Positions 1 to 64,000 of a DNA stretch of 64,000 bases are shown one piece after another. The notes below the pieces were generated by a model. It did not search any database and was not told where the DNA came from. It saw only the letters and a list, made by a program, of their open reading frames with translations. The stretch is taken from the IMG/VR virus record IMGVR_UViG_3300003316_000399, positions 27,633 through 91,632 of that record. One strand, 5' to 3'. The translations under genes and the position numbers were made by a program. Source of the stretch: a virus. Lineage: Duplodnaviria > Caudoviricetes. Positions within the stretch are counted from its first letter, which is position 1; each line of letters opens with the position of its first letter.

Positions 1-724
1 GATCGATGTTTGTGTCTAGCCCAGAGGACCACCGAGCTAATCTCGCGGTCCATGCAGTGACGTGCCGTTCTGCATCACATGGTAGATACCACAATGATCC
101 GGTTTGTGTATAACTTTTCATCAATTCCAAGATATTTGTGAGCGGCGGGGAATTAGAGCTTGATATTGAATTACTGTAATCTGCCAGACGCACGTACAAA
201 ATTGACCACAACGCACAATCATAAGCATCGATACCGCTGAAACGAAATTGATAAATGTTGGAGTTTGGATTAGAGTTTGGGCTAAAAATATCATCACTAC
301 CAGTGTTCTCTACAGAAACAGAGGATTTAAAATAACTGTTTACAAAATGTGGTAGATTATCATTTGCTACTGTGTTACTAACAGCGCTGGTAAATTTTAC
401 AGTAAAATCATATGTATAAAATTTCTTCATCACATAATACATCAATAACATATCCGACATTGTAATGGAAGTACTATTAGTATACGCGTAATAATAGTCA
501 TAAGCGTCTTGGTTTACAAGATCAGCCTTAAGCCTGTCCACAGCCTTTTTCAACTCTGGACTCTGTTTAATCGCAAACTGAGTTGCGCAGAACAACCTAT
601 TAATACCTGCAATATTTTGCGACATTACTTCTCGACATACAAGATCAGAAAAATGAAACGACTGGCAGATTGATCCATTCTGCATATCAATCAAACGAAT
701 GGTAGCAGAAAAATTCCTTGGCAT
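1..724 (-). CDS. Hypothetical protein, >241 aa, truncated by the window edge (not in the ORF track)
   Basis: ATG at 724 preceded by AGGAGG (731-736) and a sigma70-like promoter; my translation (MPRNFSATIRLIDMQNG...) stays open to base 1. Confidence 0.75.
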   Translation of the reverse strand, partial: MPRNFSATIRLIDMQNGSICQSFHFSDLVCREVMSQNIAGINRLFCATQFAIKQSPELKKAVDRLKADLVNQDAYDYYYAYTNSTSITMSDMLLMYYVMKKFYTYDFTVKFTSAVSNTVANDNLPHFVNSYFKSSVSVENTGSDDIFSPNSNPNSNIYQFRFSGIDAYDCALWSILYVRLADYSNSISSSNSPPLTNILELMKSYTQTGSLWYLPCDAERHVTAWTARLARWSSGLDTNID

Positions 725-768
725 TTCTAGCCTCCTCTGTACGACCCGCCGTTCGTAAACATACGTGT

Positions 769-797
769 ATTATACATCAGACACATATATAATGCAA
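769..797 (-). promoter_or_regulatory. Sigma70-type promoter TTGCAT-N17-TATAAT
   Basis: Read directly on the minus strand, upstream of the RBS/ATG at 724. Confidence 0.7.
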
Positions 798-828
798 ACT
801 ATATGCAAACTATGAAATAGCCACTGTG

Positions 829-875
829 ACAAAAAGAAAACCTTCAGATAAAGAATTACATCTGAAGGTTTTCTT
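829..875 (-). terminator. Intrinsic terminator
   Basis: 16-bp inverted repeat AAGAAAACCTTCAGAT/ATCTGAAGGTTTTCTT ending in a U-rich tract on the minus strand, just after the 897-1859 gene. Confidence 0.75.
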
Positions 876-896
876 CTGCGCAAAGCAGAAATAAGA

Positions 897-1859
897 TTAA
901 AATATATTAGTTTTATATGACCATTGAGACATTGGATAAGAAATATATTCTGCAGAAATAGAGATAATATTTTTATCCGCAAACGCAACGCGGCAGATCC
1001 AGCCGCCGAGATCGCATACTAATCTCTTCTTACGCATAAACGGTGTCTGCTCTTGTGTTGTTGCTGTCTGTATCAGCCAAACACCACGATAGTTTGGCAC
1101 AAACGATGCTTTGTGATAATGACCATATGCAAGAATCTGAGGCAATTCCTCAGATCGATAACCATCAATGATCTTCTGCCCTGTATACGATAATGAATAA
1201 GCAGAACCTCCTCCGGGATGGAGTACACGAAGTATACCAGCTCGATTTTCCCGATCGATGTACACATCGCGTTCCATGTACCCAAGATATACTAAGTCAT
1301 TTCTCCCCTCGCGAATGGCTTTTGATTCAACATATTCACCAATGACGATGCCTTCTCGCTGAGTGTACCACCCCTCATGATCGTCACCATCAATATAATA
1401 TGTTGTAATTCCTTCGCGCTGAGGGTATGTGCGAACGAAATAGGCAGCCTGATTATCAAGACCATGTACGTGAACATCGTGCATATTATATTTACTCTCA
1501 CCATCAATATAATTACCAGTGTGAAACACTGAACACACGCCTGCTCGGGAGAAACGATCATATAGATCATTTAACATATCAATTCGCTCATAGTTAGAGC
1601 AAAGATGAGTATCACCGAGCAAGCCAATAACCACTTCGCGTTCTACTGAGGGGGTGTTATTTATTTCGACAGCATTTCTTCCGATTTGTCTCCGATATCG
1701 ACGAACGGCGGACCGTAATTGCTCACTGGAAATAGAGGTTTTCCAATGTGATGATAATTCTTGTGCAGACCGAGACCATGCTCCTGCATCATCAATAGCG
1801 CGTTGATCATCGTAAACTGAAATTGCATATTCTATTTTGTTTTTATCCCACACAATCAT
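897..1859 (-). CDS. Calcineurin-like metallophosphoesterase with an N-terminal helical (HTH-like) extension
   Basis: Motifs GDTH, TGNYIDG, GDDHE, HPGGG and GHYH in canonical order. Confidence 0.85.
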   Translation of the reverse strand: MIVWDKNKIEYAISVYDDQRAIDDAGAWSRSAQELSSHWKTSISSEQLRSAVRRYRRQIGRNAVEINNTPSVEREVVIGLLGDTHLCSNYERIDMLNDLYDRFSRAGVCSVFHTGNYIDGESKYNMHDVHVHGLDNQAAYFVRTYPQREGITTYYIDGDDHEGWYTQREGIVIGEYVESKAIREGRNDLVYLGYMERDVYIDRENRAGILRVLHPGGGSAYSLSYTGQKIIDGYRSEELPQILAYGHYHKASFVPNYRGVWLIQTATTQEQTPFMRKKRLVCDLGGWICRVAFADKNIISISAEYISYPMSQWSYKTNIF

Positions 1860-1880
1860 GTGTAAACTCCTTATATGTTG

Positions 1881-2372
1881 TTACGGTTGTAAACTAACAA
1901 TTTTTCCATCTTTTATACGAATAAAATAAATAGATTTGTTTTTCAGGCTGCGTGCGTAATTGATACAGTTTGCAGTTCCTCCACTTGTGCCATCCCAAAC
2001 CGCGACTAGCATATCAGCATGATCAACCATAAATTTATTACGAATCTGCATCTTTTCTGCTGAATAACCTCCATCACTCACTACAATAACTGAAGATGCT
2101 TCTTTCAAAAGATCTCTATAATGATTTTGACTCTGTGCAGGCCATCGGCTTTCCTGACCAACAAAAGGAATGGCTGCGATATATGGAATTTTACACTCAA
2201 GACATATCTCTGCAGCAATGGTATCAACACCTAATGCCATTCCGGTGATAATATAATCTGGTTTATAGGTTAAAAATATATTTTTAATCACAGCGCGTAG
2301 AGAGGTTATTAGTAATGTTTCTCCGTAACCACCTAATTTATTCGGCCTGTGTCCGGTAAATGCAATAATCAT
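1881..2372 (-). CDS. SLOG-superfamily (YspA/DUF1273-like) nucleotide-binding protein
   Basis: FTGHRPNKL, GMALGVD, RNKFMVD and WDGTSGGT motifs. Confidence 0.85.
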   Translation of the reverse strand: MIIAFTGHRPNKLGGYGETLLITSLRAVIKNIFLTYKPDYIITGMALGVDTIAAEICLECKIPYIAAIPFVGQESRWPAQSQNHYRDLLKEASSVIVVSDGGYSAEKMQIRNKFMVDHADMLVAVWDGTSGGTANCINYARSLKNKSIYFIRIKDGKIVSLQP

Positions 2373-2977
2373 AAAATTCCAGCTTCTTCCACAAGCTTAA
2401 TGATAATAAGCTCATTAAATCTCTCAATAAAGTTTAGCATAGCTACGTCGGGTGACCATCCCATGATTTCAACATCTGGCAATGGTGTTAACTTATCCAT
2501 ATTATGCCAAATGAATTTTGGCTCATGCATCACAACACAGCGCTCATTAAGTAAAATTCTGTTATCAATCTCATGAACCTCTCTCGGTATAGGATAATCT
2601 AGATTATAACGCCGTGCAATGGTTCGCAATATCGCCTCATCGGCCTCTTTATATCTTTTATAAAAATCACCCATTGCTATTTTAACAGGTCTTGGAAGAT
2701 CTACAAGTCCTAAACCTTCTGGTGCATCGTGCAGTAAACCCCACAATGCATTTTCAGGAGAACAAGATAATGATACGTGGTAACAATGCTCGGCCACACT
2801 GTAAAAGCGACGCGTGTGACCTCCGTATCGACACAAATTACTAAGCGCGTGAGCAATGTCTACAATACTGAAACTTCCATTTTCTGGATTAAGCGGCCAA
2901 AACGGCTTACCAGAAAATAATTGGATAGCGTTCTCCGTGTTCAATTGAAATATCTCCTCAATGTTATGCCGTTCCAT
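2369..2977 (-). CDS. HD-domain phosphohydrolase (YfbR-like 5'-deoxynucleotidase)
   Basis: DIAHALSNLCRYGGH, YSVAEHC, LLHDAPE and HEIDNRIL motifs. Confidence 0.85.
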   Translation of the reverse strand: MERHNIEEIFQLNTENAIQLFSGKPFWPLNPENGSFSIVDIAHALSNLCRYGGHTRRFYSVAEHCYHVSLSCSPENALWGLLHDAPEGLGLVDLPRPVKIAMGDFYKRYKEADEAILRTIARRYNLDYPIPREVHEIDNRILLNERCVVMHEPKFIWHNMDKLTPLPDVEIMGWSPDVAMLNFIERFNELIIIKLVEEAGIL

Positions 2978-2996
2978 TTTTCGTTATTCAATTTTG

Positions 2997-3368
2997 CTAT
3001 TCAAAAATTCTTCCATATCGAATTATTCTTCTCTGATACGCGCGGGCATTCGCTATGTATTTTGGATATTTTTTAAAGGCTGAATTTAGAAATTGTTCAT
3101 CTTTATAGCCAGATTTATCCTCTATTAACCCCAACGCCGCGATGAGTAATTCTTTCGCAGCGGGGAATCTTAAATTCAGTTCGTTAACCGAATAACCACT
3201 ATAATAATACCACAAACATAATATTTGGTCAAATGTTAGTTGCCCAGATCGGTACAATGCTGTTATTGTACCTATTAAATCAACACGGGTGTGTATATCA
3301 CATTTTTCGTCAAAAACATCATGTAACAATTCCTTTATATATCCAGCCATTTTATTATTATCCCTCAA
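2997..3368 (-). CDS. Hypothetical protein, possible sigma-region-4-like HTH
   Basis: Operon-embedded ORF; LTFDQILCLWYYYSGYSVNEL resembles a region-4 helix. Confidence 0.45.
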   Translation of the reverse strand: MRDNNKMAGYIKELLHDVFDEKCDIHTRVDLIGTITALYRSGQLTFDQILCLWYYYSGYSVNELNLRFPAAKELLIAALGLIEDKSGYKDEQFLNSAFKKYPKYIANARAYQRRIIRYGRIFE

Positions 3369-3370
3369 TA

Positions 3371-4078
3371 CTAATCAGAGCGTCCCAGACATGGCTCTCT
3401 GTATGAACAATAGGAACAGACCATACCAATATTTTTATCATAAATACCTGTTATTTCCGCGTCGAGTATTCGTTCCACTAGCCGTGTTACATTATCAATT
3501 TTTTCTTCAGATATAACATCAGCAAAAATATCTTTTGATGTTCGTAAATGATGCCAATAAACCACTTCTGGATCATAGCCCATTAATTGTTTAAACGCCT
3601 GCGCATATACAATAAACTGCGGATCGTTGTTTAGAACACCCTGTTTCGGCTGAAATTTACCCGTCTTTAAATCAATAAAACCATTCTCGTATACCTGATC
3701 GATAAATCCACGTATTTGACACAGCGCATTATTTGGGCTAGGGAATGGAATAATAAATTCTAGCTCATTCTCAACCGGCCTACGTTTTTCATAATCATAA
3801 CCCGTTACCATTTTAATACCACATCCATACTCCCGCGTATCGGGCAATAAATTATTCTCCTCATGTTCCTTATTCCAGGTATCGATAAACACATCAAGAG
3901 GGTTAGCATCCTCTTTGTAGTACTTTTCAATCGATCGATGTACTGCAGTTCCTAAAATAAGTGCTGTGGTTTTCGGTGATTCTCGTTTATCCACATACGA
4001 ATAATAGAACTGTTTTGGACATGCTGAAAATACTTTAATCTTACTCGCGGAGAGAGTTATCAATGACGACTCGCTCAT
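3371..4078 (-). CDS. Cas4/RecB-like PD-(D/E)XK exonuclease
   Basis: LSASKI..CP, GTAVH, GFIDQV..IDLKTG, Q..VY and C-terminal CSYCSYREPC (four-Cys Fe-S ligands). Confidence 0.85.
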   Translation of the reverse strand: MSESSLITLSASKIKVFSACPKQFYYSYVDKRESPKTTALILGTAVHRSIEKYYKEDANPLDVFIDTWNKEHEENNLLPDTREYGCGIKMVTGYDYEKRRPVENELEFIIPFPSPNNALCQIRGFIDQVYENGFIDLKTGKFQPKQGVLNNDPQFIVYAQAFKQLMGYDPEVVYWHHLRTSKDIFADVISEEKIDNVTRLVERILDAEITGIYDKNIGMVCSYCSYREPCLGRSD

Positions 4079-4349
4079 CTGTTACTAAACCTCCCACACT
4101 ATCGTGACCATAACAATCTATTTTCTCATCAAAATTTGGTTTGCGAAAAGCTTTAAAATCATAACCTTTAATTATGCCTTTACCATGAAGATATTCAACT
4201 GCTTGCATAAATCCTTTAATGCGGTCTTGAATATGGTTGTGATAAAAATCTCCTTCCATCACAATTTCCCCATCTATTAAAAGTTCCACACGCACCGCGT
4301 CTTCACCGCACAGTGCATCTGGATAATAGCTGTTTACAATGATGTTCAT
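4041..4349 (-). CDS. Hypothetical protein
   Basis: Operon-embedded ORF; likely start at MNIIVNSY. Confidence 0.55.
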   Translation of the reverse strand: MNIIVNSYYPDALCGEDAVRVELLIDGEIVMEGDFYHNHIQDRIKGFMQAVEYLHGKGIIKGYDFKAFRKPNFDEKIDCYGHDSVGGLVTDERVVIDNSLRE

Positions 4350-4351
4350 AG

Positions 4352-4660
4352 TTATCTCTGTTGGTATGTGGCAGTGCGTGCCATGTCTTTCCAATAATCT
4401 AGAAACTTGCACTCCGCTTCTAAGATATTGTAATTACGTTGTGCATTGATTTCAGCATCAAATAACTGCTCTAGTTCTCTAGAGGATGTTTCATCATACC
4501 CAATAATACGCGACGCAGTGTCACGAGGCCGTTCTTTCTTAATTCGCTCCTGAACTCTTTGTAACTCAAGCTGAGCAATCTTGAGCTGGGTTTTAGCTTC
4601 GGCAAAAGCTAGAATTTTTTCACGCGCTTCGAGGGGGTCTGGTAATTCTAACCAATTCAT
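4352..4660 (-). CDS. Hypothetical coiled-coil protein
   Basis: RBS GAGGAG upstream; helical composition; lies near recA. Confidence 0.65.
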   Translation of the reverse strand: MNWLELPDPLEAREKILAFAEAKTQLKIAQLELQRVQERIKKERPRDTASRIIGYDETSSRELEQLFDAEINAQRNYNILEAECKFLDYWKDMARTATYQQR

Positions 4661-4678
4661 ATACTCTCCTCAAATTAA

Positions 4679-4936
4679 TTATCCATGACATCTCTGATTT
4701 ACTTCTTCCTGAATTATATTTTCCATATTTAAGAATCGATTTAGCTCTTCTTCACTAAGAAATTTCATAAAATTGTATTGGTCTCTGCTATAATCGAAAT
4801 AATTATAACGTTGCGAAATATCATTTAAACTGTCCACACTTTCTTGTGCTTGTGAAAAAACTTGACGAAGGATGTATAAATCATTATTGGACAGATTCTT
4901 AACTAAATCAACAAAATTATCAGCAAGTACTGTCAT
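4679..4936 (-). CDS. Hypothetical protein
   Basis: Overlaps the end of recA, operon context. Confidence 0.55.
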   Translation of the reverse strand: MTVLADNFVDLVKNLSNNDLYILRQVFSQAQESVDSLNDISQRYNYFDYSRDQYNFMKFLSEEELNRFLNMENIIQEEVNQRCHG

Positions 4937-5879
4937 TTTTAACTCTTTCTAGTACTAAACTGTAAATCTCCTCAATTGGAAAAATATTTCCAGCATTATC
5001 TACACCTTGCGCTTTGAGATCATTATAACGATACCATGATCCGCTTTTTGCAATGATATCATAACGCAACGCCAGTGCTAGAATATCGGATTTGTGATCC
5101 ACTCCAGTTCCGTAAGTAATAAAGAATTCCGCGCGATTGCGCGATGACCCGCCACTTTTATTCTTCCGCGTTGTGGCTTGAATTATTACTTTATCATCCT
5201 CTGTTTTGATTTTTACAGTGTCGATGCGATATGACGGGTAATACTCTACTGCGAATCCACCAGCTGGCTTTTTTGTTTCAGGAGATAATGTATTCATATT
5301 TGCGCGATACTGATTGATAAGAACTAAGAAACCATCATTATTGTCCAGAAATGGATTAATGTTGCGCATCATGCGGCCAACGATATATGCAGTGGAAGCC
5401 ATCTTCTGATTGTCAGAAAAACCCTTACCAAGTTCACTAGAGGGTACAGCAGCGGGAACACTATCAATAATAATAAGTTTCCCCACCTCTTCAGCAATAA
5501 ATGTCATTGCAATGTCAAAGCCCTGCTCTGTTGTGTCAGGTCGCGCGACGATTAAATTTTCCAGATTTATTCCATTTATTGCTGCATATTCTGGTGTAAA
5601 AGTTCGCTCGAAGTCAACGTACAATTGATATTCATCTGGAGATAACGCTTGTCGCGCGCGTATGAAGTTAAGAGCAACAGTAGACTTACCAGATCCAGTA
5701 TCACCAACAAGCTGTACAATTCTACCACTTGGTAATCCATCAATCTCTTCTAAAGCAATATCTAATGACAATATACCGGTTGGAAAACGCGATCTTTCAC
5801 GATCGCGGTAGCGAGGATGCGGCTTATCCGCCGCGTCTAGTACATCCTTGAATTTTTTAAGTAAAAGCTCTTTACTCAA
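4920..5879 (-). CDS. recA: RecA/UvsX-like recombinase
   Basis: PTGILSLDIAL, GLPSGRIV, Walker A GDTGSGKS, YVDFE, IIIDSVPA, INQYR. Confidence 0.93.
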   Translation of the reverse strand: MSKELLLKKFKDVLDAADKPHPRYRDRERSRFPTGILSLDIALEEIDGLPSGRIVQLVGDTGSGKSTVALNFIRARQALSPDEYQLYVDFERTFTPEYAAINGINLENLIVARPDTTEQGFDIAMTFIAEEVGKLIIIDSVPAAVPSSELGKGFSDNQKMASTAYIVGRMMRNINPFLDNNDGFLVLINQYRANMNTLSPETKKPAGGFAVEYYPSYRIDTVKIKTEDDKVIIQATTRKNKSGGSSRNRAEFFITYGTGVDHKSDILALALRYDIIAKSGSWYRYNDLKAQGVDNAGNIFPIEEIYSLVLERVKNDSTC

Positions 5880-6195
5880 TGTAATCCCTCCGTGAAATAT
5901 CGCAGAAAATAGATCTCGTATAAATCTTATTACTTTGCATTATATATGTCAGATCAAAACTAAGTGGCCCGGTGCGTATTAATTTTGTACAAATACATTT
6001 ATCCTCTTTAGAAGGCGGTACAAAAAATAAACCTTTTTTAACATACGCGCGCACGAAACTCTTACACATATCCTTTACTAATCTACGCGTTGCGTAATAT
6101 AAAGAATCTCCCATATACATGAAGGCTATAGGCTCGGGTGTACAATGAGCTGCATTTGGCTCTTTAATAATACGGAACTTATAAAATGCTCGCAT
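5872..6195 (-). CDS. Hypothetical protein
   Basis: RBS GGGGAG, operon context. Confidence 0.55.
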   Translation of the reverse strand: MRAFYKFRIIKEPNAAHCTPEPIAFMYMGDSLYYATRRLVKDMCKSFVRAYVKKGLFFVPPSKEDKCICTKLIRTGPLSFDLTYIMQSNKIYTRSIFCDISRRDYIE

Positions 6196-6204
6196 TTTTC
6201 TCCC

Positions 6205-6423
6205 CTATGCAAGATATTTTGATGAGTGAAATGTGCTAAATGTAACAAGGATATCATCACCCTCGTCGGATGATGTTGGAATTTGACACACAACGTTAAT
6301 CATTGAACTGGGAGAAAATGGAAATCCTCCCATTTTACATTTGAGACCATACCATTCACAAATCTGTTTAATAAATAAATCTGCTTCCTCGACATTCTTC
6401 ACAGTACGCGTGACAATTACCAT
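6205..6423 (-). CDS. Hypothetical protein
   Basis: RBS AAGGAG; first gene after the promoter at 6459-6487. Confidence 0.6.
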   Translation of the reverse strand: MVIVTRTVKNVEEADLFIKQICEWYGLKCKMGGFPFSPSSMINVVCQIPTSSDEGDDILVTFSTFHSSKYLA

Positions 6424-6458
6424 ATATACTCCTTTTTATATCCCTTTATTTATATAAA

Positions 6459-6487
6459 ATTGTAACATAATGCAGCTTATTTGTCAA
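6459..6487 (-). promoter_or_regulatory. Sigma70-type promoter TTGACA-N17-TACAAT with extended -10 TG
   Basis: Read directly; intergenic between polA and the recA operon. Confidence 0.85.
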
Positions 6488-6496
6488 TACTCTGGC

Positions 6497-8464
6497 TTAT
6501 TTGTCGTAACGCGTGCTGATTTTTGGAGAGGCTTTGATCATTCCAATAGGAAGATCTGGAAATAGTGTATAACCAGCCTCTTCCATACCTTCACCGGTGA
6601 TCTTTGCAGCCTCTTCCACATATTCGTCACGCGCTTCTACAATAATTTCATCATGCACAACTGCCACAATGTGCGCATACCGACTGTCCAAGCGGCTGTC
6701 TACGATATATTCAGCAAGTTTCGTCATATCAGCTGAACTGCTCTGAATAGGCTGATTCTTACCCTCTCGCTGTGCAGCGAACAATCGTTTCTTACTCAAG
6801 CGAATATCTGGAGTCCATCTTCGTCTGCGACCTATAACGCTTTCAGTATAATATTGTGTAATGGCTTTACGAGCATTAGAATCTAGAAACTGTCCTGTTT
6901 TTGGAAACAATCGTGTAAGCCAATCATTGACCCATCTATCTGCGTCATTCCGCGTGATTTGCATGCCAACTGTATACAATGGAAGGGCACAAGTTTTGTA
7001 TAAATTAAATCCAGTACTTCCATATACCACGCCGTAACTGACGCGCTTAAATTCGTTCCTAATAAGCTTACCGGGCATGATTTCCTTAGTCTCTTTATTA
7101 AGTAAATCACCAACTATATCAATAATTTTTTCCCGCTCTAAACTATTGCCCACAAAGCTGTGAATATCGCCATGCATGATTTGTTCACGAAGATTCTCAT
7201 CTCCAGACCAAGCCGCAAGAATGACAAGCTCGATACCAGAATAATCCGAGATAATAAACTTGGAACCTTTCGGCGCCACAAACATTGAGCGAATATCATA
7301 GTTACCAAGTCCAAGATTTGTAAGCTTATCTTTATTTGGCATATTTTGAAAATTAGGATTTGAAGATGAGCGCCTACCCGTTGCTACTGCACCACATTGA
7401 CTAAATCTCGGATGAATTTTTCCTGTCACTGGATTGATCTTTTCCAGAATACCGAGTAGATATGTACCACGAATCTTATTCGCGGCTTTAAACACCGAGT
7501 AAAGTTTTAAGAACGGGTGCGCATAGCCGAGATGTAGCTCTTCGTCGCCCTCATTAAATTCATCCTCGATGAACATATCATCTACAACTTTATCCTTATT
7601 GCTGAGTGCCCAATTTCCATCCCAACTCGTCAAATCTTTTTTGTCCAATGTTTCAACATCAATGCCCATTCCATTAACAATGGACAGCATTTGTGGTTGA
7701 CTGTTTGGGTTTACAGCAATAATACCATCTCGACAAAACAAAATTCCATCCGCCAATCCATTTCTAATAACAGTATTTTGTATTGCTTGGAATGATCGAT
7801 CGATAAGATTATTAATTGGAGGAATAGCAGATTCCATACGTTCGCGATCAACACAAATCCCATTATATTCCATACGCGCGGTGATGGGAATGTTTCCGCA
7901 TTCTAACTCAATTACACGTTCTTGTTTCTCCTGTTTAATTTCCTTCAACTGCTGTGAGTAAATCTCTTTAAGAACCTCTGTATCTCGCGATGCGTAGACA
8001 AGCATGTCTTCTGAAAGCTTCTCCCCGGAGATAAATTTATCACGCACGGTTTTATCCAGCTCGACGCCTATACGGCGGTACGTTACGTCGGCAAGGCTAA
8101 AGCCATAATCACTGATACCGGCTTTCAACACCTGTTCAGCTATCATCGTACAATAAACTCGCGGCATTGCTACACCGAGGTGATGATATACTTGCTGCCA
8201 ATCAAATGTCATGTTATGTGCAACAATTGGCCCTTCGTCTTTAGTACGAATCAACCTCTCAGCTAACACTTGTAATTGCGCGCGATTGAATTTGCTACAA
8301 TCAACAATATATGAGGTATCATCAAAATATAGTTGTAGTAATGTTAATGTATTTGTGTAGGGATCAAGACCTGTTGTCTCAGTATCAAAAAATACAGGAC
8401 CTCCGTAAAAGAATAAATGATCAGCACAATCGTATAACTTATTTATATCGTCAATCAAAATCAT
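6497..8464 (-). CDS. polA: Family A DNA polymerase with 3'-5' exonuclease domain
   Basis: ExoI DTETTGLD, AHNMTFD, YASRD; ATGRRSSSNPNFQNMP; motif A DYSGIEL, motif B R.EFKRVSYGVVYG, motif C VHDEI. Confidence 0.95.
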   Translation of the reverse strand: MILIDDINKLYDCADHLFFYGGPVFFDTETTGLDPYTNTLTLLQLYFDDTSYIVDCSKFNRAQLQVLAERLIRTKDEGPIVAHNMTFDWQQVYHHLGVAMPRVYCTMIAEQVLKAGISDYGFSLADVTYRRIGVELDKTVRDKFISGEKLSEDMLVYASRDTEVLKEIYSQQLKEIKQEKQERVIELECGNIPITARMEYNGICVDRERMESAIPPINNLIDRSFQAIQNTVIRNGLADGILFCRDGIIAVNPNSQPQMLSIVNGMGIDVETLDKKDLTSWDGNWALSNKDKVVDDMFIEDEFNEGDEELHLGYAHPFLKLYSVFKAANKIRGTYLLGILEKINPVTGKIHPRFSQCGAVATGRRSSSNPNFQNMPNKDKLTNLGLGNYDIRSMFVAPKGSKFIISDYSGIELVILAAWSGDENLREQIMHGDIHSFVGNSLEREKIIDIVGDLLNKETKEIMPGKLIRNEFKRVSYGVVYGSTGFNLYKTCALPLYTVGMQITRNDADRWVNDWLTRLFPKTGQFLDSNARKAITQYYTESVIGRRRRWTPDIRLSKKRLFAAQREGKNQPIQSSSADMTKLAEYIVDSRLDSRYAHIVAVVHDEIIVEARDEYVEEAAKITGEGMEEAGYTLFPDLPIGMIKASPKISTRYDK

Positions 8465-8476
8465 CTTTCGATCCTT

Positions 8477-8821
8477 CTACACTTCAGAAAATGAAATGCG
8501 TGTGCCACCGATCACCAGCGCAACACCCCCAACATAAATTTTAGAATCTAATATATCTTCAATCACGAAGAACAATAAACCATCGTCACACCCAATTTCA
8601 ATAAATGGGGGCGTGTATTGTTTACCATTCTCATCAGTACGTTTATTTGCTTCTAAAAATTTCGTTACACTGTGAACTCCTCCCTTCCCCAACCGTACAT
8701 GGTTAAGCACTGTAGTGAACACAATTTCCTTATAACGCACTTCCACTTTCTTGTTTAACAATCCTGCAAACATATTCTCATAATATGAGGCTTTTTCTTT
8801 TAAACCTTTTCGCACGCTCAT
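8477..8821 (-). CDS. Hypothetical protein
   Basis: RBS GAGG, operon context. Confidence 0.6.
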   Translation of the reverse strand: MSVRKGLKEKASYYENMFAGLLNKKVEVRYKEIVFTTVLNHVRLGKGGVHSVTKFLEANKRTDENGKQYTPPFIEIGCDDGLLFFVIEDILDSKIYVGGVALVIGGTRISFSEV

Positions 8822-8839
8822 TAACTTATTCCTCGTTGA

Positions 8840-9595
8840 TTAACTTGTAATAAATTCAATATCGCATTCAACACGATCGATTTCCGAACGTATACGTGCT
8901 ACCGCCATATTATAATACTTTTCACTTATTTCGCAACCCGAGAAATTGCGTCCGGTTCTGAGACAGGCAATAGCTGTTGTGGCAGTACCAGCGTAAGGAT
9001 CAACAACAAGACCATCAGCGCGGCAGTGTGTTGTGACATGTGCTTGAACGATAGACAATGGTTTCTGTGAAGGATGACGAACACCATTTTCGTCAGAGAT
9101 TCGCTCTTTACCTCCTGTAATGGGATGTTTCCAGATATTCTTCATATCTTCCTGGCGTCCAAAAGTGAAATTATTACCCATTTTATTTGTCTTTGATGCC
9201 CACATAGCTATCTCAGTTGCCTGCCGGTACGCGGTTTTTCTGAATTGAGGAATGGGATTGGTTTTTTCCCATACAAGCATTTGTTTTGGACACATATTTT
9301 CGCCGGCCCATTTTCGATACACTCCATATAATTCTTCGCTGGTCCAAACAATAAGGCTTCCAAACTGGTTTAATATACGCGGTACGTGTGCGAGAAATAA
9401 CGAGGGGTCATAATTATAATCCCATTCACCAAAATCTAGACTGATATACCGCTTTACACCGTTGTCGATGGTCACAAGCTTTGAACCCTTTCTTGAAACA
9501 TTGTACGGTGGATCTGTAAGTACCAGATCCACCGTCTCATTTCCACGTGTTTCAAGAAATTCTACTGCATCACTCAGATAGAGTTCTATACGCAT
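8840..9595 (-). CDS. DNA N4-cytosine/N6-adenine methyltransferase, beta class
   Basis: TDPPY (motif IV) before HPSQKP and DPYAGTATT (motif I); likely start MRIELY with RBS GAGGAG. Confidence 0.9.
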   Translation of the reverse strand: MRIELYLSDAVEFLETRGNETVDLVLTDPPYNVSRKGSKLVTIDNGVKRYISLDFGEWDYNYDPSLFLAHVPRILNQFGSLIVWTSEELYGVYRKWAGENMCPKQMLVWEKTNPIPQFRKTAYRQATEIAMWASKTNKMGNNFTFGRQEDMKNIWKHPITGGKERISDENGVRHPSQKPLSIVQAHVTTHCRADGLVVDPYAGTATTAIACLRTGRNFSGCEISEKYYNMAVARIRSEIDRVECDIEFITS

Positions 9596-10148
9596 ATTTC
9601 TCCTCAAGCCATTCGTTAAAAACTCGATGATCACAAATAACAAACCGTCCCATATCTGTTGCTAACACGAGAGCATCAGCACTTTTTAAAATATCTACAA
9701 GCTTATTCTTCTTCAATAAGTAACTCCGTTTATCAGGATATGAAATCTCATGATAAATCTTTACCGCATCTGTAGCAAATAACTCCCAGGGAAGTATAAA
9801 ATAATAATCACGACTTCCGAGGAATTGAATCACCACCGCGCCAAATTCTGCATTTAATTGCACAGCTTCATCAGTAATCTTACGTATCCATTTAAATGGA
9901 AAAGAAATTCTTGGCACTCCATCAGAAATCTGTGAGCTTATTTTACATTCTACTAAATAAAACCTTCGGTCAAAACCATCGGCTGTAATAGGAACACGCA
10001 CATCTCCTTTATCCACACCTGCTCCAGAATATGGCTGACGGCGTCCGCGCAATAACTTTGCAATATTACGCTCCATGGTCTTTGCACGCGCTCTATTCTG
10101 CGCGTTTCTCATACGAATTGCCTGTTTACGATCTTCCTCAAATGACAT
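9570..10148 (-). CDS. Holliday-junction resolvase-like PD-(D/E)XK nuclease
   Basis: ERNIAK..SGAG..KGDV...VECK pattern typical of phage Hjc-like resolvases. Confidence 0.7.
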   Translation of the reverse strand: MSFEEDRKQAIRMRNAQNRARAKTMERNIAKLLRGRRQPYSGAGVDKGDVRVPITADGFDRRFYLVECKISSQISDGVPRISFPFKWIRKITDEAVQLNAEFGAVVIQFLGSRDYYFILPWELFATDAVKIYHEISYPDKRSYLLKKNKLVDILKSADALVLATDMGRFVICDHRVFNEWLEEKYAYRTLSE

Positions 10149-10159
10149 CCTTCCCCTCC

Positions 10160-10858
10160 TTAAATATTAAATGGTGTATTGTATGTTTCGTGGCCTGAGC
10201 GTCCTCCCCATTTTGCAATATAATACTGTTCTTGTAAACCGTGGTGGCAGTAATTTGCGCGTTGATTCACAACACTGGATTTCTTTAATGTGTTTGATCC
10301 GCCGTTCATATGCTCAATATCAGCACCAAGACCGCTGTCTAACGTTGAAAATCCTGCTAATCTCACGCGATGATACCAATCGTTATCAGCGAAATATTGG
10401 TACAATCTTTGATCCCACGGACCAACAGCACGAACTGCATGCATATTCACACCACATAAAATATCATAAAATGTGAACACAACACCCCAGGATTGCCGGT
10501 CCTCAATATTATGTATGTATTCGACTAATCTCGATGCCGCATTGTTTTTCACAAGACAGTCACTGTGAGCCCACAGGTAAAAATCTAAATGATCCATTTC
10601 TGCATTTTGCTGTAACACATTCATTACACAAGAAAATGGTAATGAAACGTTATAACAAGCTTCCCAGCAATAACTCTGACGCCTGATCCACTCAAGTGTA
10701 AAACTATTAAGATATTCCTTGCGATTCTCTGGACCACCATTATAAACAATCTCAATATTACGCGGATCAATGTCGTCAGCAATGCTATTATAACATTTTA
10801 GAAATGTATCGAAATCATTTGTATACGGTATATATAATCGCCAATTCATTGTACTCAT
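10160..10858 (-). CDS. Glycosyltransferase family 2-like (GT-A fold)
   Basis: IPYTN, HSDC (DXD equivalent), AVGPWDQRLYQYFADNDWYHRVRLAGF, H..GS, Y..KWG. Confidence 0.85.
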   Translation of the reverse strand: MSTMNWRLYIPYTNDFDTFLKCYNSIADDIDPRNIEIVYNGGPENRKEYLNSFTLEWIRRQSYCWEACYNVSLPFSCVMNVLQQNAEMDHLDFYLWAHSDCLVKNNAASRLVEYIHNIEDRQSWGVVFTFYDILCGVNMHAVRAVGPWDQRLYQYFADNDWYHRVRLAGFSTLDSGLGADIEHMNGGSNTLKKSSVVNQRANYCHHGLQEQYYIAKWGGRSGHETYNTPFNI

Positions 10859-11418
10859 CTTATCACATATCTTTCTGGAGTGGTTTCGATTCCATCTGCA
10901 TATTGATACACATATACATTATCTGGTAAAATCTTAGCAAGTATATTAAGCACTGGAGTTACCTCTAACCTTCCTAATCCAACACCAGGAACCGGCATAG
11001 CAAATGTCATAGAAGTATTGTCTGAAGCAAAACTCGCTAAACATTTTGCGCTGTATTCTATCAGTAGCATTGATGAAGACTCTCGCCAATGATATTTGGT
11101 TTGAAACAAGCCAATATAAGATTCGCTTTCTTCAACAGGAAGTGCAAAAAATCCATATTCATATACATCAATAAAATGCGGTTTATAATTTACATGAATA
11201 TAGCTTCCAGCACGTCTTGAAAGCTCTGGATATTTATCAACAGCCTGTTTTGCAGTACCCTTCCCCATAACTAATTCATAATAGCAATTATGACGCGTGC
11301 CACCCCGAGCATCGTTGTGTGTACTGATTATCCTCTCTCGCACCACACCATTTGTCATAACTATAAAACAACTAGCATCACTATTCCAAATATCCCCATA
11401 TGCGTAGTACATCCACAA
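10855..11418 (-). CDS. Macrodomain (ADP-ribose binding/hydrolase) protein
   Basis: GDIW, VMTN, MGKGTAKQ, FQTKYHWR and MPVPGVGLG motifs. Confidence 0.8.
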   Translation of the reverse strand: MWMYYAYGDIWNSDASCFIVMTNGVVRERIISTHNDARGGTRHNCYYELVMGKGTAKQAVDKYPELSRRAGSYIHVNYKPHFIDVYEYGFFALPVEESESYIGLFQTKYHWRESSSMLLIEYSAKCLASFASDNTSMTFAMPVPGVGLGRLEVTPVLNILAKILPDNVYVYQYADGIETTPERYVIR

Positions 11419-11424
11419 TCTCCT

Positions 11425-12594
11425 TTAATAATAACGTAAATAACGCGGCTCATAAATCGCTGGATAATTTCCGAGGGGACCATCACGATTTTTAGAAAAT
11501 CTAAATGTACAATTACGCATCTCATCACGAATATCATTCTGATCCATTTCGATAATCACAAATGTATCAACCACTTGCTCTACTTCTGAAGACCAAAATA
11601 CACCATTCTGATCATTCAGTTGTACCAGCATAATAACTGCTAAATCTAGCTCTTTAGCAGCATCTCTAAGATCACGGCACACATCTGCCCATCCAATACT
11701 TCGATTCTCACCAGAGAAAGCAATGATTTGTAGATAATCAACAAACACCGCCTTAATACCGTATAACTCCTTATGGATATAAATTTGACGCACCATTTCA
11801 TCAACGTTAATACGTGTTCGATCGATGATGTAAATGGGCAGTGTTTGTATATCCGAAATAGCTTCGTTAATTTTCTCTAATTGCTGAGGGGTTACTTTTC
11901 CTGTACGTAAATCCATGTTATTGGTGTCAGTAGAAGCTGCGGCCATGCGTGACACCAAGCGCTCTGCTGGCATTTCGATAGAGAAAATCAATACAGGATG
12001 TTCATTCCGAGCTAATCCAAGCGCACTCTGAATCAAGAATGCTGTTTTCCCTCCGCCTCGTCTTCCACCAATTACAGTTACAGCTTTCCGAGGGTATTCT
12101 TTACCGAAAGGCGTTTCTAAAAAGGGAATACCCGTTCCAATAAATTCATACTGACCGCGTATTTTCCTGTGTAGATCTGCTGCAAAGAGTGAGACGCCAT
12201 TTACAATACTACTATCTTCTTCAACAGTAATTGGATTAATATTAATAATAGAATCAACATCTGCGCGAGTGAATGAGTCTGAATTTGCCAGTTGCGCAGC
12301 CTTTTCTGCAACATCAGCAAGCTGTCTCTTGCGTGCTAAATTGACTAATTTATCCAGTAATGCATTCGCACTCGCCACACCACGAGCTGCCTCTAAAGCA
12401 CCCGGTAATGAACGCTTATAAAAAGATTCTATCCCCTCACTACTCAGTTCTCCATATTTAATATACGCCTCACGCATTGAAATGAATAATTGTCTGCGAT
12501 CACCTGTAAATAAAACCGCGTTTATTTTGAACACGTATCCTGGATGATCTAGGATATATCCGAGCAAGCGATATTCCGCAGCCTCATCATACAT
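11425..12594 (-). CDS. dnaB: DnaB-like replicative helicase
   Basis: Walker A GRRGGGKT, FSIEM, FVDYLQ, VQLN, KNRDGP. Confidence 0.92.
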   Translation of the reverse strand: MYDEAAEYRLLGYILDHPGYVFKINAVLFTGDRRQLFISMREAYIKYGELSSEGIESFYKRSLPGALEAARGVASANALLDKLVNLARKRQLADVAEKAAQLANSDSFTRADVDSIININPITVEEDSSIVNGVSLFAADLHRKIRGQYEFIGTGIPFLETPFGKEYPRKAVTVIGGRRGGGKTAFLIQSALGLARNEHPVLIFSIEMPAERLVSRMAAASTDTNNMDLRTGKVTPQQLEKINEAISDIQTLPIYIIDRTRINVDEMVRQIYIHKELYGIKAVFVDYLQIIAFSGENRSIGWADVCRDLRDAAKELDLAVIMLVQLNDQNGVFWSSEVEQVVDTFVIIEMDQNDIRDEMRNCTFRFSKNRDGPLGNYPAIYEPRYLRYY

Positions 12595-12600
12595 AGTAAT

Positions 12601-13140
12601 TTAATCCTTTAAAAAATCAAACTTCTTTTTCAACATATCAAATGTTTTTATTTTAACATAATCAATATAATCCGACAAGTTATCACTTTTATAAGTACCA
12701 GTTATTGGCTGTTCAACAGATCTATATTCATCAAATTCATGTGTCAGCTTATCTGCCAAAATTATAAGCCAATTTGGCATTAGGACAAAACTATATTTAT
12801 CAGGCCAGTATAATTCAGAAAGCGCATCTCCATATTTATCAGCATAACGTTTTGAGTGATGCAGTGAAAAATTCTTCCAAGTATCTTGTTTATATATTCC
12901 ATTCTCGCACGGATCGAAAAGACGCTGCATAATATATGCACCTAATTCAGGATGTGTTTCTCCTTCAGCGCCGTCCATGTCGCACTTTCCCCAATATCCC
13001 CAATCATGTACAATGATTCCGCACAGCTCTTTAAAAGAGGGCCATCGATTGTATAACTTCTTCCAAGCCATTGTAACAAAAATTGGATGTAGAATAAACT
13101 GATGATAACCAAATAACAAACTTTTAGTCCCTATTCTCAT
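12601..13140 (-). CDS. Putative HD-superfamily protein
   Basis: H..(HP)..IIVHDWG..HPELGA..HHS..PDK spacing. Confidence 0.55.
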   Translation of the reverse strand: MRIGTKSLLFGYHQFILHPIFVTMAWKKLYNRWPSFKELCGIIVHDWGYWGKCDMDGAEGETHPELGAYIMQRLFDPCENGIYKQDTWKNFSLHHSKRYADKYGDALSELYWPDKYSFVLMPNWLIILADKLTHEFDEYRSVEQPITGTYKSDNLSDYIDYVKIKTFDMLKKKFDFLKD

Positions 13141-13418
13141 ACGCTCACCTCTTCGTAATCATTGTCTTCAATGTAATCGAGCCATCTCTCTTCTAAATCG
13201 TTGGATTTATTACGTAAAAAATCTTGAAGTTTTATATTTTTAATATCGTCTGACAATTCTTGATCAATAATTATATTAACTATCTCTTTGTAATCATTCA
13301 AAGAGCTTTCAAAAATATAATGATTATCCTTATACAAAACTTCTCTATCACACAAGTCACAATATTTCTGATACTTATCAAGAAGATCAATTAAATCATT
13401 TGTGATAATGAATTGCAT
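13137..13418 (-). CDS. Hypothetical acidic protein
   Basis: Operon context, ATGA overlap with the next gene. Confidence 0.5.
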   Translation of the reverse strand: MQFIITNDLIDLLDKYQKYCDLCDREVLYKDNHYIFESSLNDYKEIVNIIIDQELSDDIKNIKLQDFLRNKSNDLEERWLDYIEDNDYEEVSV

Positions 13419-13450
13419 TTTTACACTCCGTTGTTAATTTATGAAGTTTT

Positions 13451-13678
13451 CTATATGATAGAATCAAATAACTCTTCGACAATTTGTGAAAGAACTACAC
13501 ACTTCTGCTCAAAATTTTTATCCGTGCAGGCCAAAAGATCTAGTACGCGTCGCTGGGCCTGCCAAATAACAAAATCGAGATGGCTCAACGTGTCCTCATC
13601 GCTGCGATCTCCAGACCAAACTACGCGATTGCAAAATGTATTAAACTGTGCTAGTAAAATTCGCAGTTCCTCATTCAT
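13451..13678 (-). CDS. Hypothetical protein
   Basis: Abuts the primase stop codon. Confidence 0.5.
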   Translation of the reverse strand: MNEELRILLAQFNTFCNRVVWSGDRSDEDTLSHLDFVIWQAQRRVLDLLACTDKNFEQKCVVLSQIVEELFDSII

Positions 13679-14641
13679 TTAAAATTTCCTTATCTGTCGA
13701 TATAGAGATAAATCAATTGAATTATCAATAATACTCTTTAGTCTGTTAAATCCACCCCTGGGATGGAGAATAAAAGCATCGATATCCATTTTGTTTTCAT
13801 CGAAAAGTGGCAACGTGCCAACGCGACTGTTTGTTCCTAATTTTAACCCGAGTTGTATAATTGCACGATCAACACGTGATCGTTGTATAGGATCACGATC
13901 TGAATCAAAAATGATAATAGGCACAATGTGAGAAGGTAATATTAAACCGGGGCGATTTGATTTAATACCTGGCAATGCAACGATGGGTATATCATGTACA
14001 TCGGCAAGTATTGCCTTGATCTCGCCCTCGGTAATAACGATATAACTTTTATCCATTGCTTTATTCAGCCCGCGTGACCAGTTAAACGGATATATTGCAC
14101 CCCTATCCGACGCGCGATTACTTGGGCTTTTATATTTGAACTCCTCAGTACTGAGGAGCGTGCGCGCTCGTAGGTCAACAACAGTGCCATCATTAATATA
14201 TGGAAAAGTAATATGATCTGAAAATTTAGGTTGCCCACTCCATGTGGCGATTCCAGCATCCTTTGCGATTGCCTGTTGATAAATGGGCAATCCTGTGGAT
14301 GGACAATAACCAAGCTTAAAAATATTTATTATATTATCATCCATACCGCGATTGTGTAAATAATCGCGCGAGGTAATATTCAGGTTTTCAACATAATAGT
14401 TTGTAAGTGATGTATATACATCACGTATTCCATTGATATCTAACTCTCTCGATGATTGATAATCCCTCGGCGTATCTCCTAGAAATGCAAATAAACCACA
14501 TTCATAACAGTACGCTTTCATATTATGCTCAGTTACACCGAGATCATTGCCAAAACATTCTGGACACCGACATTTATACCAAGCCCCACCACTCCGTTTT
14601 GTTATATTTGCACGACAATATTCCAGTGTAATTACAGACAT
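13679..14641 (-). CDS. dnaG: DNA primase (zinc finger + TOPRIM)
   Basis: CPEC...CYEC, YLHNRG, LGYCP, ITFP, KYKSP, ITEGEIKA, FDSD, DID. Confidence 0.88.
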   Translation of the reverse strand: MSVITLEYCRANITKRSGGAWYKCRCPECFGNDLGVTEHNMKAYCYECGLFAFLGDTPRDYQSSRELDINGIRDVYTSLTNYYVENLNITSRDYLHNRGMDDNIINIFKLGYCPSTGLPIYQQAIAKDAGIATWSGQPKFSDHITFPYINDGTVVDLRARTLLSTEEFKYKSPSNRASDRGAIYPFNWSRGLNKAMDKSYIVITEGEIKAILADVHDIPIVALPGIKSNRPGLILPSHIVPIIIFDSDRDPIQRSRVDRAIIQLGLKLGTNSRVGTLPLFDENKMDIDAFILHPRGGFNRLKSIIDNSIDLSLYRQIRKF

Positions 14642-14685
14642 ATTTACCTCAGCTTGTACATATAACAAAATAAATTATATAACAA

Positions 14686-15048
14686 TTACGCCGCGTTGTC
14701 AATTTTAGATATAAAATTCATACCCACTATTCTATCAATCATTGCTCTAGTCTCAGCAATATTATCACAGGTTTTCTGTATATGTAATAATAATTCCCCC
14801 TCACTATCCACAATACAAGATTTAGAAAAATGGCTCACATCTTCTGCATCTCTAAATTCAATGGTATATTTAGCTTGATATCTCGGTGTATTGAATATCA
14901 ACAGCTTTCTTATACTCAAAGCTGTTACTCTGAATGTTCTACCCTCAGTGTTTGGTATCTCGTGATTCTCACGATGTAAATCGAATTCACGGCATGGATT
15001 AAAATCTACCATAACCTCCAGCTCGTCTGCAATATCGACTCTCGACAT
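14686..15048 (-). CDS. Hypothetical protein
   Basis: RBS GGAGG. Confidence 0.65.
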   Translation of the reverse strand: MSRVDIADELEVMVDFNPCREFDLHRENHEIPNTEGRTFRVTALSIRKLLIFNTPRYQAKYTIEFRDAEDVSHFSKSCIVDSEGELLLHIQKTCDNIAETRAMIDRIVGMNFISKIDNAA

Positions 15049-15061
15049 TTTGATTCCTCCA

Positions 15062-15108
15062 TAAAAAAAAAAAGAGATGGGAGCACATATTTAAAATATA
15101 TACTCCCA
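15062..15108 (-). terminator. Possible intrinsic terminator
   Basis: TGGGAG..CTCCCA stem with an AT-rich inner stem, followed by a long U-run on the minus strand. Confidence 0.5.
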
Positions 15109-15115
15109 AACCTTT

Positions 15116-15433
15116 TTAGGATTCCAATGCAATCGTTTTGTAAAGAAACTCCTGTTGTAGAGACAACATTTCTGCAGTTACATCTTTTCTGTTCGAGTTA
15201 AATTTCATAGATGTTTTGGCTGTGTCACACATCTCTGCAACTAACTCCTCCCTCGTATCAAACTCCACATTCTTGGAGCGGCAAAATCGTGTCTGGTGTG
15301 AAGCATCTGGGTCATCAAACCAACCAAGAACATAGTCAGCAGTATATTGCTTTTTCTCCCCAGCTTTAATGACAATAGCTTGGACACTAAACACTTTCGC
15401 AGTCTTCTTTTCAGAGTTCATATTTTGACCCAT
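15116..15433 (-). CDS. Hypothetical protein
   Basis: Operon context downstream of the SSB-like gene. Confidence 0.6.
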   Translation of the reverse strand: MGQNMNSEKKTAKVFSVQAIVIKAGEKKQYTADYVLGWFDDPDASHQTRFCRSKNVEFDTREELVAEMCDTAKTSMKFNSNRKDVTAEMLSLQQEFLYKTIALES

Positions 15434-15441
15434 TTTTTCTT

Positions 15442-16173
15442 TTATGTCCAGAGTGGACGAACGGGTTCCCAGTTCAAAGTCTTCATTACCTCTGTATAAT
15501 CCTCACCATCGAGTAACGCCTGTTGCGCATCATGCGGCATTGGACGAATAACGCGTGACATGTTATAACGCGGTAACATTTCTAACTCAGAGGGTAGAGG
15601 GTCCATGTCGTAATCAGGACGTGCTTGGTACTTAGTTGATCTTCCAGTACCATATGAACTGATAAGAACATCGAATCTCTGAATTGGGAGAAAATCACTA
15701 TACGAGCTGTCAGGGAACCGCTTCCGCGTCTTTTCATGAAGAAGCGCAAACTGCTCCATAAGCATTGGACCCTGCTTTAAAATATATGGACGATTTAGAA
15801 CACGAGGAACGCCGCGTACACTAAACTGCCCATCCTGGTTTGGTCTATGAACCACTCCATCAATTTCAATAACTGGAGTTCTGTCAAGAACATTTAATGC
15901 CCACTGCTTAGAACCAAATTTGAAATCAGGGTGATCTTCACCAAGAGATCGCATATACTGGTCGATGGGTCCATCCCATCCCTCAACAACAATAGGGCGA
16001 TCTTCACGAACACCGTTTCCAATATTTACTGGAATCCAATATTGTCTAAATTTATACTCTTCATCATCGCGAATACGAATAGTGGTTTGTGTGCCTGCAA
16101 GCTTTAAAAATGGGCTCTCAAGTGGCCGTGCCTCTGCCTTAACAGGCTTCTTTAAACTATCTCCAAACGCCAT
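15442..16173 (-). CDS. Putative single-stranded DNA-binding protein (gp32-like)
   Basis: FLKL..TIRI, WALNVLDR, GTGRSTKY pattern; heads the replication operon. Confidence 0.6.
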   Translation of the reverse strand: MAFGDSLKKPVKAEARPLESPFLKLAGTQTTIRIRDDEEYKFRQYWIPVNIGNGVREDRPIVVEGWDGPIDQYMRSLGEDHPDFKFGSKQWALNVLDRTPVIEIDGVVHRPNQDGQFSVRGVPRVLNRPYILKQGPMLMEQFALLHEKTRKRFPDSSYSDFLPIQRFDVLISSYGTGRSTKYQARPDYDMDPLPSELEMLPRYNMSRVIRPMPHDAQQALLDGEDYTEVMKTLNWEPVRPLWT

Positions 16174-16238
16174 TTCTTTTCTCTTCTTTATTCAATTTTT
16201 AAATTTTATACATATGACTCTTAACGAATCACAAATAT

Positions 16239-16267
16239 ATTATACAGGATCTCGATATATTTGTCAA
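16239..16267 (-). promoter_or_regulatory. Consensus sigma70 promoter TTGACA-N17-TATAAT
   Basis: Perfect consensus read directly, upstream of the replication block. Confidence 0.9.
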
Positions 16268-16291
16268 TTACCAATTTTCCAATCGGCGGAA

Positions 16292-19200
16292 CTATAACCC
16301 AGATGGTGCAACTGGAAGTATACCAGACGGCGTTACGTCGCGTTCTACAATATCCCAACTACTCCAAACTGTTTCTCCCTCTTGCGTAAAATCTCCGTCA
16401 ACCCAGCCAGATGGATTAGGTACAAATCCCCAGGATAATCCGTCATTTGTTACATAAAATCCATCTATGGAAGAGATGGTTTTCACATACGCGCCAACAT
16501 TTTTTCTGTAACCCCTCCCAGATCTCATATTATACACAATCTTCAATGGATAAATTGCTGGTAGAAATTCCATAGTTAAATTATCAGATTCAGTATTTTT
16601 AAACAGTCCGGCTTCTTCTGGCACAAGTCCTTCTGATGCTAAATACATACCATGTTCAGCAATTTGTATAGAACGCAGGAATCCTAATCCTGTATTCTCT
16701 GGATTCTTTGGCTCCTTTGTATAACTATTGCCTGCTGAGTAATCTCTTCCCTCTGTCCAGAATGGAAGCGTATTTCCAAGACCCTGATTCTCTATGTTAG
16801 GGTTAACCGACATGCTCCGCGCACCGAGGCCGACAAAGGCATTTTCATTTGGACTAAACATTTGTAATGTCTCTAATTTAACATCTCCAAATCTACCGGC
16901 TGCAAATGATCTAGATTCTCCAAGATCTACTCTGTTACGTGGTGTAGTCCATGTATAATTACTCGACCATGATGGCAAAATAAACCATCCGCCATATGTG
17001 TTGGTTCCGGCATTGTCACCCTCTAAAATGTAAATTTTACTACCCTCTCCAAGAAATATATTATGTATTTGACCAACATTGGAATCTTCTGTCGCATCAT
17101 CTGGTAATGGACCAGTTGCTAACAGCCTTGCAGCAAAGAAATCAGTACCAGGAGTACGAACCCATAATGTACCATTTGAGTTTACATCTTCTTTACCACT
17201 CACACCAAACAAATAAATAGTACCATCTTCAGCTATTTCCATACCCATAACGGTTGCAAGTGTGAATATTGGTTCAGACGACGACCAAGGATTAAACGCG
17301 GGAAAATTAAACGCCAGCTCCTGCCATGTTCCTCCTGCGTCAAGCGTCTCATAAATATGTAAATTGGTTGGTGGAAAAGGAATATCATCCAATCTCCTAG
17401 AGCCACTTGTACCGAGAATGACCCAATGATCAGGGCTTTTAGGACGACCGCGAACTATCTGCCATTTAATGTCTGGTAGGGGTGGCGTTTTTTTCAACCA
17501 AGCACCATCTTTATAATGCCAAATACCGTCGCGAGTATTTTCTGCTGAAGCGGTACCAACAATAATTTCAGCCTTTACACGCCTGCCAGGAGTACCATCA
17601 TATCCAACCATATAACCAACTTCACCTGGTAAGCATTCTTTCATCACAATACCGCTTCCCATTAATGGGAAATATTTAACTAAGCCACCATTGGTAGCGA
17701 CATACACAATATCTAACTCGGGATCGCGTATTGCATGATTTGCTACATTATTTGGATATTCTCCCGGCAAGAAACAACTGAATCTTGCGTCACCACCAAC
17801 AACAGGACAAATCCATACACCGCCACGATCGTCAAAAACATATAATTCAGGACGATTGATTGCCATTGTCATAGCAGTAATTGATGATACATCATATAAA
17901 CCACTGGGTGAAGCATTTTGTGAGAAGAATATAGAATCTCCTTCTACGCTTCTTACAACCGCGCCAGATGTGACACCTGTAAAAGATACCCAATGTTTAT
18001 CCTGTCCAGATGTGTAATAACTAGCTATTGATCCCAACGGACCCGCTAAAACTTCGTCCCAAGCTTCACCACTAGTAGTTGACCAGTATACTTTATTACC
18101 AACAAGAATTTCAAAATTACCCGGCAGTGTTGGATTCTCAAGGACGAATGAAACCTCCCCCGGCGCTTCAATCGGTATCCAACTGGAACCTGCGTTCTCA
18201 GTTAAAATTATCTCGTTACCAAGTGCTAACATCACACGTTCAGGAAATCCTTCATTCTGCCAAATAAATTGTATTGTGTTGATTGGATCTGTATATTTTA
18301 TATCAAGAAATGATGTTTGCAAATAATCATTCGATGTATATAATATCCCACCAAACGCGCCACCATTTGCCATTAAACCAATACCACCATCTGTAAAAAT
18401 ACCTGACGGGGGTTCAGGACGAAGCGTATTGTTTGTTGGGCCTATCGGGGGTACCACTGTTGTTGATTCTAATTCAGCAGAATTCCAAGTATATCCAGCA
18501 TCGGGAGAAACATACCAAGAAGTACCCGCTGCAAATGATAGGATACGCGCACCCGCGTATGCAGCACCACTGATAAGCACTTGTTGTGTAATGGTTCCCG
18601 ACGCACCGAGTTCATCAGTGACATATAATGTCACATCCATACCAGATGGTGCTGGGTTAAAGAACATCATTGCTGATTGACCAGACGCGGTTTGTGAATC
18701 GTAGTTATTAGTCCATAAATAACTTGTAACCGGCGCAGAAGAAAATACATTAGACGCGTCTAGAAACAACTCAGCAATTTGTATACCGCTCGTGATTGTT
18801 TCTAATGATACATTATATGTGAATGTAGGAGTAACGGTGCCATAATCAATTCTATCATCCGGCGAAACATCTCCTGGGTATGTTGTTAAGGTCATCTGCA
18901 TTGTATAACCATTTTCAGAGGACATAGAAGTACTAATTTCTTCGATAACATAATAACCATCAGCGACGCTGGAATCTATACTAACTGTTAATGCTGGCAC
19001 TAAGAAAGGATTACCGTCCGCCTCCATAGAAACTGTTTCTTTCAAACGATTTAGATCTGTCAAAACCCGTCTCGCTGTATAACTTGCCATTTCAGGAGTA
19101 TCAATCAGCTCATTAGAAATTAACACACCGCGATATGGCGTGTTCCCAATATATGGTGAAGTTGATCTAGCAACGAACCGAATTCCTGACGCGCCACGTA

Positions 19201-20011
19201 CTTCAACATAATTTCTCAGATCAGTATTAGTTCTTTCTTTTGAAATACTGTGAATATTTCCATCATCCCCATCCTCAAAATATGACCAATATACTTTAGA
19301 ACTCCTATTCCTAGGCCGCTGTGTAAAATGAACTGTTCCACCAGGATCAGCATATACTCTCCAACCAATAAGTTCACATATTTGCTGAATAGCATCATAA
19401 ACATTTGTTAAATGAAATGTTACTGGTGATATATCTCCAATAAAGAAATTAGTTGGATTAACTTGTATCTCTGAACCTTCTCTTAATCCAGTCATTACAA
19501 GCATCCATTGCACCACTGCTTCTGCCTTCACACCTTCATTTGTATAATTTCCATTAGTCTCTGGATGACTTGAATTCAATGCCGCTAGTGAAGAATATTC
19601 ATGTATTGTAAATGTACCACCATCAATATTACTATACGTACTATAGTAATAGGTTTCGGTATTTATGTCAAGGCCAAATTTGATTTCCTGGACAAGATAT
19701 GTATCCATAGCTTTTTTCAGCACATCTCGCGCACGAATTGTTACAACGCGTTCACCAGCATCAGATCCATTTGCATCAATAAATCCAGTGAAAGTTGTGT
19801 TTGTTGATCCATCATATCCCTGGCGCACGACAATTTTGTCCTCTGGATTTATTGATCGCGTATCCATATACGTAACTGTACATTCACTTAAACTATCCTG
19901 TATTGAATGGCTTATTTCGACACTTAATACATTATTTATCTTTTTTCCATTAATTTCAACTACATAGGTAGGAGATTTTTCATAAGCATTAATACTATCT
20001 TTTAGGCTCAT
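16292..20011 (-). CDS. Tail tip/baseplate hub protein with C-terminal PKD/Ig-like and beta-propeller-like regions
   Basis: Second gene after the tape measure; hub-like N-terminus (GYDG..TFTGFID, RARD..K, RNYVEVRG); Asp-box repeats SPDAGYTW, TLDAGGTW, TNDGLSW. Confidence 0.8.
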   Translation of the reverse strand: MSLKDSINAYEKSPTYVVEINGKKINNVLSVEISHSIQDSLSECTVTYMDTRSINPEDKIVVRQGYDGSTNTTFTGFIDANGSDAGERVVTIRARDVLKKAMDTYLVQEIKFGLDINTETYYYSTYSNIDGGTFTIHEYSSLAALNSSHPETNGNYTNEGVKAEAVVQWMLVMTGLREGSEIQVNPTNFFIGDISPVTFHLTNVYDAIQQICELIGWRVYADPGGTVHFTQRPRNRSSKVYWSYFEDGDDGNIHSISKERTNTDLRNYVEVRGASGIRFVARSTSPYIGNTPYRGVLISNELIDTPEMASYTARRVLTDLNRLKETVSMEADGNPFLVPALTVSIDSSVADGYYVIEEISTSMSSENGYTMQMTLTTYPGDVSPDDRIDYGTVTPTFTYNVSLETITSGIQIAELFLDASNVFSSAPVTSYLWTNNYDSQTASGQSAMMFFNPAPSGMDVTLYVTDELGASGTITQQVLISGAAYAGARILSFAAGTSWYVSPDAGYTWNSAELESTTVVPPIGPTNNTLRPEPPSGIFTDGGIGLMANGGAFGGILYTSNDYLQTSFLDIKYTDPINTIQFIWQNEGFPERVMLALGNEIILTENAGSSWIPIEAPGEVSFVLENPTLPGNFEILVGNKVYWSTTSGEAWDEVLAGPLGSIASYYTSGQDKHWVSFTGVTSGAVVRSVEGDSIFFSQNASPSGLYDVSSITAMTMAINRPELYVFDDRGGVWICPVVGGDARFSCFLPGEYPNNVANHAIRDPELDIVYVATNGGLVKYFPLMGSGIVMKECLPGEVGYMVGYDGTPGRRVKAEIIVGTASAENTRDGIWHYKDGAWLKKTPPLPDIKWQIVRGRPKSPDHWVILGTSGSRRLDDIPFPPTNLHIYETLDAGGTWQELAFNFPAFNPWSSSEPIFTLATVMGMEIAEDGTIYLFGVSGKEDVNSNGTLWVRTPGTDFFAARLLATGPLPDDATEDSNVGQIHNIFLGEGSKIYILEGDNAGTNTYGGWFILPSWSSNYTWTTPRNRVDLGESRSFAAGRFGDVKLETLQMFSPNENAFVGLGARSMSVNPNIENQGLGNTLPFWTEGRDYSAGNSYTKEPKNPENTGLGFLRSIQIAEHGMYLASEGLVPEEAGLFKNTESDNLTMEFLPAIYPLKIVYNMRSGRGYRKNVGAYVKTISSIDGFYVTNDGLSWGFVPNPSGWVDGDFTQEGETVWSSWDIVERDVTPSGILPVAPSGL

Positions 20012-20023
20012 AATAAATATCTC

Positions 20024-20398
20024 CTATTTCATTTCGATAAACTCAGCATCATAATGCCAAGATGGTCTACCAGCTAGAAAATCTGAGCGATTCATAATTA
20101 GTTCGGCTTTAAATCGAACTAATCTAGCACGCTTACTCATACCATGATGATCTATTAATGTTGAAACTTTACCATTTGTAAACCAACTATTTAATTTTAC
20201 AAACAGCGCTGGACCATCAACACCAATCATATAACCACTTATTTGTCGGCGTGCTGATTTCGCGCCAACATCGTGCAAGACAGATATTGTACTGCCAATG
20301 GGATTTTTCTCGACAAGTAATAATTCTTTATCCCATCCGCTATCGGTAGATGGATTAATGGGCCAATCGTAATTATCAAATTTCCATGCAATACGCAT
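20024..20398 (-). CDS. Putative distal tail (Dit-like) protein
   Basis: Position between tape measure and hub; W.INP motif. Confidence 0.6.
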   Translation of the reverse strand: MRIAWKFDNYDWPINPSTDSGWDKELLLVEKNPIGSTISVLHDVGAKSARRQISGYMIGVDGPALFVKLNSWFTNGKVSTLIDHHGMSKRARLVRFKAELIMNRSDFLAGRPSWHYDAEFIEMK

Positions 20399-20420
20399 TT
20401 AATAAAGCTCCTTGTTATAC

Positions 20421-20464
20421 TAAAAAAGTCGGGATCAGAAACATCGATTTTCTGATCCCGACTT
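20421..20464 (-). terminator. Intrinsic terminator after the tape measure gene
   Basis: Perfect 16-bp stem AAGTCGGGATCAGAAA/TTTCTGATCCCGACTT ending in U6. Confidence 0.85.
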
Positions 20465-20467
20465 CAC

Positions 20468-23400
20468 CTAAACTTGTCTATCCCTTAATGATCTTCCTGC
20501 TTTTAATCCTTGACCACCAGTGCTTTGCGCCTTACCAACACTAGCTCCTGGTGAAACAATATTACCCGGTTTACCATTTATCATTGCTTTCGCAGCACTG
20601 CCACCTTGATTAGCTTGTCCATTTACAATTATCTGCAGGGCAATCGGAGTAGCTGCTAGTAACGCAGCGAGATCAAATTTTCCTAACGCGGCTGCCGCAG
20701 TTCCAAGAGCTGTGGAAAAACTCGATATAGATTTTACATCTAGATTTTCTTTAGCAAAAGTTGACATACGCACCGCAGCTGTTGCCGACACTTTTGCTAA
20801 CATACCGAGTTCATTGTTCGATTGATTTGCTCTCTGTCCTAAATCTTGTAAACTATTTTTAACTGGCTTGCTACTGTTAGATAAATCTTCTAACCAACCT
20901 CGTCCACCGCCACCACCGCCACCACCTGACCGTTGCGCGGCTTGCTCCCGCATTGCGATGCTTTTAGCATCTATTCGCTTTGATGTATTAACATCTCGAT
21001 AGCTATATAAATCATATTCTTCTTCAATATTTCGAGGTGGTGCTGGCATTGAAGGTCTAAGATTTTCTAAAGCTTCATCGATAAATGGTAGATCTGGCTC
21101 AGTGATAACACGACCTGGAGTTCCTGGTGTTGGGTATCCCATTGGAGCCGCACCCGGCATAATAGTATTACCAAGCGCAGCGAGATTTGGCGCCTCTTTT
21201 GTTGAACCTTGCTGACCTTGTAGAATTGCTTCTGCCAGCTGTTTAGCAAAGTCCATAGTTACCATGCCCTCTTTGCCCATTTCTGGAGATACATAGTTTA
21301 CACTACCAGTTTCTTTTCCTCCTGCATTATAATAATCCCACACGGTTGGTGCGCGGTAATTTCCTGGCAAGTTATAGTGACCGCGTAACTGATCATTGCT
21401 TTCCGTATTCTCGTCTATTGCCATGCGCAAATACTCTTGACTTAAACCTGTTTGCATAAGTAAATCGTTATTCTTGCGCATGATCAATAAGCGTTCATCA
21501 CTGTATTTCTCAGCTAAATCCGGTGCTAGATTTACAGCCTGGCTTTGTAGCTGTTGCGCGCGCTGAATAATTTTTTGTGTTTGCTCAGGAGTATATTCAG
21601 AAAGATCAACGGTTTCCGGTGCTTTCAGTTGTTGTCGTTTCTGTTGTTGCTGTTGCAAATATTCATTCACAAAACCCTGATTTATTCCAGCAACTGATTT
21701 ATAAGAATCTCCGCTGCTCATCAGAAACTGCTGTTTTGAAAACTCATTACCCCAGGCCGGAAACATACTTGTTAGATCACTTTGCTTTTGCCGTGCGTAA
21801 TCCAACGCGGCGGATAAATCCTCAGTTTTATAATCTGAAACATCAAAAATATTAGGCGCTTGGAATTGTGCCGGTGTCCCTGCGATAACAGTTGTTTTCC
21901 TTGCGTCTTTTTGTGATTTGATCAAACCTAACGATTTCATAAGTGTATCTGGCTCTTGCTTAACCATTGCCAGGTATGCACGATATTCTACAGCAAGCAT
22001 CTGCCGCGCCTGTAGCTGCTTTTGAACCGCGTCGTAACTTTGCGTTGCTTTAGTATGTTCTTCACTGGAGGTATCTATATATTCCGGCGTCTTTGCAATA
22101 GCAGTTGCCTGTTCTTGTAATGCGCTATATTCCTCCATAAAATTCTGCATCTCAACAAGTTGGGAAAGCTGTTGCTGGAACTCATTTTGACCTTCAGAGC
22201 CAATCTGATATAGCATCTTGTTCATGCCGGAAGTATCTTGACCAAGTTTTCTAGCAAGAGGATCAGCAATCGCTAATGTATTTGGCAAAGCTTCCAATGA
22301 AGATCTTGCAGTTTGGTACTGTGACATTACATCTTCAGCTGCCTGACCAGTAATACGACCTGAACTTATGTCGTTAAACTTGCTACTAAATACAGTGTTT
22401 AAACGCTGTGTTTGTCGTCCAAACGTGCCAAACTCAGTTAAGCCTGTTGGTACTTTATAGGTGTATTGTGATAACTCCCGCATATCGGACATCTTTGTTC
22501 TAATAGAATCAAGTGTTTCATTGATTCCACCAAAAATATCGCGCCCTTTTGACGTTTCTGAATTCTGACTCTGCTGCAAATCGCGTATGGCTTGCTGGAC
22601 TTGCTCTTGTTCTTTGATCTTTGCAGTAATTTCAGTATTCTCATCTTTTGCCTGCGTGAGCAGGTTAAGAAATTCTTTAGGATCTGATATACCAGAGTTC
22701 TGATAAAGTGATTTAAGATCGGGAGAACCCTCTAGCTTATTATAAAAATTCTCTACATTACCCAATGCACCAACCCGGTAATTTGCTAAGAAAAAGTTAT
22801 CTTGTATCGAGGAAGGATCACCGGCATTGGCAATCAGTCTTTCGTAATTCTTTAAATTCTCGGATGACACGGCAGTACTTGGTCCTGAAATTGGTGATTG
22901 TGAAAGAATTTCCTTTAATGCGTCGGCTTGCTCATAGACATTTTCTATACCGCCGGTTGATTTTGCCTCGGCATAAGCTGATGCGAATTTCTCTTGTTCC
23001 CGTCCACTAGTGCCCAAAAATGTTCCATATACATCAAAATACTCTGATACACCTTTACCAATCATATATCCAACTTGGGCACCAAGAGGACCTCCAACAA
23101 ATGCACCTGCAAACCCACCCGCAATACCGGCTCCAACATTCATCATATTCTCGCCACTAAAACCCCCCATTGCAACATCCATACCGATGGGTAAAGCGAG
23201 ATCTCCAAGTGTTCTACCAGTTTGTCCTAGAATTTTACCTGCTCTGGTATTCATGAAACCAGATACACCAACTGCAGTTGGTTTGTCAGTCACACCTTTT
23301 AGAAAACTGTTTACTGCACCTAATCCCTGAACATTTGCAGTAGCAATTTTACCAACCTCAGCAACCTGCATTAAATCAACACTTAATGCTTTTGCAGCTG

Positions 23401-26400
23401 AGCCCAAGACCGATAGTGATTTTGAACCAGAAGCCTCCATGCTGGTAAAAATTTGCGCCAGGGCACGTCCTGCACCTGTTGCTGGTTGTAAAATTGCACG
23501 TAAGCCTAGTGTTAACTGTGATGTAAAACTGCGCACAGTGGTTGCCGCCATATTTATTACTTTAGCTATCCCGGAAAAAGCATTCATCCCTGCCGTAAAT
23601 ACACCAAGGAATCCTATAATAACGGCTTGTAATGCTTGTTTTATCGTCTGAATAACTTGTGGATTTCCTTTTGCGGCGTCTGCAATTTCACGCATACTAT
23701 CAGCGACACGTGTTAACGCGTTGCCAATATCATCCATCAATCCACTACCGAACAAAATTTCCTGTAAAAAGAGTGCAAAAGAACCTTGTAACTTATTTAG
23801 TGCTCCGGCGAAAACTTCACTTTTTCTTTTCAGAACTACATCAAATTCCTCACCGGTCATCTTTCCGCCCTCGGATGTGGGTTGCAGGGTTTGCTGAATT
23901 CGATCTACTTCAGGAATTGATTCGATTAACTTTTTAGCCTCGTTTGCCCGCGCACGACCGCCGAATGCCTGTGTAATCTCTTTGGATTTATATGGCATGT
24001 CATTCATCAAAGTATATGAATCTTTTAAAATATCATACCAAGATCTAAATCCAATGGTACCATCCTCATTTACCTGCCGAACAGCGATTCCCAGCTTCTC
24101 TAAATCATCACGGCCCTCTCCATATGTACGTTCCATCAATGCTTTAATTGAGTTAGATGTTTCAACTGGAGATTTATTTAACTTGACCGCCGATGCAGCA
24201 GTAATTGCTAACAATCTATCTTGTGATAGACCAGCATCGCCTGCACTAGCGGCAAGCTGGGCATAAACTTGAATCAGATCACTTCCTGCAGCTCCAGATT
24301 CCCTTTGGGCAACAACTAGTTTACTCATCAAGTTATTAAGTTCACTGACCGCAGCGGCGGCTCTAGCCGATGGATCGGTAATGCTTTCATCAATAGAGTC
24401 TCTGAGTTGTGCAAAAATAGCTGGTATTGATTCTAGAGATTCTTCTAATGAAATTCCGAATACAGTCTGTGACCCTAGCTGCGTTCTTGACAACGCGTTG
24501 CTGATCTCTTGCCGTTCACGCATATCTTGAATGGGCGCTAAAACTTTGAAATTTTGTATATTGGTCTGCACACCTTCGGTGAATCCCTGACCAGTTTCCA
24601 CGGCGGTATCAATACTGTTGTATAAGAAATCCGATCCTGCTCTCTTTGTGGTACTAATATCAATTGTACCGCTTGAGCTTTCTAAGAGTGTGCCTATCTC
24701 TGCAAGCTCATCTTGCATATCAACAATTTGTCCAACTAATTCTTGTAATTTGAAGATAAGATTCTCAACGAATTCATCAGTAATTTGACGCGGTATTTCA
24801 ATTGCCACCTGTTCTAAGAATTTTGAAAGTGGATTTTCTTTTGGTGTATCAAGAACTAAATTATTAAATTCATCAATTTTTCCATTGAGTTGCACCATTG
24901 CGCCGGATGTTGTTTTTGCACTAATCGAAACGCGGTTGATCCCTTCATTAAAATCATAGACATACTCTGTATTGAAGCTTTCTCTATCCAGACCTTCACC
25001 AGATTTTTGCATCAATTTGAAATTAACTTCATCATATAAATCTAGTTGTTTGTTGGGAGATACTGCACGACCAGCCGAGTAGGCTGCCATATTTATAAAT
25101 CTGTCTTTTAAACCGCCAAACATGCCACTACGCGGCTTTGAAAAGTATTCAAAAGAAGGGCCAATGCGATCTGGTAGAATTCCAGCCACTACATTACCAA
25201 GAGACAATGGGTTCTCTGGATCAGAGATCATTGTTTTGATCTGATTTGATAATATAGCCTGCATTGCGGCTTCAGAAGCGCGTATTGCTTTCTGTTTCAT
25301 GCTGCTATTATTTGTAGAAACATTAGGATCTGGAATTCGCATTTCTTCGTAAGCGGCGGATAAAGCACTTCCTATATCCGAACCCAAGATGCTAGAAATA
25401 TACTCTGGTATATTACTAGTGAATTGATTCTTAAACGATGTGAATGATGTTTTAACTCTTTGCACCCAACTCTGTTTTGTCGTGGATTTTAAAGCCGATG
25501 GTGCTTCATTAGAAACTGGAGTGGAAGTAACGCCGGGCATCTGTGTAGATGTTTTATCACTGTTAAACGAAGGATCATAGAAAGCATATCCCTGAACCTG
25601 TGATGCAGCTCGATCCAATTCTTCACCGCTGGCGTTAATAGCAATTCCAATCGATTTATTTAGCTCCTCAACGCGTTCTCGCAATAGAACAATACCTTCT
25701 TTGCTGTACGTGTCGGGTGAGATTTCTTTAAGCGTTTTTGTAGCAATATCAAATAGCTCATTACCATATAAACGTCTAAAGAAATTTATAAATTCGGCCT
25801 TTCCTGAAATTAATGCTTGTGAAACATTTGATAAAACTTCACCGCTTTTGAAATAGTAATCTTGATCCTTAAGAGCACCGCCCAAATCCTGCATCTGATT
25901 TTGGTCAAGAATATTGCTCGCAACGCGCATTGCTTGTTGTTGATTACCAGGTGTTGTGAGATATGCACGTCTTTTAGCAATGGATTTCTCAAGATCAGTA
26001 TTTTTAAGAGCTTTATCTCCAGCTGAAAATGTTAAACCGTGTGTTAATTCGTGAATAATAATATCAGTATCATCCATGTATGTTAACGCGGTGCGATCGT
26101 CTCTATTTGTAAAGCCAAACGCTGTTTTCCGTCCGGTATTTCTATCGGTGTACGGTAACGATGCGCCACTATAGCCACCGGCTTGTTTTGCAATTTCTGG
26201 AGCAACGCCCATGCCTTCCATTGTTGATACCATTCCCGAAGATGACAAGACCGCATAACCGGAAGCCAAACCCTTCTGAAAACTTGTGCCCTCAGAAAAA
26301 TTCATAATTCCGGTTTCAATAATCTTCATGCGCTTAATATCTTCGGGAGACATTGTCTTTAACGCCTCGCGGCGCTGGTAATCTGCTAGTGGATCTCCAG

Positions 26401-28960
26401 TGCTTAAATCACCTGCGAAATCCTTGTTAATATTGGATTGCTTTGCTGTTTTTGATCCTGTTTCATACCCAGCAATATTTCTATCCAACGCGTTGAGAAT
26501 TCTTAATGCTTGTTCTTGCTGCTTCTCATTTAGAAAATCTTTATTGTTACTATACTGTTCCTGTAAAACTTCGTAACCCGCACGTGTAAGATTATTAACT
26601 TTGGTCTGTACACCTTTTGGTAAAAATGGCATTACATTGTTGTTAAGGAAGCTCACACCAGCTTCACCAAAACTAAGCATAGTATCAGCACGTCGAGCAA
26701 ATGCACCTTTATCAAAATCCTTAAATTTATTTGTTCCAAGGATTCGATCCATATTTAACACAGCGCGCCAAATATTTGTCAGTGCATAACCGATGTCAAC
26801 AAAGGTACCAGGATTAAGCTGTCTAATAGATTCATCAAAAATCTCAAGTGCGTTAACAATTGCACCAAGCTGATTTGTAGCACCTACAAATTTTGCAACG
26901 CGTTGTGCTATTTTATTGACTAGACTGTCTCCGGTATCAGATTGCTTTAAAGTTTGCTCCAATCGGCGTTTTGTTTCTTCAACACGATTCGGTGTATAGC
27001 CCTGAGTAGGAGCCTGTCCTGAACGTCTGTAACTACGCGCCGCTTCTGGAGATTCAGCACTTATGTTTGGAGTTTCATCCGATGAAAGAAATTTAGCAAA
27101 CTTTGTGACATTATTGAATAAACCTTTTGCTTTATCAACAAATGTTGAAGATGGATCTTTCACAGGACCAAGCGCTGTTTTAATAGCATTGGCAATTTTT
27201 GATGATAAACCTTCCTCATTAATATATGCTGTATTACTTGAGTTTTCATCGCCGGATTGCTCACCAATAAACGCGACTAATTTATCAAAAAATGCGCCAA
27301 GGTTCTGGTTTTGTGTAAATGATCCTACAGTATGAAGATCTTTAGCAACCTCTACTCCATTTGTTGATCTTTTAGACTCATATACACCACCCATGCCAAT
27401 AGAATCAAAAGCTGTAGGTCTAATATTTTTATTAATCTGATCAAATAGCAATCTAAAACCATCAGAAACGCGTTTTGTAAAAGCATCAATGACTCTCTGA
27501 AATCCAGAATTAATTGTATTACCAAATTGATTTATAGAGGAAAGACTATTGGCAGATATAGTATTAAAAATACTCTTACCCATATCTAATAACTTTGAAA
27601 AACTATTAGCTGGATTTATTGATGCAAACTCATCGCGTACTTTATCAGACAATCGAGTTGAAAGCGGGGCACGCATTGCTGCAGGTGAATTTTCATCATC
27701 TCCAGGATTAATGTTTCTGCCTAAACCAAGATTGATTGCATCTCGAAATCTATCATTGTTATACTCAATACCTAAATTCTGTTTAAAGTTATAGTTCAGT
27801 GTTCTAAAATCTGGTAATGATACGTTTCTGATATCAGAAGCAGCATTCGGATCTTTTGCTAATAGAGATCCAATACTTCTAAGTTGCGCGATACGATCGT
27901 TGGACAACACCTGTCCGGTTTTTTGAGATGCTTTGATGTAATCATCAACAATCTTATTTGCAATACGCCGACGCTCAATCAGCATTGTTTTTACACGTTG
28001 ATAAACTTCACTATCAACAGCAGCTGCTCGATCAATATTTTCCTGCTCAATCTGTATCTGATCAGCGGGACTAACAGCCGCAGCCTTCGGCTTTCGTGTT
28101 CTCTTGGGTTTTGGTATACTCTCCTGAACCTTTGCTTCGGGTGCCTGTTCTTCAATATCGCGGCGTATTTCCTGTGCAACCTGTTGCTCACGGGAGACAT
28201 CTGTACCAGCGGGTGTTTTTTGCTCAGGATTTGCTGGGTTTATACCTGTAATATTTAAATTTCCAGCAGCTTGCAAACGCACGAGCATTTGCTCCAATGG
28301 CTTTAGATGTGTAACAAGATCATCAATACTCTTAAAATTCTTACTGTCTATTTCAATTTTAAATGAATTAACAGCCTGTTTTAAGGTATTGATATCCTTA
28401 GCAAGTTGCTTAAAATCTGTACTGGATGCATTTGATAAAGATTTTGAGAACGATGTAAAATCATTTATAAATTTGTTAAAACCTGTATCATTCTCATTTA
28501 TATTTGGAGCACTAAAATTAGTTAATTTTTGTTTTATTGAATCTAACTCGTTACCCACGTCTTTAAGTTCATTAGCTAGTGTTGACACTTCAACACGCGT
28601 TTTCTGGAATGAGTTAGCAATGCTTTGATTTGTAGATGACAATCTTTCTAAAACACTCGCTTGGCGCTCTAGAGCGTCGGTTAGCGATGTTAAACTACCC
28701 GAATCTAATCCTTTTAATACATCGCGTAATGCGCGCATATCCTGCTGCATCTGTTGAACATTCTCAGGCTTTAATTTTCCAAGACTGATCTGTATACGGT
28801 TGATAGCATCAACAAGTTGGCTCGCGTCTTTCGCCTCGGCAACAAGAGCACTAAAACGCGAGCCAAACTTCTCAAGTCTGTCGTCAGCAGAGCTAATAAC
28901 GCCGAGGAGGTCAAGTAGAACATTTTGTATTTCAGCCACTCGATTATCAAAATCTGACAT
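20468..28960 (-). CDS. Tail tape measure protein (2830 aa) with an inserted HEXXH domain
   Basis: Very long helical protein after the tail chaperones; TP901-like core (LEKLGIAV..DG..RSWYDIL, AFGG); Gly-rich hydrophobic segment. Confidence 0.88.
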   Translation of the reverse strand: MSDFDNRVAEIQNVLLDLLGVISSADDRLEKFGSRFSALVAEAKDASQLVDAINRIQISLGKLKPENVQQMQQDMRALRDVLKGLDSGSLTSLTDALERQASVLERLSSTNQSIANSFQKTRVEVSTLANELKDVGNELDSIKQKLTNFSAPNINENDTGFNKFINDFTSFSKSLSNASSTDFKQLAKDINTLKQAVNSFKIEIDSKNFKSIDDLVTHLKPLEQMLVRLQAAGNLNITGINPANPEQKTPAGTDVSREQQVAQEIRRDIEEQAPEAKVQESIPKPKRTRKPKAAAVSPADQIQIEQENIDRAAAVDSEVYQRVKTMLIERRRIANKIVDDYIKASQKTGQVLSNDRIAQLRSIGSLLAKDPNAASDIRNVSLPDFRTLNYNFKQNLGIEYNNDRFRDAINLGLGRNINPGDDENSPAAMRAPLSTRLSDKVRDEFASINPANSFSKLLDMGKSIFNTISANSLSSINQFGNTINSGFQRVIDAFTKRVSDGFRLLFDQINKNIRPTAFDSIGMGGVYESKRSTNGVEVAKDLHTVGSFTQNQNLGAFFDKLVAFIGEQSGDENSSNTAYINEEGLSSKIANAIKTALGPVKDPSSTFVDKAKGLFNNVTKFAKFLSSDETPNISAESPEAARSYRRSGQAPTQGYTPNRVEETKRRLEQTLKQSDTGDSLVNKIAQRVAKFVGATNQLGAIVNALEIFDESIRQLNPGTFVDIGYALTNIWRAVLNMDRILGTNKFKDFDKGAFARRADTMLSFGEAGVSFLNNNVMPFLPKGVQTKVNNLTRAGYEVLQEQYSNNKDFLNEKQQEQALRILNALDRNIAGYETGSKTAKQSNINKDFAGDLSTGDPLADYQRREALKTMSPEDIKRMKIIETGIMNFSEGTSFQKGLASGYAVLSSSGMVSTMEGMGVAPEIAKQAGGYSGASLPYTDRNTGRKTAFGFTNRDDRTALTYMDDTDIIIHELTHGLTFSAGDKALKNTDLEKSIAKRRAYLTTPGNQQQAMRVASNILDQNQMQDLGGALKDQDYYFKSGEVLSNVSQALISGKAEFINFFRRLYGNELFDIATKTLKEISPDTYSKEGIVLLRERVEELNKSIGIAINASGEELDRAASQVQGYAFYDPSFNSDKTSTQMPGVTSTPVSNEAPSALKSTTKQSWVQRVKTSFTSFKNQFTSNIPEYISSILGSDIGSALSAAYEEMRIPDPNVSTNNSSMKQKAIRASEAAMQAILSNQIKTMISDPENPLSLGNVVAGILPDRIGPSFEYFSKPRSGMFGGLKDRFINMAAYSAGRAVSPNKQLDLYDEVNFKLMQKSGEGLDRESFNTEYVYDFNEGINRVSISAKTTSGAMVQLNGKIDEFNNLVLDTPKENPLSKFLEQVAIEIPRQITDEFVENLIFKLQELVGQIVDMQDELAEIGTLLESSSGTIDISTTKRAGSDFLYNSIDTAVETGQGFTEGVQTNIQNFKVLAPIQDMRERQEISNALSRTQLGSQTVFGISLEESLESIPAIFAQLRDSIDESITDPSARAAAAVSELNNLMSKLVVAQRESGAAGSDLIQVYAQLAASAGDAGLSQDRLLAITAASAVKLNKSPVETSNSIKALMERTYGEGRDDLEKLGIAVRQVNEDGTIGFRSWYDILKDSYTLMNDMPYKSKEITQAFGGRARANEAKKLIESIPEVDRIQQTLQPTSEGGKMTGEEFDVVLKRKSEVFAGALNKLQGSFALFLQEILFGSGLMDDIGNALTRVADSMREIADAAKGNPQVIQTIKQALQAVIIGFLGVFTAGMNAFSGIAKVINMAATTVRSFTSQLTLGLRAILQPATGAGRALAQIFTSMEASGSKSLSVLGSAAKALSVDLMQVAEVGKIATANVQGLGAVNSFLKGVTDKPTAVGVSGFMNTRAGKILGQTGRTLGDLALPIGMDVAMGGFSGENMMNVGAGIAGGFAGAFVGGPLGAQVGYMIGKGVSEYFDVYGTFLGTSGREQEKFASAYAEAKSTGGIENVYEQADALKEILSQSPISGPSTAVSSENLKNYERLIANAGDPSSIQDNFFLANYRVGALGNVENFYNKLEGSPDLKSLYQNSGISDPKEFLNLLTQAKDENTEITAKIKEQEQVQQAIRDLQQSQNSETSKGRDIFGGINETLDSIRTKMSDMRELSQYTYKVPTGLTEFGTFGRQTQRLNTVFSSKFNDISSGRITGQAAEDVMSQYQTARSSLEALPNTLAIADPLARKLGQDTSGMNKMLYQIGSEGQNEFQQQLSQLVEMQNFMEEYSALQEQATAIAKTPEYIDTSSEEHTKATQSYDAVQKQLQARQMLAVEYRAYLAMVKQEPDTLMKSLGLIKSQKDARKTTVIAGTPAQFQAPNIFDVSDYKTEDLSAALDYARQKQSDLTSMFPAWGNEFSKQQFLMSSGDSYKSVAGINQGFVNEYLQQQQQKRQQLKAPETVDLSEYTPEQTQKIIQRAQQLQSQAVNLAPDLAEKYSDERLLIMRKNNDLLMQTGLSQEYLRMAIDENTESNDQLRGHYNLPGNYRAPTVWDYYNAGGKETGSVNYVSPEMGKEGMVTMDFAKQLAEAILQGQQGSTKEAPNLAALGNTIMPGAAPMGYPTPGTPGRVITEPDLPFIDEALENLRPSMPAPPRNIEEEYDLYSYRDVNTSKRIDAKSIAMREQAAQRSGGGGGGGGRGWLEDLSNSSKPVKNSLQDLGQRANQSNNELGMLAKVSATAAVRMSTFAKENLDVKSISSFSTALGTAAAALGKFDLAALLAATPIALQIIVNGQANQGGSAAKAMINGKPGNIVSPGASVGKAQSTGGQGLKAGRSLRDRQV

Positions 28961-28978
28961 GAAATATTTCCTCCTCTT

Positions 28979-29278
28979 TTAATCTTCTATATCTTCTATA
29001 TCGACGGTCGCAGTCGTTCCTGTGGAAGATTTATTACTACTTAGTGATGGGTAAAGTTTATCAACATGCGCGCGCACGAATTGTGGATAATCCCAATATT
29101 CTTCTGGCACTGGTTCAATAAGTTCCAAATACGAATCATATCTTTGTCTCAACATAACCGCGTATGTAATAGTGTGCGGCCAATCCCAGACTGATAACAA
29201 ATCTTCATGCAGCGGCCTTCCTGTAGTTTTAGCAATATTCCACATTATTGAAAACTGCGCCGTCTTTGCTAGTTTTTT
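28979..29278 (-). CDS. Tail assembly chaperone, C-terminal frameshift extension (gpGT-like)
   Basis: Open in the -1 frame from the slippery A AAA AAC (29278-29272) through to the stop at 28979. Confidence 0.8.
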   Translation of the reverse strand, partial: KKLAKTAQFSIMWNIAKTTGRPLHEDLLSVWDWPHTITYAVMLRQRYDSYLELIEPVPEEYWDYPQFVRAHVDKLYPSLSSNKSSTGTTATVDIEDIED

Positions 29279-29946
29279 ATGTCTTCAGTACCCACAGTGA
29301 GTTGCTCATATTCATTTTTTAGGAAATCTCTCAGCGCTGTGGGGAACTGTTTATATTCTTCCAATGTACACAGACGACGGTTATATTTCTCATCCTCATA
29401 CAGACTTGCAGCAACCACGCGATCCTCAAACTCTTTTTGGTAAATCTCTTCACAAACGCGATCTACACGATGAGATCTGTACATATTTTTTACAAAGTCC
29501 TCAGACTGTGTTGTTAATTGTGCCTTGAAATCCTCAGCCCATCTCTTTGCGTATTCTTGCATATTGTCAAGATATTCTTCCTCGCGTGCGTCCTTCGCCG
29601 CTTCATATTCCTCCTGCTCTTCCTGAGATGGAAAATCGCCTAACTTTGGAAGAATAGGACGTGGGTTCTGTGTAATATATTCCTGTATGAACCGGCGCGA
29701 TGATAATAAGATAATCTCTTCGATCAAAGAATCCTTCGTGATATCTTGTATAAAATCAAGATATAGAAGATATTCATCACTTTCTGTATTACGAAGTTTT
29801 GTACGCAGCTTGCGTGACTCTAAAAGTGCTTGCTTACGTGATTCCTCAATATCCTGATCAGTAACAATGCGGATATAAAAAGTAATATCATCATATGTTA
29901 CAGATTTCCGCCATTTTAGTAACTTTTGTAAAAGTTCTCTGGACAT
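29269..29946 (-). CDS. Tail assembly chaperone (gpG-like)
   Basis: Between tail tube and tape measure; start MSRELL with RBS AGGAG; ends ATA AAA AAC TAG. Confidence 0.8.
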   Translation of the reverse strand: MSRELLQKLLKWRKSVTYDDITFYIRIVTDQDIEESRKQALLESRKLRTKLRNTESDEYLLYLDFIQDITKDSLIEEIILLSSRRFIQEYITQNPRPILPKLGDFPSQEEQEEYEAAKDAREEEYLDNMQEYAKRWAEDFKAQLTTQSEDFVKNMYRSHRVDRVCEEIYQKEFEDRVVAASLYEDEKYNRRLCTLEEYKQFPTALRDFLKNEYEQLTVGTEDIKN

Positions 29947-29970
29947 ATTTAACTCCTGATCCTCTTTCAA

Positions 29971-30028
29971 ATAAAAAAAAGTATGGGGATTACGCAGTGC
30001 GGGTATGCAAAACGTAATCCCCATACTT
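29971..30028 (-). terminator. Intrinsic terminator after the major tail gene
   Basis: 16-bp stem AAGTATGGGGATTACG/CGTAATCCCCATACTT ending in U8. Confidence 0.85.
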
Positions 30029-30049
30029 CATCCCTTAGCCGCACTGAAA

Positions 30050-31294
30050 TTAAGCCGACTTTTCACCCTTATAGAAATAAATCTTATTGCTACGCGAAGC
30101 AAAGTTATAAGTTACTCGTGCGTCCTGACCAACCTGTGTATTGTTCTGCTCCTGCGTAATATCCAGTTTTGGAATCCAAATGGTCTCCTCGGGTCCAACA
30201 ACATTTCGGTCAACGCCGCGCCGGAAAACTCGGATTTCTAGACCCCAATTTGTACTGTCACCAAGATCATTCGGTGTCCAGTTATCACCATCTACATCGT
30301 TCGCGGACAACTGCTTCTGAATCTTAAAATCATGCAGCAGAAGTTCTAGAGTACCAGTGATCTCAGGAATTGAATCCATGTAACCAACAACCTCTTCTGA
30401 ACCGAGTTCATTGATACGTGTGTTGGGGAACTGACCCTGTACTGTACAAGTCTGAACACGATACACACGATCCTCAACTCCAGAAGCAGTATCTACCAGC
30501 CAAATTTCCACACCCCAACCCCGCACTCCAACCGGCTGATCAGGAAGTGGAGTTGCACCGTATGCAACATGCGGAAACTCATATGTATAATCCCACTGAT
30601 TACTCAGATCAGCATGATACATAACAGTTACAGGCGTATCGTCAGCCACGGTCTCAGTATCAAAGGTAACACTAGTAGAAGTAGACGATGTGATAGCCTC
30701 ACGTGGCAAATAGCCTAAACCACTTGCAAACGCGGAAAGGACGTATGAACCATTCTTCAGCACGCGCGCGACAGGTGATGTGAAAGTAAACAGGCCAGTC
30801 TCGTCAACCGTACCGCTCGCAACTGCCACATCATACTTTAGAAAATATCTATTGGTTGCATTAAAACTAAACTCTTCAGTGCTATCACCACCAACTGAAT
30901 AGTTTAATGAGAATCGCTCCAGCTTTGCACCAGGAACGAAAAGAGTGCCTACAATCTCGTCACTATCACGCGCGGCCTTGAAAGGCTGCTCAAGACAAAC
31001 ATAATCAATATCCTGAGCTTCAACAGAACTGCCTGACGGAACAGCAGTCCAATCTACGCCAGCTAGGGCAAACTTTGTCCTAACACCAACATCCATAGAA
31101 GAAACTGTTACAGTGACTTCAGGAAGATCAAAGATACGACCAGCAATCTGATCAGAACCAAGCTCCTGCACCGGAGTGGTAGGAAGGTTTGCACCGATCT
31201 CAGCTCGCTGTACACGACCGAGACGAGTCTTACCAAGTCCATTAATGGCGTTGATTGCAGTCTCTTTGAAATTAATTGAGACTCTTGATCCCAT
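30050..31294 (-). CDS. Major tail tube protein with tandem-duplicated tube domain
   Basis: Synteny; two homologous halves (RVQ..P.T...ELGS....G....PE.T) separated by a beta-rich insert. Confidence 0.8.
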   Translation of the reverse strand: MGSRVSINFKETAINAINGLGKTRLGRVQRAEIGANLPTTPVQELGSDQIAGRIFDLPEVTVTVSSMDVGVRTKFALAGVDWTAVPSGSSVEAQDIDYVCLEQPFKAARDSDEIVGTLFVPGAKLERFSLNYSVGGDSTEEFSFNATNRYFLKYDVAVASGTVDETGLFTFTSPVARVLKNGSYVLSAFASGLGYLPREAITSSTSTSVTFDTETVADDTPVTVMYHADLSNQWDYTYEFPHVAYGATPLPDQPVGVRGWGVEIWLVDTASGVEDRVYRVQTCTVQGQFPNTRINELGSEEVVGYMDSIPEITGTLELLLHDFKIQKQLSANDVDGDNWTPNDLGDSTNWGLEIRVFRRGVDRNVVGPEETIWIPKLDITQEQNNTQVGQDARVTYNFASRSNKIYFYKGEKSA

Positions 31295-31315
31295 ATAAAT
31301 CTCCTAAAAAAAAAA

Positions 31316-31777
31316 TTAAATACCGATTACATGTAAGTCAGTAAATATTACGCCTACCCAAAAGAATTTCTCATTCTCGGTATCAAAATTTGGTAATGAT
31401 TGTATTTTCATATAATCACCAAATTGACATGTATATTCTACATATGAGCCACTGGCAGGTATATTACCAGAGTAGTTTGAATATATTTGTACAGAAGATG
31501 TATGTAATCCTTCATATAATGCAGATAAAATTGCGTCGCGTTGCATTCTTGACTTTGCACTTATATTATATATACACGGAATTGATGTACCGAAAGAACC
31601 AAGTTCGATGTTCATAGTCTCTACATCACCTAATGATACCGCAATGGCTGGATTCTTGAACGACGGATCGTCAAATCTTACACCATAACTTTCTCCAGCC
31701 ATAACCTCGATACCAGACGGTGCTATATCTACCGCGTTCTGTATAACTGCCCTATATACCTTTTCTAAAAAATACAT
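31316..31777 (-). CDS. Putative tail terminator protein
   Basis: Directly upstream of the tail tube; PAIAVS..IELGS, SRMQRD; likely start MYFLEK. Confidence 0.6.
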   Translation of the reverse strand: MYFLEKVYRAVIQNAVDIAPSGIEVMAGESYGVRFDDPSFKNPAIAVSLGDVETMNIELGSFGTSIPCIYNISAKSRMQRDAILSALYEGLHTSSVQIYSNYSGNIPASGSYVEYTCQFGDYMKIQSLPNFDTENEKFFWVGVIFTDLHVIGI

Positions 31778-31784
31778 ATTATTC

Positions 31785-32618
31785 CTAAAATGGTAATCCA
31801 AAAGACAATTCGCGAGCATAATCCTCGATAGAAATATACTCTTCATGTTTTGGGCGTTTTGCAGATACCCAATTTAATAAATTTCCATACACATCGCTAG
31901 ATGTAGATTTATTATTTATGAATGTGTCAAGTAAATATTCATCCAGCCAAGCGCGTCCGATTCTCAGCCAGTTCGATAAACTACGCTCCGCATCCTCAAT
32001 AAAATGCAAACCCGGAACATTAGGATACCCTGGCCTTGATCCAAAACTAGTACCGTAATTAAATGGCATTAAAAATGGAACTAACTCCACAACTTCAGCG
32101 AATCTAGAATTGCGATCATAAATCACATCTTCGTAGGTTACAATTTTACCATGCCGTCTAACGCGATCTAGAACCTTGATTCTGTAATGTGGTTTCGACA
32201 TCACATCTTCACTTTTTGACGGAACACGTTTCGCAATGATTGGCTGGCTTTCATCAAAAATAGCTTGCCAATAGACCAACCGCGTTCTATAATTGTTAGC
32301 TGTTCTGCGTGTACGATAACCAGATTCTTGCCAAGACTGTAATAATCTATTACTGCCGCTTAATACAAGATCATCAAATATGCGATTCTGCGACAGTGAT
32401 ACATGCCTTGTAACAAATCTTGTAAAATGCCCAACAATAGCATAGCGCAGGCTCGGAGCGCGTATGGCTTCTGGATGATTAGACATCCTCGTATCAGCCA
32501 ACCGAATCATTGTGTTATACGCAATTAGTAAGCAGACAGCTTTTATATAATTACTAATATTCGGTAATTCTCTAATTATATCATTTGTTTTGATGCGTAG
32601 ATTCTTAAACTCGGCCAT
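31785..32618 (-). CDS. Putative neck/tail-completion protein (Arg-rich)
   Basis: Synteny; NYGT...P..HFIE resembles HK97 gp10-like proteins. Confidence 0.45.
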   Translation of the reverse strand: MAEFKNLRIKTNDIIRELPNISNYIKAVCLLIAYNTMIRLADTRMSNHPEAIRAPSLRYAIVGHFTRFVTRHVSLSQNRIFDDLVLSGSNRLLQSWQESGYRTRRTANNYRTRLVYWQAIFDESQPIIAKRVPSKSEDVMSKPHYRIKVLDRVRRHGKIVTYEDVIYDRNSRFAEVVELVPFLMPFNYGTSFGSRPGYPNVPGLHFIEDAERSLSNWLRIGRAWLDEYLLDTFINNKSTSSDVYGNLLNWVSAKRPKHEEYISIEDYARELSFGLPF

Positions 32619-32639
32619 AACACATCTCTTTTGACTTTA

Positions 32640-32909
32640 CTATTCCTCTATAGTAAGACCAACACGCCGCTCAATTTCTCTACGAAGATCGTTATATCCA
32701 TCTAAAACAGCTTTCCGAACCTCTCGAAATATCTCGGGAGGAAGATTTAAGCTTTCTAACCGACTAAGTGTATGTTTTGTATGCTTTCCAGTTGCATGAT
32801 CTAGCATTTCTAACATATTTAGTAAGTCTGGAACGGAGTATGTTTTTGTCATAATTATTTTTTCCTCATCTCCTTTGTTAACTAACCCTATAACCTCCTG
32901 TATTTTCAA
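32640..32909 (-). CDS. Hypothetical protein
   Basis: Operon context. Confidence 0.5.
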   Translation of the reverse strand: MKIQEVIGLVNKGDEEKIIMTKTYSVPDLLNMLEMLDHATGKHTKHTLSRLESLNLPPEIFREVRKAVLDGYNDLRREIERRVGLTIEE

Positions 32910-33336
32910 TCTCTATAAGATTCAAATACACATGTGTAATTTCAGATAATCCTGAATATGCCCAATTTTTAACGCTACAAATACGATTGTCTACCTTTAC
33001 TGTAACAATTTTGTTAAGTATATCATCAATGATTGTATTAGTAGCAATGATGATACTACAATCACCATCTACAGCTTGACCCATAGGTGTATATAACTTG
33101 GTGTCACTGATAGCCCATCGTATTTCCGCATTATAGACCATTGTAGTTTCTACACGTATAACGCCATTGCCATTGCATGTTGGACAAAATGGATCAACAT
33201 CATCACCACACGTTGGACAAATTTCTTGTGATGCCTGAAGCGTTAGAAGAACTGGTCTTCCAACAGCATCAATAATCCCAGCAATAACTTCTTGTTGTAT
33301 TTTAATATCAGGCTTTTGAATTTGAATCGCGCTCAT
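32878..33336 (-). CDS. Putative head-closure protein with a Zn-ribbon
   Basis: CPTC..FCPTCNGNG; neck-gene synteny. Confidence 0.6.
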   Translation of the reverse strand: MSAIQIQKPDIKIQQEVIAGIIDAVGRPVLLTLQASQEICPTCGDDVDPFCPTCNGNGVIRVETTMVYNAEIRWAISDTKLYTPMGQAVDGDCSIIIATNTIIDDILNKIVTVKVDNRICSVKNWAYSGLSEITHVYLNLIEIENTGGYRVS

Positions 33337-34507
33337 TTATAACCGCCGTCAATAATTCTGAAAATTCATTGGCTACGTTTTTCCAAACGTAATCCTCACG
33401 GTTAACTAATTCGTAACCTTTTATACCAATCTCTTTTCGATAATTTGCATCTACATACAAAAGATTTAATGCCTGAACAAAAGCTTGTTTATCAGCAATA
33501 CCACCAATTGTGTTAATACCTCCGGGACGAACCTCAGTTGTATAACAAGGGATTGCAATACCGCCATCTGCTGCCCACTCACCCAATGCAGACCAATTTG
33601 GAAAAACCTGAGGTACCGCACAAGCCATTCCTTCCATCTGACACAAACCCCATCCCTCACCATTAGTAGTGGAGATCTGCACATCCAGCGTGCTGTAAAT
33701 AAATTTCATCTGTTCCTTACTCACGCCATTGAGAGAAGTTATTGCTGGTGAAGTAACAATTAAACGATTTTTCACGCCGTAATAATCCATAAGATCAGGA
33801 ATATCCCAACCAACATCATTTAATGAACCATGAAATAAAAACTTTACAGTCTCTGGTTTATGCTCTGCAAACTCTGCAAAGTATTCAATAGCAAGATCAA
33901 GTCTCTTTCGTGGCTGGTTTCTGTTCACTGATCCAACAATAAACAAATCTTCAGCTAAACCACCCACTTTGCGCGCAACAGCGCGCTCAACTGGGCTAAA
34001 AATAGATCGATCAAATCCGTGTGGAATAACCTGTAATTTCGTAGTCATACCTGCATTTAAAAACTGATTTTTCCCGAATTCTGTATAAGCGATAGCGACA
34101 TCAAGCCAATTAAGACCTTCTCCAAATCGACGTTGGATGTTTAATCCATCAACTGGCATATACGCGGCTTTGATTCCATCATAATTTGCTAAATCAAATG
34201 CTTCCTTATAACGGATAACAACCCATGGATCATTTACCATCAATACCGCATCTGGTTTGATGGTATGTAGTAAGCCAGGTAATCTATTAACTCCGTGCAT
34301 ATCGCCGCCGGTTAAACTTGGATAAATTGGATAATTAAATGAATGCGGATCACCTCGATAGTTAATACCAAGAATATGAATATTCCATTGTTTTGATAAA
34401 TTATCCGCAATCCCATGAACAACTGTTGCAAAACCTGTATGACCTACTGCATCCCCTACAATAAGAAGTGATGGCTTTGATGGTACTGAACGTCCCCTCA
34501 TAATCAA
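33308..34507 (-). CDS. Glycosyltransferase family 4 (GT-B) embedded in the neck gene cluster
   Basis: HTGFATV, VIPHG, NRNQPRKRLD and EGWGLCQMEGMAC (EX7E) motifs. Confidence 0.92.
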   Translation of the reverse strand: MIMRGRSVPSKPSLLIVGDAVGHTGFATVVHGIADNLSKQWNIHILGINYRGDPHSFNYPIYPSLTGGDMHGVNRLPGLLHTIKPDAVLMVNDPWVVIRYKEAFDLANYDGIKAAYMPVDGLNIQRRFGEGLNWLDVAIAYTEFGKNQFLNAGMTTKLQVIPHGFDRSIFSPVERAVARKVGGLAEDLFIVGSVNRNQPRKRLDLAIEYFAEFAEHKPETVKFLFHGSLNDVGWDIPDLMDYYGVKNRLIVTSPAITSLNGVSKEQMKFIYSTLDVQISTTNGEGWGLCQMEGMACAVPQVFPNWSALGEWAADGGIAIPCYTTEVRPGGINTIGGIADKQAFVQALNLLYVDANYRKEIGIKGYELVNREDYVWKNVANEFSELLTAVINERDSNSKA

Positions 34508-34516
34508 ATTCTCCTT

Positions 34517-35137
34517 TTAAAATCGCATTACAATGTAAGGGAACGAAGACTTTGTTCCCCCTGCTAATTTGCCTTTAAAAAACGCATTGAGTTCATTAAA
34601 TGCGTTCTCATAAATTTGACTCAAAACTCTGCTCTTTTCCAAATTGGAAAATGTATAATCTCGTGTAGACCAGTGTTGAAATGATTCTGCACTGGATGTT
34701 AAAATCATTCGTTGAAGTGCTAGAACAGCGGCTAGTATTACAATATATTGATCATATTCTGAGATAACGGGCTGATCATCTGTGAATGTATGACGCGGGT
34801 TTCTTACAACATCCCCGTTATCCAATCCACTTGGAACTGAGGTGTAAGAATTATCTATTTTCACATACTCATATCCAGATGGAACAATAGTGATAACACC
34901 ATCGGTATCTGTAACATCTTCATACCAATAATAAACATTCTCAGGAAGAGGATGTATCGATGTAACAGATTGACCAGTAACATATTTCCTATCCCATCGT
35001 CGTTCCAGCATAATAATCCCAGCAATTAATGCTGTTCTAAGAATAATATCAGAAAATCTGGTCCCATCGTAATCTCCAATATGAAAGCGGAGCTGCGGAA
35101 TTAGATAATCGATATTTGTAGGATACTGTACTAACAT
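34517..35137 (-). CDS. Putative head-tail adaptor
   Basis: LRFHIGD..FSD..L pattern; synteny. Confidence 0.6.
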   Translation of the reverse strand: MLVQYPTNIDYLIPQLRFHIGDYDGTRFSDIILRTALIAGIIMLERRWDRKYVTGQSVTSIHPLPENVYYWYEDVTDTDGVITIVPSGYEYVKIDNSYTSVPSGLDNGDVVRNPRHTFTDDQPVISEYDQYIVILAAVLALQRMILTSSAESFQHWSTRDYTFSNLEKSRVLSQIYENAFNELNAFFKGKLAGGTKSSFPYIVMRF

Positions 35138-35139
35138 AA

Positions 35140-35370
35140 TTATCCACTATTCCGCGAGGCGCGTAGTGCAATATATTTCTCAAGATCCTCATCAGTTAAT
35201 GTGGATAGAATTTCACTAATATCTTGATTTCTACGTTTTTCAATATCTGTTTCTACGATTTTAACTGTAGCTGACAAAGTTTCATGAAGACTTTGTAAAT
35301 CCTTTGATGAGAATGATTGACCGATAAACTGCACCCAGCCCTCGACAGATATAAAAATACCATTTAACAT
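35140..35370 (-). CDS. Hypothetical protein
   Basis: Operon context. Confidence 0.5.
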   Translation of the reverse strand: MLNGIFISVEGWVQFIGQSFSSKDLQSLHETLSATVKIVETDIEKRRNQDISEILSTLTDEDLEKYIALRASRNSG

Positions 35371-35379
35371 ATTATTTTT

Positions 35380-35640
35380 TTACTCTCGTACAACATTGAG
35401 ATTGGTTCCATGACCAGCGTTAAGTAATGTAATTAATGCATTCTTAGTTGTTGAAACCACTGCCACAACTTTATTGGCATCTAAATCGCTATTACTTCCT
35501 TCAAAAGCTTCTGCATCAAGCCAACCAGAACCCCCGTTATAAGTAAGCTCTCGCTCCATAGCATCAAGTGCATCGATAGCTTCAAGCAAACGAGTCGCGT
35601 TATAGCGAGTAAGTGTGACATAATCCTGTTTACGTGACAT
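35380..35640 (-). CDS. Hypothetical protein
   Basis: RBS GGGAG, operon context. Confidence 0.6.
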   Translation of the reverse strand: MSRKQDYVTLTRYNATRLLEAIDALDAMERELTYNGGSGWLDAEAFEGSNSDLDANKVVAVVSTTKNALITLLNAGHGTNLNVVRE

Positions 35641-35662
35641 AGTTTATCTCCCATCTCTTTCA

Positions 35663-36274
35663 CTAAGTAATAAGCCCAAAATTCCTAGCCGCTGTCCAAA
35701 CTCTATTTAACATAGTTTGTTCATTAGAACCATACGTTGCAGCAGCTGTCAATGCTCCTCCTGTTTGTCGAGCAACCGCCGCTGCGCCTAGGAAACCAAT
35801 CATTGCTTGTGTACCGTCAGATTCTAATTGTAACACTGTTCTAGCTGCTGTATCATGAATAAAAATAGTAGATCTGGCAGCACGTGTGGAATCTGTTGCA
35901 CTGGACCATACTGTGCGTAAGGTTAACGCAGTTCTATTTGTAGTAGTGCTTGATTGTAATCTCAAAACAATATCACTACCAAAGTTTGCAGCAGGTGTTC
36001 CAGAACTTGCATTTCTATCAACCGTGAGTACAGTGGCGTTTGCGGTAGACGCGGGGGATGATTGATGAACTACGCGCATCGGTAAACTTGAAGTAACCTG
36101 CGTAGACGTTGAAATAAGTGCTGAATTACTCAAAATACCACTTGCTGTAAATACAGGTACAGAATCTACAGTTCCGCTGCCGGTTATGGCATCGCCTTGC
36201 TCTAAAAATTCGTTCGTATTTTGTTTGATGAAAATACGACCTCCGGTACTGTAAAGAATGAGACCTTTTTGCAT
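35663..36274 (-). CDS. Putative virion accessory/fibre protein (Ser/Thr/Ala-rich)
   Basis: Composition; C-terminal IGFLGAAAVARQT...RNFGLIT typical of phage fibre ends. Confidence 0.55.
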   Translation of the reverse strand: MQKGLILYSTGGRIFIKQNTNEFLEQGDAITGSGTVDSVPVFTASGILSNSALISTSTQVTSSLPMRVVHQSSPASTANATVLTVDRNASSGTPAANFGSDIVLRLQSSTTTNRTALTLRTVWSSATDSTRAARSTIFIHDTAARTVLQLESDGTQAMIGFLGAAAVARQTGGALTAAATYGSNEQTMLNRVWTAARNFGLIT

Positions 36275-36286
36275 GGTATTTTCCTT

Positions 36287-36823
36287 TTATGCAATAATTT
36301 CAATACCTGGAGTAAAACTTACAGTTACATACGTGCCACCAACATTAATAATATCACCCACTGATTGAATAAGATTGCCAGTGGATGTAGCTGGTGATTT
36401 TGTAGTACCACCAGCAGTTGTACTTAAAAATGCCTCTAATCCTACATCACTAGCCACAAATGTACCAACTGGAACTCTATCATTATCACCTGCTGTATAT
36501 ACCGTTGCAGAAGCACTTGAACTGTATGATTGCTTTACAAAACCTTCAGTGGGCTTTGTATGATCTGTTGCATTAGCTTTACGCACGGATTTTGTGCCAG
36601 ATACATCATGAAAGTTTACCCAATCACCTGCAGATAGAGCTTCACTCGCAGTGGCTGATTGAGTTTCTGGACCAATTCCTGTCGGAAAGAAAGAAACATC
36701 CAGCTTACCATTTGAATCTAAACCGGGGATTTCACCAGCGCTTCCGCCCCCGGATGATGTACTAACTGTACTCTTACGCCGCGTCTTTAGCGTGGATGGA
36801 TCGAAATCTAAATAATTTCCCAT
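36287..36823 (-). CDS. Putative capsid decoration/head-fibre protein
   Basis: ASEALSAGDWV..VRKANA..GFV pattern of cement-like domains. Confidence 0.55.
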   Translation of the reverse strand: MGNYLDFDPSTLKTRRKSTVSTSSGGGSAGEIPGLDSNGKLDVSFFPTGIGPETQSATASEALSAGDWVNFHDVSGTKSVRKANATDHTKPTEGFVKQSYSSSASATVYTAGDNDRVPVGTFVASDVGLEAFLSTTAGGTTKSPATSTGNLIQSVGDIINVGGTYVTVSFTPGIEIIA

Positions 36824-36836
36824 AAATTAATATTCC

Positions 36837-37244
36837 TTAAAGAATATAAGCAGTATTATCATTTTGTATAATTAACGTATCGGGAGGAGAAGCTATACCA
36901 ATATATTGTACAAATACAAAATCTGAATCAACGCCGTAAGCCGGGTTGCCATTTTTACCAACAATAACTGGTGCCTGAATACCAAAGTTATATACTGATA
37001 CCAATTTACCAATATTCTGCACCTTTACTAATTCATTAGCGCTCCGTGCCTCAACCGATAAACCAACGATATTTCCGGCATGTGTAATGTTACGTGCATC
37101 CGCGTGCTCTAGAACATTGTTAACGAGCGCAACAATTTTACCAGATTGTATTCCAGTGCTTCCAGCCGGAAATGTTTCTAAATCCTGTGATAAATTTTCT
37201 AAACGTATTATCCGTGTTAGTAATGAATCACCGGGAACTAACAC
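36837..37244 (-). CDS. Putative capsid decoration/head-fibre protein
   Basis: Similar pattern (IVAL..HADA..IVGLS..VKVQNIG). Confidence 0.5.
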   Translation of the reverse strand: MLVPGDSLLTRIIRLENLSQDLETFPAGSTGIQSGKIVALVNNVLEHADARNITHAGNIVGLSVEARSANELVKVQNIGKLVSVYNFGIQAPVIVGKNGNPAYGVDSDFVFVQYIGIASPPDTLIIQNDNTAYIL

Positions 37245-37534
37245 GGAGTCGTAAAAAAATCCGGCACGTCAATGACTTGAACATCTGTCAAATCACCCAT
37301 ATAAATACGTCCATCGAGATCGGCAACCTGTGGTAATACTGTATAATGCCCAGGTTGTATATTATTACTGAATAGGGACTTTTCTACGCGTAAATACCCG
37401 CTTTCCAACACCCCGTCAAATCGATAATTTACATTCTGAGTAATTACAAATGCGAATCCAGAAGTAGCAGGTATTGTATTACTGTATGTAAAATCCAAAT
37501 AACCGCCGGTCTCGCCTTGAAATACTTTTAACAT
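37238..37534 (-). CDS. Hypothetical virion protein (small Ig-like)
   Basis: Operon context, beta-rich. Confidence 0.45.
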   Translation of the reverse strand: MLKVFQGETGGYLDFTYSNTIPATSGFAFVITQNVNYRFDGVLESGYLRVEKSLFSNNIQPGHYTVLPQVADLDGRIYMGDLTDVQVIDVPDFFTTPC

Positions 37535-37541
37535 ATGAGTC

Positions 37542-38036
37542 CTATGTTAATTCATTAAGACGATTTTTAATGATATCGATTGCACGAATCGGTCGTCCAA
37601 TAGTTGTAGCACAATCTAGAATACGCTGAACAGTAACTCGATTTGCAACTGCGGCTAATTTACTTGTTAGATCTTCATACTTTCTAGTAGAGGCAATATC
37701 CTCAATATCCTCATCGCTATAAACTGTCACACTATTTACAGATGCAGGGGTATATGGTGCTAGTAAACCCTTCGACAATAGATATGAATTTGCCTTGAGA
37801 AAATAACTATGATCATCATCACTATATAAATCAATGACCTGATTATCTTCGTCGAATTCCGATACAATGACCGCCGCGCCGAGATTATCGAGCCCTGATC
37901 GAATCTTCTTACTTGCGAGAATAAACGTTACTTTATTTCCGGTATCAGGATCTAATCTAAAACCAGAGAATGAATAAGGTACAGTTGATCTATAACTTGC
38001 TACAACCTTGTTATTTGTAAAATATTTGTTATTCAT
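37542..38036 (-). CDS. Hypothetical protein after the major capsid gene
   Basis: RBS AAGGAG. Confidence 0.65.
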   Translation of the reverse strand: MNNKYFTNNKVVASYRSTVPYSFSGFRLDPDTGNKVTFILASKKIRSGLDNLGAAVIVSEFDEDNQVIDLYSDDDHSYFLKANSYLLSKGLLAPYTPASVNSVTVYSDEDIEDIASTRKYEDLTSKLAAVANRVTVQRILDCATTIGRPIRAIDIIKNRLNELT

Positions 38037-38048
38037 TGATTAACTCCT

Positions 38049-38072
38049 TAAAAGGGGCAGTATTACTGCCCC
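38049..38072 (-). terminator. Terminator-like hairpin after the major capsid gene
   Basis: GGGGCAGT-AAT-ACTGCCCC followed by TTTTAA on the minus strand. Confidence 0.65.
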
Positions 38073-38088
38073 ATCCTATTCTACTAAC

Positions 38089-39069
38089 TTACGGAATATG
38101 ATACTGATATGTTGGTGATGGCACCTTAATAATACCAATATTCTCAGCGCGATCGATCATCATGCCGAACTGCTTCATAAGGTGAAGCTGATAAGCTGGA
38201 GGCTGAACAGTGGTATCGCGATGATCCCAGCTTTCAATACCATCATAGAGTAAAATCTCGCCCGCGTTGTCTCCGATGACAAGAACCTTATCATCTTCGA
38301 GCAGCGGAGTATCAAATCCACCAAGTTCGTGCTTGTAAACCTGACCGAGTTCAACAAGTGTATTACCCTTGTAACTAGTCAGGCGCCCGTTGCGGCGATA
38401 TTCCTCAAGGATAGCCTGAATACCGATAACACCGTTGGTATTCGTATTTACAACAGGAGTAACCTCCTGCACACCAGCAAAACTATACACCTTCTGAAGT
38501 GCCTGACGGGTACCGACAATTGCACGGATATTACCAGCATAACGCAGTACGGTCTCGACCATGTTATCAAGGATAGTCTCGGTTAGACCAGTGGAACTTG
38601 CATCAAAGTAATTCGTATTACTTGTAGTGCCATCCCAAATATCGGCAATCATACGATACACACGCGCTACAGTAGCATCAACAAGCTCTGCCTCAAGCTC
38701 ACTACGAATAGCGTCGATACTGCCTAACTCACCGCGTCGCAGCTCCCATTCATTCATACGCACACCAGCAATAATACTATCATACTGATACGCCATGATA
38801 TCACGCACGGCAATCTGTGAAGTACGATGCATAGTTCCAGGAACAAACGAATAAACACGATGCCCACTTCGTACACGCTTTACGTACTGTGTACCAGGGG
38901 TACCAGAACGCACGCGCAAGAAGGTATTAAAAATATCGAGTGTTAGGTGGTTAGGGTTAATTGATTCAATGACCATTTCAGCAAAAGCTCTATTCGGCGC
39001 GCCATTACGACCTTCTGGATCATAAGACATCGCAACTTCTGCTAAGGCTTTCTTTAGTTTCTCATCCAT
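38089..39069 (-). CDS. Major capsid protein (HK97-fold expected)
   Basis: 326 aa; follows protease/scaffold and decoration genes; followed by a terminator; capsid-like C-terminus (QFGMMI...IGII). Confidence 0.8.
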   Translation of the reverse strand: MDEKLKKALAEVAMSYDPEGRNGAPNRAFAEMVIESINPNHLTLDIFNTFLRVRSGTPGTQYVKRVRSGHRVYSFVPGTMHRTSQIAVRDIMAYQYDSIIAGVRMNEWELRRGELGSIDAIRSELEAELVDATVARVYRMIADIWDGTTSNTNYFDASSTGLTETILDNMVETVLRYAGNIRAIVGTRQALQKVYSFAGVQEVTPVVNTNTNGVIGIQAILEEYRRNGRLTSYKGNTLVELGQVYKHELGGFDTPLLEDDKVLVIGDNAGEILLYDGIESWDHRDTTVQPPAYQLHLMKQFGMMIDRAENIGIIKVPSPTYQYHIP

Positions 39070-39092
39070 AATTTATTAAATCCTATTATAAT

Positions 39093-39641
39093 TTACTGAT
39101 TCAGGTAAAGAGTAAACGTAATCTCGTCGCGTGCAGTATTATATTCTAGGATCTCGCCAATCGCAGCCTCATTAGAAGCTGCTACCGCGCCGCTACCACC
39201 ACCTGCACATCGAATACGGGTAAAAGGTACGCGTAGGCTTGGATGATCAACAAACCAACTAATCGGTACAGTATAAGCACCGCCGCGATGTAGCTGCAGC
39301 TTCCAACCACTAGTAGCAGTCGGATTATCTAATACTGAAGGACCAATATTATAGAAAGTCTGTGTCTGAATAAAAGACTGTCCATCGAAACCAGTGGCAT
39401 TTCTTGGATTAATTGTACTATAATCGCGCGCGGTAAACAGCCCAGCTGGAGTGGGACGATCAAAATTATCAGGCGGTACCAACGCCACCCACACATTCAC
39501 TGCACCAGAACCAGCTAAAGCTACATTCGGAAGATCTTCGTGAATACCAGACTGACTGGCAACAACAAAACGACCCTCGGGAATGGTCTCACTAGCAACT
39601 CCACCTAGAACGCGAAGTGACTGAAGAGTTTCATAAGCCAT
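39093..39641 (-). CDS. Capsid decoration/cement protein
   Basis: Between scaffold and MCP; ETIPEGRFVV motif. Confidence 0.6.
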   Translation of the reverse strand: MAYETLQSLRVLGGVASETIPEGRFVVASQSGIHEDLPNVALAGSGAVNVWVALVPPDNFDRPTPAGLFTARDYSTINPRNATGFDGQSFIQTQTFYNIGPSVLDNPTATSGWKLQLHRGGAYTVPISWFVDHPSLRVPFTRIRCAGGGSGAVAASNEAAIGEILEYNTARDEITFTLYLNQ

Positions 39642-39660
39642 TTTCTAAATTCCTTTTTTA

Positions 39661-40716
39661 TTATCTGCGATGAAGAGCAGACGCCCAAGCTAGACCAACA
39701 GCTCTAGCGGACATTCCTTCATCTGAATTTTCTGTAATAATTGGATCGGGAATAACAACACGGTTTCTACCATTAGGTTGTTCAGCAACAATTTTATTTG
39801 CGATTATTGATTTGAGTGTCGTTACATAAAGATTAAATGTCGGATCATCCATATCAATAATTGTGTTTTCTGTGGCTGAATCTCCCGAAAATACAACACC
39901 AGCCTCATCAAGAACAGCAAGACGATTTGTTAATTGAATCTTGCGATCTTCTTGAATCTTTCTCTCTGCTTCTGCCTTTTCAAAATTCTCTTTAAAGAGG
40001 CGAAGTTCATTAAGTTCAGCTTCTAGCTTTTCGATCTTACTAAAATCCTCGGCGTGCGAAATTACAGTATCAGTGGAAACTGTAATATAATTAAATTGCT
40101 CAACGAGTTCCTCAATAGTAATATCATTAATATTTGCTGCTATTTCTGAACCAAGATCTGTACAAAGTTTAGTATATACTGCACAGAGCTTATCGCGTAG
40201 TTCATCCATATTTTCCTCAGCAATGGCTAGTAGAGGAGTACGTCCGCCGTATGCGGGATTGGCTACAATTGTTGCAGCAGTAACAGTACATTCTTCTAGC
40301 CACGTAATACCATTTTCATCTTTTGTGCGTTTCTTCGGATAGAGTTCCCAAGAAAACTGAACAGGTCTTTCTTCATCAATTGATTTTACCAGGTGGTTAA
40401 CAATTTCTGGAAATTCATCAACCCAAACGACAGCCTGCGCTAGAATTTTATCATTCTCAAGATAAGTATTTGTAATTGTACCAATGGGATACGATTCAGC
40501 ATGTCGAGTCTCACGGCGAGTACGCGTATCAAAATTAATTTTGATTGGCATATTTACCGCGCTTGACATTATATTCTCCGCTTCTGTCTTTGGGATACCC
40601 TGTTTGTTCACATTGGGTTCAAAATCTGTAAAAATAAAAAGCAGTTCCTTCCTAAGCGAATTGTTCGCGGAAGAAACTGCTTTTAACACACCTTGGAATA
40701 ACAGTTTATCAGTCAT
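39661..40716 (-). CDS. Prohead protease-scaffold fusion
   Basis: PNVNKQGI, H..PIGTI, FSWEL, VANPAY protease motifs plus a C-terminal coiled coil. Confidence 0.8.
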   Translation of the reverse strand: MTDKLLFQGVLKAVSSANNSLRKELLFIFTDFEPNVNKQGIPKTEAENIMSSAVNMPIKINFDTRTRRETRHAESYPIGTITNTYLENDKILAQAVVWVDEFPEIVNHLVKSIDEERPVQFSWELYPKKRTKDENGITWLEECTVTAATIVANPAYGGRTPLLAIAEENMDELRDKLCAVYTKLCTDLGSEIAANINDITIEELVEQFNYITVSTDTVISHAEDFSKIEKLEAELNELRLFKENFEKAEAERKIQEDRKIQLTNRLAVLDEAGVVFSGDSATENTIIDMDDPTFNLYVTTLKSIIANKIVAEQPNGRNRVVIPDPIITENSDEGMSARAVGLAWASALHRR

Positions 40717-40741
40717 AATAAAACTTATATAACCTCATTAT

Positions 40742-41113
40742 CTAATATTTATACACATTCTCGTATACAGAAATATCTTCAAACATTTCTTTATCGACAA
40801 ATGAAAGCTCTTTTATACGAAGCGCATTAACTTCTCGACACAGCTGCTTACGTAAATCTTCCTCTATACATTGCTTTATCAAACATTGATAATATTTATC
40901 CGCTAATTTATTAACACTATTAAAATATGTAATGGAGCGCAGGGATTTAAAAATAATCTTATTAAACTCTTCTACAATAAACTCGGCATCATAATAAATT
41001 TCAACAAAGAATTTATTCACGTTTATTTCAGATTGGACATATTTTACGTCAGTTATTTCTAGCACTCTAGCAGTATTTTTAAATTCTATTTCAAAATTAG
41101 CAGAAATATCCAT
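40742..41113 (-). CDS. Hypothetical protein
   Basis: RBS AAGGGG. Confidence 0.55.
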   Translation of the reverse strand: MDISANFEIEFKNTARVLEITDVKYVQSEINVNKFFVEIYYDAEFIVEEFNKIIFKSLRSITYFNSVNKLADKYYQCLIKQCIEEDLRKQLCREVNALRIKELSFVDKEMFEDISVYENVYKY

Positions 41114-41191
41114 TTTTATTCCCCTTCATTGTAATTAAATCCTCTTCTATAAAATATCATCCTGTGTGTTAAAATTGGATATAAATTACTT

Positions 41192-41485
41192 TTACAAAAA
41201 ATTACTACTAAATTTATAGTCCGATGTTGTAACATGCTCAGGAAAATCCTGTTCGATTGATGTATTAGCTGGCCTGCGCACATATGTATCTGAATGTAAA
41301 TGTACTTGAAACAAATCTTCCAATGAATTATAAACAGTTGTAGAAGTTACATTTTTTAAATTGTATTCACCAATCCAGTGAATCACGCTCACGCCATCAC
41401 TGAATACAATAACTTCAGCTACAATGTTTAACTTATTTTCTACACCCCCAGGCGGACGGCGTAGAATTTCGTACATTATCATCAT
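41192..41485 (-). CDS. Hypothetical phage protein
   Basis: VAEVIVFSDG..VIHW..STTVY..H pattern. Confidence 0.6.
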   Translation of the reverse strand: MMIMYEILRRPPGGVENKLNIVAEVIVFSDGVSVIHWIGEYNLKNVTSTTVYNSLEDLFQVHLHSDTYVRRPANTSIEQDFPEHVTTSDYKFSSNFL

Positions 41486-41500
41486 ATTCTATTTCTAATT

Positions 41501-41806
41501 TTACGCTACAAATTTAATATCAATATCGTTGAGCATTTGCTCCATTTCATCCAATGGCTTTACTGGTTTCCAACTGTAACCGGCTTTAAAAGTTTCAAAT
41601 GCATTAGGTTTTCTAAATCTGAGAATGGATTCAATAAATCCACGAAATGTACTTTCGTCGAGTAAATCTGCATTTGGAATAAATATTTCAAATTGAATAG
41701 AAGAAGTTTTGCCGGTTTCAGCCTGCTGGATACCTTGAAGTTCTAACTGTACCTCAGCAGTATGATCATATACATTATAATGTATATCAATGATACGAAT
41801 AATCAT
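41501..41806 (-). CDS. Hypothetical protein
   Basis: RBS AAGGAG, ATGA overlap with dut. Confidence 0.6.
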   Translation of the reverse strand: MIIRIIDIHYNVYDHTAEVQLELQGIQQAETGKTSSIQFEIFIPNADLLDESTFRGFIESILRFRKPNAFETFKAGYSWKPVKPLDEMEQMLNDIDIKFVA

Positions 41807-42345
41807 TCGATCTCCTTTTCATCTGTATCAAATATTTTATATTTATACAACCCTTCTGAATAACTGCCGGGATGTGATCGATGTACTAGATCATGCACTA
41901 GCATTTCTTGTAATCCTGTACCAGTACTACCAAAACCCGAATCACCGCGATCTGTTGTTTGCAATTTATCAACTTGGACAATATTATTAATCTGATAAAT
42001 TGGCACAATCACAAGTTGTGCAACACGATCACCATGCTCAATAAAATAACTGCCTTCCGCAGCGATCAGTTTTATCTTTATTTCACCGCGATAATCTGCA
42101 TCAATGACACCTGTACCAAATGTATTCACACCATGATTGAAACGCAAGCCGCTTCTTGGAAATAGTAAACCAACAAAACCAAATGGAATTGCGACAGCTA
42201 TACCTGTATTCACAACACAGGTTTCTCCTTTAGCAATGAAATAGGAACCATAGGCGGCTAAATCAATTCCAGCACTCCAAGATGTCTGAGGCATCTGTAA
42301 ATCTGGAGCATCAAGATATAGCTTCTGATACTCTAAAATCGACAT
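41803..42345 (-). CDS. dut: Trimeric dUTPase
   Basis: AGIDL, PRSG, GVIDADYRGEI, GDRVAQLV, RGDSGFGSTG. Confidence 0.95.
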   Translation of the reverse strand: MSILEYQKLYLDAPDLQMPQTSWSAGIDLAAYGSYFIAKGETCVVNTGIAVAIPFGFVGLLFPRSGLRFNHGVNTFGTGVIDADYRGEIKIKLIAAEGSYFIEHGDRVAQLVIVPIYQINNIVQVDKLQTTDRGDSGFGSTGTGLQEMLVHDLVHRSHPGSYSEGLYKYKIFDTDEKEIE

Positions 42346-42547
42346 ATTTATCTGATCTCCTTTTCCGCTTGTGAGTCTTTTTAATCCCTTTATATTCCTC
42401 ATTAGAATATCTTTTTGCCTTTGGATTTTTTACGAGGATTTTACGATCTCGTTCAACAAGGCCATAACCCTCATTAATACACTCATCACAAAGACTCTTC
42501 CCTTTAAATATTTCCTCACCACAGTTTTCACAAAAATAAATTGTCAT
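42311..42547 (-). CDS. Small Zn-finger protein
   Basis: CENC...CDEC, basic C-terminus. Confidence 0.55.
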   Translation of the reverse strand: MTIYFCENCGEEIFKGKSLCDECINEGYGLVERDRKILVKNPKAKRYSNEEYKGIKKTHKRKRRSDKYVDFRVSEAIS

Positions 42548-42593
42548 TTATTTTGCACCTTTAATTAACTTAATAATTATATCTGAGTATTGA

Positions 42594-42950
42594 TTATTTG
42601 TCAACCTTAACAAGCAGCGGTCCCCACCCTTTTTGCTCTTCATTAATACGACAGGTGTAATAAATATGTGCATATTCTCCATCATAGCACAAGCAGAGAG
42701 TTCCATATTTACCATCATCAACAGAATCATTTTCTGTATTCGCATGAATAAATTTCTGACTATCTTTAGCATTCCATCTCATTAGTTCTTTTACCACGCC
42801 ATTTTTATTACGTCGTTTCAGAACCATATATTGATTAAATAATCCATTACCAGGCTGATCGACAATAGCCGCGACAAGAGTATCCCCACTATTATCAATA
42901 CTAGTACATGCCAAAGCGCCAACATGATTATCGTCTATAATGAAATTCAT
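42594..42950 (-). CDS. Hypothetical protein, first gene of the leftward unit
   Basis: RBS AAGGAG. Confidence 0.65.
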   Translation of the reverse strand: MNFIIDDNHVGALACTSIDNSGDTLVAAIVDQPGNGLFNQYMVLKRRNKNGVVKELMRWNAKDSQKFIHANTENDSVDDGKYGTLCLCYDGEYAHIYYTCRINEEQKGWGPLLVKVDK

Positions 42951-42963
42951 ATTAAACTCCTTC

Positions 42964-42992
42964 TTGACAGAAATTATAATACTCGTTATAAT
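42964..42992 (+). promoter_or_regulatory. Consensus sigma70 promoter TTGACA-N17-TATAAT
   Basis: Perfect consensus in the divergent intergenic region. Confidence 0.9.
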
Positions 42993-43048
42993 ATAAGTAT
43001 TATATCTTCTTCTAATACTTATGTTAATTATGGTACAAATTTTGTACC
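42993..43048. promoter_or_regulatory. Two operator-like inverted repeats
   Basis: ATAAGTATTA-N10-TAATACTTAT (42993-43022) and GGTACAAA-T-TTTGTACC (43032-43048). Confidence 0.55.
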
Positions 43049-43078
43049 GTTGATTACATTATATATGAAAGGCATAAA

Positions 43079-43513
43079 ATGGGTATTCTCGAAAGCAATG
43101 TTTCAGACAAGTTTTGGCCCCCTTTAGTAAAAAATGTTGAAATAACAAGCGATTATCCTGGATATAAAATGAGATATTTCACTAGTTTTGATGAGCTTAA
43201 TGATTATTTTTCAAAAGAATGTGGCGAGGAATGGATGCAGCAAGAATGGGCTAAATATTGGATTGGTCAGCATCAACAAACGCGGTATGAAGATCGCGTT
43301 GAAAAACAAATTCTAACTGGACAAATAGATGCCTCTAAATTTAAAACTCGTTATAATTACGAAGAATTACGAGATTTGATTTCATCGTTTTTGGAAAAAA
43401 AACCGAGAGCTTCTTTACGAGCAATTGCAAACTACTTAAAAGCGCGCGGTCAAACTGCTAAATTTCAAACTGTTCAACGCGTGATTAAATATTATAATTT
43501 GAGAGGTAAATAG
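43079..43513 (+). CDS. Putative DNA-binding protein with C-terminal HTH
   Basis: PRASLRAIANYLKARGQTAKFQTVQRVIK. Confidence 0.6.
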   Translation: MGILESNVSDKFWPPLVKNVEITSDYPGYKMRYFTSFDELNDYFSKECGEEWMQQEWAKYWIGQHQQTRYEDRVEKQILTGQIDASKFKTRYNYEELRDLISSFLEKKPRASLRAIANYLKARGQTAKFQTVQRVIKYYNLRGK

Positions 43514-43514
43514 A

Positions 43515-43691
43515 ATGGTAGAAATACTTACTGGATTTAAAGCAGTACAGTATCTTATGCTGGAAGCAGATAATCTAGAATTAACACATATTGTTAATCT
43601 GGTTCTAGATATTCTAGAAGTATATGGCGATGAATTCAACGCGGCTTTGGTTTATTTTCTCAGTAGGGAATTAGATATTGAAATTATATGA
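43515..43691 (+). CDS. Small hypothetical protein, 58 aa (not in the ORF track)
   Basis: RBS GAGG; MVEILTGFK...DIEII; ATGA overlap with the kinase. Confidence 0.55.
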   Translation: MVEILTGFKAVQYLMLEADNLELTHIVNLVLDILEVYGDEFNAALVYFLSRELDIEII

Positions 43692-44236
43692 CAGATCGCG
43701 TTTTAAAACCCATTGTTATTTGTTTAATGGGACCATCCGGTAGTGGTAAAAGTCTTGCAGCGTCAATGATAGCGGCTTATTTTGATTATTATATTATTCA
43801 ATCTTACACCGATAGACCAAAACGACAACCCGATGAGTTAGGTCATATATTTTTAACTGCAGAGGAATATGACAATCTTATTGAACATAATATACCAATT
43901 GCTAGAACAGAATTTGGTAATTATCGATATTGTTGTTTACAAAATGATATTAGAGATAAAACGGTTTATGTCATTGACCCAAAAGCATTTGATCATATGA
44001 AATCAATGTTTGGTAATGATTATCATTTTATAAGTGTTTATATACATGCGAGACCGGCGCAAATTTTACAAAGAATACCATTAAATAGATCAAAACGTGA
44101 TGATGGACACTTTGAATTTTCACCAAATTATTATGATTATATTATAAACAATGTCTACAATCGTGATGAATTATTCACACAGATCCAATGGATGATTAGA
44201 GATATAGAGGAGATTTATAATGTTAGCAGTTCGTAA
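43688..44236 (+). CDS. Guanylate-kinase-like NMP kinase
   Basis: GPSGSGKS, SYTDRPKR..E..H.F, GNYRY, VIDP. Confidence 0.85.
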   Translation: MTDRVLKPIVICLMGPSGSGKSLAASMIAAYFDYYIIQSYTDRPKRQPDELGHIFLTAEEYDNLIEHNIPIARTEFGNYRYCCLQNDIRDKTVYVIDPKAFDHMKSMFGNDYHFISVYIHARPAQILQRIPLNRSKRDDGHFEFSPNYYDYIINNVYNRDELFTQIQWMIRDIEEIYNVSSS

Positions 44237-44912
44237 AGGGACATGTGATGAGAATGTTTATAAATCAGTTGTCGAACATAATGAATATAAACTTCCTACT
44301 AGATTTAGACCACAGGATATTATTATTGACATTGGTGCCCATATAGGAAGCTTCTCACTTGCATGCTGGCTACGCGGTTCTCGTAATATATTGGCGTTTG
44401 AGCCAAATAAGGAAAATTATGAATTAGCGTCATTAAATCTTAAAAAGGCAATTGACCATAACAATGTTTTGCTGTATAATTGGGGTATTTGGAGATCGGA
44501 TAAAGACGCAACTAAAATGTTCCATCAAGGATACACAAAGGTTAATGAGGATGATGAACTTAATACCGGTGGTGGGAATATATTTGCCGAACGCGGTGAA
44601 GAGGTTTGGGTCGAACCATTTGATGATATTTTAAAAGAGATAGGCACAGATGTAGAACTCCTAAAGTTGGATTGTGAGGGCAGTGAATTTCCCATTCTAT
44701 ATACAAGTCAGGAAATACGACGTGTGAGAAACATTGTTATGGAATGGCATGAATTGGGAGCTTTGCAAAACAAACTATTTCCCGACATACAACGCGATTG
44801 CACTGTCGATGGTTTAATTAACTATTTAAATGACAATGGATTTGAAATCATGGAATATTTTAGACATGGAAATACAAATCTTGGAATGTTATGGGCAACA
44901 AGAAAGGATTAA
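44220..44912 (+). CDS. FkbM-family methyltransferase
   Basis: IIDIGAHIGSFS, AFEP, LLKLDCEGSE, MEWH. Confidence 0.9.
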   Translation: MLAVRKGTCDENVYKSVVEHNEYKLPTRFRPQDIIIDIGAHIGSFSLACWLRGSRNILAFEPNKENYELASLNLKKAIDHNNVLLYNWGIWRSDKDATKMFHQGYTKVNEDDELNTGGGNIFAERGEEVWVEPFDDILKEIGTDVELLKLDCEGSEFPILYTSQEIRRVRNIVMEWHELGALQNKLFPDIQRDCTVDGLINYLNDNGFEIMEYFRHGNTNLGMLWATRKD

Positions 44913-44917
44913 TATAA

Positions 44918-46885
44918 ATGTCATTGGATTTTAGTTTTGTTGAAAAATATAAAGGATTACAACCTAACTGGGGGTATAACGGCCTTGGGTATTTCGTATT
45001 TAAACGCACGTATGCACGGTTGGTAGATCCTCAAGATCGTCATTTGCTAACGCCTGATGAGATTGAATTCTATGAAGATGCACACCTTTCTATAGATACT
45101 GAGGAATGGAACGAAACAATCCTGCGATGTATTAAAGGTGCCCAGAAAATCGGTGCAGATTATACACAAGATGAAATTGAACGATTATTTGATTATATTT
45201 TCAATTTAAAGGGCACCTTCGGCGGTCGCATGCTGTGGCAACTTGGTACAACGACTGTTGATCGTTTTGGTGGCAATTCTTTACTCAATTGCTGGTATGT
45301 AAGTATTCGTAAACCAGAAGATTTCTGTTTTATTTTTGAAAATCTAATGCTCGGTGGCGGTGTAGGATTTTCAGTAAGAAGGGAACATATTCATGAATTG
45401 CCAAGAGTCAGAAAAGGTGTTAAAATTACCCACGAGCAATCAACAGATGCTAATTTTATCGTTCCAGATAAACGAGAAGGATGGGTTTCTTTACTTAGAG
45501 CCGTACTCGATAGTTACTTTAAAAACGGACGAAGCTATTCATATTCTACAATCAATATACGTCCAAAGGGCTCGCGCATCAAAGGTTTTGGAGGAACTGC
45601 GTCAGGCCCGGAAGTCCTCGTTGAAGGAATACATAAAATTTGTGCGATCCTTGATTCTCGTAGTGGTAAGAAATTACGCAGTGTTGACGTATTGGACCTT
45701 TGTAACATCATTGGTGCAGTGGTTGTTGCGGGGAACGTCCGTCGTAGTGCTGAAATTTCTATAGGTGACGCGGATGATCATCTTTTTCTACAAGCAAAGA
45801 GATGGGATTTATATAATATTCCGGCATATCGACAAAACTCAAATAACACAATTGCGGCTGACACATATGATTATATTCGTTCTGATGTTTGGGATGGATA
45901 TCGAGGAAATGGTGAGCCTTACGGATTTTTTAATCTTCCACTCGCTCAAAAATACGGAAGACTTGGTGAATATATTGATGATCAATGCGAGGGGCTTAAT
46001 CCTTGTGGAGAAGTAACACTGGAGTCATACGAATGCTGTAATTTATGTGAAATCTTCCTTAACAATATTCAAACATTTGAAGAATTTGTTGATATAGCCA
46101 AATTGTTATATAAAACGCAAAAAGCAATTGCAGCATTACCATTTATTCATAAAGAAACAGAAGAAGTCGTACATCGCAATATGCGACTCGGCTTAGGCGT
46201 TAGCGGTATTTGCCAATCATACAGCAAATTACCTTGGCTTGATCCCGCATATAAAGAATTACGCAATTTCGATTCCGAATGGAGCGCGCACAAGGGTTAT
46301 CCTACTTCTATTAAACTCACGACAGTGAAGCCAAGTGGCACAGTATCATTACTTGCTGGCGCAACACCGGGTATTCATCCAGCATATTCTAAATTCTATA
46401 TTCGCCGTACAACAATACCGGCAAATAGCCCACTTGCCGATGCGTGTAGGAAAGCTGGATATAATGTAGATTATAAAATTAATATCGATGGCAGCTATGA
46501 TCGTACATCACTGGTTGTTGATTTCCCCTCCATGGCAGGAGAAGGCGCGGTTGTTAAAAGTGAAATGACTGCTATTGGACAGTTGGGTTTAGTAGAGTAT
46601 TTACAAACATTTTGGGCTGATAACTCAGTAAGTGTAAGTGTTTATTATCACCTTAGTGAGCTAGAAGATATTAAACAATGGTTAAAAGAAAATTACGAAA
46701 ACAAAATCAAAGCAGTAAGTTTTCTGCTCCATGCGGAACATGGATTTAAACAAGCACCGTATGAAGAAATTACTGAAAAACAGTATAATCAATTAATAAG
46801 TAATGTCAAGCCTGTATATGAATTTATTGGAACGGGTGTTCTCGATGATTTAGAATGTGAAGGTGGTATATGTCCCGTACGTTAA
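44918..46885 (+). CDS. nrdJ: Class II (adenosylcobalamin) ribonucleotide reductase, RTPR-like
   Basis: KRTYAR, GRMLW, LLNC, GGGVG, GGTASGP, GNVRRSA, NPCGE, TVKPSGT, C-terminal CEGGICPVR. Confidence 0.93.
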   Translation: MSLDFSFVEKYKGLQPNWGYNGLGYFVFKRTYARLVDPQDRHLLTPDEIEFYEDAHLSIDTEEWNETILRCIKGAQKIGADYTQDEIERLFDYIFNLKGTFGGRMLWQLGTTTVDRFGGNSLLNCWYVSIRKPEDFCFIFENLMLGGGVGFSVRREHIHELPRVRKGVKITHEQSTDANFIVPDKREGWVSLLRAVLDSYFKNGRSYSYSTINIRPKGSRIKGFGGTASGPEVLVEGIHKICAILDSRSGKKLRSVDVLDLCNIIGAVVVAGNVRRSAEISIGDADDHLFLQAKRWDLYNIPAYRQNSNNTIAADTYDYIRSDVWDGYRGNGEPYGFFNLPLAQKYGRLGEYIDDQCEGLNPCGEVTLESYECCNLCEIFLNNIQTFEEFVDIAKLLYKTQKAIAALPFIHKETEEVVHRNMRLGLGVSGICQSYSKLPWLDPAYKELRNFDSEWSAHKGYPTSIKLTTVKPSGTVSLLAGATPGIHPAYSKFYIRRTTIPANSPLADACRKAGYNVDYKINIDGSYDRTSLVVDFPSMAGEGAVVKSEMTAIGQLGLVEYLQTFWADNSVSVSVYYHLSELEDIKQWLKENYENKIKAVSFLLHAEHGFKQAPYEEITEKQYNQLISNVKPVYEFIGTGVLDDLECEGGICPVR

Positions 46886-47109
46886 CATACATTGAACCAT
46901 CCAATATAATGGGTGATATTTCAAATAATATTATATTATTTCTATTACCATTGCCCTACGAATGGCCCTCTGAATCTGGATATATTTATGATCCAGAAAA
47001 AGGTCCTAGATGGTTTGATTCAAGTTTATTTAATGGAAATCAAACACTATTTAAACCAGTTGATCTATTTTCAACTCATATGGAAAGGGTATTTAATGCT
47101 TTTGATTGA
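46870..47109 (+). CDS. Hypothetical protein
   Basis: Fills the gap after nrdJ; start uncertain. Confidence 0.4.
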   Translation: MSRTLTYIEPSNIMGDISNNIILFLLPLPYEWPSESGYIYDPEKGPRWFDSSLFNGNQTLFKPVDLFSTHMERVFNAFD

Positions 47110-47323
47110 TTCAAAAGAAGTACTGGATATCAATACTTTTCTTAATCATTCCGCAATACTTTTAACGCACTTTCGTGACCTTATTAATGAGTATAGAGAG
47201 TCAAATAACGAAGATCTAGAGCCCATAACATATCGCAATTGGGTCAACCTCTTTTATAGCTATGTTGCAAGTGTTGAAATCGAAGATGAAGATTACAGAA
47301 ATAATGCAGAGAAAGAAAAATAA
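47096..47323 (+). CDS. Hypothetical protein
   Basis: Likely start MLLIDS with RBS GGAAAGGG. Confidence 0.5.
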   Translation: MLLIDSKEVLDINTFLNHSAILLTHFRDLINEYRESNNEDLEPITYRNWVNLFYSYVASVEIEDEDYRNNAEKEK

Positions 47324-47325
47324 AG

Positions 47326-47589
47326 ATGAAAAATAAAGTGGGTGTATGTATTTTTCATTATAAAGAATCATACGTAGCAGAAGAATTGTACGAATATGAT
47401 GATTATCATTTTGCACTAAATAGTGATGTGTATCTGGATTCTGTAGCTATTATATCCAAAACAGATTTAATACATGTTCGTAACGGAAGTTTAGTTATTT
47501 CTAGTAATAATTCCCATAGCCCAAATTTATTTTTTGGAGAGTATAAAAACATTAAAATTATAAAAAGGGATGAGGTAATAAATTTATGA
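47326..47589 (+). CDS. Hypothetical protein
   Basis: Operon context. Confidence 0.5.
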   Translation: MKNKVGVCIFHYKESYVAEELYEYDDYHFALNSDVYLDSVAIISKTDLIHVRNGSLVISSNNSHSPNLFFGEYKNIKIIKRDEVINL

Positions 47590-47996
47590 AAATATGGTTT
47601 CCTGGCCCTTCTACGTCGCATGAATTGTTAAGACCGCGTCCTTGGTATAGCGCAAAAGCTATTCTCACAGAACGTGTGGCAAACTTTGGCTATATTAATG
47701 GAGCCCGTCAGCAAGAGTGGGATGAGATGCGGATAAAAAAGATAGCTCCATTCTGCGGCGATGTTTATGATTTTCAGGAACACAATTGTGTAGATTTACA
47801 ATACGCGATACAAGAGAATGATGAAACACGAAAGTTAGGAAGCTTCTTATATAAGTGTTATTGCTGGTGTGTTGAATCTGTTTGTATTGAGGAGCTTTTA
47901 GAGCCGTTGCTAAATGGACGATGGCATTTGATTGAATGCAAACAAGAATTTCCACGCAATTGTGTTTATTTTGAATATCGAGACTGGGAAGAATGA
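47586..47996 (+). CDS. Hypothetical protein
   Basis: RBS GAGG, ATGA overlap. Confidence 0.55.
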   Translation: MKIWFPGPSTSHELLRPRPWYSAKAILTERVANFGYINGARQQEWDEMRIKKIAPFCGDVYDFQEHNCVDLQYAIQENDETRKLGSFLYKCYCWCVESVCIEELLEPLLNGRWHLIECKQEFPRNCVYFEYRDWEE

Positions 47997-48107
47997 TATG
48001 AAGCGGCGATACAGAACATCTAAGCGACCATCGCGTATTCTTATCGGTGAGGATGTAATTATAGAGTACGGCTATAAGGTTATATAAAGAAAAACAAAGG
48101 GAAATAG

Positions 48108-48737
48108 ATGAAAATCAATCTTATCTGGAACACACCAGATGCGGAAAAAATGATTCTCTATATGGCGCGAGTGAGCAATCCTGATAATCAAAGTAATGAA
48201 GATACAAAACTTATTAATTATCTCATTAAGAACAAGCACTGGTCGCCGTTTGAGATGGCAAATATGTGTGTGGAGATAGAAACTTCTATGGCAATTGGTG
48301 AACAAATTCTGCGACATAGAAGTTTTTCTTTTCAAAAATTCAGCGGGCGCTATGCTGAATTTGAGGAATTTGAGCCTGTGCAAATAAGAAAGCAAGCTGT
48401 TAAAAATAGGCAAAGCAGTACTGAAATATTTAATCCATTGTGTAGACATGTACCAGATTTTACAGCAGAAGATCTAATACATAAATTACTTGAAGATACA
48501 CAGGATGTATATGAACGATTGTTGAACGCAGGAGTTGCTAAAGAATGCGCGCGCATGATTTTACCTGCGTGTACCAAAACACGGATGTATATGAATGGTA
48601 CATTACGAAGTTGGATACATTATCTTGAGATTAGAGATGAAGAACATGCTCAACTAGAACATCAAGAGATAGCGCGTGAAATTAAACGAATATTCAAAGA
48701 ACAATTCCCAGCTATTTCACGCGCTTTAGGATATTAA
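48108..48737 (+). CDS. thyX: Flavin-dependent thymidylate synthase
   Basis: ARVSNP, HWSPFE, QILRHRSFSFQKFSGRY, KECARMILP, RSWIHY..R..HAQLE. Confidence 0.95.
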   Translation: MKINLIWNTPDAEKMILYMARVSNPDNQSNEDTKLINYLIKNKHWSPFEMANMCVEIETSMAIGEQILRHRSFSFQKFSGRYAEFEEFEPVQIRKQAVKNRQSSTEIFNPLCRHVPDFTAEDLIHKLLEDTQDVYERLLNAGVAKECARMILPACTKTRMYMNGTLRSWIHYLEIRDEEHAQLEHQEIAREIKRIFKEQFPAISRALGY

Positions 48738-48753
48738 TTTCATTGGAGGAAAA

Positions 48754-49461
48754 ATGACGGATAAAGAAAAGCGTTTCCTTGAAAAATGGGATCGCTATAG
48801 AAAGGCGTTTAATGTTGAAAACTTAAATGACGCCAATGATAAAACTGGTTTAGATCTCATTATTAATTTTGAAATTAATATTGAAGATTTACAAAATCAA
48901 GTGGATATAATGATCGAGGATGCTAAAAACGATGGTAAACTTGATCCTATGGGTGCTAGAAAGATTTTCGATATTATCAATATGCTGACAACACAGATAC
49001 GTGCGTTACAAACAACGCTCGGAATCGACCGTGCCACTAGACAAAAAACAGAAGCAGAGAATATAGAAGCATATATTAAGATGCTGAAAAATGAATCTAA
49101 AAATTACATCGATCAGCGCATTCAAAAAATCTATTGCCCAGATTGTCATGTAATGGTTGGAAGATTTATACCCGTACATAAACATACCGCGTATAAATTG
49201 GAATTTCAATGCAGCCAGTGCAAGAAAATGATTAAAGAAATTCGTAAAGAACGCGATACATTGTTTGATTTACCAGAAGACGAGCAAAAATGGCGAACAA
49301 AACATCGAGCCAAAATTATACCTATAAAGCGGCGCAAAGAAAAGACTTATAAGATTCGGGAAGAATCATCAGATAACAAAGATGATATTATTATAGAGGC
49401 AGAATTATTGCCAAATGAGATTATCCTCAACAGTGATGATTCTATTATTGTTGAGGATTAG
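48754..49461 (+). CDS. Possible terminase small subunit with a Zn-ribbon
   Basis: Helical LQTTLGIDR..R segment and CPDC..CSQC; lies two genes upstream of terL. Confidence 0.45.
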   Translation: MTDKEKRFLEKWDRYRKAFNVENLNDANDKTGLDLIINFEINIEDLQNQVDIMIEDAKNDGKLDPMGARKIFDIINMLTTQIRALQTTLGIDRATRQKTEAENIEAYIKMLKNESKNYIDQRIQKIYCPDCHVMVGRFIPVHKHTAYKLEFQCSQCKKMIKEIRKERDTLFDLPEDEQKWRTKHRAKIIPIKRRKEKTYKIREESSDNKDDIIIEAELLPNEIILNSDDSIIVED

Positions 49462-49464
49462 AAA

Positions 49465-50154
49465 ATGAATCAAATATTTAATATTGATTGTTTATCATAT
49501 ACAAAATCAATGGACAGTGAATCCGTTGATTTAATAGTCACAGATCCGCCGTACCTAGCACGCTATAAAACCAATCATCGTAAGGACAAAAATCACAAAT
49601 TTTGTAATGAAATCCAAAACGATAACAATCCAAAATTACTTACAGATCTAATACCAGAACTCCACCGAGTTTTAAAGAACGACGCGGCATTATATATGTT
49701 CTGTCGTTCTGATGAGGTGGAGTTTTTTAAATCCCAACTACAGAAATACTTTAAAATAAAGAATATTATCATCTGGGTAAAAAATAACTGGACCGCTGGT
49801 GATCTGTCTGCACAATATGGTAAACAATATGAGATGATTATTTATGCAAATAAAGGGCGCCGTAAATTAGAGGGTCGTCGCGAAACAGATGTCTGGTTCT
49901 ATGATCGCGTTGTGGGTAAAAAGCAGATACATCAAAATCAAAAGCCATTGGATTTAATAAAAAGAATTATTACAAATTCTTCAAAGGTTGATGATTTGAT
50001 CTACGATCCATTTATGGGAAGCGGTACAACAGCTATCGCGGCGATTCAGCAGAATAGAAATTACGTTGGTTGTGAAATTGATAATGCATATTATACTATA
50101 TGTCAAGAAAATATTAAACAATTTGGAAAGGAGGTGATAGATAATGCTTGTTAG
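49465..50154 (+). CDS. DNA N6-adenine/N4-cytosine methyltransferase, beta class
   Basis: TDPPY, IIIWVK, HQNQKP, DPFMGSGTT. Confidence 0.92.
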   Translation: MNQIFNIDCLSYTKSMDSESVDLIVTDPPYLARYKTNHRKDKNHKFCNEIQNDNNPKLLTDLIPELHRVLKNDAALYMFCRSDEVEFFKSQLQKYFKIKNIIIWVKNNWTAGDLSAQYGKQYEMIIYANKGRRKLEGRRETDVWFYDRVVGKKQIHQNQKPLDLIKRIITNSSKVDDLIYDPFMGSGTTAIAAIQQNRNYVGCEIDNAYYTICQENIKQFGKEVIDNAC

Positions 50155-52726
50155 AAGGCTTGATGAAGAAGACTTGGCTGTTTTAGAAATCGTGGAAGAT
50201 CCAATTTTCTTCAGTGAGTTTATGAGAAGTACAAACTTTGGTTCTATGAAGAAAGAAGAATGGCCGAAACCCTTTGAACTTCGTTGGTATCAAAAAGATT
50301 TAGAAACAGATCAAACCGAGAAAATTGTTATAACAGGTGGTCGTGCTATTGGTAAATGCAGTCCTATTGATGCGCGTGTATATACCTATCCGTATGGTTA
50401 CCAGAGTATTAGAAATTTAATTCTTCAACAACGATGGCACGGACATTTTATTGTATATGCATTAGATAAAGAAATGAATCTAGTACAACGCCGCGCCCGT
50501 GTTGTTAAAAATGGCCTACGGGATGTGTATAAAGTAATTAGCGCGTCTGGTCATGTGTTTGAGGGAACTGCTAACCACCCATTACAAACGAAGCGCGGCT
50601 ATGTAATGATTAAAGATTTGCAAGATGACGATGAAATTGCGGTGGTAACAAGTCTTCCTCATGATTCTAAACAGGATATATTTAGCTGGGAAGAGCTTCG
50701 ATGGTTTGGTTATACAATTTATCGTGATAAATTATCTCCAGAATTGCCAATTTCTTATCGCGGGCAATCTCAATTTAATGAATTGAAAGCCATTGCTAAA
50801 TATTTCGATGCATCATTTGTAAATAATAATGACGGAACATGTTCAATGCTAAGAAAACGCGGGCCATTGAAACATTATGCTTCTTACTTGATCGAGCATT
50901 GTCAATTAGGCACTGCAAAAGGACGGGGTGCAGCACGATTACCATTGATTTTAAAAGCTGAACGATTGGATAATATTCGTGTTTTTATAGAATCTTTGTT
51001 TGCCGGAACTGGTATTATCTCGAAGGATTCTATTAGTTTAAAACACAGAAATCGAAGTTTTGTATACGATGTTCAAGAATTACTACTTCGGTTTGGTGTT
51101 GAGTTTACAGTAGTGCGGTGTGATGATGGATGGGAAACCAAGAATCTGGATTATAATGCATATTATACTTTCTTCCAAGAGTTTAACATACCGGGTCTTC
51201 AAATTACTGGTTTAAAATCTCCTGTTCTCCCAGATTATACTCGTCCATATCTAAAATACGAGTTAATTCGCTCTATTTCAAAAGAATATGCGCAGCATAC
51301 ATTTGGTATTGCAGTAGCACAAGACCATAATTATATCAGTGATAATTTTTATGTCCATAACACTCTTGTACTAACTGATATTATGATGTATGAAGCTGTC
51401 AATCCTGATTTAGCATTTCCTGACACAAAGAAAAGTGTTCTGGTAACACCAAATTTAAACCAGATGACACCATTGATTCAGACAGAGTTTCTACCACCCA
51501 TGTTATCGAGTCCATTTTTATCACACTTTTTTATAAAATCAAATCAATCTCAGGGTACAATTGAATTTAAGTCCACAGAGTCTAAAAATTATATTATGTT
51601 TACACGCATTGCTGGTACAAATAACGAGTCTAATATGGTAGGTTTGCACATTCCAAATATCAAAGGTGATGAGATGCAGATATTTCCTATGCCTGCATTT
51701 ATCCAACTGCGTCCCACATACAATACGTGGGAAGATAGGAAGAAACAGCGCTTTGCAGGAGTTCCCAATGGTGTGCGAGAGGGCAGTGTATTATATATGC
51801 TCGATCAGCGCGCATCGGATTTTAAGAAATATCGTATTCCTGCACTAGAAAATCCATATTACAGTCAAGAGCAACACGAGGAAGATCTTAAACTCTACGG
51901 CGGAGAAGAATCACAAGAATATCAAAATCTTGTTCTTGGTGAGCATGGTGAAGCCGCATTCTCAGTAATGCCGCGTGATAAGATTCAAACAGAATCAACT
52001 ATTCACTTTATGTCGAAACGCTTTAACCAGACCGACCAGCATGCTGGACGCGATTTTAAAGATGCTCTAACGCTTGTCGATATACCTAAAAAGCAATCTA
52101 GACTACTCATTATGGCCGCCGACTGTGGATTCACTGATCCAACTCTTATACACGTACTGGGTCAAGATGATAATGGAATTTGGAGATGTTTCGCCCGATA
52201 TCGTTTAACACGTATTACATTCCCTGATCAGGCGAGAATTATTGATTGGTTGGACAATCATTATAATTTTAATTATCTGTGTTTTGACTTCGGCGCGGGC
52301 GGAAACGGCGTTGGAATTGCTCAAGATTTGATGAATAGTGGTAGATTTTCCAAAGCTAGAAAATATAATGAACGTGTGTGGGGTGTCAGATTTAGTGATT
52401 ACATCGATATTGGATATGATTCAAAGGGACAACCTTTACAAGCAATGGCAAAATCGTACGCGGGTGAAGAATTGGGACGATTAGTCACTAATGGAAAACT
52501 ACTGTTCTCTGAGATAGATCTCGAAGGTTTAAGTCAATTAGAACGCATTGCTTATAATAAAAGGCCAAATGGTACCAATGATTATTTTGTAATGTCTGAG
52601 ACCGGTAAAGGTAAAACAAGAGATGATCATATATTTGATAGTTATCTTGTATTTACACTCGCGCTTACACAGATATTGCATGTGAAACCGAAGACTAGAT
52701 TATTTAGTGGAGCTACTTGGGTATGA
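50144..52726 (+). CDS. terL: Terminase large subunit (intein-containing)
   Basis: Walker A GGRAIGK|T split by an intein, Walker B GDE, nuclease ADCG.DPT and DDHIFDS; portal downstream. Confidence 0.88.
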   Translation: MLVRRLDEEDLAVLEIVEDPIFFSEFMRSTNFGSMKKEEWPKPFELRWYQKDLETDQTEKIVITGGRAIGKCSPIDARVYTYPYGYQSIRNLILQQRWHGHFIVYALDKEMNLVQRRARVVKNGLRDVYKVISASGHVFEGTANHPLQTKRGYVMIKDLQDDDEIAVVTSLPHDSKQDIFSWEELRWFGYTIYRDKLSPELPISYRGQSQFNELKAIAKYFDASFVNNNDGTCSMLRKRGPLKHYASYLIEHCQLGTAKGRGAARLPLILKAERLDNIRVFIESLFAGTGIISKDSISLKHRNRSFVYDVQELLLRFGVEFTVVRCDDGWETKNLDYNAYYTFFQEFNIPGLQITGLKSPVLPDYTRPYLKYELIRSISKEYAQHTFGIAVAQDHNYISDNFYVHNTLVLTDIMMYEAVNPDLAFPDTKKSVLVTPNLNQMTPLIQTEFLPPMLSSPFLSHFFIKSNQSQGTIEFKSTESKNYIMFTRIAGTNNESNMVGLHIPNIKGDEMQIFPMPAFIQLRPTYNTWEDRKKQRFAGVPNGVREGSVLYMLDQRASDFKKYRIPALENPYYSQEQHEEDLKLYGGEESQEYQNLVLGEHGEAAFSVMPRDKIQTESTIHFMSKRFNQTDQHAGRDFKDALTLVDIPKKQSRLLIMAADCGFTDPTLIHVLGQDDNGIWRCFARYRLTRITFPDQARIIDWLDNHYNFNYLCFDFGAGGNGVGIAQDLMNSGRFSKARKYNERVWGVRFSDYIDIGYDSKGQPLQAMAKSYAGEELGRLVTNGKLLFSEIDLEGLSQLERIAYNKRPNGTNDYFVMSETGKGKTRDDHIFDSYLVFTLALTQILHVKPKTRLFSGATWV
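50357..51361 (+). mobile_element. 335-aa intein with a degenerate LAGLIDADG endonuclease
   Basis: N-terminal Cys (CSPIDARV), block B TANHPL, C-terminal HNYISDNFYVHN followed by Thr. Confidence 0.92.
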
Positions 52727-54267
52727 CAAACACGACAATAAAACTGGCAAAAGCTGTTGCCTCATCCAGCTTTGTCCAGTTTGTACCTGGAACAAATGGT
52801 ACACAAACAACAAATAGATTTGGCGTATATGCAGATGGACATTATGGAGATCCAGCAAGTTTTGGATTTCCTCTGGATTTCCATTCAGAAGTGAGGCAGT
52901 GTAGGTTTTTCTATCGATATGATCCTATCGCTTCAACAACAATTAATAGAATGGCTGACATGTGTGTAACAAAACTCAGAAATAAACGCGGCAAATGTAC
53001 TGATGAAGAATTTAATTATTTTCAAGGATTGCAAGATTCACTTACACAGGTGTTAAAAGATGCAGCTCTGGAATATCTTATTACCGGTTTGGTCATTATT
53101 GATTACGGTGTAGAGAAATCTATGGGTAACAAAATTCATTCTAATCTCGGGAGAACTAGATATTCAATACCGACTCCGCTATGGGTTCGTAACCCGGATA
53201 CTATTAGAATGAAGAAGCTTCCCGCCGGTGCTGGTCGTCGTGTATATGTTACGATCACGTCCGATGAAGCTAATTTCATCATCCATGAGGGATTAAGACC
53301 AGATGGTACAAAAGATACAGATTTGTATAATGAATTTAAACGCAGTTTTCCTGAGTATGTAGCGCTGGTTAAACGCGGCGATAAAGAAATTCCCCTGGAA
53401 CATGTACATCCTGTTTTGAGAAAATCAACGACAAATTCAGATTACCCACAGCCATTTCTTACCCCCGCGCTTGCCCCACTTAAACATAAATGGCGTATTA
53501 AGCAAATGGATTATTCTATCGCAACCCGCGCTATTGAATCTATTTTGCACGTCAAGGTTGGTAACGATGATTTTCCTGTCGAGCCTGATGATGGTGCTAT
53601 TGATAATCTGCGTCAGCAGATGGAGGAGCGAAGATCTGGATTACAGGAAATCATCTATCGTCTCATTACAAACCATACAGTCGATATGAAATGGATTTAT
53701 CCACCGCTGGATGCACTTCTCTCCGACCAAAAATATAATGAACCGAATGCAGATATTTTTGTAGCAATGGGATTTAGCCGCACATTACTAGTAGGAGAGG
53801 CACTTCGTAGCAATTCTGGAGGTGCAAGTGGTACAGCTGGTCCAATTGCTACGCTAAACGAAGCGCGCGAACAACTTCTTAACTGGGTAAGAAAGTTATA
53901 TAAGGATCTTGCAGAATTAAATGGGTTTAAGAACATTGCAATTCCATCTTTTCCACCTATTCCATCATCAGAAATTATGGGGCTTGTACAATACGCCATT
54001 GAGGCAGCAAAATTCGGCGCTCTTTCTAAGAATAGTGTTGCTGAAATTTTTGGCACTGATTATGAAACAGAGCGCGAACAGCAAGAAATTGAGCTTAATT
54101 TCACAATAGATGATCAAAAGAAAATGCAGGAAGCATTTCCTAATCAATCAATCTCAACAAATGATGGTAAATTATTAATGAAACCATCAAATGAGGGAGC
54201 TATATCCACTGATAATAAATCCGATGCAGTGCCGACTTCCACAAGTAATACAAAGAAGGGAGCATAA
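52723..54267 (+). CDS. Portal protein
   Basis: About 514 aa directly after terL; CRFFYRYDPI..T.IN motif; ATGA overlap. Confidence 0.8.
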   Translation: MTNTTIKLAKAVASSSFVQFVPGTNGTQTTNRFGVYADGHYGDPASFGFPLDFHSEVRQCRFFYRYDPIASTTINRMADMCVTKLRNKRGKCTDEEFNYFQGLQDSLTQVLKDAALEYLITGLVIIDYGVEKSMGNKIHSNLGRTRYSIPTPLWVRNPDTIRMKKLPAGAGRRVYVTITSDEANFIIHEGLRPDGTKDTDLYNEFKRSFPEYVALVKRGDKEIPLEHVHPVLRKSTTNSDYPQPFLTPALAPLKHKWRIKQMDYSIATRAIESILHVKVGNDDFPVEPDDGAIDNLRQQMEERRSGLQEIIYRLITNHTVDMKWIYPPLDALLSDQKYNEPNADIFVAMGFSRTLLVGEALRSNSGGASGTAGPIATLNEAREQLLNWVRKLYKDLAELNGFKNIAIPSFPPIPSSEIMGLVQYAIEAAKFGALSKNSVAEIFGTDYETEREQQEIELNFTIDDQKKMQEAFPNQSISTNDGKLLMKPSNEGAISTDNKSDAVPTSTSNTKKGA

Positions 54268-54270
54268 TTT

Positions 54271-57200
54271 ATGGCGGTATCAGAATCGCGAGTCATTTCG
54301 CTCTCTAGGTCTGTCACACGTGATGTGGTAGATCCTATTATTTTAAAAATGCGTCAAGACTTGTATGGTTCTGGTGTTACATATAGTAAATATTTACGGG
54401 AAGATATATTACCGCCCAGTGTTCCTAAAGGAGACAATGATGTAATTGAAATTGTCGAGGATGCCGGGTTTATTAGGGGTCTTACTGTATACTCAGGATC
54501 ATATCACATAGCTGACGATCAAAAAATATTTGTGTTCGGCGGCATGAACGTTTCTACAAGTGGTGACACAACATTTATTTCATTGCCGGAATTTGGAACT
54601 CACAATCATGATGATAGATATTATACAAAAACTGAAATACAAACCTTATTAAGCGCAAAAGCAAATTTAAACCATTCTCACACACATTTCGATATCTCGG
54701 ACTGGACTACAGCCGTAGCCACACACCCAGCCGTGGCTGCAAACACAGAAAAAGTTACAAACGCCACGCATACAGGTGATGTTACTGGTAGTGGATATCT
54801 TACTATCCAATTAGACGCGGTAACATTGGACAAAATTGCAGATAGTGGTGCTTTAGAAGGACAAGTAATTTTATACCACAGTGGAAACTGGATAGTTGGT
54901 TATCCAGAAGTTGGTAGCGGAGTTCTTGTTATCCACGCAAGCACACATTATAGTGGCGGCACTGATCCTATTGATCCATCAGGTATCGGTGCAGCAACAC
55001 AAATAGCGTTGGATCAAGAAATTGCTGATCGTATAGACAGTTTAAATATACATAGCTCATTAATTGCATCGCCAACAACACTTGGTCATATAAAAGTTGG
55101 TCAATATTTAACTATTGATCCAGATGGAACATTGAATGCCATATCAGTTAGTGGAATACAAGATGTAACTATTGCGCACGGTGATTTACTATATAATTAT
55201 AGCGGAGAAATCACACGTTTACCAGTTGGACCTGAAGGATATTATCTATCCGTCATCAACGCGACACCAGTGTGGACTAGTTTTAGTGGTATAGATGGTG
55301 TTACTGTTATTGATGAAGATAATACAGTGTATAGCAGTGTAAAAACGTTGAAGTTTTTACATAGTTTAGTTACTGAAGTATCAGGATTAGCGACAATATC
55401 TCCAGGATTATCAATATTTGACCGAGATGGGAATGAGATCTCGCAATATGCACATACCATTGATTTTGCTAGTGGTTTTGATGTATCAATTATTGGAGCT
55501 GGGCATGTAAGAATTACAACCACTACCGCGTCAGATTTAAATGAACATGCTGCTGTTGTTGCAACTGATGAAATACTTGGACATGTTATAATTGGCGATG
55601 GTATTGATGTAACAGAAAGCGGCGTTATTTCATTTAAGGGAATTACCGTCACCGATTCTCAAAATGAAACAGAGCTGACTAATATCAAGGTGTTGAATCT
55701 ATATCGTGGCAGGGTTCAAGCAAGTGGTGATTCAATAGCACGTTTATTGCCAGCAATTTTTGTTGAAACAATTGATGGTACTGTTATAAACGCACATACT
55801 GAAATATTAGCCCTGGGTGCTGGTATTACCGCCACAGCTTCAGGACAAGGACGTGTTGTGCTAACCGCTGCACAAGCTGAAGATTTCATCGTGCAGACAA
55901 TCACCGATGGATTAACAACAAAAGCTCCATCATCCGACGCGGTGTATGATCATATTGCAGCTTTAAATTTTGACGATCGCTATTTCACAAAAGCAGAGAT
56001 CAGTGGCTTTCTATCAATGAAAGCTAATGTTACACATACACATTTGTCATCGCAAATTCTAGATTTTGATGCTGCTGTTTCTAATGTTCCAGATGTTGTG
56101 GCAAACACGGCAAAAGTTAGTAACGCGACACACATTGGTGAGGTTGAAGGAAGCGGTTATCTTACTATTAAAGATGGTGTAGTAACGCTTTCTAAATTGT
56201 TTGCTGAAGATATTCTTGAAGGACAGGTTATTATTTTCCGAGATGGAGAGTGGCAATATGGTACTCCAGATGTAGTAGCTGTCGCATCCGGCGATATTGA
56301 TGGAGGGTTTTTCACAACACCCGGCGCTACTATTAGGCTCAAACGCGGTAATGCTATCGATGCACCAACATTAGCAATTGGAGAATTGGGATGGAGGCTT
56401 GATACACAAGAATTATATATTGGTCATAGTACGGGTGATAAACTTATCCAGAACGCTATTCAGCTACGCGGTCGGCCTGTTGAAACTGATTCTCCAACTG
56501 AACAGCAAGTTCTTATCTGGAGCGAAGCGCAGGATGCCTGGGTTAATGGCATGGTGGAATATGTTAATAATGCTGGAAATTTAGCCGGATACCCACCTGA
56601 ATATTTTCTTAACACTTCCCATTTAACCACATATGCAACTACTAGTGGTTGGGGACATGTGCGCATTGGTACAGGTATTCATGTTGACAGCAGTGGAATA
56701 ATTACGAATGATATCGGAATTGTAAGTGGAGAATTAACTGAGCATTCAACAAAAATTGCTTCAACCACGGAGTTAGGACATATTATTGTTGGTAATGGAT
56801 TATCCATTGATCCATTTGGTGTACTGTCCGCTGCGGCAGGAAGTGGTGAATTTAGTGATCCAACAGTAAACGTTGGAGACATTATCTATCGCGGTCCTGA
56901 TGGCCTTACAAAGCTTCCGATAGGTGATGATGGACAATTTCTCAGTGTATACAGTGGTTTGCCGAGCTGGAGCAACGCGGATTCTATACCACCGCCTGAA
57001 AGCGTTTTAACAGATGAATTTGAAATTCCTGGTGCGTTAAACTCTAAATGGACAGTACTTAATTCTAGTAATATTGTTACTAACGACGTGAGTACGACTC
57101 ATGCAGGTGCATATTATGCGAAACATCGAGACGAGCCGGGTCAGGGTGACTTTATTTCCGGTATTTACCAAACTATGACAGGTGCGGATTTTGAAGTAAC

Positions 57201-57600
57201 CGCGAAAGTATCTGTCCTTGGACGTTATGCTGACTATCTACTTGGTGGATTGGGAATTAGAGAAGCCAGTGGTAACAAAATTGCACTGCTATCGCTTGCA
57301 AGAAACGCAGCGGGCGGTCTTTGTAACTTCTTAAAATATAATTCACCAACATCGTTTAACTCAGGAGCACCTGCTGCTGGTTTACAGGGTTTTGTTATGC
57401 CAACATTGTATATGAAACTGCGCTTAGAATCCGGTGTTATTTGGATACATTATTCGTTAGACGGGTTATATTGGCAACTTATACATACTGAGACATGGAC
57501 ATTCTTTACACCAGGATATGTTGGTTTATTTATCAACAATGTAAATACTGGATTGGACGCGGAGCTTATTTGCGACTGGTTCAGATTCAAGTATTTATAG
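54271..57600 (+). CDS. Modular fibre/receptor-binding virion protein
   Basis: HDDRYYTK.E and H.H repeats, LGH..VG.GL.ID repeats, Mtd-N-like IRLKRG..L..GELG..DT..LYIG, C-terminal ConA/GH43-C-like beta-sandwich (YSLDG..W, DWFR). Confidence 0.8.
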   Translation: MAVSESRVISLSRSVTRDVVDPIILKMRQDLYGSGVTYSKYLREDILPPSVPKGDNDVIEIVEDAGFIRGLTVYSGSYHIADDQKIFVFGGMNVSTSGDTTFISLPEFGTHNHDDRYYTKTEIQTLLSAKANLNHSHTHFDISDWTTAVATHPAVAANTEKVTNATHTGDVTGSGYLTIQLDAVTLDKIADSGALEGQVILYHSGNWIVGYPEVGSGVLVIHASTHYSGGTDPIDPSGIGAATQIALDQEIADRIDSLNIHSSLIASPTTLGHIKVGQYLTIDPDGTLNAISVSGIQDVTIAHGDLLYNYSGEITRLPVGPEGYYLSVINATPVWTSFSGIDGVTVIDEDNTVYSSVKTLKFLHSLVTEVSGLATISPGLSIFDRDGNEISQYAHTIDFASGFDVSIIGAGHVRITTTTASDLNEHAAVVATDEILGHVIIGDGIDVTESGVISFKGITVTDSQNETELTNIKVLNLYRGRVQASGDSIARLLPAIFVETIDGTVINAHTEILALGAGITATASGQGRVVLTAAQAEDFIVQTITDGLTTKAPSSDAVYDHIAALNFDDRYFTKAEISGFLSMKANVTHTHLSSQILDFDAAVSNVPDVVANTAKVSNATHIGEVEGSGYLTIKDGVVTLSKLFAEDILEGQVIIFRDGEWQYGTPDVVAVASGDIDGGFFTTPGATIRLKRGNAIDAPTLAIGELGWRLDTQELYIGHSTGDKLIQNAIQLRGRPVETDSPTEQQVLIWSEAQDAWVNGMVEYVNNAGNLAGYPPEYFLNTSHLTTYATTSGWGHVRIGTGIHVDSSGIITNDIGIVSGELTEHSTKIASTTELGHIIVGNGLSIDPFGVLSAAAGSGEFSDPTVNVGDIIYRGPDGLTKLPIGDDGQFLSVYSGLPSWSNADSIPPPESVLTDEFEIPGALNSKWTVLNSSNIVTNDVSTTHAGAYYAKHRDEPGQGDFISGIYQTMTGADFEVTAKVSVLGRYADYLLGGLGIREASGNKIALLSLARNAAGGLCNFLKYNSPTSFNSGAPAAGLQGFVMPTLYMKLRLESGVIWIHYSLDGLYWQLIHTETWTFFTPGYVGLFINNVNTGLDAELICDWFRFKYL

Positions 57601-57624
57601 TTATACAATAAGAAAGGATGTATT

Positions 57625-58410
57625 ATGAATATTGATACATCGACATACAATAAAACTATTCGTTTTCCAGCAACATTGGGAGAATTACCCATTGGCTGGG
57701 GAAATACAAATCTGGGTCGTAGACCAGGAAAACCGCGAAGTATTTTGATTCACACTACAAATAATCCACATCCCAATACAACATTTGAACAAGAGGCCGC
57801 ATTCCTTTTCAAGGATCATTTAGTAAGTGCGAATTATATCGTTGGACGCGCGGGACAAATAGCAGTTATTGTACCGGATAACCTTGTTGCGTGGCATAGC
57901 GGTGACTGTGTAGATAATGATTATGAAAATACATGGTCCATAGGCATTGAAATACATTGGTCACCGGCTAATGGGTATATGCCAGATTCCATCGTGCAAA
58001 CTGTAACAGAATTAGTGCGATCTATTCTAGCGCGATATCCTGATATTAAGAAAATTGACACACACCGCGCACAAGCGGTTCCTAAGGGGCGCAAAACCGA
58101 TCCTGATGGCTGGGATGATACACGATTCTACTCCTGGCGTAGTGAAATGCTATCACAAAACAACAATACAGGATATACAGGATATACAAAATATGGAAAA
58201 ATTGAATATTACAAAGTAATTCGTGGTCCAGCGCGGGTGCGTACATCTCCACATTTTGGTGATAACATTGTCCGCACATTACCTGTGGGAGAAATTATTG
58301 GTATTGATTCTTCGACTGTTTATGGTGATTATTGGGAAGGGAGTAATATTTGGTCACATTACGCAACAGATGAAGGCTTTATTCATAGTTTACTCCTAGA
58401 AAAGGTTTAA
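57625..58410 (+). CDS. Endolysin: N-acetylmuramoyl-L-alanine amidase (Amidase_2) with SH3-like domain
   Basis: ILIHTT, SANYIV, AWHSG, SIGIE, H...KTDP; C-terminal RVRTSP..GFIHS. Confidence 0.9.
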   Translation: MNIDTSTYNKTIRFPATLGELPIGWGNTNLGRRPGKPRSILIHTTNNPHPNTTFEQEAAFLFKDHLVSANYIVGRAGQIAVIVPDNLVAWHSGDCVDNDYENTWSIGIEIHWSPANGYMPDSIVQTVTELVRSILARYPDIKKIDTHRAQAVPKGRKTDPDGWDDTRFYSWRSEMLSQNNNTGYTGYTKYGKIEYYKVIRGPARVRTSPHFGDNIVRTLPVGEIIGIDSSTVYGDYWEGSNIWSHYATDEGFIHSLLLEKV

Positions 58411-58437
58411 TAAGGTTTCATATTATAGAGGAATCAT

Positions 58438-58992
58438 ATGTTTTCTATTACATTTACTGATTTGATATCTACTTTAATGTCAGTATCATCGCTTATTGTT
58501 CCAGGTATCATTCCTACCATTGGCCCATTGATATTCATCGAACAGCAAGTAATACCAACGGATACAAGTAATACGGGGTTATTCCTTTGGATTATTGGGG
58601 GATTGGCGGGAACAATCGGCGGCATGGGATTATTACTACGCACACAAGTCATGCCATTTATTCAGAAGCAGATTGAGATAAATCAGCAAGCGCATATAGA
58701 GGCTGAAAAACAAATGCTCGCGCGCTATACTGAACAACGTGATTATTTTATTCTACAAATAGAAAAGCTGCAGAGTGTTAATCAAGAACAAAGTACAAAA
58801 TTACTTACCGCGTTTTTACAACAGACAGAAGTAAGTTTACTCTTGCGCGATGCTGTAGCGCGGCTTGGTGATAGATTAGAGGATTTAGAACAAAAGGTAG
58901 ACGCATTGTTATTACGTAATGCCCAAATTACACCACACGCTTCACCATACATTGCATCACAGGCTGCAACAATTATGCCTGACAAGAACTAG
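58438..58992 (+). CDS. Holin-like membrane protein with coiled coil
   Basis: Hydrophobic segments (GLFLWIIGGLAGTIGGMGLLL) next to the endolysin. Confidence 0.55.
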   Translation: MFSITFTDLISTLMSVSSLIVPGIIPTIGPLIFIEQQVIPTDTSNTGLFLWIIGGLAGTIGGMGLLLRTQVMPFIQKQIEINQQAHIEAEKQMLARYTEQRDYFILQIEKLQSVNQEQSTKLLTAFLQQTEVSLLLRDAVARLGDRLEDLEQKVDALLLRNAQITPHASPYIASQAATIMPDKN

Positions 58993-59043
58993 ATAAGAAC
59001 TAGATTATAATCAAACTATAATTATCAAATGTATCCCCCTTTG

Positions 59044-59085
59044 TATCCCCCTTCCCTTAAACAAGGAAGGGGGGTATTTTTTTTT
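59044..59085 (+). terminator. Intrinsic terminator closing the lysis unit
   Basis: CCCCCTTCC/GGAAGGGGG stem followed by T9. Confidence 0.85.
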
Positions 59086-59320
59086 CCTACTGTATCACCG
59101 CGTTATTGTTTGTAATTTTCTATCTATATTTCCCCCCATCTATATTTCCCTGTTATACTATAAGTCATATATAGCGTGAGTATATTATGAGTGAGTAATA
59201 TATATATATATTTCTTTTTTTTGTTTTGTTTATTTTTCTAGGATATGAGTACCACAACACCCACTATTTGTATGCGACCTATACCCTTTTTTAACCACCC
59301 CGTCTGAGCAAAATGGGTAC

Positions 59321-59348
59321 TTGTAATCTTGCACATCCGTGGTATTAT
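59321..59348 (+). promoter_or_regulatory. Putative promoter TTGTAA-N16-TATTAT with extended -10 TG
   Basis: Read directly at the start of the GC-rich segment. Confidence 0.55.
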
Positions 59349-59656
59349 ATGGGTGCAGGCAGCCCCGCCTGCGCACACCGGCACCGAACTGGCACCCACG
59401 CCAGTGACGACCAAAGCTACGGCGCCCGCCGAGTCCACTGGACCTGCGCATTAGCGCATACGTGATGAGCACTTTAACAATCGAATAACGAAAGCGGATT
59501 ACTCCTTGCTGCGCGTATCCCCGCGTGCAGTTTTACCGCCTAGCCGGGTATCCTCGCCCGGGCTGGGTTGAGTGCCCGCCGGAGCCTAGCCCTCAAGATC
59601 TCCTGGTGGCTAAATCTGGCCCATTCCGTATACGCTTCTCACATTAAGGAGTAGTT

Positions 59657-61027
59657 ATGTCATCGCTATTCACCCCGCACGTGCCAGGGGCTTTCGCACG
59701 CAACCTTCTCAGGCGCACAGGTGACGACGCTTACGCTGCGGCCTTGCGCGACGATGTTGCGTACGCTGTTACCCAGCTGGAAGAAGCCGTACACAATCAC
59801 GAATTTGAGTCCATATACCCGGTGTGGACTCAGGATGACTACGACGATCCCGCAATGGTAGACGAGCTAAACGCACAGCGTCAAGCGGATCATATTCGTT
59901 TCATTGAAGGATGTCTGGATGTCTTGATCGTCTACACAGGGCATCTCGCACACTACACAGACGAAGCCGCGTATGCCATAGACAGCGAATGGGCACACCA
60001 GCAAGTGTACCAGCCCACCCTGGCCGACACCTTGCTTGCACCGTTTCTTGACATCCCCGCCCCGGCCAGTGACTTAGTCGCGTTCCTGGCCAAGAACGCA
60101 GCAGCCGCCCTTGATCAGTACACACACCCGCTGGCCCGGCTTGAGACCTTGCTCAACTCACCCACGCTGGCCTCGCCCTCCCCGGATTGGACTGAAGTTT
60201 CCTGGACGATGGATCAAGTCGGCTACGCACTGGAGTACCTTCAGCGTCAGTGGGAACAATTGGACCGCACCCCGCACGAGCCGGGCATCTTGTACCGTGT
60301 CCTTATGGATGGCACCCTACCCTTTATGAACACGCAGGCCGGGCTGGCCCGTGCGATCTACGACGTGAACTACTCCTTAGATGTCATTGCCTCACGTTGT
60401 CGGACTGACGCAAAAGGCGTTGACTATAGGCCGGACATTGGCCCGCAAGTCAAGGAGTGGCTAGAAGGGAATCTCTCGGACGACATCAACTGGGCATTCA
60501 CGGCGTTGCGTTCCCATTGGGAACACTACGATGGCTACGCGCAGGCGTTCATCGATGAAATTTCCAAGCACGACACGCAGACCAAAGGCGGTCCACAAGA
60601 CGTATCTGAACCATTAGGAACCTTCCTGGACAACCTAATCGCTCTCTGTGAGCAGCACGACGATCTACACCCGCTGGATAAGACATCACAGACTGATACG
60701 TACCACACCGATCGTACTGAACACGATACTGCCTCGCCCGACGCCCAGCCCAATGACAAGCCCGGCGGTGCGGATGAGATTGAACCACAGTACACGCTCG
60801 ATGACTACCTGCACGACTGCGCAGAGTTTGATGACTACTATGGTCAGTGGGATGACAACACTGTCAACCCCCCGCCCGATACGAACAACGCGCCTGGTGT
60901 TGTCATAAATCCCGATCCAGTGCCGCAGGACGCCATCTCCCGCGCGATTACTCAGAAGCTTGGGCAGGGTCCCTGGGTGCCCTTCACCGGCAGTATCCTC
61001 TTCCGCCCGGATGGCGAGAACAACTAG
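59657..61027 (+). CDS. Hypothetical acidic protein (456 aa)
   Basis: RBS TAAGGAG; long GC3-rich ORF. Confidence 0.75.
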   Translation: MSSLFTPHVPGAFARNLLRRTGDDAYAAALRDDVAYAVTQLEEAVHNHEFESIYPVWTQDDYDDPAMVDELNAQRQADHIRFIEGCLDVLIVYTGHLAHYTDEAAYAIDSEWAHQQVYQPTLADTLLAPFLDIPAPASDLVAFLAKNAAAALDQYTHPLARLETLLNSPTLASPSPDWTEVSWTMDQVGYALEYLQRQWEQLDRTPHEPGILYRVLMDGTLPFMNTQAGLARAIYDVNYSLDVIASRCRTDAKGVDYRPDIGPQVKEWLEGNLSDDINWAFTALRSHWEHYDGYAQAFIDEISKHDTQTKGGPQDVSEPLGTFLDNLIALCEQHDDLHPLDKTSQTDTYHTDRTEHDTASPDAQPNDKPGGADEIEPQYTLDDYLHDCAEFDDYYGQWDDNTVNPPPDTNNAPGVVINPDPVPQDAISRAITQKLGQGPWVPFTGSILFRPDGENN

Positions 61028-61046
61028 TCTATACTCGGTGTGTCGG

Positions 61047-61074
61047 GCACAGCGTTCAGCACAGCGTTCAGCAC
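61047..61074. repeat. 12-bp tandem repeat (GCACAGCGTTCA x2.3)
   Basis: Read directly. Confidence 0.8.
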
Positions 61075-61212
61075 ACCGGGCAACCCGAAGATTAGCCAGA
61101 CCACCGGCCAGCACAAGGAAGCCAGCGCATACCACACACCCCGGCACACATCACTACCCGCATCGCTACCTGCATACGGGGTCCGATACAAGTCCATATA
61201 AGGAGGATTCCA

Positions 61213-61524
61213 ATGTTCAAGTTTGACAAACTCAACAAAACCGCGATGGTTGACGCAGCGAAGTTTGCCATCGTTGTCACATCAGGCGTGGTAGGGATTG
61301 CTGTCAGCGTCAAAGGCGCCCGTATCGTTGCCACCGCCGCATCAGGTGCGCTCATCGCCGCAGGTATGGCAGCGGCACCCGCCAGCATCGTCGGCTTCGC
61401 TCTGGGTATGGGTTTTTACACCGCCATTTCTAAGCCCATCGTGACCGCCGCAATGTTTACCACAGCGGAGCTTGTCGATAAGATCAGCCCGCCGACACAC
61501 CGGGCGCCCTTCGCACGTCCATAG
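61213..61524 (+). CDS. Small hydrophobic (membrane) protein
   Basis: RBS AAGGAGG; Ala/Gly/Val-rich hydrophobic helices. Confidence 0.7.
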   Translation: MFKFDKLNKTAMVDAAKFAIVVTSGVVGIAVSVKGARIVATAASGALIAAGMAAAPASIVGFALGMGFYTAISKPIVTAAMFTTAELVDKISPPTHRAPFARP

Positions 61525-61542
61525 CTCACGTCCATAGCTCAC
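61514..61542. repeat. 13-bp tandem repeat (CACGTCCATAGCT x2) spanning the stop codon
   Basis: Read directly. Confidence 0.8.
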
Positions 61543-61665
61543 ACGGCGTTCATAGTGCCCGCTGCAAGCCTGTACCTACTTGTACACTAAGTACACTGCA
61601 CGTACGAATTGCAGCCCATTGCCGATACACTTGTATCGCGCGCAACCCACACAAGGAGTACTACA

Positions 61666-62853
61666 ATGGCACCCCGTACCGCCGCTACCACTGCCCAGCC
61701 GGGCAACGACGAGAATGTGCCCGCCCCCGGCACGGTTGATGCGCCCCCCGCTGATCAGCCCCCCGGCGGTCAGCAACCCAATGAGCAGCAACCAGGCGCG
61801 CCCGCCAATGGGCAGATTGATGGGCAGCCCGCCGGACAGCCCGCAGGGGCCGACACACAGCCGCCCGCTGTCCAGCCCACACCGAATCCTCTGGAGCAGT
61901 CCACACCGACGAATGGCGAGCCACCGCGTCTGGAGATTCGCAAGATCGCCCAGTCCGACAATGGGCAGGCCGTCGAGCGTGAGTATCTCGTCGCCCACCT
62001 GCCGATGCCCGTGTCGGTTCCGACACTCTCCCCCATCGAGGAGATGCAGGTGATGATCAAGGAGGGGCGATGGCCCGCGTCCCCTGTTGAGCAAGCTCAG
62101 TTGCTTGCCGAGATGGCCCAGCGCACCCTTACGACTGGCGCCGTGGAGTCCTACAGCGCGGATCATCGCCGCTACCGCGCTCTGGCGGTGTGGCGCGAGC
62201 TTGACTCGATGTCACGCTCGCTCCGGCGGGTTGTGGATGAGATGATCGAGGAGTTCAACGCGGCGCAGCCCGCCGAGCAACGTGTGGCTATCGATGGCGA
62301 CGGGCAGATGGTGCTGTCGCAAAACGCCATTCAATCGGTTCAGCAGCAGCCGCACAAGCCGCAGGCGCCGCGCAACAGCAATGGTAACGGTGCAGCTTCC
62401 AGCAACGGCGGCGCCACGCGGGAGGATACGCGCTACGCCACGTACGATCAGACCATCGCGTGGGCCAAGCACACTCTTGGCATCGATAGGCTCTTCGTCA
62501 CGCGGCGTTACACCCCGCGCGAGAACCCGGACCAGGCTGTTACGGTGTATCTGGAGTGGGCCGGACCTTCCCGGTGGGTTCCAGCCGCGTGGGATTCCAG
62601 TCGTGGCCGCGTTGTTGCCAAGCCCTGGAACGCGGGAGATCCAGCTTGGACCACACTCAACGCCGCCGATCAGGCGCTCGTGGAAGGCAGTCCGGTCAGT
62701 GTGTATGCCGCCTATCTTGTACAGGTCGAGAACGACGGCAAGAACATCCCGCAGCACCCGTGGAATGAGGCCAAGCGGGGCGGAGTCCACAACATCCTGG
62801 TCCAGCTTCGCATCATTGACGAGCTTGCGCGTGCGTTCCACAGCGAAAAGTAG
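61666..62853 (+). CDS. Hypothetical protein with a Pro/Gln-rich disordered N-terminus
   Basis: RBS AAGGAG, start MAPRTA. Confidence 0.75.
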   Translation: MAPRTAATTAQPGNDENVPAPGTVDAPPADQPPGGQQPNEQQPGAPANGQIDGQPAGQPAGADTQPPAVQPTPNPLEQSTPTNGEPPRLEIRKIAQSDNGQAVEREYLVAHLPMPVSVPTLSPIEEMQVMIKEGRWPASPVEQAQLLAEMAQRTLTTGAVESYSADHRRYRALAVWRELDSMSRSLRRVVDEMIEEFNAAQPAEQRVAIDGDGQMVLSQNAIQSVQQQPHKPQAPRNSNGNGAASSNGGATREDTRYATYDQTIAWAKHTLGIDRLFVTRRYTPRENPDQAVTVYLEWAGPSRWVPAAWDSSRGRVVAKPWNAGDPAWTTLNAADQALVEGSPVSVYAAYLVQVENDGKNIPQHPWNEAKRGGVHNILVQLRIIDELARAFHSEK

Positions 62854-62868
62854 CACACACACATTCAC

Positions 62869-62897
62869 AGAATCGGGGGCCGAAAGGCCCCCATTCT
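62869..62897 (+). terminator. GC-rich GAAA-tetraloop hairpin (terminator or processing site)
   Basis: GGGGGCC-GAAA-GGCCCCC; only a weak U-tract. Confidence 0.55.
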
Positions 62898-62960
62898 CTG
62901 GGCCAGAAAACTGGCACTGAAACTGGTCCACAAGATTCAAAAATCCCAGAGGGGGATTCA

Positions 62961-63341
62961 ATGTATCGTAGTTACGACCCGATTCACATACTGCCCGAGA
63001 CATACGCAGATGTGCTAGTACTGGAGTGCGAGGGGCCATTTGGCGATGACGGGCAGCTACGCGCGCCAGATGACCATGGTCATCTCCTTCTAACCGTCGA
63101 GGATATATACAATCCGCATCTCCCGAAAGAGGAGTATAAGCTTTTGTACTACGGGCATTCAGCAATGTATCTACCCTGGCACGAGAGCAAAATTGGCCCG
63201 TATTTCTGTTCTGTCGGATACAGCAACCCGCTGGACGCGTTTCGCCGGGGGCGCAACCGCTGGCGCATCTACTGTCGAGATTTCAATCCAGTTGATGGGC
63301 GCGTGCTCATCAACGCTATCCGTTATCATCGGATTCATTAA
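62961..63341 (+). CDS. Hypothetical protein
   Basis: RBS GAGGGG, operon context. Confidence 0.6.
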   Translation: MYRSYDPIHILPETYADVLVLECEGPFGDDGQLRAPDDHGHLLLTVEDIYNPHLPKEEYKLLYYGHSAMYLPWHESKIGPYFCSVGYSNPLDAFRRGRNRWRIYCRDFNPVDGRVLINAIRYHRIH

Positions 63342-63355
63342 TGAGGAGGTATCCA

Positions 63356-64000
63356 ATGACACGCACCACTATTTCAAACTTGCAGGAGATCATCGCCGGT
63401 TTGCAGAATGATATTGATGCCCTGAATAGGGGCAATAATTCGCTCGCGCAGCGCTGCGATGAGGCGGAGAAGGAACTGGAGAATATCAAGATCATCAGTC
63501 AGCAGACAATCGACGCCCTCCAGACCGAGATCGCCTATTTGCGGCAGGAAGCGCACGACGCGGATCTCAAGCGCGGGTTCCACACTGCGCGCAGCAACGA
63601 CAACACCCTCAACGGCTCGGAGGGCTTGGAGAGCGAGGGTGTTGATCCCAATGACCGTGTTCCTGTCTGGACGCGGTCATTCATTAAGCAATGTCTGGAA
63701 AACAAGAGCACGATGACTATCAGCCTGACTGTCACTCAGCGTCAGGACAATGGTGCTGAGAATAAGATTCGTATCGCAGCGCGTACAGCGCAAGGCGCTC
63801 TCGACAGCGTGCGGCGTACCGTTAGTGCGAACAACGTGATCGGCATCCAGGCAAGTGTCAGCCGTGGCACGGGCGCACGTGGCAACATCGAGCGCCTGGT
63901 GAAGGGCACCCAGTTCTCGTGCCGCGACAACGTTCCGTACCGCGCAATGCCGGATCACGTGGAGCGCTATTTCAGTGATCTGAAGAGGGCTGGTCTGTAG
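63356..64000 (+). CDS. Hypothetical protein with an N-terminal coiled coil
   Basis: RBS GAGGAGG, start MTRTTI. Confidence 0.7.
   Translation: MTRTTISNLQEIIAGLQNDIDALNRGNNSLAQRCDEAEKELENIKIISQQTIDALQTEIAYLRQEAHDADLKRGFHTARSNDNTLNGSEGLESEGVDPNDRVPVWTRSFIKQCLENKSTMTISLTVTQRQDNGAENKIRIAARTAQGALDSVRRTVSANNVIGIQASVSRGTGARGNIERLVKGTQFSCRDNVPYRAMPDHVERYFSDLKRAGL

What the first reader, a model, noticed from the sequence alone, without database searches (positions are those of the whole stretch)
1..59000. Widespread over-representation of the palindrome CGCG in AT-rich DNA
Manual count in 1-6000: about 34 CGCG (overlaps included) versus about 9 GGCC and 7 CCGG, which have identical composition; roughly 8 are expected at about 38% GC. 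In very AT-rich 43281-43700 there are 7 CGCG (43281, 43295, 43443, 43445, 43478, 43640, 43697) where fewer than 1 is expected. Many are made with otherwise disfavoured synonymous codons (AAC GCG, CGC GGT). Established: phages normally deplete palindromes, CGCG is the target of ThaI/FnuDII/BstUI restriction systems, and cyanobacterial HIP1 is a precedent for an enriched, methylase-linked palindrome. Inference: either CGCG is a selected self-mark or protein-binding site, or methylation and repair protect these sites from a C>T drift that eroded the rest of the genome.
Basis: partly seen in the sequence, partly recalled or inferred. Interest (0 to 1): 0.8.

Follow-up and report, generated by a model that had tools for sequence, protein, structure and literature searches.

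The report
CGCG excess in palindrome-purged phage
An uncultivated AT-rich phage has removed at least 15 restriction-type six-letter palindromes from its DNA, yet carries the four-letter palindrome CGCG 30-40% more often than any context model predicts, while many of its relatives have almost none; the cause is not known.

Summary

**How strong it is**
- In window 1-59000, CGCG is the most over-represented of 256 tetranucleotides: 265 sites against 171 expected by maximal-order Markov (z 9.6) and 82 expected from base composition.
- In coding DNA of the whole 87-kb phage there are 403 sites. Codon-preserving shuffles give 212 (z 16.6). Shuffles that also keep dinucleotides give 308 (z 11.3).
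- The excess occurs in all three codon frames and in 72 of 85 genes. It is confined to silent sites and has no longer motif.

**What does not explain it:** compositional heterogeneity, or the purge of about 15 palindromic hexamers (4 sites against 194 expected).

**Two layers:** a clade-wide preference for alternating C/G words, shared with GCGC, plus a CGCG-specific extra of 1.3-1.4x.

**Comparisons:** none of 63 related phage loci or 40 bacterial samples matches it. At least 12 relatives have purged CGCG almost completely.

**Methylase link:** the phage has no C5 methylase and no Vsr. Its two methylases look adenine-specific.

**Reading:** the cause is unresolved. I favour a lineage-specific substitution or repair bias (0.4) over a weakly selected DNA mark (0.3).

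Earlier notes of this scan report CGCG-type excess in other AT-rich phages.

The parts
1..59070 (.). AT-rich body of an uncultivated tailed phage (continues 27.6 kb upstream of the window). It carries 265 CGCG sites in 1-59000 and 434 over the whole 86.7 kb
   Evidence: CGCG ranks 1 of 256 under the Markov, codon-shuffle and dicodon-shuffle nulls. PolA, class II RNR, ThyX, portal, TerL with intein, 2830-aa tail protein.
43281..43700 (+). Most are Arg CGC followed by a G-initial codon
   Evidence: positions 43281, 43295, 43443, 43445, 43478, 43640, 43697; sequence; no repeat family beyond a weak 22-nt pair.
8840..9643 (-). Phage DNA methyltransferase 1 (267 aa), PF01555 beta-class, motif IV DPPY. 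Probably N6-adenine, so unlikely to act on CGCG
   Evidence: PF01555, 6.8e-32; NCBIfam CcrM-like adenine MTase, below cut-off; best solved relatives M1.HpyAVI-type adenine MTase 1.5e-32 and CcrM 4.8e-25.
49465..50154 (+). Phage DNA methyltransferase 2 (229 aa), PF01555, DPPY, next to the terminase gene. It belongs to a very large family that sources name adenine-specific
   Evidence: more than 6400 homologues at E<=1e-10, the listed ones about 55-63% identical; JGI name 'site-specific DNA-methyltransferase (adenine-specific)'.
59300..64000 (.). GC-rich (59%) tail of the same contig. It has no CGCG excess (42 sites against 49 expected) but shows the same hexamer purge and an even stronger CATG purge
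   Evidence: CGCG z -1.5; CATG 1 against 18; avoided hexamers 1 against 24.7; an independent Logan assembly has the same junction.

Best explanation
The excess has two layers.

Layer 1 is ordinary. Like its relatives and many AT-rich genomes, this phage prefers alternating C/G words. This raises both CGCG and GCGC to about 2.4x base composition and is fully captured by di- and trinucleotide context.

Layer 2 is specific to this phage. A weak directional force acts on the tetranucleotide itself at silent sites. Wherever the protein allows it, in any codon frame, CGCG is about twice as likely to be spelt as without the context. That adds roughly 100-130 sites (O/E 1.3-1.4).

I think layer 2 is most likely a lineage-specific, context-dependent substitution or repair bias: CGCG is lost more slowly, or regained more often, during this phage's own replication and repair. 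It has no dedicated reader. It is visible because this phage, unlike many relatives, is not being cut at CGCG.

Shown: the excess is real, acts at the DNA or word level, is genome-wide and weak, and is not clade-wide. Inferred: its cause, and that the phage escapes CGCG restriction.
For: - Size and style fit a bias rather than a functional word. O/E is 1.42 or 1.31 (dicodon shuffle).
- All three frames are enriched: O/E 1.49, 2.24 and 2.44. 72 of 85 genes are affected.
- Spacing is Poisson-like, CV 0.97, and the largest gap is as expected.
- No flanking motif.
- No change in CGCG-permissive dipeptides, z between -0.9 and +1.2, so proteins are not bent to make sites.
- The accessory first 20 kb shows a weaker excess (O/E 1.16) than the core genes (1.5-1.6). 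That fits slow accumulation.
- It is not a by-product. Shuffles constrained to avoid the purged hexamers still give 212 sites. Local Markov O/E is 1.35-1.40. Other all-G/C words stay lower: GCGC 0.97, CCGG 0.99, CGGC/GCCG 1.31, CCGC/GCGG 1.15.
- It is phage-specific. In 63 related loci the O/E averages 0.77, and the highest value with at least 40 sites is 1.36. Relatives with the same hexamer-purge profile have O/E 0.70-1.08.
- In 40 bacterial samples the maximum is 1.14.
Against: - No enzyme that could impose such a bias was found.
- The neighbours one mutation away show no transition-specific deficit. The losers are spread over A- and T-ending alternatives, as selection on the word would also predict.
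- The GC-rich tail of the same contig shares the restriction-site purge but has no CGCG excess: 42 sites where 70 would be expected at O/E 1.42. A bias imposed by the phage's replication should also act there unless the tail is a recent arrival or host DNA.
- O/E over base composition falls as local GC rises (3.6, 3.3, 2.8, and about 1.2 in the tail). That also fits selection for site density, although GCGC shows the same trend.
Confidence: 0.4

Rival explanations
1. CGCG is a weakly selected double-stranded DNA word. It would be a self-mark, or the target of a sequence-specific modifying or binding factor of the phage or its host. A minimum density per kilobase would be advantageous in AT-rich DNA. 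This is HIP-like in logic but far weaker.
For: - It is palindromic, the kind of 4-bp site that dimeric DNA enzymes read.
- CGCG is clearly under biological pressure in this clade: at least 12 relatives have 0-8 sites per ~20 kb, z down to -8.7.
- All alternatives lose roughly in proportion, as with selection on the word.
- The GC-rich tail, which already has 9 sites per kb, shows no excess.
- O/E is highest in the most AT-rich stretches.
- ARAGORN predicts a phage tRNA-Ala(CGC) that would read GCG, the codon used in the nnC|GCG frame.
- Earlier scan notes report CGCG-type excess in other AT-rich phages (unchecked AI notes).
Against: - No reader was found. Both methylases look adenine-specific.
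- The effect is only 1.3-1.4x over context.
- Spacing is random.
- There is no amino-acid cost.
- There is no CGCG-specific excess in non-coding DNA, though power there is low.
- Relatives do not share it.
Confidence: 0.3
2. One reading: CGCG is methylated (C5 or N4) and either shielded from deamination or restored by a Vsr-type very-short-patch repair. It would then survive or grow while other G/C words decay. The analogy is Dcm/Vsr and CCWGG in E. coli.
For: - The magnitude resembles what I recall for the VSP effect on CCWGG (from memory, not checked here).
- CGCG restriction-modification systems evidently exist among hosts of this clade, so CGCG methylases should too.
Against: - No C5 methylase and no Vsr in the record.
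- The phage methylases carry DPPY and match adenine enzymes.
- TGCG/CGCA and CGTG/CACG are not specifically depleted: z from -2.1 to +2.1, no more than transversion neighbours. CGT before G is not reduced.
- The tail, exposed to the same host, shows no excess.
- Most relatives are AT-rich, so there is no evidence of erosion from a GC-rich state.
Confidence: 0.1
3. The phage merely mirrors its host's oligonucleotide signature: the host genome has the same CGCG excess.
For: - Phage tetranucleotide usage often tracks the host (general knowledge).
- The host is unknown, so this cannot be tested directly.
Against: - 40 bacterial genome samples from three phyla have CGCG O/E 0.00-1.14, mostly among the most under-represented words.
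- A published survey gives a mean CGCG ratio of 0.62 (PMC3077040).
- Relatives sharing the same 15-hexamer purge, and so probably the same host group, have O/E 0.70-1.08.
- The GC-rich tail lacks the excess.
Confidence: 0.08
4. It is a by-product of codon usage, junction dinucleotides, compositional mosaicism or the purge of other palindromes; or it is an effect at the mRNA or translation level rather than on DNA.
For: - Under the codon shuffle GCGC is also enriched 1.55x, and relatives show 1.4-2.4x. So part of the raw excess is indeed such a baseline.
- The CGCG-specific part is seen only in coding DNA.
Against: - The dicodon shuffle still gives z 11.3.
- The shuffle constrained to avoid the purged hexamers leaves the expectation unchanged at 212.
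- Local Markov O/E is 1.35-1.40.
- All three frames are enriched, which argues against a codon-pair or tRNA cause.
- The CpG-CpG excess is sharp at spacing 2 (2.75x) against 1.0-1.4x elsewhere.
Confidence: 0.07

Closest known systems
HIP1 (GCGATCGC) and alternate highly iterated palindromes of cyanobacteria (Elhai 2015, PMC4390886; Xu et al. 2018, PMC5861425)
   Same: A short palindrome is over-represented beyond Markov and codon nulls. It is written into genes in all frames, its function is unresolved, and a link to methyltransferases has been suggested.
   Different: HIP1 is an 8-mer, 15-300-fold enriched according to the abstract of PMC5861425, and chromosomal. It comes with identified orphan methylases for its core. 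Here the word is a 4-mer at 1.3-1.4x over context, in a phage, with no matching methylase, and it is not shared by relatives. HIP1 itself occurs 0 times in this phage.
Very-short-patch repair signature
   Same: A modest over-representation of a methylase target, produced by biased mismatch correction with no reader function. The effect size is similar.
   Different: No C5 methylase or Vsr in the phage. The T-containing deamination products are not specifically depleted.
Restriction-site avoidance in phages (Rusinov et al. 2018, PMC6286503)
   Same: The word is a classical type II target (ThaI/FnuDII/BstUI, from memory). The same genome purges 15 hexamers and CATG, and many relatives purge CGCG itself.
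   Different: The sign is opposite: CGCG is the most over-represented tetranucleotide here.
Oriented self-marking words (Chi, KOPS, DNA uptake sequences)
   Same: Genome-wide over-represented short words that mark DNA for a protein machine.
   Different: From general knowledge, those words are 5-12 nt, asymmetric and strand-polar, and many-fold enriched. CGCG is a 4-bp palindrome with weak enrichment and random spacing.
CGCG/GCGCG excess in other AT-rich uncultivated phages noted earlier by this scan (e1-3284105, e1-3261779, e1-5869746, e1-5893246; unchecked AI notes)
   Same: The same word class, in AT-rich phage DNA, at silent codon positions in all frames, with the cause unknown.
   Different: Those notes describe several-fold to 40-fold excess shared by close relatives. 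Here the excess over context is 1.3-1.4x, no close relative exists, and distant relatives range from neutral to fully purged.

Membership tests
Counter-selected restriction site (R-M avoidance) | The word is significantly under-represented relative to context models | tested here: not met
   CGCG O/E 1.42, z +10.1. By contrast the feature is met for 15 hexamers (4 sites against 194 expected), for CATG (z -7.0), and for CGCG in at least 12 relatives.
HIP-type highly iterated palindrome | A palindromic word over-represented beyond Markov and codon-preserving nulls, in all frames | tested here: met
HIP-type highly iterated palindrome | Enrichment of an order of magnitude or more (15- to 300-fold for HIP1) | tested here: not met
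   3.15x over base composition and 1.3-1.4x over context.
HIP-type highly iterated palindrome | A cognate (orphan) methyltransferase for the word or its core encoded in the genome | tested here: not met
   No PF00145. The two PF01555 enzymes have DPPY and match adenine MTases. Specificity was not measured, and host genes are not visible.
HIP-type highly iterated palindrome | Shared across the lineage | tested here: not met
   63 related loci: mean O/E 0.77, and none with at least 40 sites exceeds 1.36. No relative above about 58% portal identity exists in the databases searched.
VSP-repair-driven over-representation (Dcm/Vsr type) | A C5-cytosine methyltransferase for the word | tested here: not met
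   No PF00145 match at E<=1 in six frames of the 91.6-kb record. The host is not testable.
VSP-repair-driven over-representation (Dcm/Vsr type) | A Vsr-type T:G mismatch endonuclease | tested here: not met
   No PF03852 match at E<=1. The host is not testable.
VSP-repair-driven over-representation (Dcm/Vsr type) | A specific deficit of the T-containing deamination products of the word | tested here: not met
   TGCG, CGCA, CACG and CGTG have z from -2.1 to +2.1 under both shuffles, no lower than the transversion neighbours.
Oriented self-marking words (Chi/KOPS/DUS) | An asymmetric word with strand polarity | tested here: not met
   CGCG is its own reverse complement. The best extension, ACGCGG/CCGCGT, is strand-symmetric at 47 against 41.
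Phage-encoded protective methylation of the enriched site | A phage methyltransferase able to modify cytosine (C5, or N4 with an SPPY-type motif) | tested here: inconclusive
   Sequence features point to adenine: DPPY, and best matches M1.HpyAVI-type and CcrM. Specificity can only be settled by a methylome.

The most novel reading that the evidence does not exclude
CGCG is a genuine self-mark of AT-rich phages. It would be a HIP-like word read or modified by an as yet unknown factor, kept at a useful density by weak selection. Its sign would flip between lineages, from near-total purge to enrichment, according to whether the host cuts or only tolerates or modifies it. The recurrence of CGCG-type excess in several unrelated AT-rich phages noted by this scan would then reflect one undescribed system.
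Probability: 0.25. Interest if true: 0.8.

Novelty: new variant of a known kind. Interest (0 to 1): 0.45.

Why it matters
Short palindromes in phage DNA are usually read as scars of restriction, and this genome shows that clearly with about 15 hexamers erased.

A classical restriction word that goes the other way in the same genome, while sister lineages erase it, marks CGCG as a contested site in this phage-host world. If it is a bias, it is a fingerprint of an unknown replication or repair peculiarity. It is also a warning for k-mer-based host prediction. If it is selected, it points to an undescribed DNA-marking or DNA-reading system in phages.

Either way, the paired pattern of enriched and purged relatives gives a concrete, testable system.

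Tried and rejected
- **Longer motif.** Flank profile, hexamers to octamers and site spacing show nothing beyond CGCG, except that CCGCGG is absent.
- **Compositional mosaic.** Local Markov expectations leave O/E at 1.35-1.40.
- **General clustering of G/C.** GCGC, CCGG and CGCC are at expectation; only CGGC/GCCG (1.31) and CCGC/GCGG (1.15) are mildly raised.
- **By-product of the hexamer purge.** The constrained shuffle is unchanged at 212, and relatives with the same purge lack the excess.
- **VSP-like neighbour deficit.** Absent.
- **Amino-acid-level adaptation.** Absent.
- **Regular spacing.** Absent, CV 0.97.
- **Host identification failed.**
  - No nucleotide match in the phage collection.
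  - The nearest cultured PolA is 28% identical, from Pseudanabaena phages.
  - The genome-contig scan gave only three short MAG contigs from unrelated phyla: TM6, Ignavibacteriales, Arenicella.
  - The protein atlas gave only a weak Bacteroidota lead for the endolysin.
  - No paper mentions SRR1926121.
- **Left contig end.** Three exact-protein look-ups to recover the ~2 kb trimmed from the left contig end found nothing.
- **Rfam.** No hits in the window.
- **Literature.** A search for organisms with the purged hexamer set returned only noise.
- **Density-homogenisation test.** Poisson slope 0.63 +/- 0.15, but other words vary as much, so it is uninformative.
Full report
**What the DNA is**

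The window is the last 64 kb of a 91.6-kb IMG/VR record labelled 'provirus'. An independent Logan assembly of run SRR1926121 holds the same 93.8-kb contig, including the junction to the GC-rich end.

The AT-rich body (record 1-86,700; window up to about 59,070) is a tailed phage of virulent type. It encodes:
- PolA with a 3'-5' exonuclease, a class II ribonucleotide reductase and ThyX;
- dUTPase, dCMP deaminase, a RecA-like protein and DnaB;
- a portal, a TerL interrupted by an intein, and a 2830-aa tail protein;
- an amidase endolysin, glycosyltransferases and a large amidoligase operon;
- six predicted tRNAs.

Nothing cultured is close. PolA is 28% identical to Pseudanabaena and crAss-like phages. 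Among 5.8 billion proteins the nearest portal is 53-58% identical. The portal does define a populous uncultured clade with contigs of up to about 120 kb.

**Checking the observation**

In 1-59000 there are 265 CGCG sites. Base composition predicts 82 and a maximal-order Markov model predicts 171 (z 9.6). CGCG ranks first of 256 tetranucleotides. Over the whole 86.7-kb phage there are 434 sites, O/E 1.42, z 10.1, and the next word reaches z 6.

- Permuting synonymous codons within each gene gives 212 +/- 11.5, against 403 observed (z 16.6).
- A dicodon shuffle that also preserves all dinucleotides gives 308 +/- 8.4 (z 11.3).
- CGCG is the top word under both nulls.

Further checks:
- Markov expectations computed in 1-, 2- or 5-kb windows still leave O/E 1.35-1.40, so large-scale heterogeneity is not the cause.
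- Among the ten classes of all-G/C tetramers only CGCG stands out. GCGC is 0.97, CCGG 0.99, CGCC 1.02 and GGCC 0.73, while CGGC/GCCG is 1.31 and CCGC/GCGG is 1.15.
- CpG-CpG pairs are 2.75x enriched at spacing 2. They are 1.39x at spacing 3 and about 1.0-1.3x beyond.

**Anatomy of the excess**

All three codon frames contribute. Under the codon shuffle, O/E is 1.49 for CGC|G, 2.24 for nCG|CGn and 2.44 for nnC|GCG.

Codon choice depends on context:
- Ala is GCG in 40% of cases after a C, against 14-25% otherwise.
- Arg is CGC in 33% of cases before a G, against 12-21% otherwise.
- An NCN codon ends in G in 42% of cases before a CG-initial codon, against 15% otherwise.

Other properties:
- Seventy-two of 85 genes of at least 300 nt exceed their own shuffle expectation. 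Replication, structural and accessory genes are all affected.
- There is no flanking motif. The best hexamer, ACGCGG/CCGCGT (z 4.3), is largely the mirror image of the total absence of CCGCGG.
- Spacing is Poisson-like, with CV 0.97 and the largest gap as expected.
- The frequencies of dipeptides that permit CGCG are as in shuffled proteins (z -0.9 to +1.2). The force acts only on silent sites.
- In 8.3 kb of non-coding DNA, which includes the tRNA cluster, CGCG (33 sites) equals GCGC (34). It exceeds a dinucleotide shuffle (21.8, z 2.6) but not the Markov expectation (30.2). Power there is low.

**Two layers**

Under the codon shuffle GCGC is also enriched (1.55x). In 17 relatives GCGC runs mostly between 1.3x and 2.4x and CGCG between 0.84x and 1.67x. 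So a preference for alternating C/G words is a clade-wide baseline, explained by junction dinucleotides. That baseline accounts for most of the 3.15x excess over base composition.

What is peculiar to this phage is the further 1.3-1.4x, about 100-130 sites. It survives the dicodon and Markov nulls.

**How unusual it is**

I took DNA around the portal gene of 63 relatives (33-54% identity) from IMG/VR, Logan, ENA, JGI and NCBI assemblies.
- Their CGCG O/E (Markov) averages 0.77 (sd 0.39).
- The highest value with at least 40 sites is 1.36.
- The highest ratio to base composition is 2.39, against 3.15 here.
- At least twelve relatives have almost no CGCG: 0-8 sites per 10-21 kb where the Markov model expects about 9 to 49, with z down to -8.7.

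So CGCG-specific restriction is evidently common among the hosts of this clade, and the focal phage sits at the opposite extreme.

Forty 20-kb samples from bacterial genomes gave O/E 0.00-1.14, often among the lowest of all 256 words. They came from Pseudomonadota, the phylum of an Ignavibacteriales MAG, and one TM6 genome. A published survey gives a mean CGCG ratio of 0.62 across genomes (PMC3077040).

**The genome is otherwise purged of palindromes**

Including words with zero counts revealed that 15 palindromic hexamers are essentially absent from the 86.7-kb body. Together they total 4 sites against 194 expected from composition. Fifteen control hexamers total 411 against 340.

The purged hexamers are CCGCGG (0 against 19 by Markov), GTGCAC, GGATCC, CTCGAG, TTCGAA, GCCGGC, GAGCTC, GCTAGC, TGGCCA, TCCGGA, CGGCCG, GTCGAC, AGGCCT, GACGTC and CTTAAG. 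CATG is also depleted (228 against 330, z -7.0).

The phage is therefore exposed to many type II systems, and its DNA is presumably cleavable. This makes its 434 CGCG sites meaningful: either its hosts do not cut CGCG or the sites are protected.

The purge does not create the CGCG excess, for two reasons:
- Codon shuffles forced to avoid all these hexamers still give 212 CGCG.
- Seven relatives with the same purge profile (O/E 0.05-0.14 for the set) have CGCG O/E of only 0.70-1.08. One of them, L016, has just 3 CGCG sites and is uninformative.

The second point also argues against a cause imposed by that host group in general.

**The GC-rich tail**

Window 59300-64000 is 59% GC, and its ORFs match no family. 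It shares the hexamer purge (1 against 24.7) and has a single CATG against 18 expected. So it has evolved under the same restriction regime, whether it is a phage early region, a recent acquisition or host DNA.

It has no CGCG excess: 42 sites against 49 expected. At O/E 1.42 about 70 would be expected. This speaks against a host-imposed mutational bias. It is compatible either with selection for site density, since the tail already has 9 sites per kb, or with a phage-imposed bias if the tail is recent.

**The methylase link**

A six-frame search of the whole record finds no C5 methylase (PF00145) and no Vsr (PF03852) at E<=1.

The two methylases, 8840-9643 (-) and 49465-50154 (+), are PF01555 beta-class enzymes whose motif IV is DPPY.
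- Their best solved relatives are an M1.HpyAVI-type adenine methylase and CcrM.
- NCBIfam matches, below cut-off, are to adenine methylases.
- The second belongs to a family of more than 6400 homologues; the 120 listed are about 55-63% identical, and where a source names them specifically the name is adenine-specific.

Relatives carry different methylases at the same position, irrespective of their CGCG status. From established knowledge, N4-cytosine enzymes of this class typically carry SPPY. I therefore read both as N6-adenine enzymes that cannot act on CGCG, but only a methylome can settle this.

The VSP-type prediction also fails. The deamination products TGCG/CGCA and CGTG/CACG are no more depleted than the transversion neighbours. 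CGT before G is not reduced, and the loss falls mostly on A- and T-ending alternatives and on AGA.

**Interpretation**

- *Shown:* a real, DNA-word-level, genome-wide, weak, phage-specific excess at silent sites. It is not a by-product of codons, dinucleotides, heterogeneity or the hexamer purge. It is not clade-wide, and it was not seen in the bacteria sampled.
- *Inferred:* its cause.
- *Favoured (0.4):* a lineage-specific context-dependent substitution or repair bias without a reader. The grounds are the small effect size, random spacing, absence of any protein-level cost, and the weaker signal in the accessory first 20 kb (O/E 1.16 against 1.5-1.6).
- *Serious rival (0.3):* a weakly selected DNA mark or binding or modification site. 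The grounds are the proportional loss of all alternatives, the tail result, the higher O/E in the most AT-rich stretches, a predicted phage tRNA-Ala(CGC) for GCG, and the clear biological relevance of CGCG in this clade.
- *Lower:* methyl-shielding or VSP repair (0.1), host mimicry (0.08), and by-product or RNA-level causes (0.07).

**Relation to earlier notes of this scan**

Other follow-ups reported CGCG or GCGCG excess in other AT-rich uncultivated phages (e1-3284105, e1-3261779, e1-5869746, e1-5893246). One of them concluded in favour of a substitution or repair bias. These are unchecked AI notes and do not count as evidence. They do suggest the phenomenon recurs, and that this case is a mild one. 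What this case adds is the contrast within a single clade between purged and enriched lineages.

**Verdict**

This is a new variant of a known kind, namely a genome-signature or HIP-like word and the inverse of restriction avoidance. Interest is moderate.

Noticed in passing
window 1-59070 (and the record upstream): Fifteen palindromic hexamers are essentially absent: 4 sites in total against 194 expected, while 15 control hexamers give 411 against 340. The purged set is CCGCGG, GTGCAC, GGATCC, CTCGAG, TTCGAA, GCCGGC, GAGCTC, GCTAGC, TGGCCA, TCCGGA, CGGCCG, GTCGAC, AGGCCT, GACGTC and CTTAAG. This is a sharply bimodal restriction-avoidance profile and implies hosts with many type II systems. 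Seven relatives share the same profile.
   Followed up: partly
window 59300-64000: The 59% GC tail has ORFs without any family. It shares the hexamer purge (1 against 24.7) and has 1 CATG against 18 expected, stronger than the body (O/E 0.69). Its tetranucleotide z-profile correlates 0.33 with the body. It looks like part of the same phage-host system, possibly an early-entering region, rather than a random host flank. No integrase or tRNA was found in the window.
   Followed up: partly
loci L027, L047, L054, L063, L064, L066, L085, L045, L055, L057, L059, L039 (relatives): Related phages have purged CGCG almost completely: 0-8 sites per 10-21 kb in most of them, with z down to -8.7. Several also deplete palindromic hexamers in general. 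CGCG-specific restriction must be common among hosts of this clade.
   Followed up: partly
record 8995-16091 (upstream of the window; L002): ARAGORN finds tRNAs for AGA, AAA, GGA, ATA and TTA, plus a 91-nt tRNA-Ala(CGC) that would read GCG. The A-ending set suggests a host richer in G+C than the phage. The Ala(CGC) gene matches the codon used in one CGCG frame.
   Followed up: no
window 50144-52726: The large terminase gene is interrupted by an intein with a LAGLIDADG homing-endonuclease domain. Relatives show the same, or a split arrangement.
   Followed up: no
whole record: The IMG/VR label 'provirus' and the CheckV completeness of 53% look doubtful. The gene content is that of a virulent phage, the contig (93.8 kb) falls in the size range of the clade's longer contigs (about 80-120 kb), and about 2 kb was trimmed from the left end.
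   Followed up: partly
window 49465-50154: The 229-aa methylase next to the terminase belongs to a very large family with more than 6400 homologues; the listed ones are about 55-63% identical. It is found on phage-like contigs from many sources, including Streptococcus and Gracilibacillus records.
   Followed up: no

Follow-up and report, generated by a model that had tools for sequence, protein, structure and literature searches.

What does a glycosyltransferase do in the middle of the genes that build a phage neck? This question is raised by the window, a stretch of 64,000 nucleotides from the record of an uncultured, long-tailed Caudoviricetes phage (IMGVR_UViG_3300003316_000399, positions 27,633 to 91,632), where a glycosyltransferase of family GT4 is encoded in the late morphogenesis operon in the gene order adaptor, GT4, stopper:

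34517-35137, (-) strand, head-to-tail adaptor, family w206 (AF2 model and Foldseek)
33308-34507, (-) strand, GT4 (GT-B) glycosyltransferase of the B736L-like viral subfamily (PF00534, phrog_2170, family profile)
32878-33336, (-) strand, stopper or head-closure protein, family w152 (AF2 model and Foldseek)

Family profiles of the adaptor and the stopper gave no significant match to PDB sequences, and fold searches were therefore needed for both. The top Foldseek matches of the adaptor model (pLDDT 73) are nearly all phage adaptors, including those of KHP30, VP1, A4, P1, SU10 and KP32 and gp11 of T7, each match being weak (best E 2e-3). An insertion of about 40 aa in the adaptor bears the motifs VPSGY and VPSGL. 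The adaptor family (17 members) precedes GT4 in the first locus set and again in the tube-centred set. The stopper model (pLDDT 85) matched the stoppers of phages 812 and T1, SPP1 gp16, and the neck proteins of Pam3 and SaPI1 with a Foldseek probability of about 1.0 (E 1e-3 to 1e-2), and the protein has a CxxC...CPxC zinc ribbon with invariant cysteines. The genes around GT4 are tightly packed and co-directional, and promoter- and terminator-like matches in this operon were no commoner than in shuffled sequence. The stopper gene shares 29 nt with the end of the GT4 gene, at the GT4 stop, which suggests translational coupling of GT4 to the stopper gene. Both the fold matches and this overlap bear out an earlier note on this DNA, which had placed GT4 between a head-tail adaptor and a head-closure gene and overlapping the latter.

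The same note had described the enzyme as complete, and the profile matches agree with this. The Pfam domain PF00534 (Glycos_transf_1) was found at 33.5 bits, above the gathering cut-off of 26.4, and phrog_2170 covers the protein over its full length (8e-39, PHROG). Translation probably begins with the ATG at 34501, which is preceded by an AAGGAG ribosome-binding site and gives a protein of 397 aa. The closest solved relative is the chlorovirus protein B736L (3oy2), which the GT4 family profile matched in the PDB at 3e-40 over the full length, compared with 1e-11 for the best bacterial GT4; a single-sequence search found B736L at 3e-18, residues 14-390 being aligned to 3-391. The EX7E motif is intact (local sequence GEGWGLCQMEG), with E284 and E292 invariant across 33 sequences, and R196 and K201 are likewise invariant in the family alignment. 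A search for a hydrophobic segment in the protein found none. GT4 is a family of retaining glycosyltransferases, and the product of 33308-34507 is, judged by its sequence, a soluble member of it with an intact active-site motif.

The position of the gene is not peculiar to this phage. In 61 related viral contigs, compared as loci centred on the tube gene (tube protein identities 25-66%), GT4 immediately precedes the stopper gene in 59. GT4 is thus a core gene of the lineage, fixed in its neck module. The tube protein was found in at least 145 IMG/VR contigs, and the GT4 family in at least 548. In two relatives (L089 and L092), the EX7E motif of GT4 is interrupted by inteins, which implies that the activity of the enzyme is maintained by selection. 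A tblastn search with the capsid-like, tube and GT2-like proteins against cultured phages gave no match, so the lineage is one without a cultured member. Members of the GT4 family also occur in structural modules of independent lineages: in lineage B, the gene is accompanied by one for a sugar aminotransferase and stands between those of the Ad1 adaptor and the major tail protein; in phage S-CBS4, it lies between portal and protease; and in phage phiPsal1, between capsid and neck. The structural proteins of these lineages did not cluster together.

Two further genes of the window may act together with GT4:

10160-10858, (-) strand, GT-A/GT2-like glycosyltransferase in the replication module (phrog_29879 at 1e-10, family profile)
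44220-44912, (+) strand, FkbM-family SAM methyltransferase, an accessory partner (PF05050)

The first had been called a GT2. It is GT-A/GT2-like by phrog_29879, which PHROG names 'galactosyl transferase', and by its family profile, which matched the solved GT-A/GT2 enzymes chondroitin synthase (2e-7), 6p61 (3e-6) and SpsA (5e-4), but no Pfam Glycos_transf_2 match was found for it, either with hmmscan or when the whole record was searched. Its residues D100, D158 and D160 are invariant, an Asp is conserved in the DxD position, and an FDE..Y.ED.D..R block is present. The FkbM methyltransferase, also named earlier, was recovered with PF05050 at 5e-15 (56.4 bits, gathering cut-off 22.7).

In this phage, both genes lie outside the structural operon. 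In relatives, they are found close to GT4. The GT2-like gene adjoins GT4 in three loci (L110, L112 and L050) and lies within one or two genes of it in four others (L035, L038, L058 and L092); FkbM homologues adjoin GT4 in L006 and L035, an FkbM-domain gene is present in the neck island of L110, and all three genes are contiguous in L035 and L110. The complete relative G002 has the GT2-like gene and no FkbM gene. Fusions of the types GT4-FkbM (P0116, for example), GT4-GT2 and GT4-Methyltransf_24 were found, and the insertions between adaptor and GT4 in relatives comprise an NDP-sugar-type C-methyltransferase, FkbM, Methyltransf_24, the GT2-like gene, an extra GT1 and a sulfotransferase. The S-CBS4 protein gp015 is homologous to the GT2-like protein. 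Nucleotide-sugar synthesis genes were not found in the record, and the sugar donor would therefore come from the host. This comparative context lends support, short of proof, to the earlier proposal of a single, possibly methylating glycan pathway that comprises GT4, the GT2-like enzyme and FkbM and is linked to morphogenesis.

The best reading, in our judgement a little better than an even bet, is that GT4 with its partners glycosylates the virion of the phage itself. We favour it by analogy, because the triad of GT4, GT2 and methyltransferase in the head-neck modules of S-CBS4 and phiPsal1 mirrors the cassette of mycobacteriophage Corndog. Moreover, GT4 is intact and kept between neck genes in nearly all relatives, which makes glycosylation of the particle probable. 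The enzyme would act in the cytoplasm during late infection and would cooperate with the GT-A/GT2-like enzyme and, in this phage, with the FkbM methyltransferase. Together they might build a short, possibly methylated glycan on at least one virion protein, added before or during assembly, as is done by the Corndog-type O-methyltransferase/glycosyltransferase cassettes of mycobacteriophages. GDP-mannose is a candidate donor, a lead taken from B736L, and the candidate benefits of the glycan are shielding, stability or adhesion.

Several observations speak against a virion target. Lipid-linked or small molecules are common acceptors of GT4 enzymes. In this phage, the genes for the GT2-like enzyme and FkbM stand apart from the structural operon, the enzymes have no detectable sequence similarity to those of mycobacteriophages, Ser/Thr-rich C-terminal tails are missing from the capsid-like and tube proteins, and the record contains no genes for nucleotide-sugar synthesis. 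In addition, the acceptor of B736L is unknown, and the capsid glycans of chlorovirus NY-2A are without mannose (PMC9614988).

Instead of virion proteins, GT4 and its partners could modify a host envelope glycan or a lipid-linked precursor late in infection, for example by masking the receptor against trapping of progeny on debris or by excluding superinfecting phages. Many GT4 enzymes are peripheral membrane enzymes that act on lipid-linked acceptors and have no transmembrane segments of their own, with which the lack of a hydrophobic segment in the window GT4 is compatible. Homologues of GT4 carry the source names 'cell wall biosynthesis' or 'D-inositol-3-phosphate glycosyltransferase', and phage glycosyltransferases altering host surfaces are already known (reviewed in PMC12619734, PMC10955285). 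However, modification of the envelope hardly explains why the adaptor-GT4-stopper position is fixed in 59 of the 61 loci, or why GT4 has been inserted into the structural modules of lineages whose structural proteins did not cluster. A Gtr-type flippase or membrane partner was not found among the annotated proteins, nor was there any sign of an integrase or a lysogeny module. We consider the host envelope an unlikely target.

It is also conceivable, albeit quite improbable, that the position of GT4 reflects timing and not target, the enzyme having as its substrate a small molecule or a protein, of phage or host, that is not part of the virion, or GT4 serving as a neck assembly chaperone. GT4 is a core gene whose overlap points to coupling with the stopper gene; B736L, its closest solved relative, has no known acceptor (PMC9614988), and the glycosyltransferases of Corndog were not found in virions (PMC4351075), so gene position does not imply structural incorporation. 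A chaperone is at odds with the invariant catalytic motif and with the inteins located at it, which point to enzymatic activity, and the glycan-tailoring partners point to an elaborated glycan product.

If the virion is the target, as we prefer to think, the acceptor has to be sought among the structural proteins:

16292-20011, (-) strand, tail tip protein, 1239 aa (phrog_1887 tail protein)
20468-28960, (-) strand, tape measure protein, 2830 aa (size and position)
30050-31294, (-) strand, candidate tail tube protein, 414 aa (position upstream of chaperone-like genes and tape measure)
35663-36823, (-) strand, two small Ser/Thr-rich proteins, 203 and 178 aa (composition, about 26% S+T)
38089-39069, (-) strand, probable major capsid protein (weak SU10_MCP match, PHROG matches, conserved position in lineage synteny)
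54271-57600, (+) strand, fibre-like protein, 1109 aa, between portal and lysin genes (extreme SG excess)

The earlier note had listed [P/A/T/V]-Ser-Gly motifs in such proteins and had proposed them as the acceptor sequon for an O-glycan coat on tube, neck and fibres. All of the listed motifs exist, but a strong excess relative to shuffling was found only in the two giant proteins. The 1239-aa tail tip protein, which ends in ...TPSGILPVAPSGL, has 15 [PATV]SG motifs against 2.8 expected, and the 1109-aa protein has 29 SG against 9.6 expected (both p<5e-4, shuffling) and 6 GS, the Ser of SG being mostly AGY-encoded. Internal repeats as a source of the latter excess were rejected, as no repeats are present, and a generic beta-turn cause was rejected, as NG and TG are not raised. 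The tube, adaptor and terminator carry two to four [PATV]SG motifs each (uncorrected p 0.01-0.03, shuffling); the tube has four, together with a TSSTSTSVT patch. The capsid-like protein has neither a [PATV]SG motif nor an SG excess. The SG content of the tape measure is near expectation; proteins of 2894-2958 aa hold the same position in L086 and L087.

Since GT4 is nearly universal within the lineage, six GT-less model siphophages (lambda, SPP1, HK97, T1, L5 and TP901-1) were used as the control. Their observed-to-expected SG ratios are 1.47 for tube, 1.73 for neck, 1.50 for head, 1.16 for tape measure and 1.21 for tip proteins, compared with 1.53, 2.11, 1.42, 1.37 and 2.32, respectively, in the window. 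A clear rise above this baseline is confined to the two giant tail/fibre proteins; in all other classes, the tube, neck and head proteins included, phages without glycosyltransferases show the same excess, an outcome that the earlier note had itself named as refuting. In alignments of tube, adaptor and tail-tip proteins, the motif serines are replaced in GT4-carrying homologues by A, G, L, D or N (the first PSG of the adaptor is PAG in L005 and L042), and only about 2-4 of the 18 SG sites of the 1239-aa protein are kept in homologues that are 41-42% identical to it. Those homologues show an SG excess of their own, and the lineage-wide SG ratios are 1.6-1.9 in tubes and fibres against about 1.0 in tape measures, both of which speak for a sequon. 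However, GT-less siphophages reach 1.2-1.7 in the same protein classes, SG exceeds GS also in enzymes of the first locus set, such as the GT4 family and an aminotransferase, and the AGY codon bias together with the depletion of NG suggests turn chemistry instead. Enzymes with known Ser-Gly recognition, of GT14 type or otherwise, were not found. The SG excess in tail proteins is general to siphophages and is not to be read as a sequon, a reading that we regard as improbable.

There is an outside chance that an essential morphogenetic GT4 glycosylates tail/fibre (or neck) proteins at fast-shifting, turn-type x-Ser-Gly-hydrophobic sites, producing a glycan shield comparable with the shifting sequons of animal-virus glycoproteins. 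If so, this would be the first acceptor class for the chlorovirus B736L/A546L family. The 203- and 178-aa Ser/Thr-rich proteins, encoded between the capsid-like gene and the adaptor gene, are alternative acceptor candidates by composition; the 178-aa protein matches phrog_4368.

Glycosylation of phage DNA, as a base hypermodification against restriction, is the least probable function: the GT-B fold is common to DNA glucosyltransferases (HHpred table, PMC6024577), the replication module houses the GT2-like gene, which is flanked by phosphatase-like and RusA-like genes and near a DNA methyltransferase, and nucleotide metabolism is represented in the genome by ThyX, dUTPase, a kinase and RNR, but GT4 is locked in the neck module and not in the replication module, the GT2-like gene adjoins GT4 in other relatives, the partners found in relatives (sugar C-methyltransferase, sulfotransferase, several glycosyltransferases) resemble glycan tailoring, and a ThyA-type hydroxymethylase and TET/JBP were not detected in the 91.6-kb record (53% complete by CheckV), the TET/JBP control being equally empty.

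New in these data are a GT4 that is core to a lineage, its kinship with B736L, the inteins in EX7E, the insertions of tailoring genes and the GT4 fusions. To our knowledge, a few mycobacteriophages are the only phages for which virion glycosylation by phage-encoded enzymes has been demonstrated, and here a GT4 family distinct from their enzymes is fixed in the neck module of a large environmental phage lineage. The triad of GT4, GT2 and methyltransferase recurs in the head-neck modules of an isolated cyanophage, S-CBS4, and of a deposited actinophage genome, phiPsal1. If the virion is the target, phage particles with a sugar coat are probably widespread in nature, with consequences for adsorption, particle stability and immune recognition, and the phages would open a way to the acceptor of the B736L/A546L enzymes of chloroviruses.

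Among mycobacteriophages, virion glycosylation is also known in Che8 and Myrna, and in mycobacteriophages the glycans are attached to Ser/Thr-rich C-terminal tails of capsid and tail tube subunits. Such tails are absent from the capsid-like and tube proteins of the window, and when 50,697 phage records were searched by tblastn with GT4, the GT2-like protein and FkbM, no mycobacteriophage was matched. In Corndog, gp35-38 (an O-methyltransferase, two glycosyltransferases and a GlcNAc-transferase) are encoded between portal and protease (PMC4351075), and the cassette modifies capsid and tail tube according to Freeman 2023, as cited in PMC11600133 and PMC12619734. Both systems combine soluble phage glycosyltransferases with a methyltransferase; the Corndog set lies in the siphophage structural operon, whereas here only GT4 does, placed between adaptor and stopper and core to the lineage, with its partners dispersed in this genome and adjacent or fused to GT4 in relatives. 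For the present phage, such a modification is predicted from the genes.

In eukaryotic proteoglycans, xylose is added at Ser-Gly. This shares only the dipeptide with the window, where the serines are poorly conserved and a search for enzymes of this kind found none. The alpha- and beta-gt of T4, which glycosylate 5hmC, share the GT-B fold class with GT4 (PMC6024577) and differ from it in that GT4 lies in a neck operon with glycan-tailoring partners and no hydroxymethylase was found. Chlorovirus B736L of NY-2A and A546L of PBCV-1 (PDB 3OY2, 3OY7) are, like the window enzyme, virus-encoded GT4 proteins of the GT-B fold; unlike it, B736L belongs to a eukaryotic giant virus and is not linked to a neck operon. 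B736L binds GDP-mannose best (PMC9614988).

Homologous GT4 proteins (24-36% identity) are encoded by Synechococcus phage S-CBS4, Pontimonas phage phiPsal1, explicitly left undiscussed in its paper (PMC6106888), and Tetrasphaera phage TJE1. The matches in TJE1 and S-CBS4 are near full length, and that in phiPsal1 covers 60% of the query. The TJE1 gene lies among nucleotide-sugar genes upstream of the terminase and not in a head or neck slot. In contrast, S-CBS4 gp014-016 and phiPsal1 gp010-012 form head or neck cassettes. The methyltransferase classes differ, that of S-CBS4 not being homologous to the window FkbM, and the cassette genes, dispersed in the present phage, are contiguous in S-CBS4 and phiPsal1.

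The glycosyltransferase gene (GT4) located between the adaptor and stopper genes is fixed in the neck module of its lineage, and this comparative context is the main new result of the analysis. Its identification in the earlier note was right: the product matches Glycos_transf_1 above the gathering score and phrog_2170 over the full length (8e-39). The gene probably starts with the ATG at 34501 behind AAGGAG, which gives a protein of 397 aa identical to the database entry P0001, and it shares 29 nt with the gene that follows. The adaptor and stopper genes next to it matched no family in Pfam and PHROG searches; therefore, their proteins were modelled from family alignments. For the 206-aa upstream protein (pLDDT 73), the top Foldseek matches are nearly all phage head-to-tail adaptors, each of them weak, and the downstream protein, with a zinc ribbon (152 aa, pLDDT 85), finds stopper/head-closure proteins, among them the phage 812 and T1 stoppers and SPP1 gp16. 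Based on these matches, the previously proposed order of adaptor, GT4, and head closure holds. In the stopper (32878-33336, minus strand; family A7), the zinc ribbon, CxxC...CPxC, is invariant. Between 29 and 43.5 kb, promoter-like and terminator-like matches do not outnumber those in shuffled sequence; perfect-consensus promoters occur only as a divergent pair at 42.6-43.0 kb.

The GT4 family gave 1465 hits below 1e-10, and at least 548 IMG/VR contigs carry its relatives. About 14 of the first 80 GT4-related loci have the same structural genes in the same order as the window phage, namely TerL, portal, w351, c25, capsid-like protein, c26, adaptor, GT4, stopper, c11, c22, c20, and tube. A further scan, this time for loci around the tube protein, revealed at least 145 relatives; 80 loci were kept, 61 of them with room for GT4. 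In 59 of these 61 loci, with tube identities of 25-66%, GT4 immediately precedes the stopper gene, so that, judged by gene order, it belongs to the core of the neck module and is not a sporadic accessory. The only locus of the lineage without GT4 upstream of the stopper gene (L126:3-1754) has a 583-aa ORF with an open 5' end there; this ORF has no Pfam match and may replace GT4.

In two related loci, GT4 is interrupted by inteins; a further intein and a sulfotransferase gene were also found in these loci:
L089:5491-7959 and L092:5659-7845, GT4 inteins with LAGLIDADG or HINT domains, inside the EX7E motif
L092:327-2669, intein in a sugar C-methyltransferase
L089:4731-5471, Sulfotransfer_1-family sulfotransferase (3e-23), beside glycosyltransferases in the neck module

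The position of the GT4 inteins exactly inside EX7E (GEGWGL|C...) implies, at the level of sequence, selection keeping the spliced enzyme active. To our knowledge, inteins have not been described in glycosyltransferases before.

The window is the final 64 kb of a 91.6-kb record, classified as a provirus in IMG/VR, with a CheckV completeness of 53%. Bases 1 to ~59,400 are phage DNA with a GC content of ~39%, in which a long co-directional array on the minus strand runs downwards from ~42.6 kb. The gene layout is as follows:
Minus strand, first gene of the array, dUTPase
Minus strand, after dUTPase, candidate scaffold/protease gene and then a decoration-like gene, both named from position only
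38089-39069, minus strand, capsid-like protein, followed by small head and neck genes and then GT4
30050-31294, minus strand, tube, after GT4 and before chaperone-like genes
Minus strand, after the chaperone-like genes, tape measure (2830 aa), and next the 1239-aa tail protein
After the tail protein, replication module with primase, DnaB, phosphatase-like, GT2-like, RusA-like, DNA methyltransferase, PolA, RecA, and PD-(D/E)XK nuclease genes
Plus strand, guanylate-kinase-like gene, FkbM, class II RNR, ThyX, DNA methyltransferase, intein-containing 860-aa protein, portal, 1109-aa protein, and amidase
50144-52726, plus strand, the 860-aa protein, directly upstream of the portal, its intein with a LAGLIDADG domain
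54271-57600, plus strand, the 1109-aa fibre-like protein, between portal and lysin

The interrupted 860-aa protein has no terminase match in PHROG; it clusters with the portal-preceding gene of relatives and is probably TerL. In the last 4.5 kb of the window (59400-64000), at the record end, GC content rises abruptly from ~39% to ~59%. The sole ORF scanned in this segment (59657-61027) matched no Pfam or PHROG family. It may be host DNA flanking the "provirus", foreign DNA, or the product of a chimeric join; a phage and its host would not usually differ by 20 points of GC.

With a profile made from 33 GT4 homologues, the match to the chlorovirus NY-2A protein B736L (3oy2) spans the full length (3e-40), and the best match to a bacterial GT4 has 1e-11; as a single sequence, the window GT4 matches B736L at 3e-18. 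B736L belongs to the GT-B/GT4 enzymes; its best-bound ligand is GDP-mannose, and no acceptor is known for it (PMC9614988). The invariant residues of GT4 include E284 and E292 (EX7E) as well as R196 and K201. The identification of FkbM (44220-44912, plus strand) is solid (PF05050, 5e-15). As for the gene called GT2 earlier (10160-10858, minus strand), it has no Pfam GT2 match; however, its family profile leads to GT-A/GT2 structures, and the family keeps an invariant Asp and the FDE..Y.ED.D..R block. Since no hydrophobic segments were found in the GT4, GT2-like, and FkbM proteins, all three are probably cytoplasmic. Nucleotide-sugar synthesis genes were not found in the 91.6-kb record; therefore, sugar donors would come from the host. 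The guanylate-kinase-like gene (43688-44236, plus strand) overlaps the FkbM start, and the guanylate kinase of Tetrasphaera phage TJE1 sits among nucleotidyltransferase, epimerase, methyltransferase, and GT4 genes; the window gene may contribute to GDP-sugar supply or may simply belong to nucleotide metabolism.

In relatives, glycan-tailoring genes accumulate between adaptor and GT4. This interval contains an NDP-sugar-type C-methyltransferase (Methyltransf_13/23/14), FkbM, Methyltransf_24, and a GT2-like gene in L110, and an extra GT1-type gene with the sulfotransferase in L089, hinting at sulfated glycans in some members of the lineage. GT2-like, FkbM, and GT4 lie side by side in L035, FkbM adjoins GT4 in L006, and natural fusions of GT4 with GT2, FkbM, or Methyltransf_24 domains exist in the family. 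The complete close relative G002 (105.9 kb) has the GT2-like gene, and FkbM was not found in it. From this distribution, GT4 appears as the core gene, the GT2-like gene as a frequent partner, and FkbM as an accessory. The same GT4 family occurs in structural modules of lineages whose structural proteins do not cluster with those of the window phage. In lineage B, one to three GT4 copies in tandem, together with a sugar aminotransferase gene, separate the Ad1 adaptor from the major tail protein, and in lineage C GT4 adjoins TerL and portal. Synechococcus phage S-CBS4 carries GT4, GT2-like, and SAM methyltransferase genes between portal and protease, Pontimonas phage phiPsal1 carries GT4, methyltransferase, and GT2 genes between capsid and neck protein, and TJE1 has GT4 with nucleotidyltransferase, epimerase, and methyltransferase genes upstream of the terminase.

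The earlier note interpreted GT4, GT2, and FkbM of the window as a candidate virion glycosylation system acting on Ser-Gly (SG) sites. Given the lineage context, virion glycosylation by GT4 is plausible and somewhat favoured. Modification of the host envelope is unlikely, because for that role a constant place between adaptor and stopper in many lineages would be hard to explain. Glycosylation of DNA is highly improbable: both the location in the neck module and the presence of glycan-tailoring partners speak against it, no ThyA-type hydroxymethylase was found in the 91.6-kb record, which may be incomplete, and no TET/JBP was detected there, although the TET control also matched nothing.

The SG part of the interpretation fared worse. 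In the phage genome, structural proteins contain 110 SG (61 expected) and 55 GS dipeptides, and non-structural proteins contain 72 SG (67 expected) and 67 GS; NG and TG are not elevated. The SG excess is indeed strong in the 1239-aa tail protein (15 [PATV]SG, 2.8 expected) and in the 1109-aa protein (29 SG, 9.6 expected; 6 GS), whereas the other classes are close to the level of phages without glycosyltransferases. In six model siphophages (lambda, SPP1, HK97, T1, L5, and TP901-1) with no glycosyltransferase annotated in the regions compared, the observed/expected ratio (O/E) of SG is 1.47 for tube, 1.73 for neck, 1.50 for head, 1.16 for tape measure, and 1.21 for tip/fibre proteins. The same excess thus exists without these enzymes in every class but tip/fibre. 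The window values for tube (1.53), head (1.42), tape measure (1.37), and neck (2.11) are at or near this baseline, and only tip/fibre proteins are above it (2.32; [PATV]SG 26 vs. 5.6). Across the lineage, SG O/E is 1.87 in tubes, 1.64 in later large tail proteins, 0.98 in tape measures, and 3.9 in the stopper; in the 69 stopper homologues (GS O/E 0.33), the excess is due to conserved SG positions flanking the zinc ribbon.

The serines themselves are not conserved. At the first tube site, homologues have P-x-[S/A/G/L]-G, with invariant Pro and Gly; the second site reads [S/T]-G, relatives have D-G at the third, and no motif aligns with the fourth. VPSGY of the adaptor corresponds to PAGY in L005 and L042, and only ~2-4 of 18 SG sites of the tail protein are kept at 41-42% identity, in homologues with an SG excess of their own. 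SG also exceeds GS in enzymes of the first set of loci (GT4 family, an aminotransferase). Given the baseline in phages without glycosyltransferases, the unconserved serines, and the enzymes with SG above GS, the [P/A/T/V]-S-G sequon is not supported, and SG is unlikely to be an acceptor, with the giant fibre proteins as a possible exception. In the 1109-aa protein, where no internal repeats were found, 20 of the 29 SG serines are AGY-coded, compared with 21 of 64 other serines, and NG is depleted, which would fit a replacement of deamidation-prone NG turns by SG.

[quoted passage not shown] For actinophages and archaeal viruses, virion glycosylation is routinely inferred from modules combining glycosyltransferases and methyltransferases (PMC13313380, PMC13700489). 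The window locus would probably work like these systems, but its enzymes are not homologous to theirs at the sequence level, and its capsid-like and tube proteins are without Ser/Thr-rich C-terminal tails.

Follow-up and report, generated by a model that had tools for sequence, protein, structure and literature searches.

A GC-rich block at the end of an AT-rich uncultivated phage record, a candidate accessory arm

The 91,632-bp record IMGVR_UViG_3300003316_000399 represents an uncultivated AT-rich phage, the last approximately 4.7 kb of which are about 20 points higher in G+C. The window analysed here is a stretch of 64,000 nucleotides (positions 27,633 to 91,632 of the record); its end, position 64,000, is also the end of the record, such that the GC-rich block occupies the contig end. 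The predicted features from the endolysin gene onward (Table 1) show the block to be, in outline, a separate transcription unit, with a terminator, a sigma-70-like promoter and a leader followed by five orphan genes on the plus strand.

Table 1. Predicted features of the lysis end and the GC-rich block (coordinates of the window)
Feature	Position	Strand	Remarks
Amidase endolysin	57625..58410		precedes the 184-aa lysis-cassette gene
Last lysis-cassette gene, 184 aa	58438..58992	+	hydrophobic N-terminus and coiled coil; AT-rich
Intrinsic-terminator-like hairpin and T-run	59051..59084	+	end of lysis operon
AT-rich spacer, ~30% GC	59086..59300		short direct repeats; composition changes at right edge
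Sigma-70-like promoter	59321..59348	+	TTGTAA, 16-nt spacer, TG-n-TATTAT (extended -10); consensus match only
GC-rich non-coding leader, ~300 nt	59349..59656	+	moderately structured, z = -2.4; no Rfam match
456-aa ORF	59657..61027	+	AAGGAG ribosome site; orphan
Perfect 12-nt tandem duplication	61047..61070		shortly 3' of the 456-aa ORF stop
103-aa ORF	61213..61524	+	AAGGAGG ribosome site; small, hydrophobic, Gly/Ala-rich
414-aa ORF	61609..62853	+	Pro/Gln/Gly-rich N-terminus; orphan
GC hairpin GGGGGCC-GAAA-GGCCCCC	62874..62895	+	3' of the 414-aa ORF; read by eye
126-aa ORF	62961..63341	+	orphan
219-aa ORF	63341..64000	+	TAG stop is the final base of the record

The candidate promoter lies exactly at the switch in GC content. 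The strong AAGGAG ribosome sites attributed to the block in the preliminary description are present upstream of three of its five ORFs (as AAGGAG or AAGGAGG), but they are no hallmark of it, because such sites are frequent in the AT-rich part too and their style thus fails to separate the two parts. The true start of the 414-aa ORF is more likely at 61,666, after an AAGGAG site, which would shorten its product to 395 aa. The composition of the 103-aa product points to a probable membrane protein, and the 456-aa product, with a net charge of -51 and a pI of 4.27, is the most acidic protein in the genome. Perfect tandem duplications also enclose two TAG stops, namely that of the 103-aa ORF (13 nt; 61,514-61,539) and that of the 184-aa lysis-cassette gene (11 nt). 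No Rfam match was found within 58,900-64,000, and a recurrent promoter motif of the form 'CTTGTA...TAnnnT' was rejected for the block, with 6 found versus 3.2 expected.

None of the five block ORFs (456, 103, 414/395, 126 and 219 aa) could be assigned to a Pfam or PHROG family, in agreement with the preliminary description, which had recognized no gene family here. A search of 5.8 billion proteins gave no homologue for the 456- and 414-aa ORFs, the sole database match of the latter being the protein itself; the 456-aa ORF has none among 1.84 billion representatives or, by tblastn, in 50,697 phage records, and viral contigs contain no homologue of the 456-, 395- and 219-aa ORFs. Searches of the protein atlas with the block ORFs gave no usable match, nor did megablast of either the block or its AT-rich flank against the phage collection, or single-protein locus searches that used the endolysin or the terminase large subunit (TerL), give any match. 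AlphaFold2 models built without alignment are of low confidence: the 456-aa protein is predicted as all-helical (pLDDT 36), and in the 219-aa protein (pLDDT 54) only a long N-terminal helix (residues 8-84) is confident.

The preliminary description had reported a switch from AT-rich to GC-rich DNA after the lysis terminator, and windowed GC content confirms this step. At position ~59,300 the GC content jumps from 38-40% to 55-64% inside about 100 bp; in 200-nt windows it passes from 0.295 (59,100-59,299) to 0.565 (59,300-59,499), and 1-kb windows range from 0.32 to 0.46 across 1-59,000 versus 0.55 to 0.62 across 60,001-64,000. When the entire 91,632-bp record is scanned, the block is the sole stretch with a GC content above 0.49. 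The step is equally sharp in coding sequence: GC1, GC2 and GC3 are 0.505, 0.389 and 0.317 in genes of the AT-rich part versus 0.645, 0.448 and 0.681 in those of the block. The rise of GC3 from 0.32 to 0.68 bears out the C/G-ending codons claimed earlier for the block, the amino-acid composition of which also differs from that of the AT-rich part.

Stop codons coincide exactly with both ends of the record. This accords with its history in IMG/VR, where it is listed as a provirus and has been cut back at gene boundaries, with 91,632 of 93,806 bp kept and 2,174 bp removed. An exact-pattern search with the contig-end sequence gave no match in viral and metagenome collections, and in G001 no hint about the content of the trimmed 2,174 bp came from the genes adjoining the RNA ligase. 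The provirus class and the gene-boundary trimming raise the alternative that the block is host chromosome beside an integrated prophage, the more so as a host would have restriction-site avoidance and an oligonucleotide signature like those of its phage. Several observations make this most improbable. No tyrosine or serine integrase, tRNA or att feature of an integration site was found; the recombinase families PF00589, PF00239 and PF07508 are absent from the record, the positive controls having worked, and the 64,000-nt window holds no tRNA gene. The record encodes a lytic-type gene set (PolA, DnaB, RNR, RNA ligase and PNK) together with a tRNA operon, and between a temperate phage and its host a GC gap of 20 points would be unusual. 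In the databases searched none of the five ORFs has a homologue, and this includes the species-representative genomes, in which the 456- and 395-aa ORFs are unmatched. The claim of the preliminary description that integrase, att and tRNA features are lacking stands for the window, and its claim that host genes are lacking holds for the kept DNA only; a host-type gene may lie just past 64,000. The related phages considered below exist as free genomes, of which two have terminal repeats, and their arms resemble the block in position and in TAG-dominated stops.

The distribution of short palindromes offers evidence on the history of the block. Seventeen six-base palindromes are purged from the AT-rich part, 14 of them to zero copies in 86.9 kb, and the same 17 are represented in the block by 2 copies, against an expectation of 20-26. 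In 1000 Markov simulations of the block the count never fell to 2 or fewer, the minimum being 9. A control set of 17 GC-rich palindromes that are not purged occurs in the block at 29 copies versus 36-41 expected, and in the GC-raised arms of three relatives the purged palindromes are not avoided (72 versus 71, 66 versus 72 and 64 versus 56). The site CATG is scarce in both parts (1 versus 18 expected in the block; 228 versus 321 in the AT-rich part), and the purged sites other than CATG are equally purged in the two. The dinucleotide distance between the block and the AT-rich part is 67, within the range of 21-80 shown by 4.75-kb chunks of the AT-rich part against the whole of it, whereas the distance of the block to the relatives is 89-152. 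These counts show a block that shares the dinucleotide signature of the remaining genome and has evolved under the same restriction pressure, although both properties could equally come from the host or from another element of the same host. A HIP1-rich cyanobacterial chromosome was rejected as the source of the block, HIP1 (GCGATCGC) being absent from both the block and the AT-rich part.

The same counts bear on the possibility that assembly made a chimera by joining part of another phage or plasmid of the community to the contig at the low-complexity spacer. The join would indeed fall within AT/T-rich, low-complexity sequence, the block stands at the contig end, no exact repeat of at least 16 nt is shared between it and the remainder of the record, and it has no homologues in the relatives. 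However, an unrelated fragment would not be expected to have the same purge of 17 palindromes, the same depletion of CATG and the same dinucleotide signature, and the unrelated oligonucleotide signatures that a chimera predicts are not seen between the block and the AT-rich part, the relatives serving as negative control. The order of terminator, promoter and genes is moreover continuous on one strand, and relatives have a GC-raised, TAG-rich arm at exactly the same position and strand. A chimera is thus considered very unlikely, and overall the evidence supports the view that the block is neither a random chimera nor an obvious host boundary.

Relatives were found via TerL, which carries an intein in this family; the "intein-TerL phage group" is a grouping made in this analysis and comprises uncultivated genomes of 78-107 kb, with 80 loci sharing the order RNR-TerL-portal-lysin. 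Three of them, namely G003 (78 kb, with terminal repeats), G002 and G004, have arms of 14-16 kb with a GC content 8-13 points over baseline, situated 3' of the lysin and on the same strand. On circular maps this arm makes up the far end of the rightward (TerL-portal-lysis) arm, at its convergence with the leftward one. Of 25 further loci, 22 show a higher GC3 downstream of the lysin. No other part of these genomes is as poorly conserved as the arm, with matches between G002 and G003 for 6 of 29 ORFs inside it versus 41 of 62 outside; the arm orthologues of these two genomes are only 40-49% identical and still GC-raised. The clear arms compared here come from a distant subclade, 37-40% identical in TerL and thereby more remote than the nearest relatives (~50%); when metagenomes were scanned with the closest TerLs, two short fragments only were recovered. 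The block likewise lies 3' of TerL, portal and lysin on the same strand and toward the convergence with the opposite arm, and it combines raised GC3 with TAG-rich, TGA-poor stops and few conserved genes, all five being orphans. Homologues of the block ORFs in related phages, for which the preliminary description had suggested looking, were not found at E <0.01 among the arm proteins of the relatives (including Ro60-like vWA and GP88-like proteins), and the block is therefore linked to these arms by position and style only. A similarity of the 456-aa ORF to a 483-aa protein of G002 (Ro60-like vWA; E about 0.1) was rejected because the G003 orthologue of the latter, 47% identical to it, belongs to the DUF2828/DUF7788 vWA proteins, to which the 456-aa ORF shows no match. 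In the literature on bimodal GC content in phages no direct precedent was found.

The tRNA operon of the phage encodes Arg-UCU, Lys-UUU, Gly-UCC, Ile-UAU and Leu-UAA, which read AGA, AAA, GGA, AUA and UUA. These codons amount to 106 per 1000 in genes of the AT-rich part versus 17 per 1000 in the block, a scarcity that GC-richness itself entails and that does not count as separate evidence. The codon usage of the block is independent of the phage tRNAs, which fits a GC-richer host. Stop choice shows a parallel bias: the block uses TAG 4 times, TAA once and TGA never, with TAG at 4 of 5 genes versus 31 of 108 elsewhere; in G003 TAG closes 14 of 22 arm genes versus 9 of 54 elsewhere, and its enrichment in the arm, a bias found post hoc, recurs in all five genomes having an arm. 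Under the standard code every long gene remains open, and a suppressor tRNA was not found, such that stop choice alone differs in the arm, with TAG favoured and TGA rare, and no recoding.

The evidence from the purged palindromes, the within-genome dinucleotide signature, the arms of relatives and their TAG stops leads us to favour, as somewhat probable, the view that the GC-rich 4.7 kb are genuine phage DNA and constitute the promoter-proximal portion of an accessory arm, itself poorly conserved, of an uncultivated phage family. This agrees with the within-phage block proposed in the preliminary description, which had overlooked the trimming and the provirus label. Another explanation is that the block is a moron-like island recently imported from a GC-rich phage, a plasmid or the host, which ends the late operon, has no temporal role and is yet to drift in GC content. 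This would account for five orphan ORFs without relatives in related phages, for a step that matches the terminator-promoter boundary, for an amino-acid composition shifted along with GC3 and for the low conservation of the arm. Against it, the phage-specific purge of 17 palindromes is present in the block and needs time or a donor from the same host, orthologues as divergent as those of the relatives' arms are GC-raised in a manner that suggests maintenance and not recent arrival, and independent imports hardly explain a TAG-stop bias common to five genomes. Hence, we regard a recent import as unlikely.

Under the favoured reading as phage DNA, the persistence of raised GC content in orthologues of such low identity suggests a lasting cause. 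The likeliest cause may be that the genes of the arm are read by the unmodified machinery of a GC-richer host, that is, the host RNA polymerase and the host pool of tRNAs and release factors, with the AT-rich bulk served instead by the phage tRNAs. The arm would then contain early or host-interaction genes, for example for takeover or anti-defence, and the break of the contig inside it would probably be due to strain-to-strain variation of the arm. An early, host-matched role of the block is plausible, but the earlier claim that it enters first is unsupported; the relatives' arm is distal to the late genes, and no long terminal repeat of the T5 or SPO1 type was seen. With more reservation, it can be proposed that this is a genome of two compositions, in which a variable arm with host-matched base, codon and stop usage would act before the phage tRNAs and, as the part first exposed or needed, would have the strictest purge of sites; the AT-rich bulk would depend on the phage tRNAs, and the arm would be an independent counterpart of a T5-like "advance party". 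The present phage would then be an extreme case, with a GC step of 20 points and a GC3 difference of 0.36.

Large GC steps in phage contigs are as a rule put down to chimeras or host flanks, and automatic pipelines labelled this record a provirus. Here the evidence points to a real, heritable compositional partition with its own stop-codon preference, recurring across an uncultivated phage family, and warns that host-boundary trimming based on GC content can mislabel such phages. If the arm is an early, host-matched gene set, it would provide a route from sequence alone to early, takeover and anti-defence genes in uncultivated phages, and the GC content and codon usage of the host could be read from the phage. 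If true, the arm would moreover offer a clean setting in which to ask why lytic phages and their hosts differ in composition and what phage tRNAs are for.

The first-step-transfer (pre-early) region of T5 and BF23 resembles the block in consisting mostly of genes of unknown function and in standing apart from the genome's bulk. To our knowledge, T5 has no GC step comparable to that of the block. In T5-like phages restriction is effective only with sites inside the first-step-transfer region (PMC10644984), and the DNA injected first is the restriction-sensitive part (PMC10644984, PMC12455610). The block is purged of sites at least as much as the rest of its genome, and of CATG far more so. The T5 region, however, lies in a terminal direct repeat of ~10 kb, where the physical end is defined and an injection-stop signal is present, whereas the block is known from a trimmed contig and the arm, unlike the pre-early region, lies downstream of the late genes; no homology of the block to the T5 pre-early genes A1, A2 and dmp was detected by PHROG and Pfam. 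In T4, Cowe and Sharp reportedly found in 1991 that codon usage is split by time of expression, with phage tRNAs for the late genes. The tRNAs of Shigella phage Sf14 likewise serve late genes (PMC12482277). As in these phages, the codons served by the tRNAs of the present phage abound in the structural and replication bulk and are scarce in the block, but a GC3 split of 0.32 versus 0.68, a shift in amino-acid composition and confinement to one contiguous arm go far past the reported cases. Lytic cyanophages of GC-rich marine Synechococcus are AT-rich (about 38-41% versus 55-60% GC), and, like this phage, have tRNAs for A/U-ending codons; we know of no report that they retain a GC-rich arm resembling their host. 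Among cultured phages, the nearest DNA polymerases come from Pseudanabaena phages, at 28% identity. A split in stop-codon recoding between early and late genes has been described in gut phages (bioRxiv 10.1101/2021.08.26.457843). Stop usage in the present phage similarly varies with genome compartment, the compartments probably being expressed at different times, but the block, unlike the gut phages, changes its stop preference alone.

The last approximately 4.7 kb of the window (59,251-64,000), hereafter the block, is set off from the remainder of the record, hereafter the AT part, by a GC step that is abrupt, genuine and well outside the genome's own scatter. In 1-kb windows GC lies between 0.32 and 0.46 up to position 59,000 and between 0.55 and 0.62 from 60,001 on, with values above 0.49 reached nowhere else in the 91,632-bp record. 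The switch reported in the preliminary description is thus upheld by the sliding GC/GC3 analysis, in which GC climbs from 0.295 (59,100-59,299) to 0.565 (59,300-59,499) within adjoining 200-nt windows. Called genes of the AT part have GC1/GC2/GC3 of 0.505/0.389/0.317 and those of the block 0.645/0.448/0.681, the latter also using Ala and Pro more, and Lys, Ile and Phe less. A terminator, a spacer, a promoter and a leader, the last of which found no match in an Rfam search, precede the five ORFs of the block (see the table of features). All five have a GC3 above their overall GC, and at 58% GC chance would not be expected to yield an open frame exceeding 400 codons (<1e-6 per ORF by our estimate), which leads us to regard at least the larger ones as real genes. 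The first encodes a product with a net charge of -51, no protein of the genome being more acidic, and the product of the second is small and hydrophobic. As had been stated from the sequence alone, the genes belong to no recognisable family: none of the five matched Pfam or PHROG, the larger ones found no relative in any sequence collection queried, and language-model searches and structure prediction added nothing.

Features of the present phage and its relatives (G002-G005, whole records of related uncultivated phages)
Feature	Location	Remarks
Tail fibre gene	5' of endolysin	with the next two genes, close of AT part
Amidase endolysin	57,625-58,410	AT part
184-aa membrane/coiled-coil protein	3' of endolysin	last in AT part
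Terminator	59,051-59,084	hairpin and T-run
Spacer	between terminator and promoter	~200 nt, about 30% GC
Promoter	59,321-59,348	sigma-70-like, extended -10; right at GC switch
Leader	3' of promoter	~300 nt, GC-rich; folding z = -2.4
Five ORFs	3' of leader, plus strand	456, 103, 414 (or 395), 126, 219 aa
TerL	50,144-52,726	860 aa
tRNA genes	genome 8,995-16,091 (locus L001)	upstream of window
G002 arm	14.9-31.2 kb	
G003 arm	69.4-78.0 plus 0-6.4 kb	
G004 arm	53-67 kb	
G005 arm	76-77.8 plus 0-5 kb	
Ro60-like gene, G003	9,394-10,851 (locus L092)	
Ro60-like gene, G002	28,867-30,318	
Tandem duplications	window 58,984-59,005; 59,030-59,053; 61,047-61,070; 61,514-61,539; 792-813; genome 21,865-21,886	

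Alignment of the 93 homologues of TerL (identity 51% or less) led to 80 IMG/VR loci, besides which five whole records (G001-G005) were read. The 80 loci share the gene order capsid block, RNR, TerL, portal and endolysin; homologues of the block ORFs, a check proposed at the outset, are encoded in none of them. What does recur is a GC-raised, poorly conserved stretch of genes, here termed the arm, 3' of TerL, portal and lysin on the same strand. In G003 (78,041 bp, with a 73-bp terminal repeat) the GC of the plus-strand arm is 55-62%, over a baseline of 42-47%, and its GC3 is 0.66-0.79, versus about 0.47; the arm begins about 5 kb past the lysin and continues through the contig ends up to the opposite arm. 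G002 and G004 carry arms of 14-16 kb in the same place, 8-10 GC points over baseline, G005 shows a mild rise, and G001 (35% GC) has no GC-raised arm. GC3 is likewise higher downstream of the lysin in 22 of 25 further loci, which reach only 4-8 kb past it. Since the arm genes common to G002 and G003 are 40-49% identical, and only 6/29 ORFs in the arm have a match versus 41/62 elsewhere, the arm is inherited, yet the most variable part of the genome, remaining GC-raised over deep divergence. Its recognised content in the relatives is limited to a Ro60-like vWA protein and a GP88-like protein. The former (DUF2828 plus DUF7788/vWA; phrog_850 'RNA-binding protein') is the first large arm gene in the relatives; in its stead, the present phage has an RNA ligase and a polynucleotide kinase at the other contig end.

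The block is tied to the arms of the relatives by style as well as by position, through a preference for TAG stop codons. Pooled over five genomes, the bias, which was spotted post hoc and was counted in G005 within arm limits drawn after viewing its GC profile, amounts to 51 TAG, 24 TAA and 12 TGA in the arms versus 85, 176 and 95 in the rest. In the further loci TAG makes up 32% of stops downstream and 16% upstream of the lysin (p = 1e-3). Base composition predicts equal use of TAG and TGA, and dinucleotide biases would favour TGA, so the preference is not due to composition.

Stop codons (TAG/TAA/TGA) in arm and rest, from a simple ORF caller, with Fisher p for TAG
Genome	Arm	Rest	p
Present phage	4/1/0	31/63/14	0.03
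G003	14/6/2	9/23/22	2e-4
G002	14/6/5	9/23/18	1e-3
G005	9/3/0	22/38/22	2e-3
G004	10/8/5	14/29/19	not significant

The block and the AT part also share sequence signatures. Seventeen six-base palindromes are purged from the AT part (observed/expected < 0.25), 14 of them having zero copies in its 86.9 kb; the set is mostly GC-rich and ought to be abundant in the block. Markov models of orders 1-3 predict 20-26 such sites there, and only 2 are seen (0/1000 simulations gave 2 or fewer; minimum 9). The 17 GC-rich palindromes tolerated in the AT part number 29 versus 36-41 expected. As a control, palindromes whose purge is confined to the present phage were counted in the GC-raised arms of three relatives and showed no avoidance there (72 vs 71, 66 vs 72 and 64 vs 56). 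The relatives' own purges carry into their arms in G003 (6 vs 14-22 expected) and G002 (0 vs 10-13), with no clear avoidance in G004 (7 vs about 10). By Karlin's dinucleotide distance the block lies 67 from the AT part, within the 21-80 at which 4.75-kb chunks of the AT part lie from the AT part itself, and nearer than the 89-152 separating the block from each relative. CATG, the most depleted 4- or 5-mer of the block (1, at 63,075, vs 18 expected), shows a mild deficit in the AT part as well (228 vs 321; 0.71); its stronger depletion in the block may reflect stronger selection on the arm or a different history. Taken together, the shared purge, dinucleotide signature and CATG depletion exclude a join to the DNA of an unrelated organism. 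The purge and signature would also be compatible with DNA of the host or of another element of the same host. A recent import of cargo devoid of any temporal role, though unlikely, deserves mention, and an assembly chimera from within the same community we judge to be quite improbable.

That the block is the host flank of a prophage is suggested by the provirus class assigned in IMG/VR (CheckV completeness 53%). The window end is the end of the single contig forming the record; since stop codons sit exactly at both record ends, a database entry for a block protein gives a contig of 93,806 bp and the class is provirus, 2,174 bp were trimmed as presumed host. Nevertheless, this reading is highly improbable: as the preliminary description had it for integrase, searches for an integrase or recombinase found no match in the record (the contig before trimming being longer by 2,174 bp), the gene complement is that of a lytic-type phage, the relatives occur as free genomes bearing terminal repeats, and the flank holds orphan genes. 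The automatic provirus and completeness calls look unreliable for this family; G001, in which terminal repeats are present, is rated 68% complete.

The likeliest reading of these observations is that the block forms the promoter-proximal portion of a GC-raised, variable accessory arm belonging to the phage family; the contig break probably falls inside this arm. That GC has stayed high in diverged orthologues points to a lasting cause, for which we favour expression of the arm by unmodified host machinery, as would befit early or host-interaction genes. The earlier proposal of a first-entering, early host-takeover module with host-matched GC is borne out in part: the shared purge and signature and the arms of the relatives indicate that the block is phage DNA, but no long terminal repeat like that of T5 or SPO1 was seen. 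The very acidic first product and the extra purge of CATG might fit an anti-defence role, if the arm is likened to the DNA that T5-like and T7-like phages inject first (PMC10644984, PMC12455610). Compositional and codon partitions inside phage genomes are of a known kind, the unusual aspects here being the size, the family-wide recurrence and the stop-codon bias.

Codon usage is split along the same boundary. The phage tRNAs found with ARAGORN are Arg-UCU, Lys-UUU, Gly-UCC, Ile-UAU and Leu-UAA, besides an odd Ala-type gene whose anticodon, CGC, occupies a non-standard position. The standard ones read AGA, AAA, GGA, AUA and UUA, all of them A-ending codons. Per 1000 codons, these number 106 in AT-part genes and 17 in the block, with AGA falling from 12.6 to 0. 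Such a split, which is an automatic consequence of GC-richness and hence counts as consistent rather than as proof, is as expected if the bulk of the genome relies on phage tRNAs in a GC-richer host, with the block readable by the host pool alone; one published view is that late genes are served by phage tRNAs (PMC12482277).

The record encodes PolA, DnaB helicase, RNR, glycosyltransferases, RNA ligase, polynucleotide kinase, an amidoligase set, a giant tape-measure-like protein, an intein-bearing TerL and a tRNA operon, its closest cultured DNA polymerases being those of Pseudanabaena phages (only 28% identical). Gene direction splits at about 43,000 into a leftward and a rightward arm, the latter running RNR, TerL, portal, fibre, lysis and then the block. 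Homologues of the intein-bearing TerL carry PF14890 annotations, and in some cases a LAGLIDADG domain; those of shorter length, about 500-550 aa, span 56-63% of the 860-aa protein. The contig ends lie inside a GC-raised arm in three of the six family genomes examined (the present phage at window position 64,000, G003 and G005), and the terminal repeat of G003 occupies an intergenic spot within the arm (ends of loci L089 and L092). These ends could be due to strain variability or to assembly breakage where the sequence varies, or else to real physical genome termini. Perfect tandems of 9 nt or longer number 13 in the genome versus about 0.5 expected and are found to either side of the GC switch; perfect duplications of 11-13 nt coincide with gene 3' ends or closely follow them, two of these duplications including the TAG stop.
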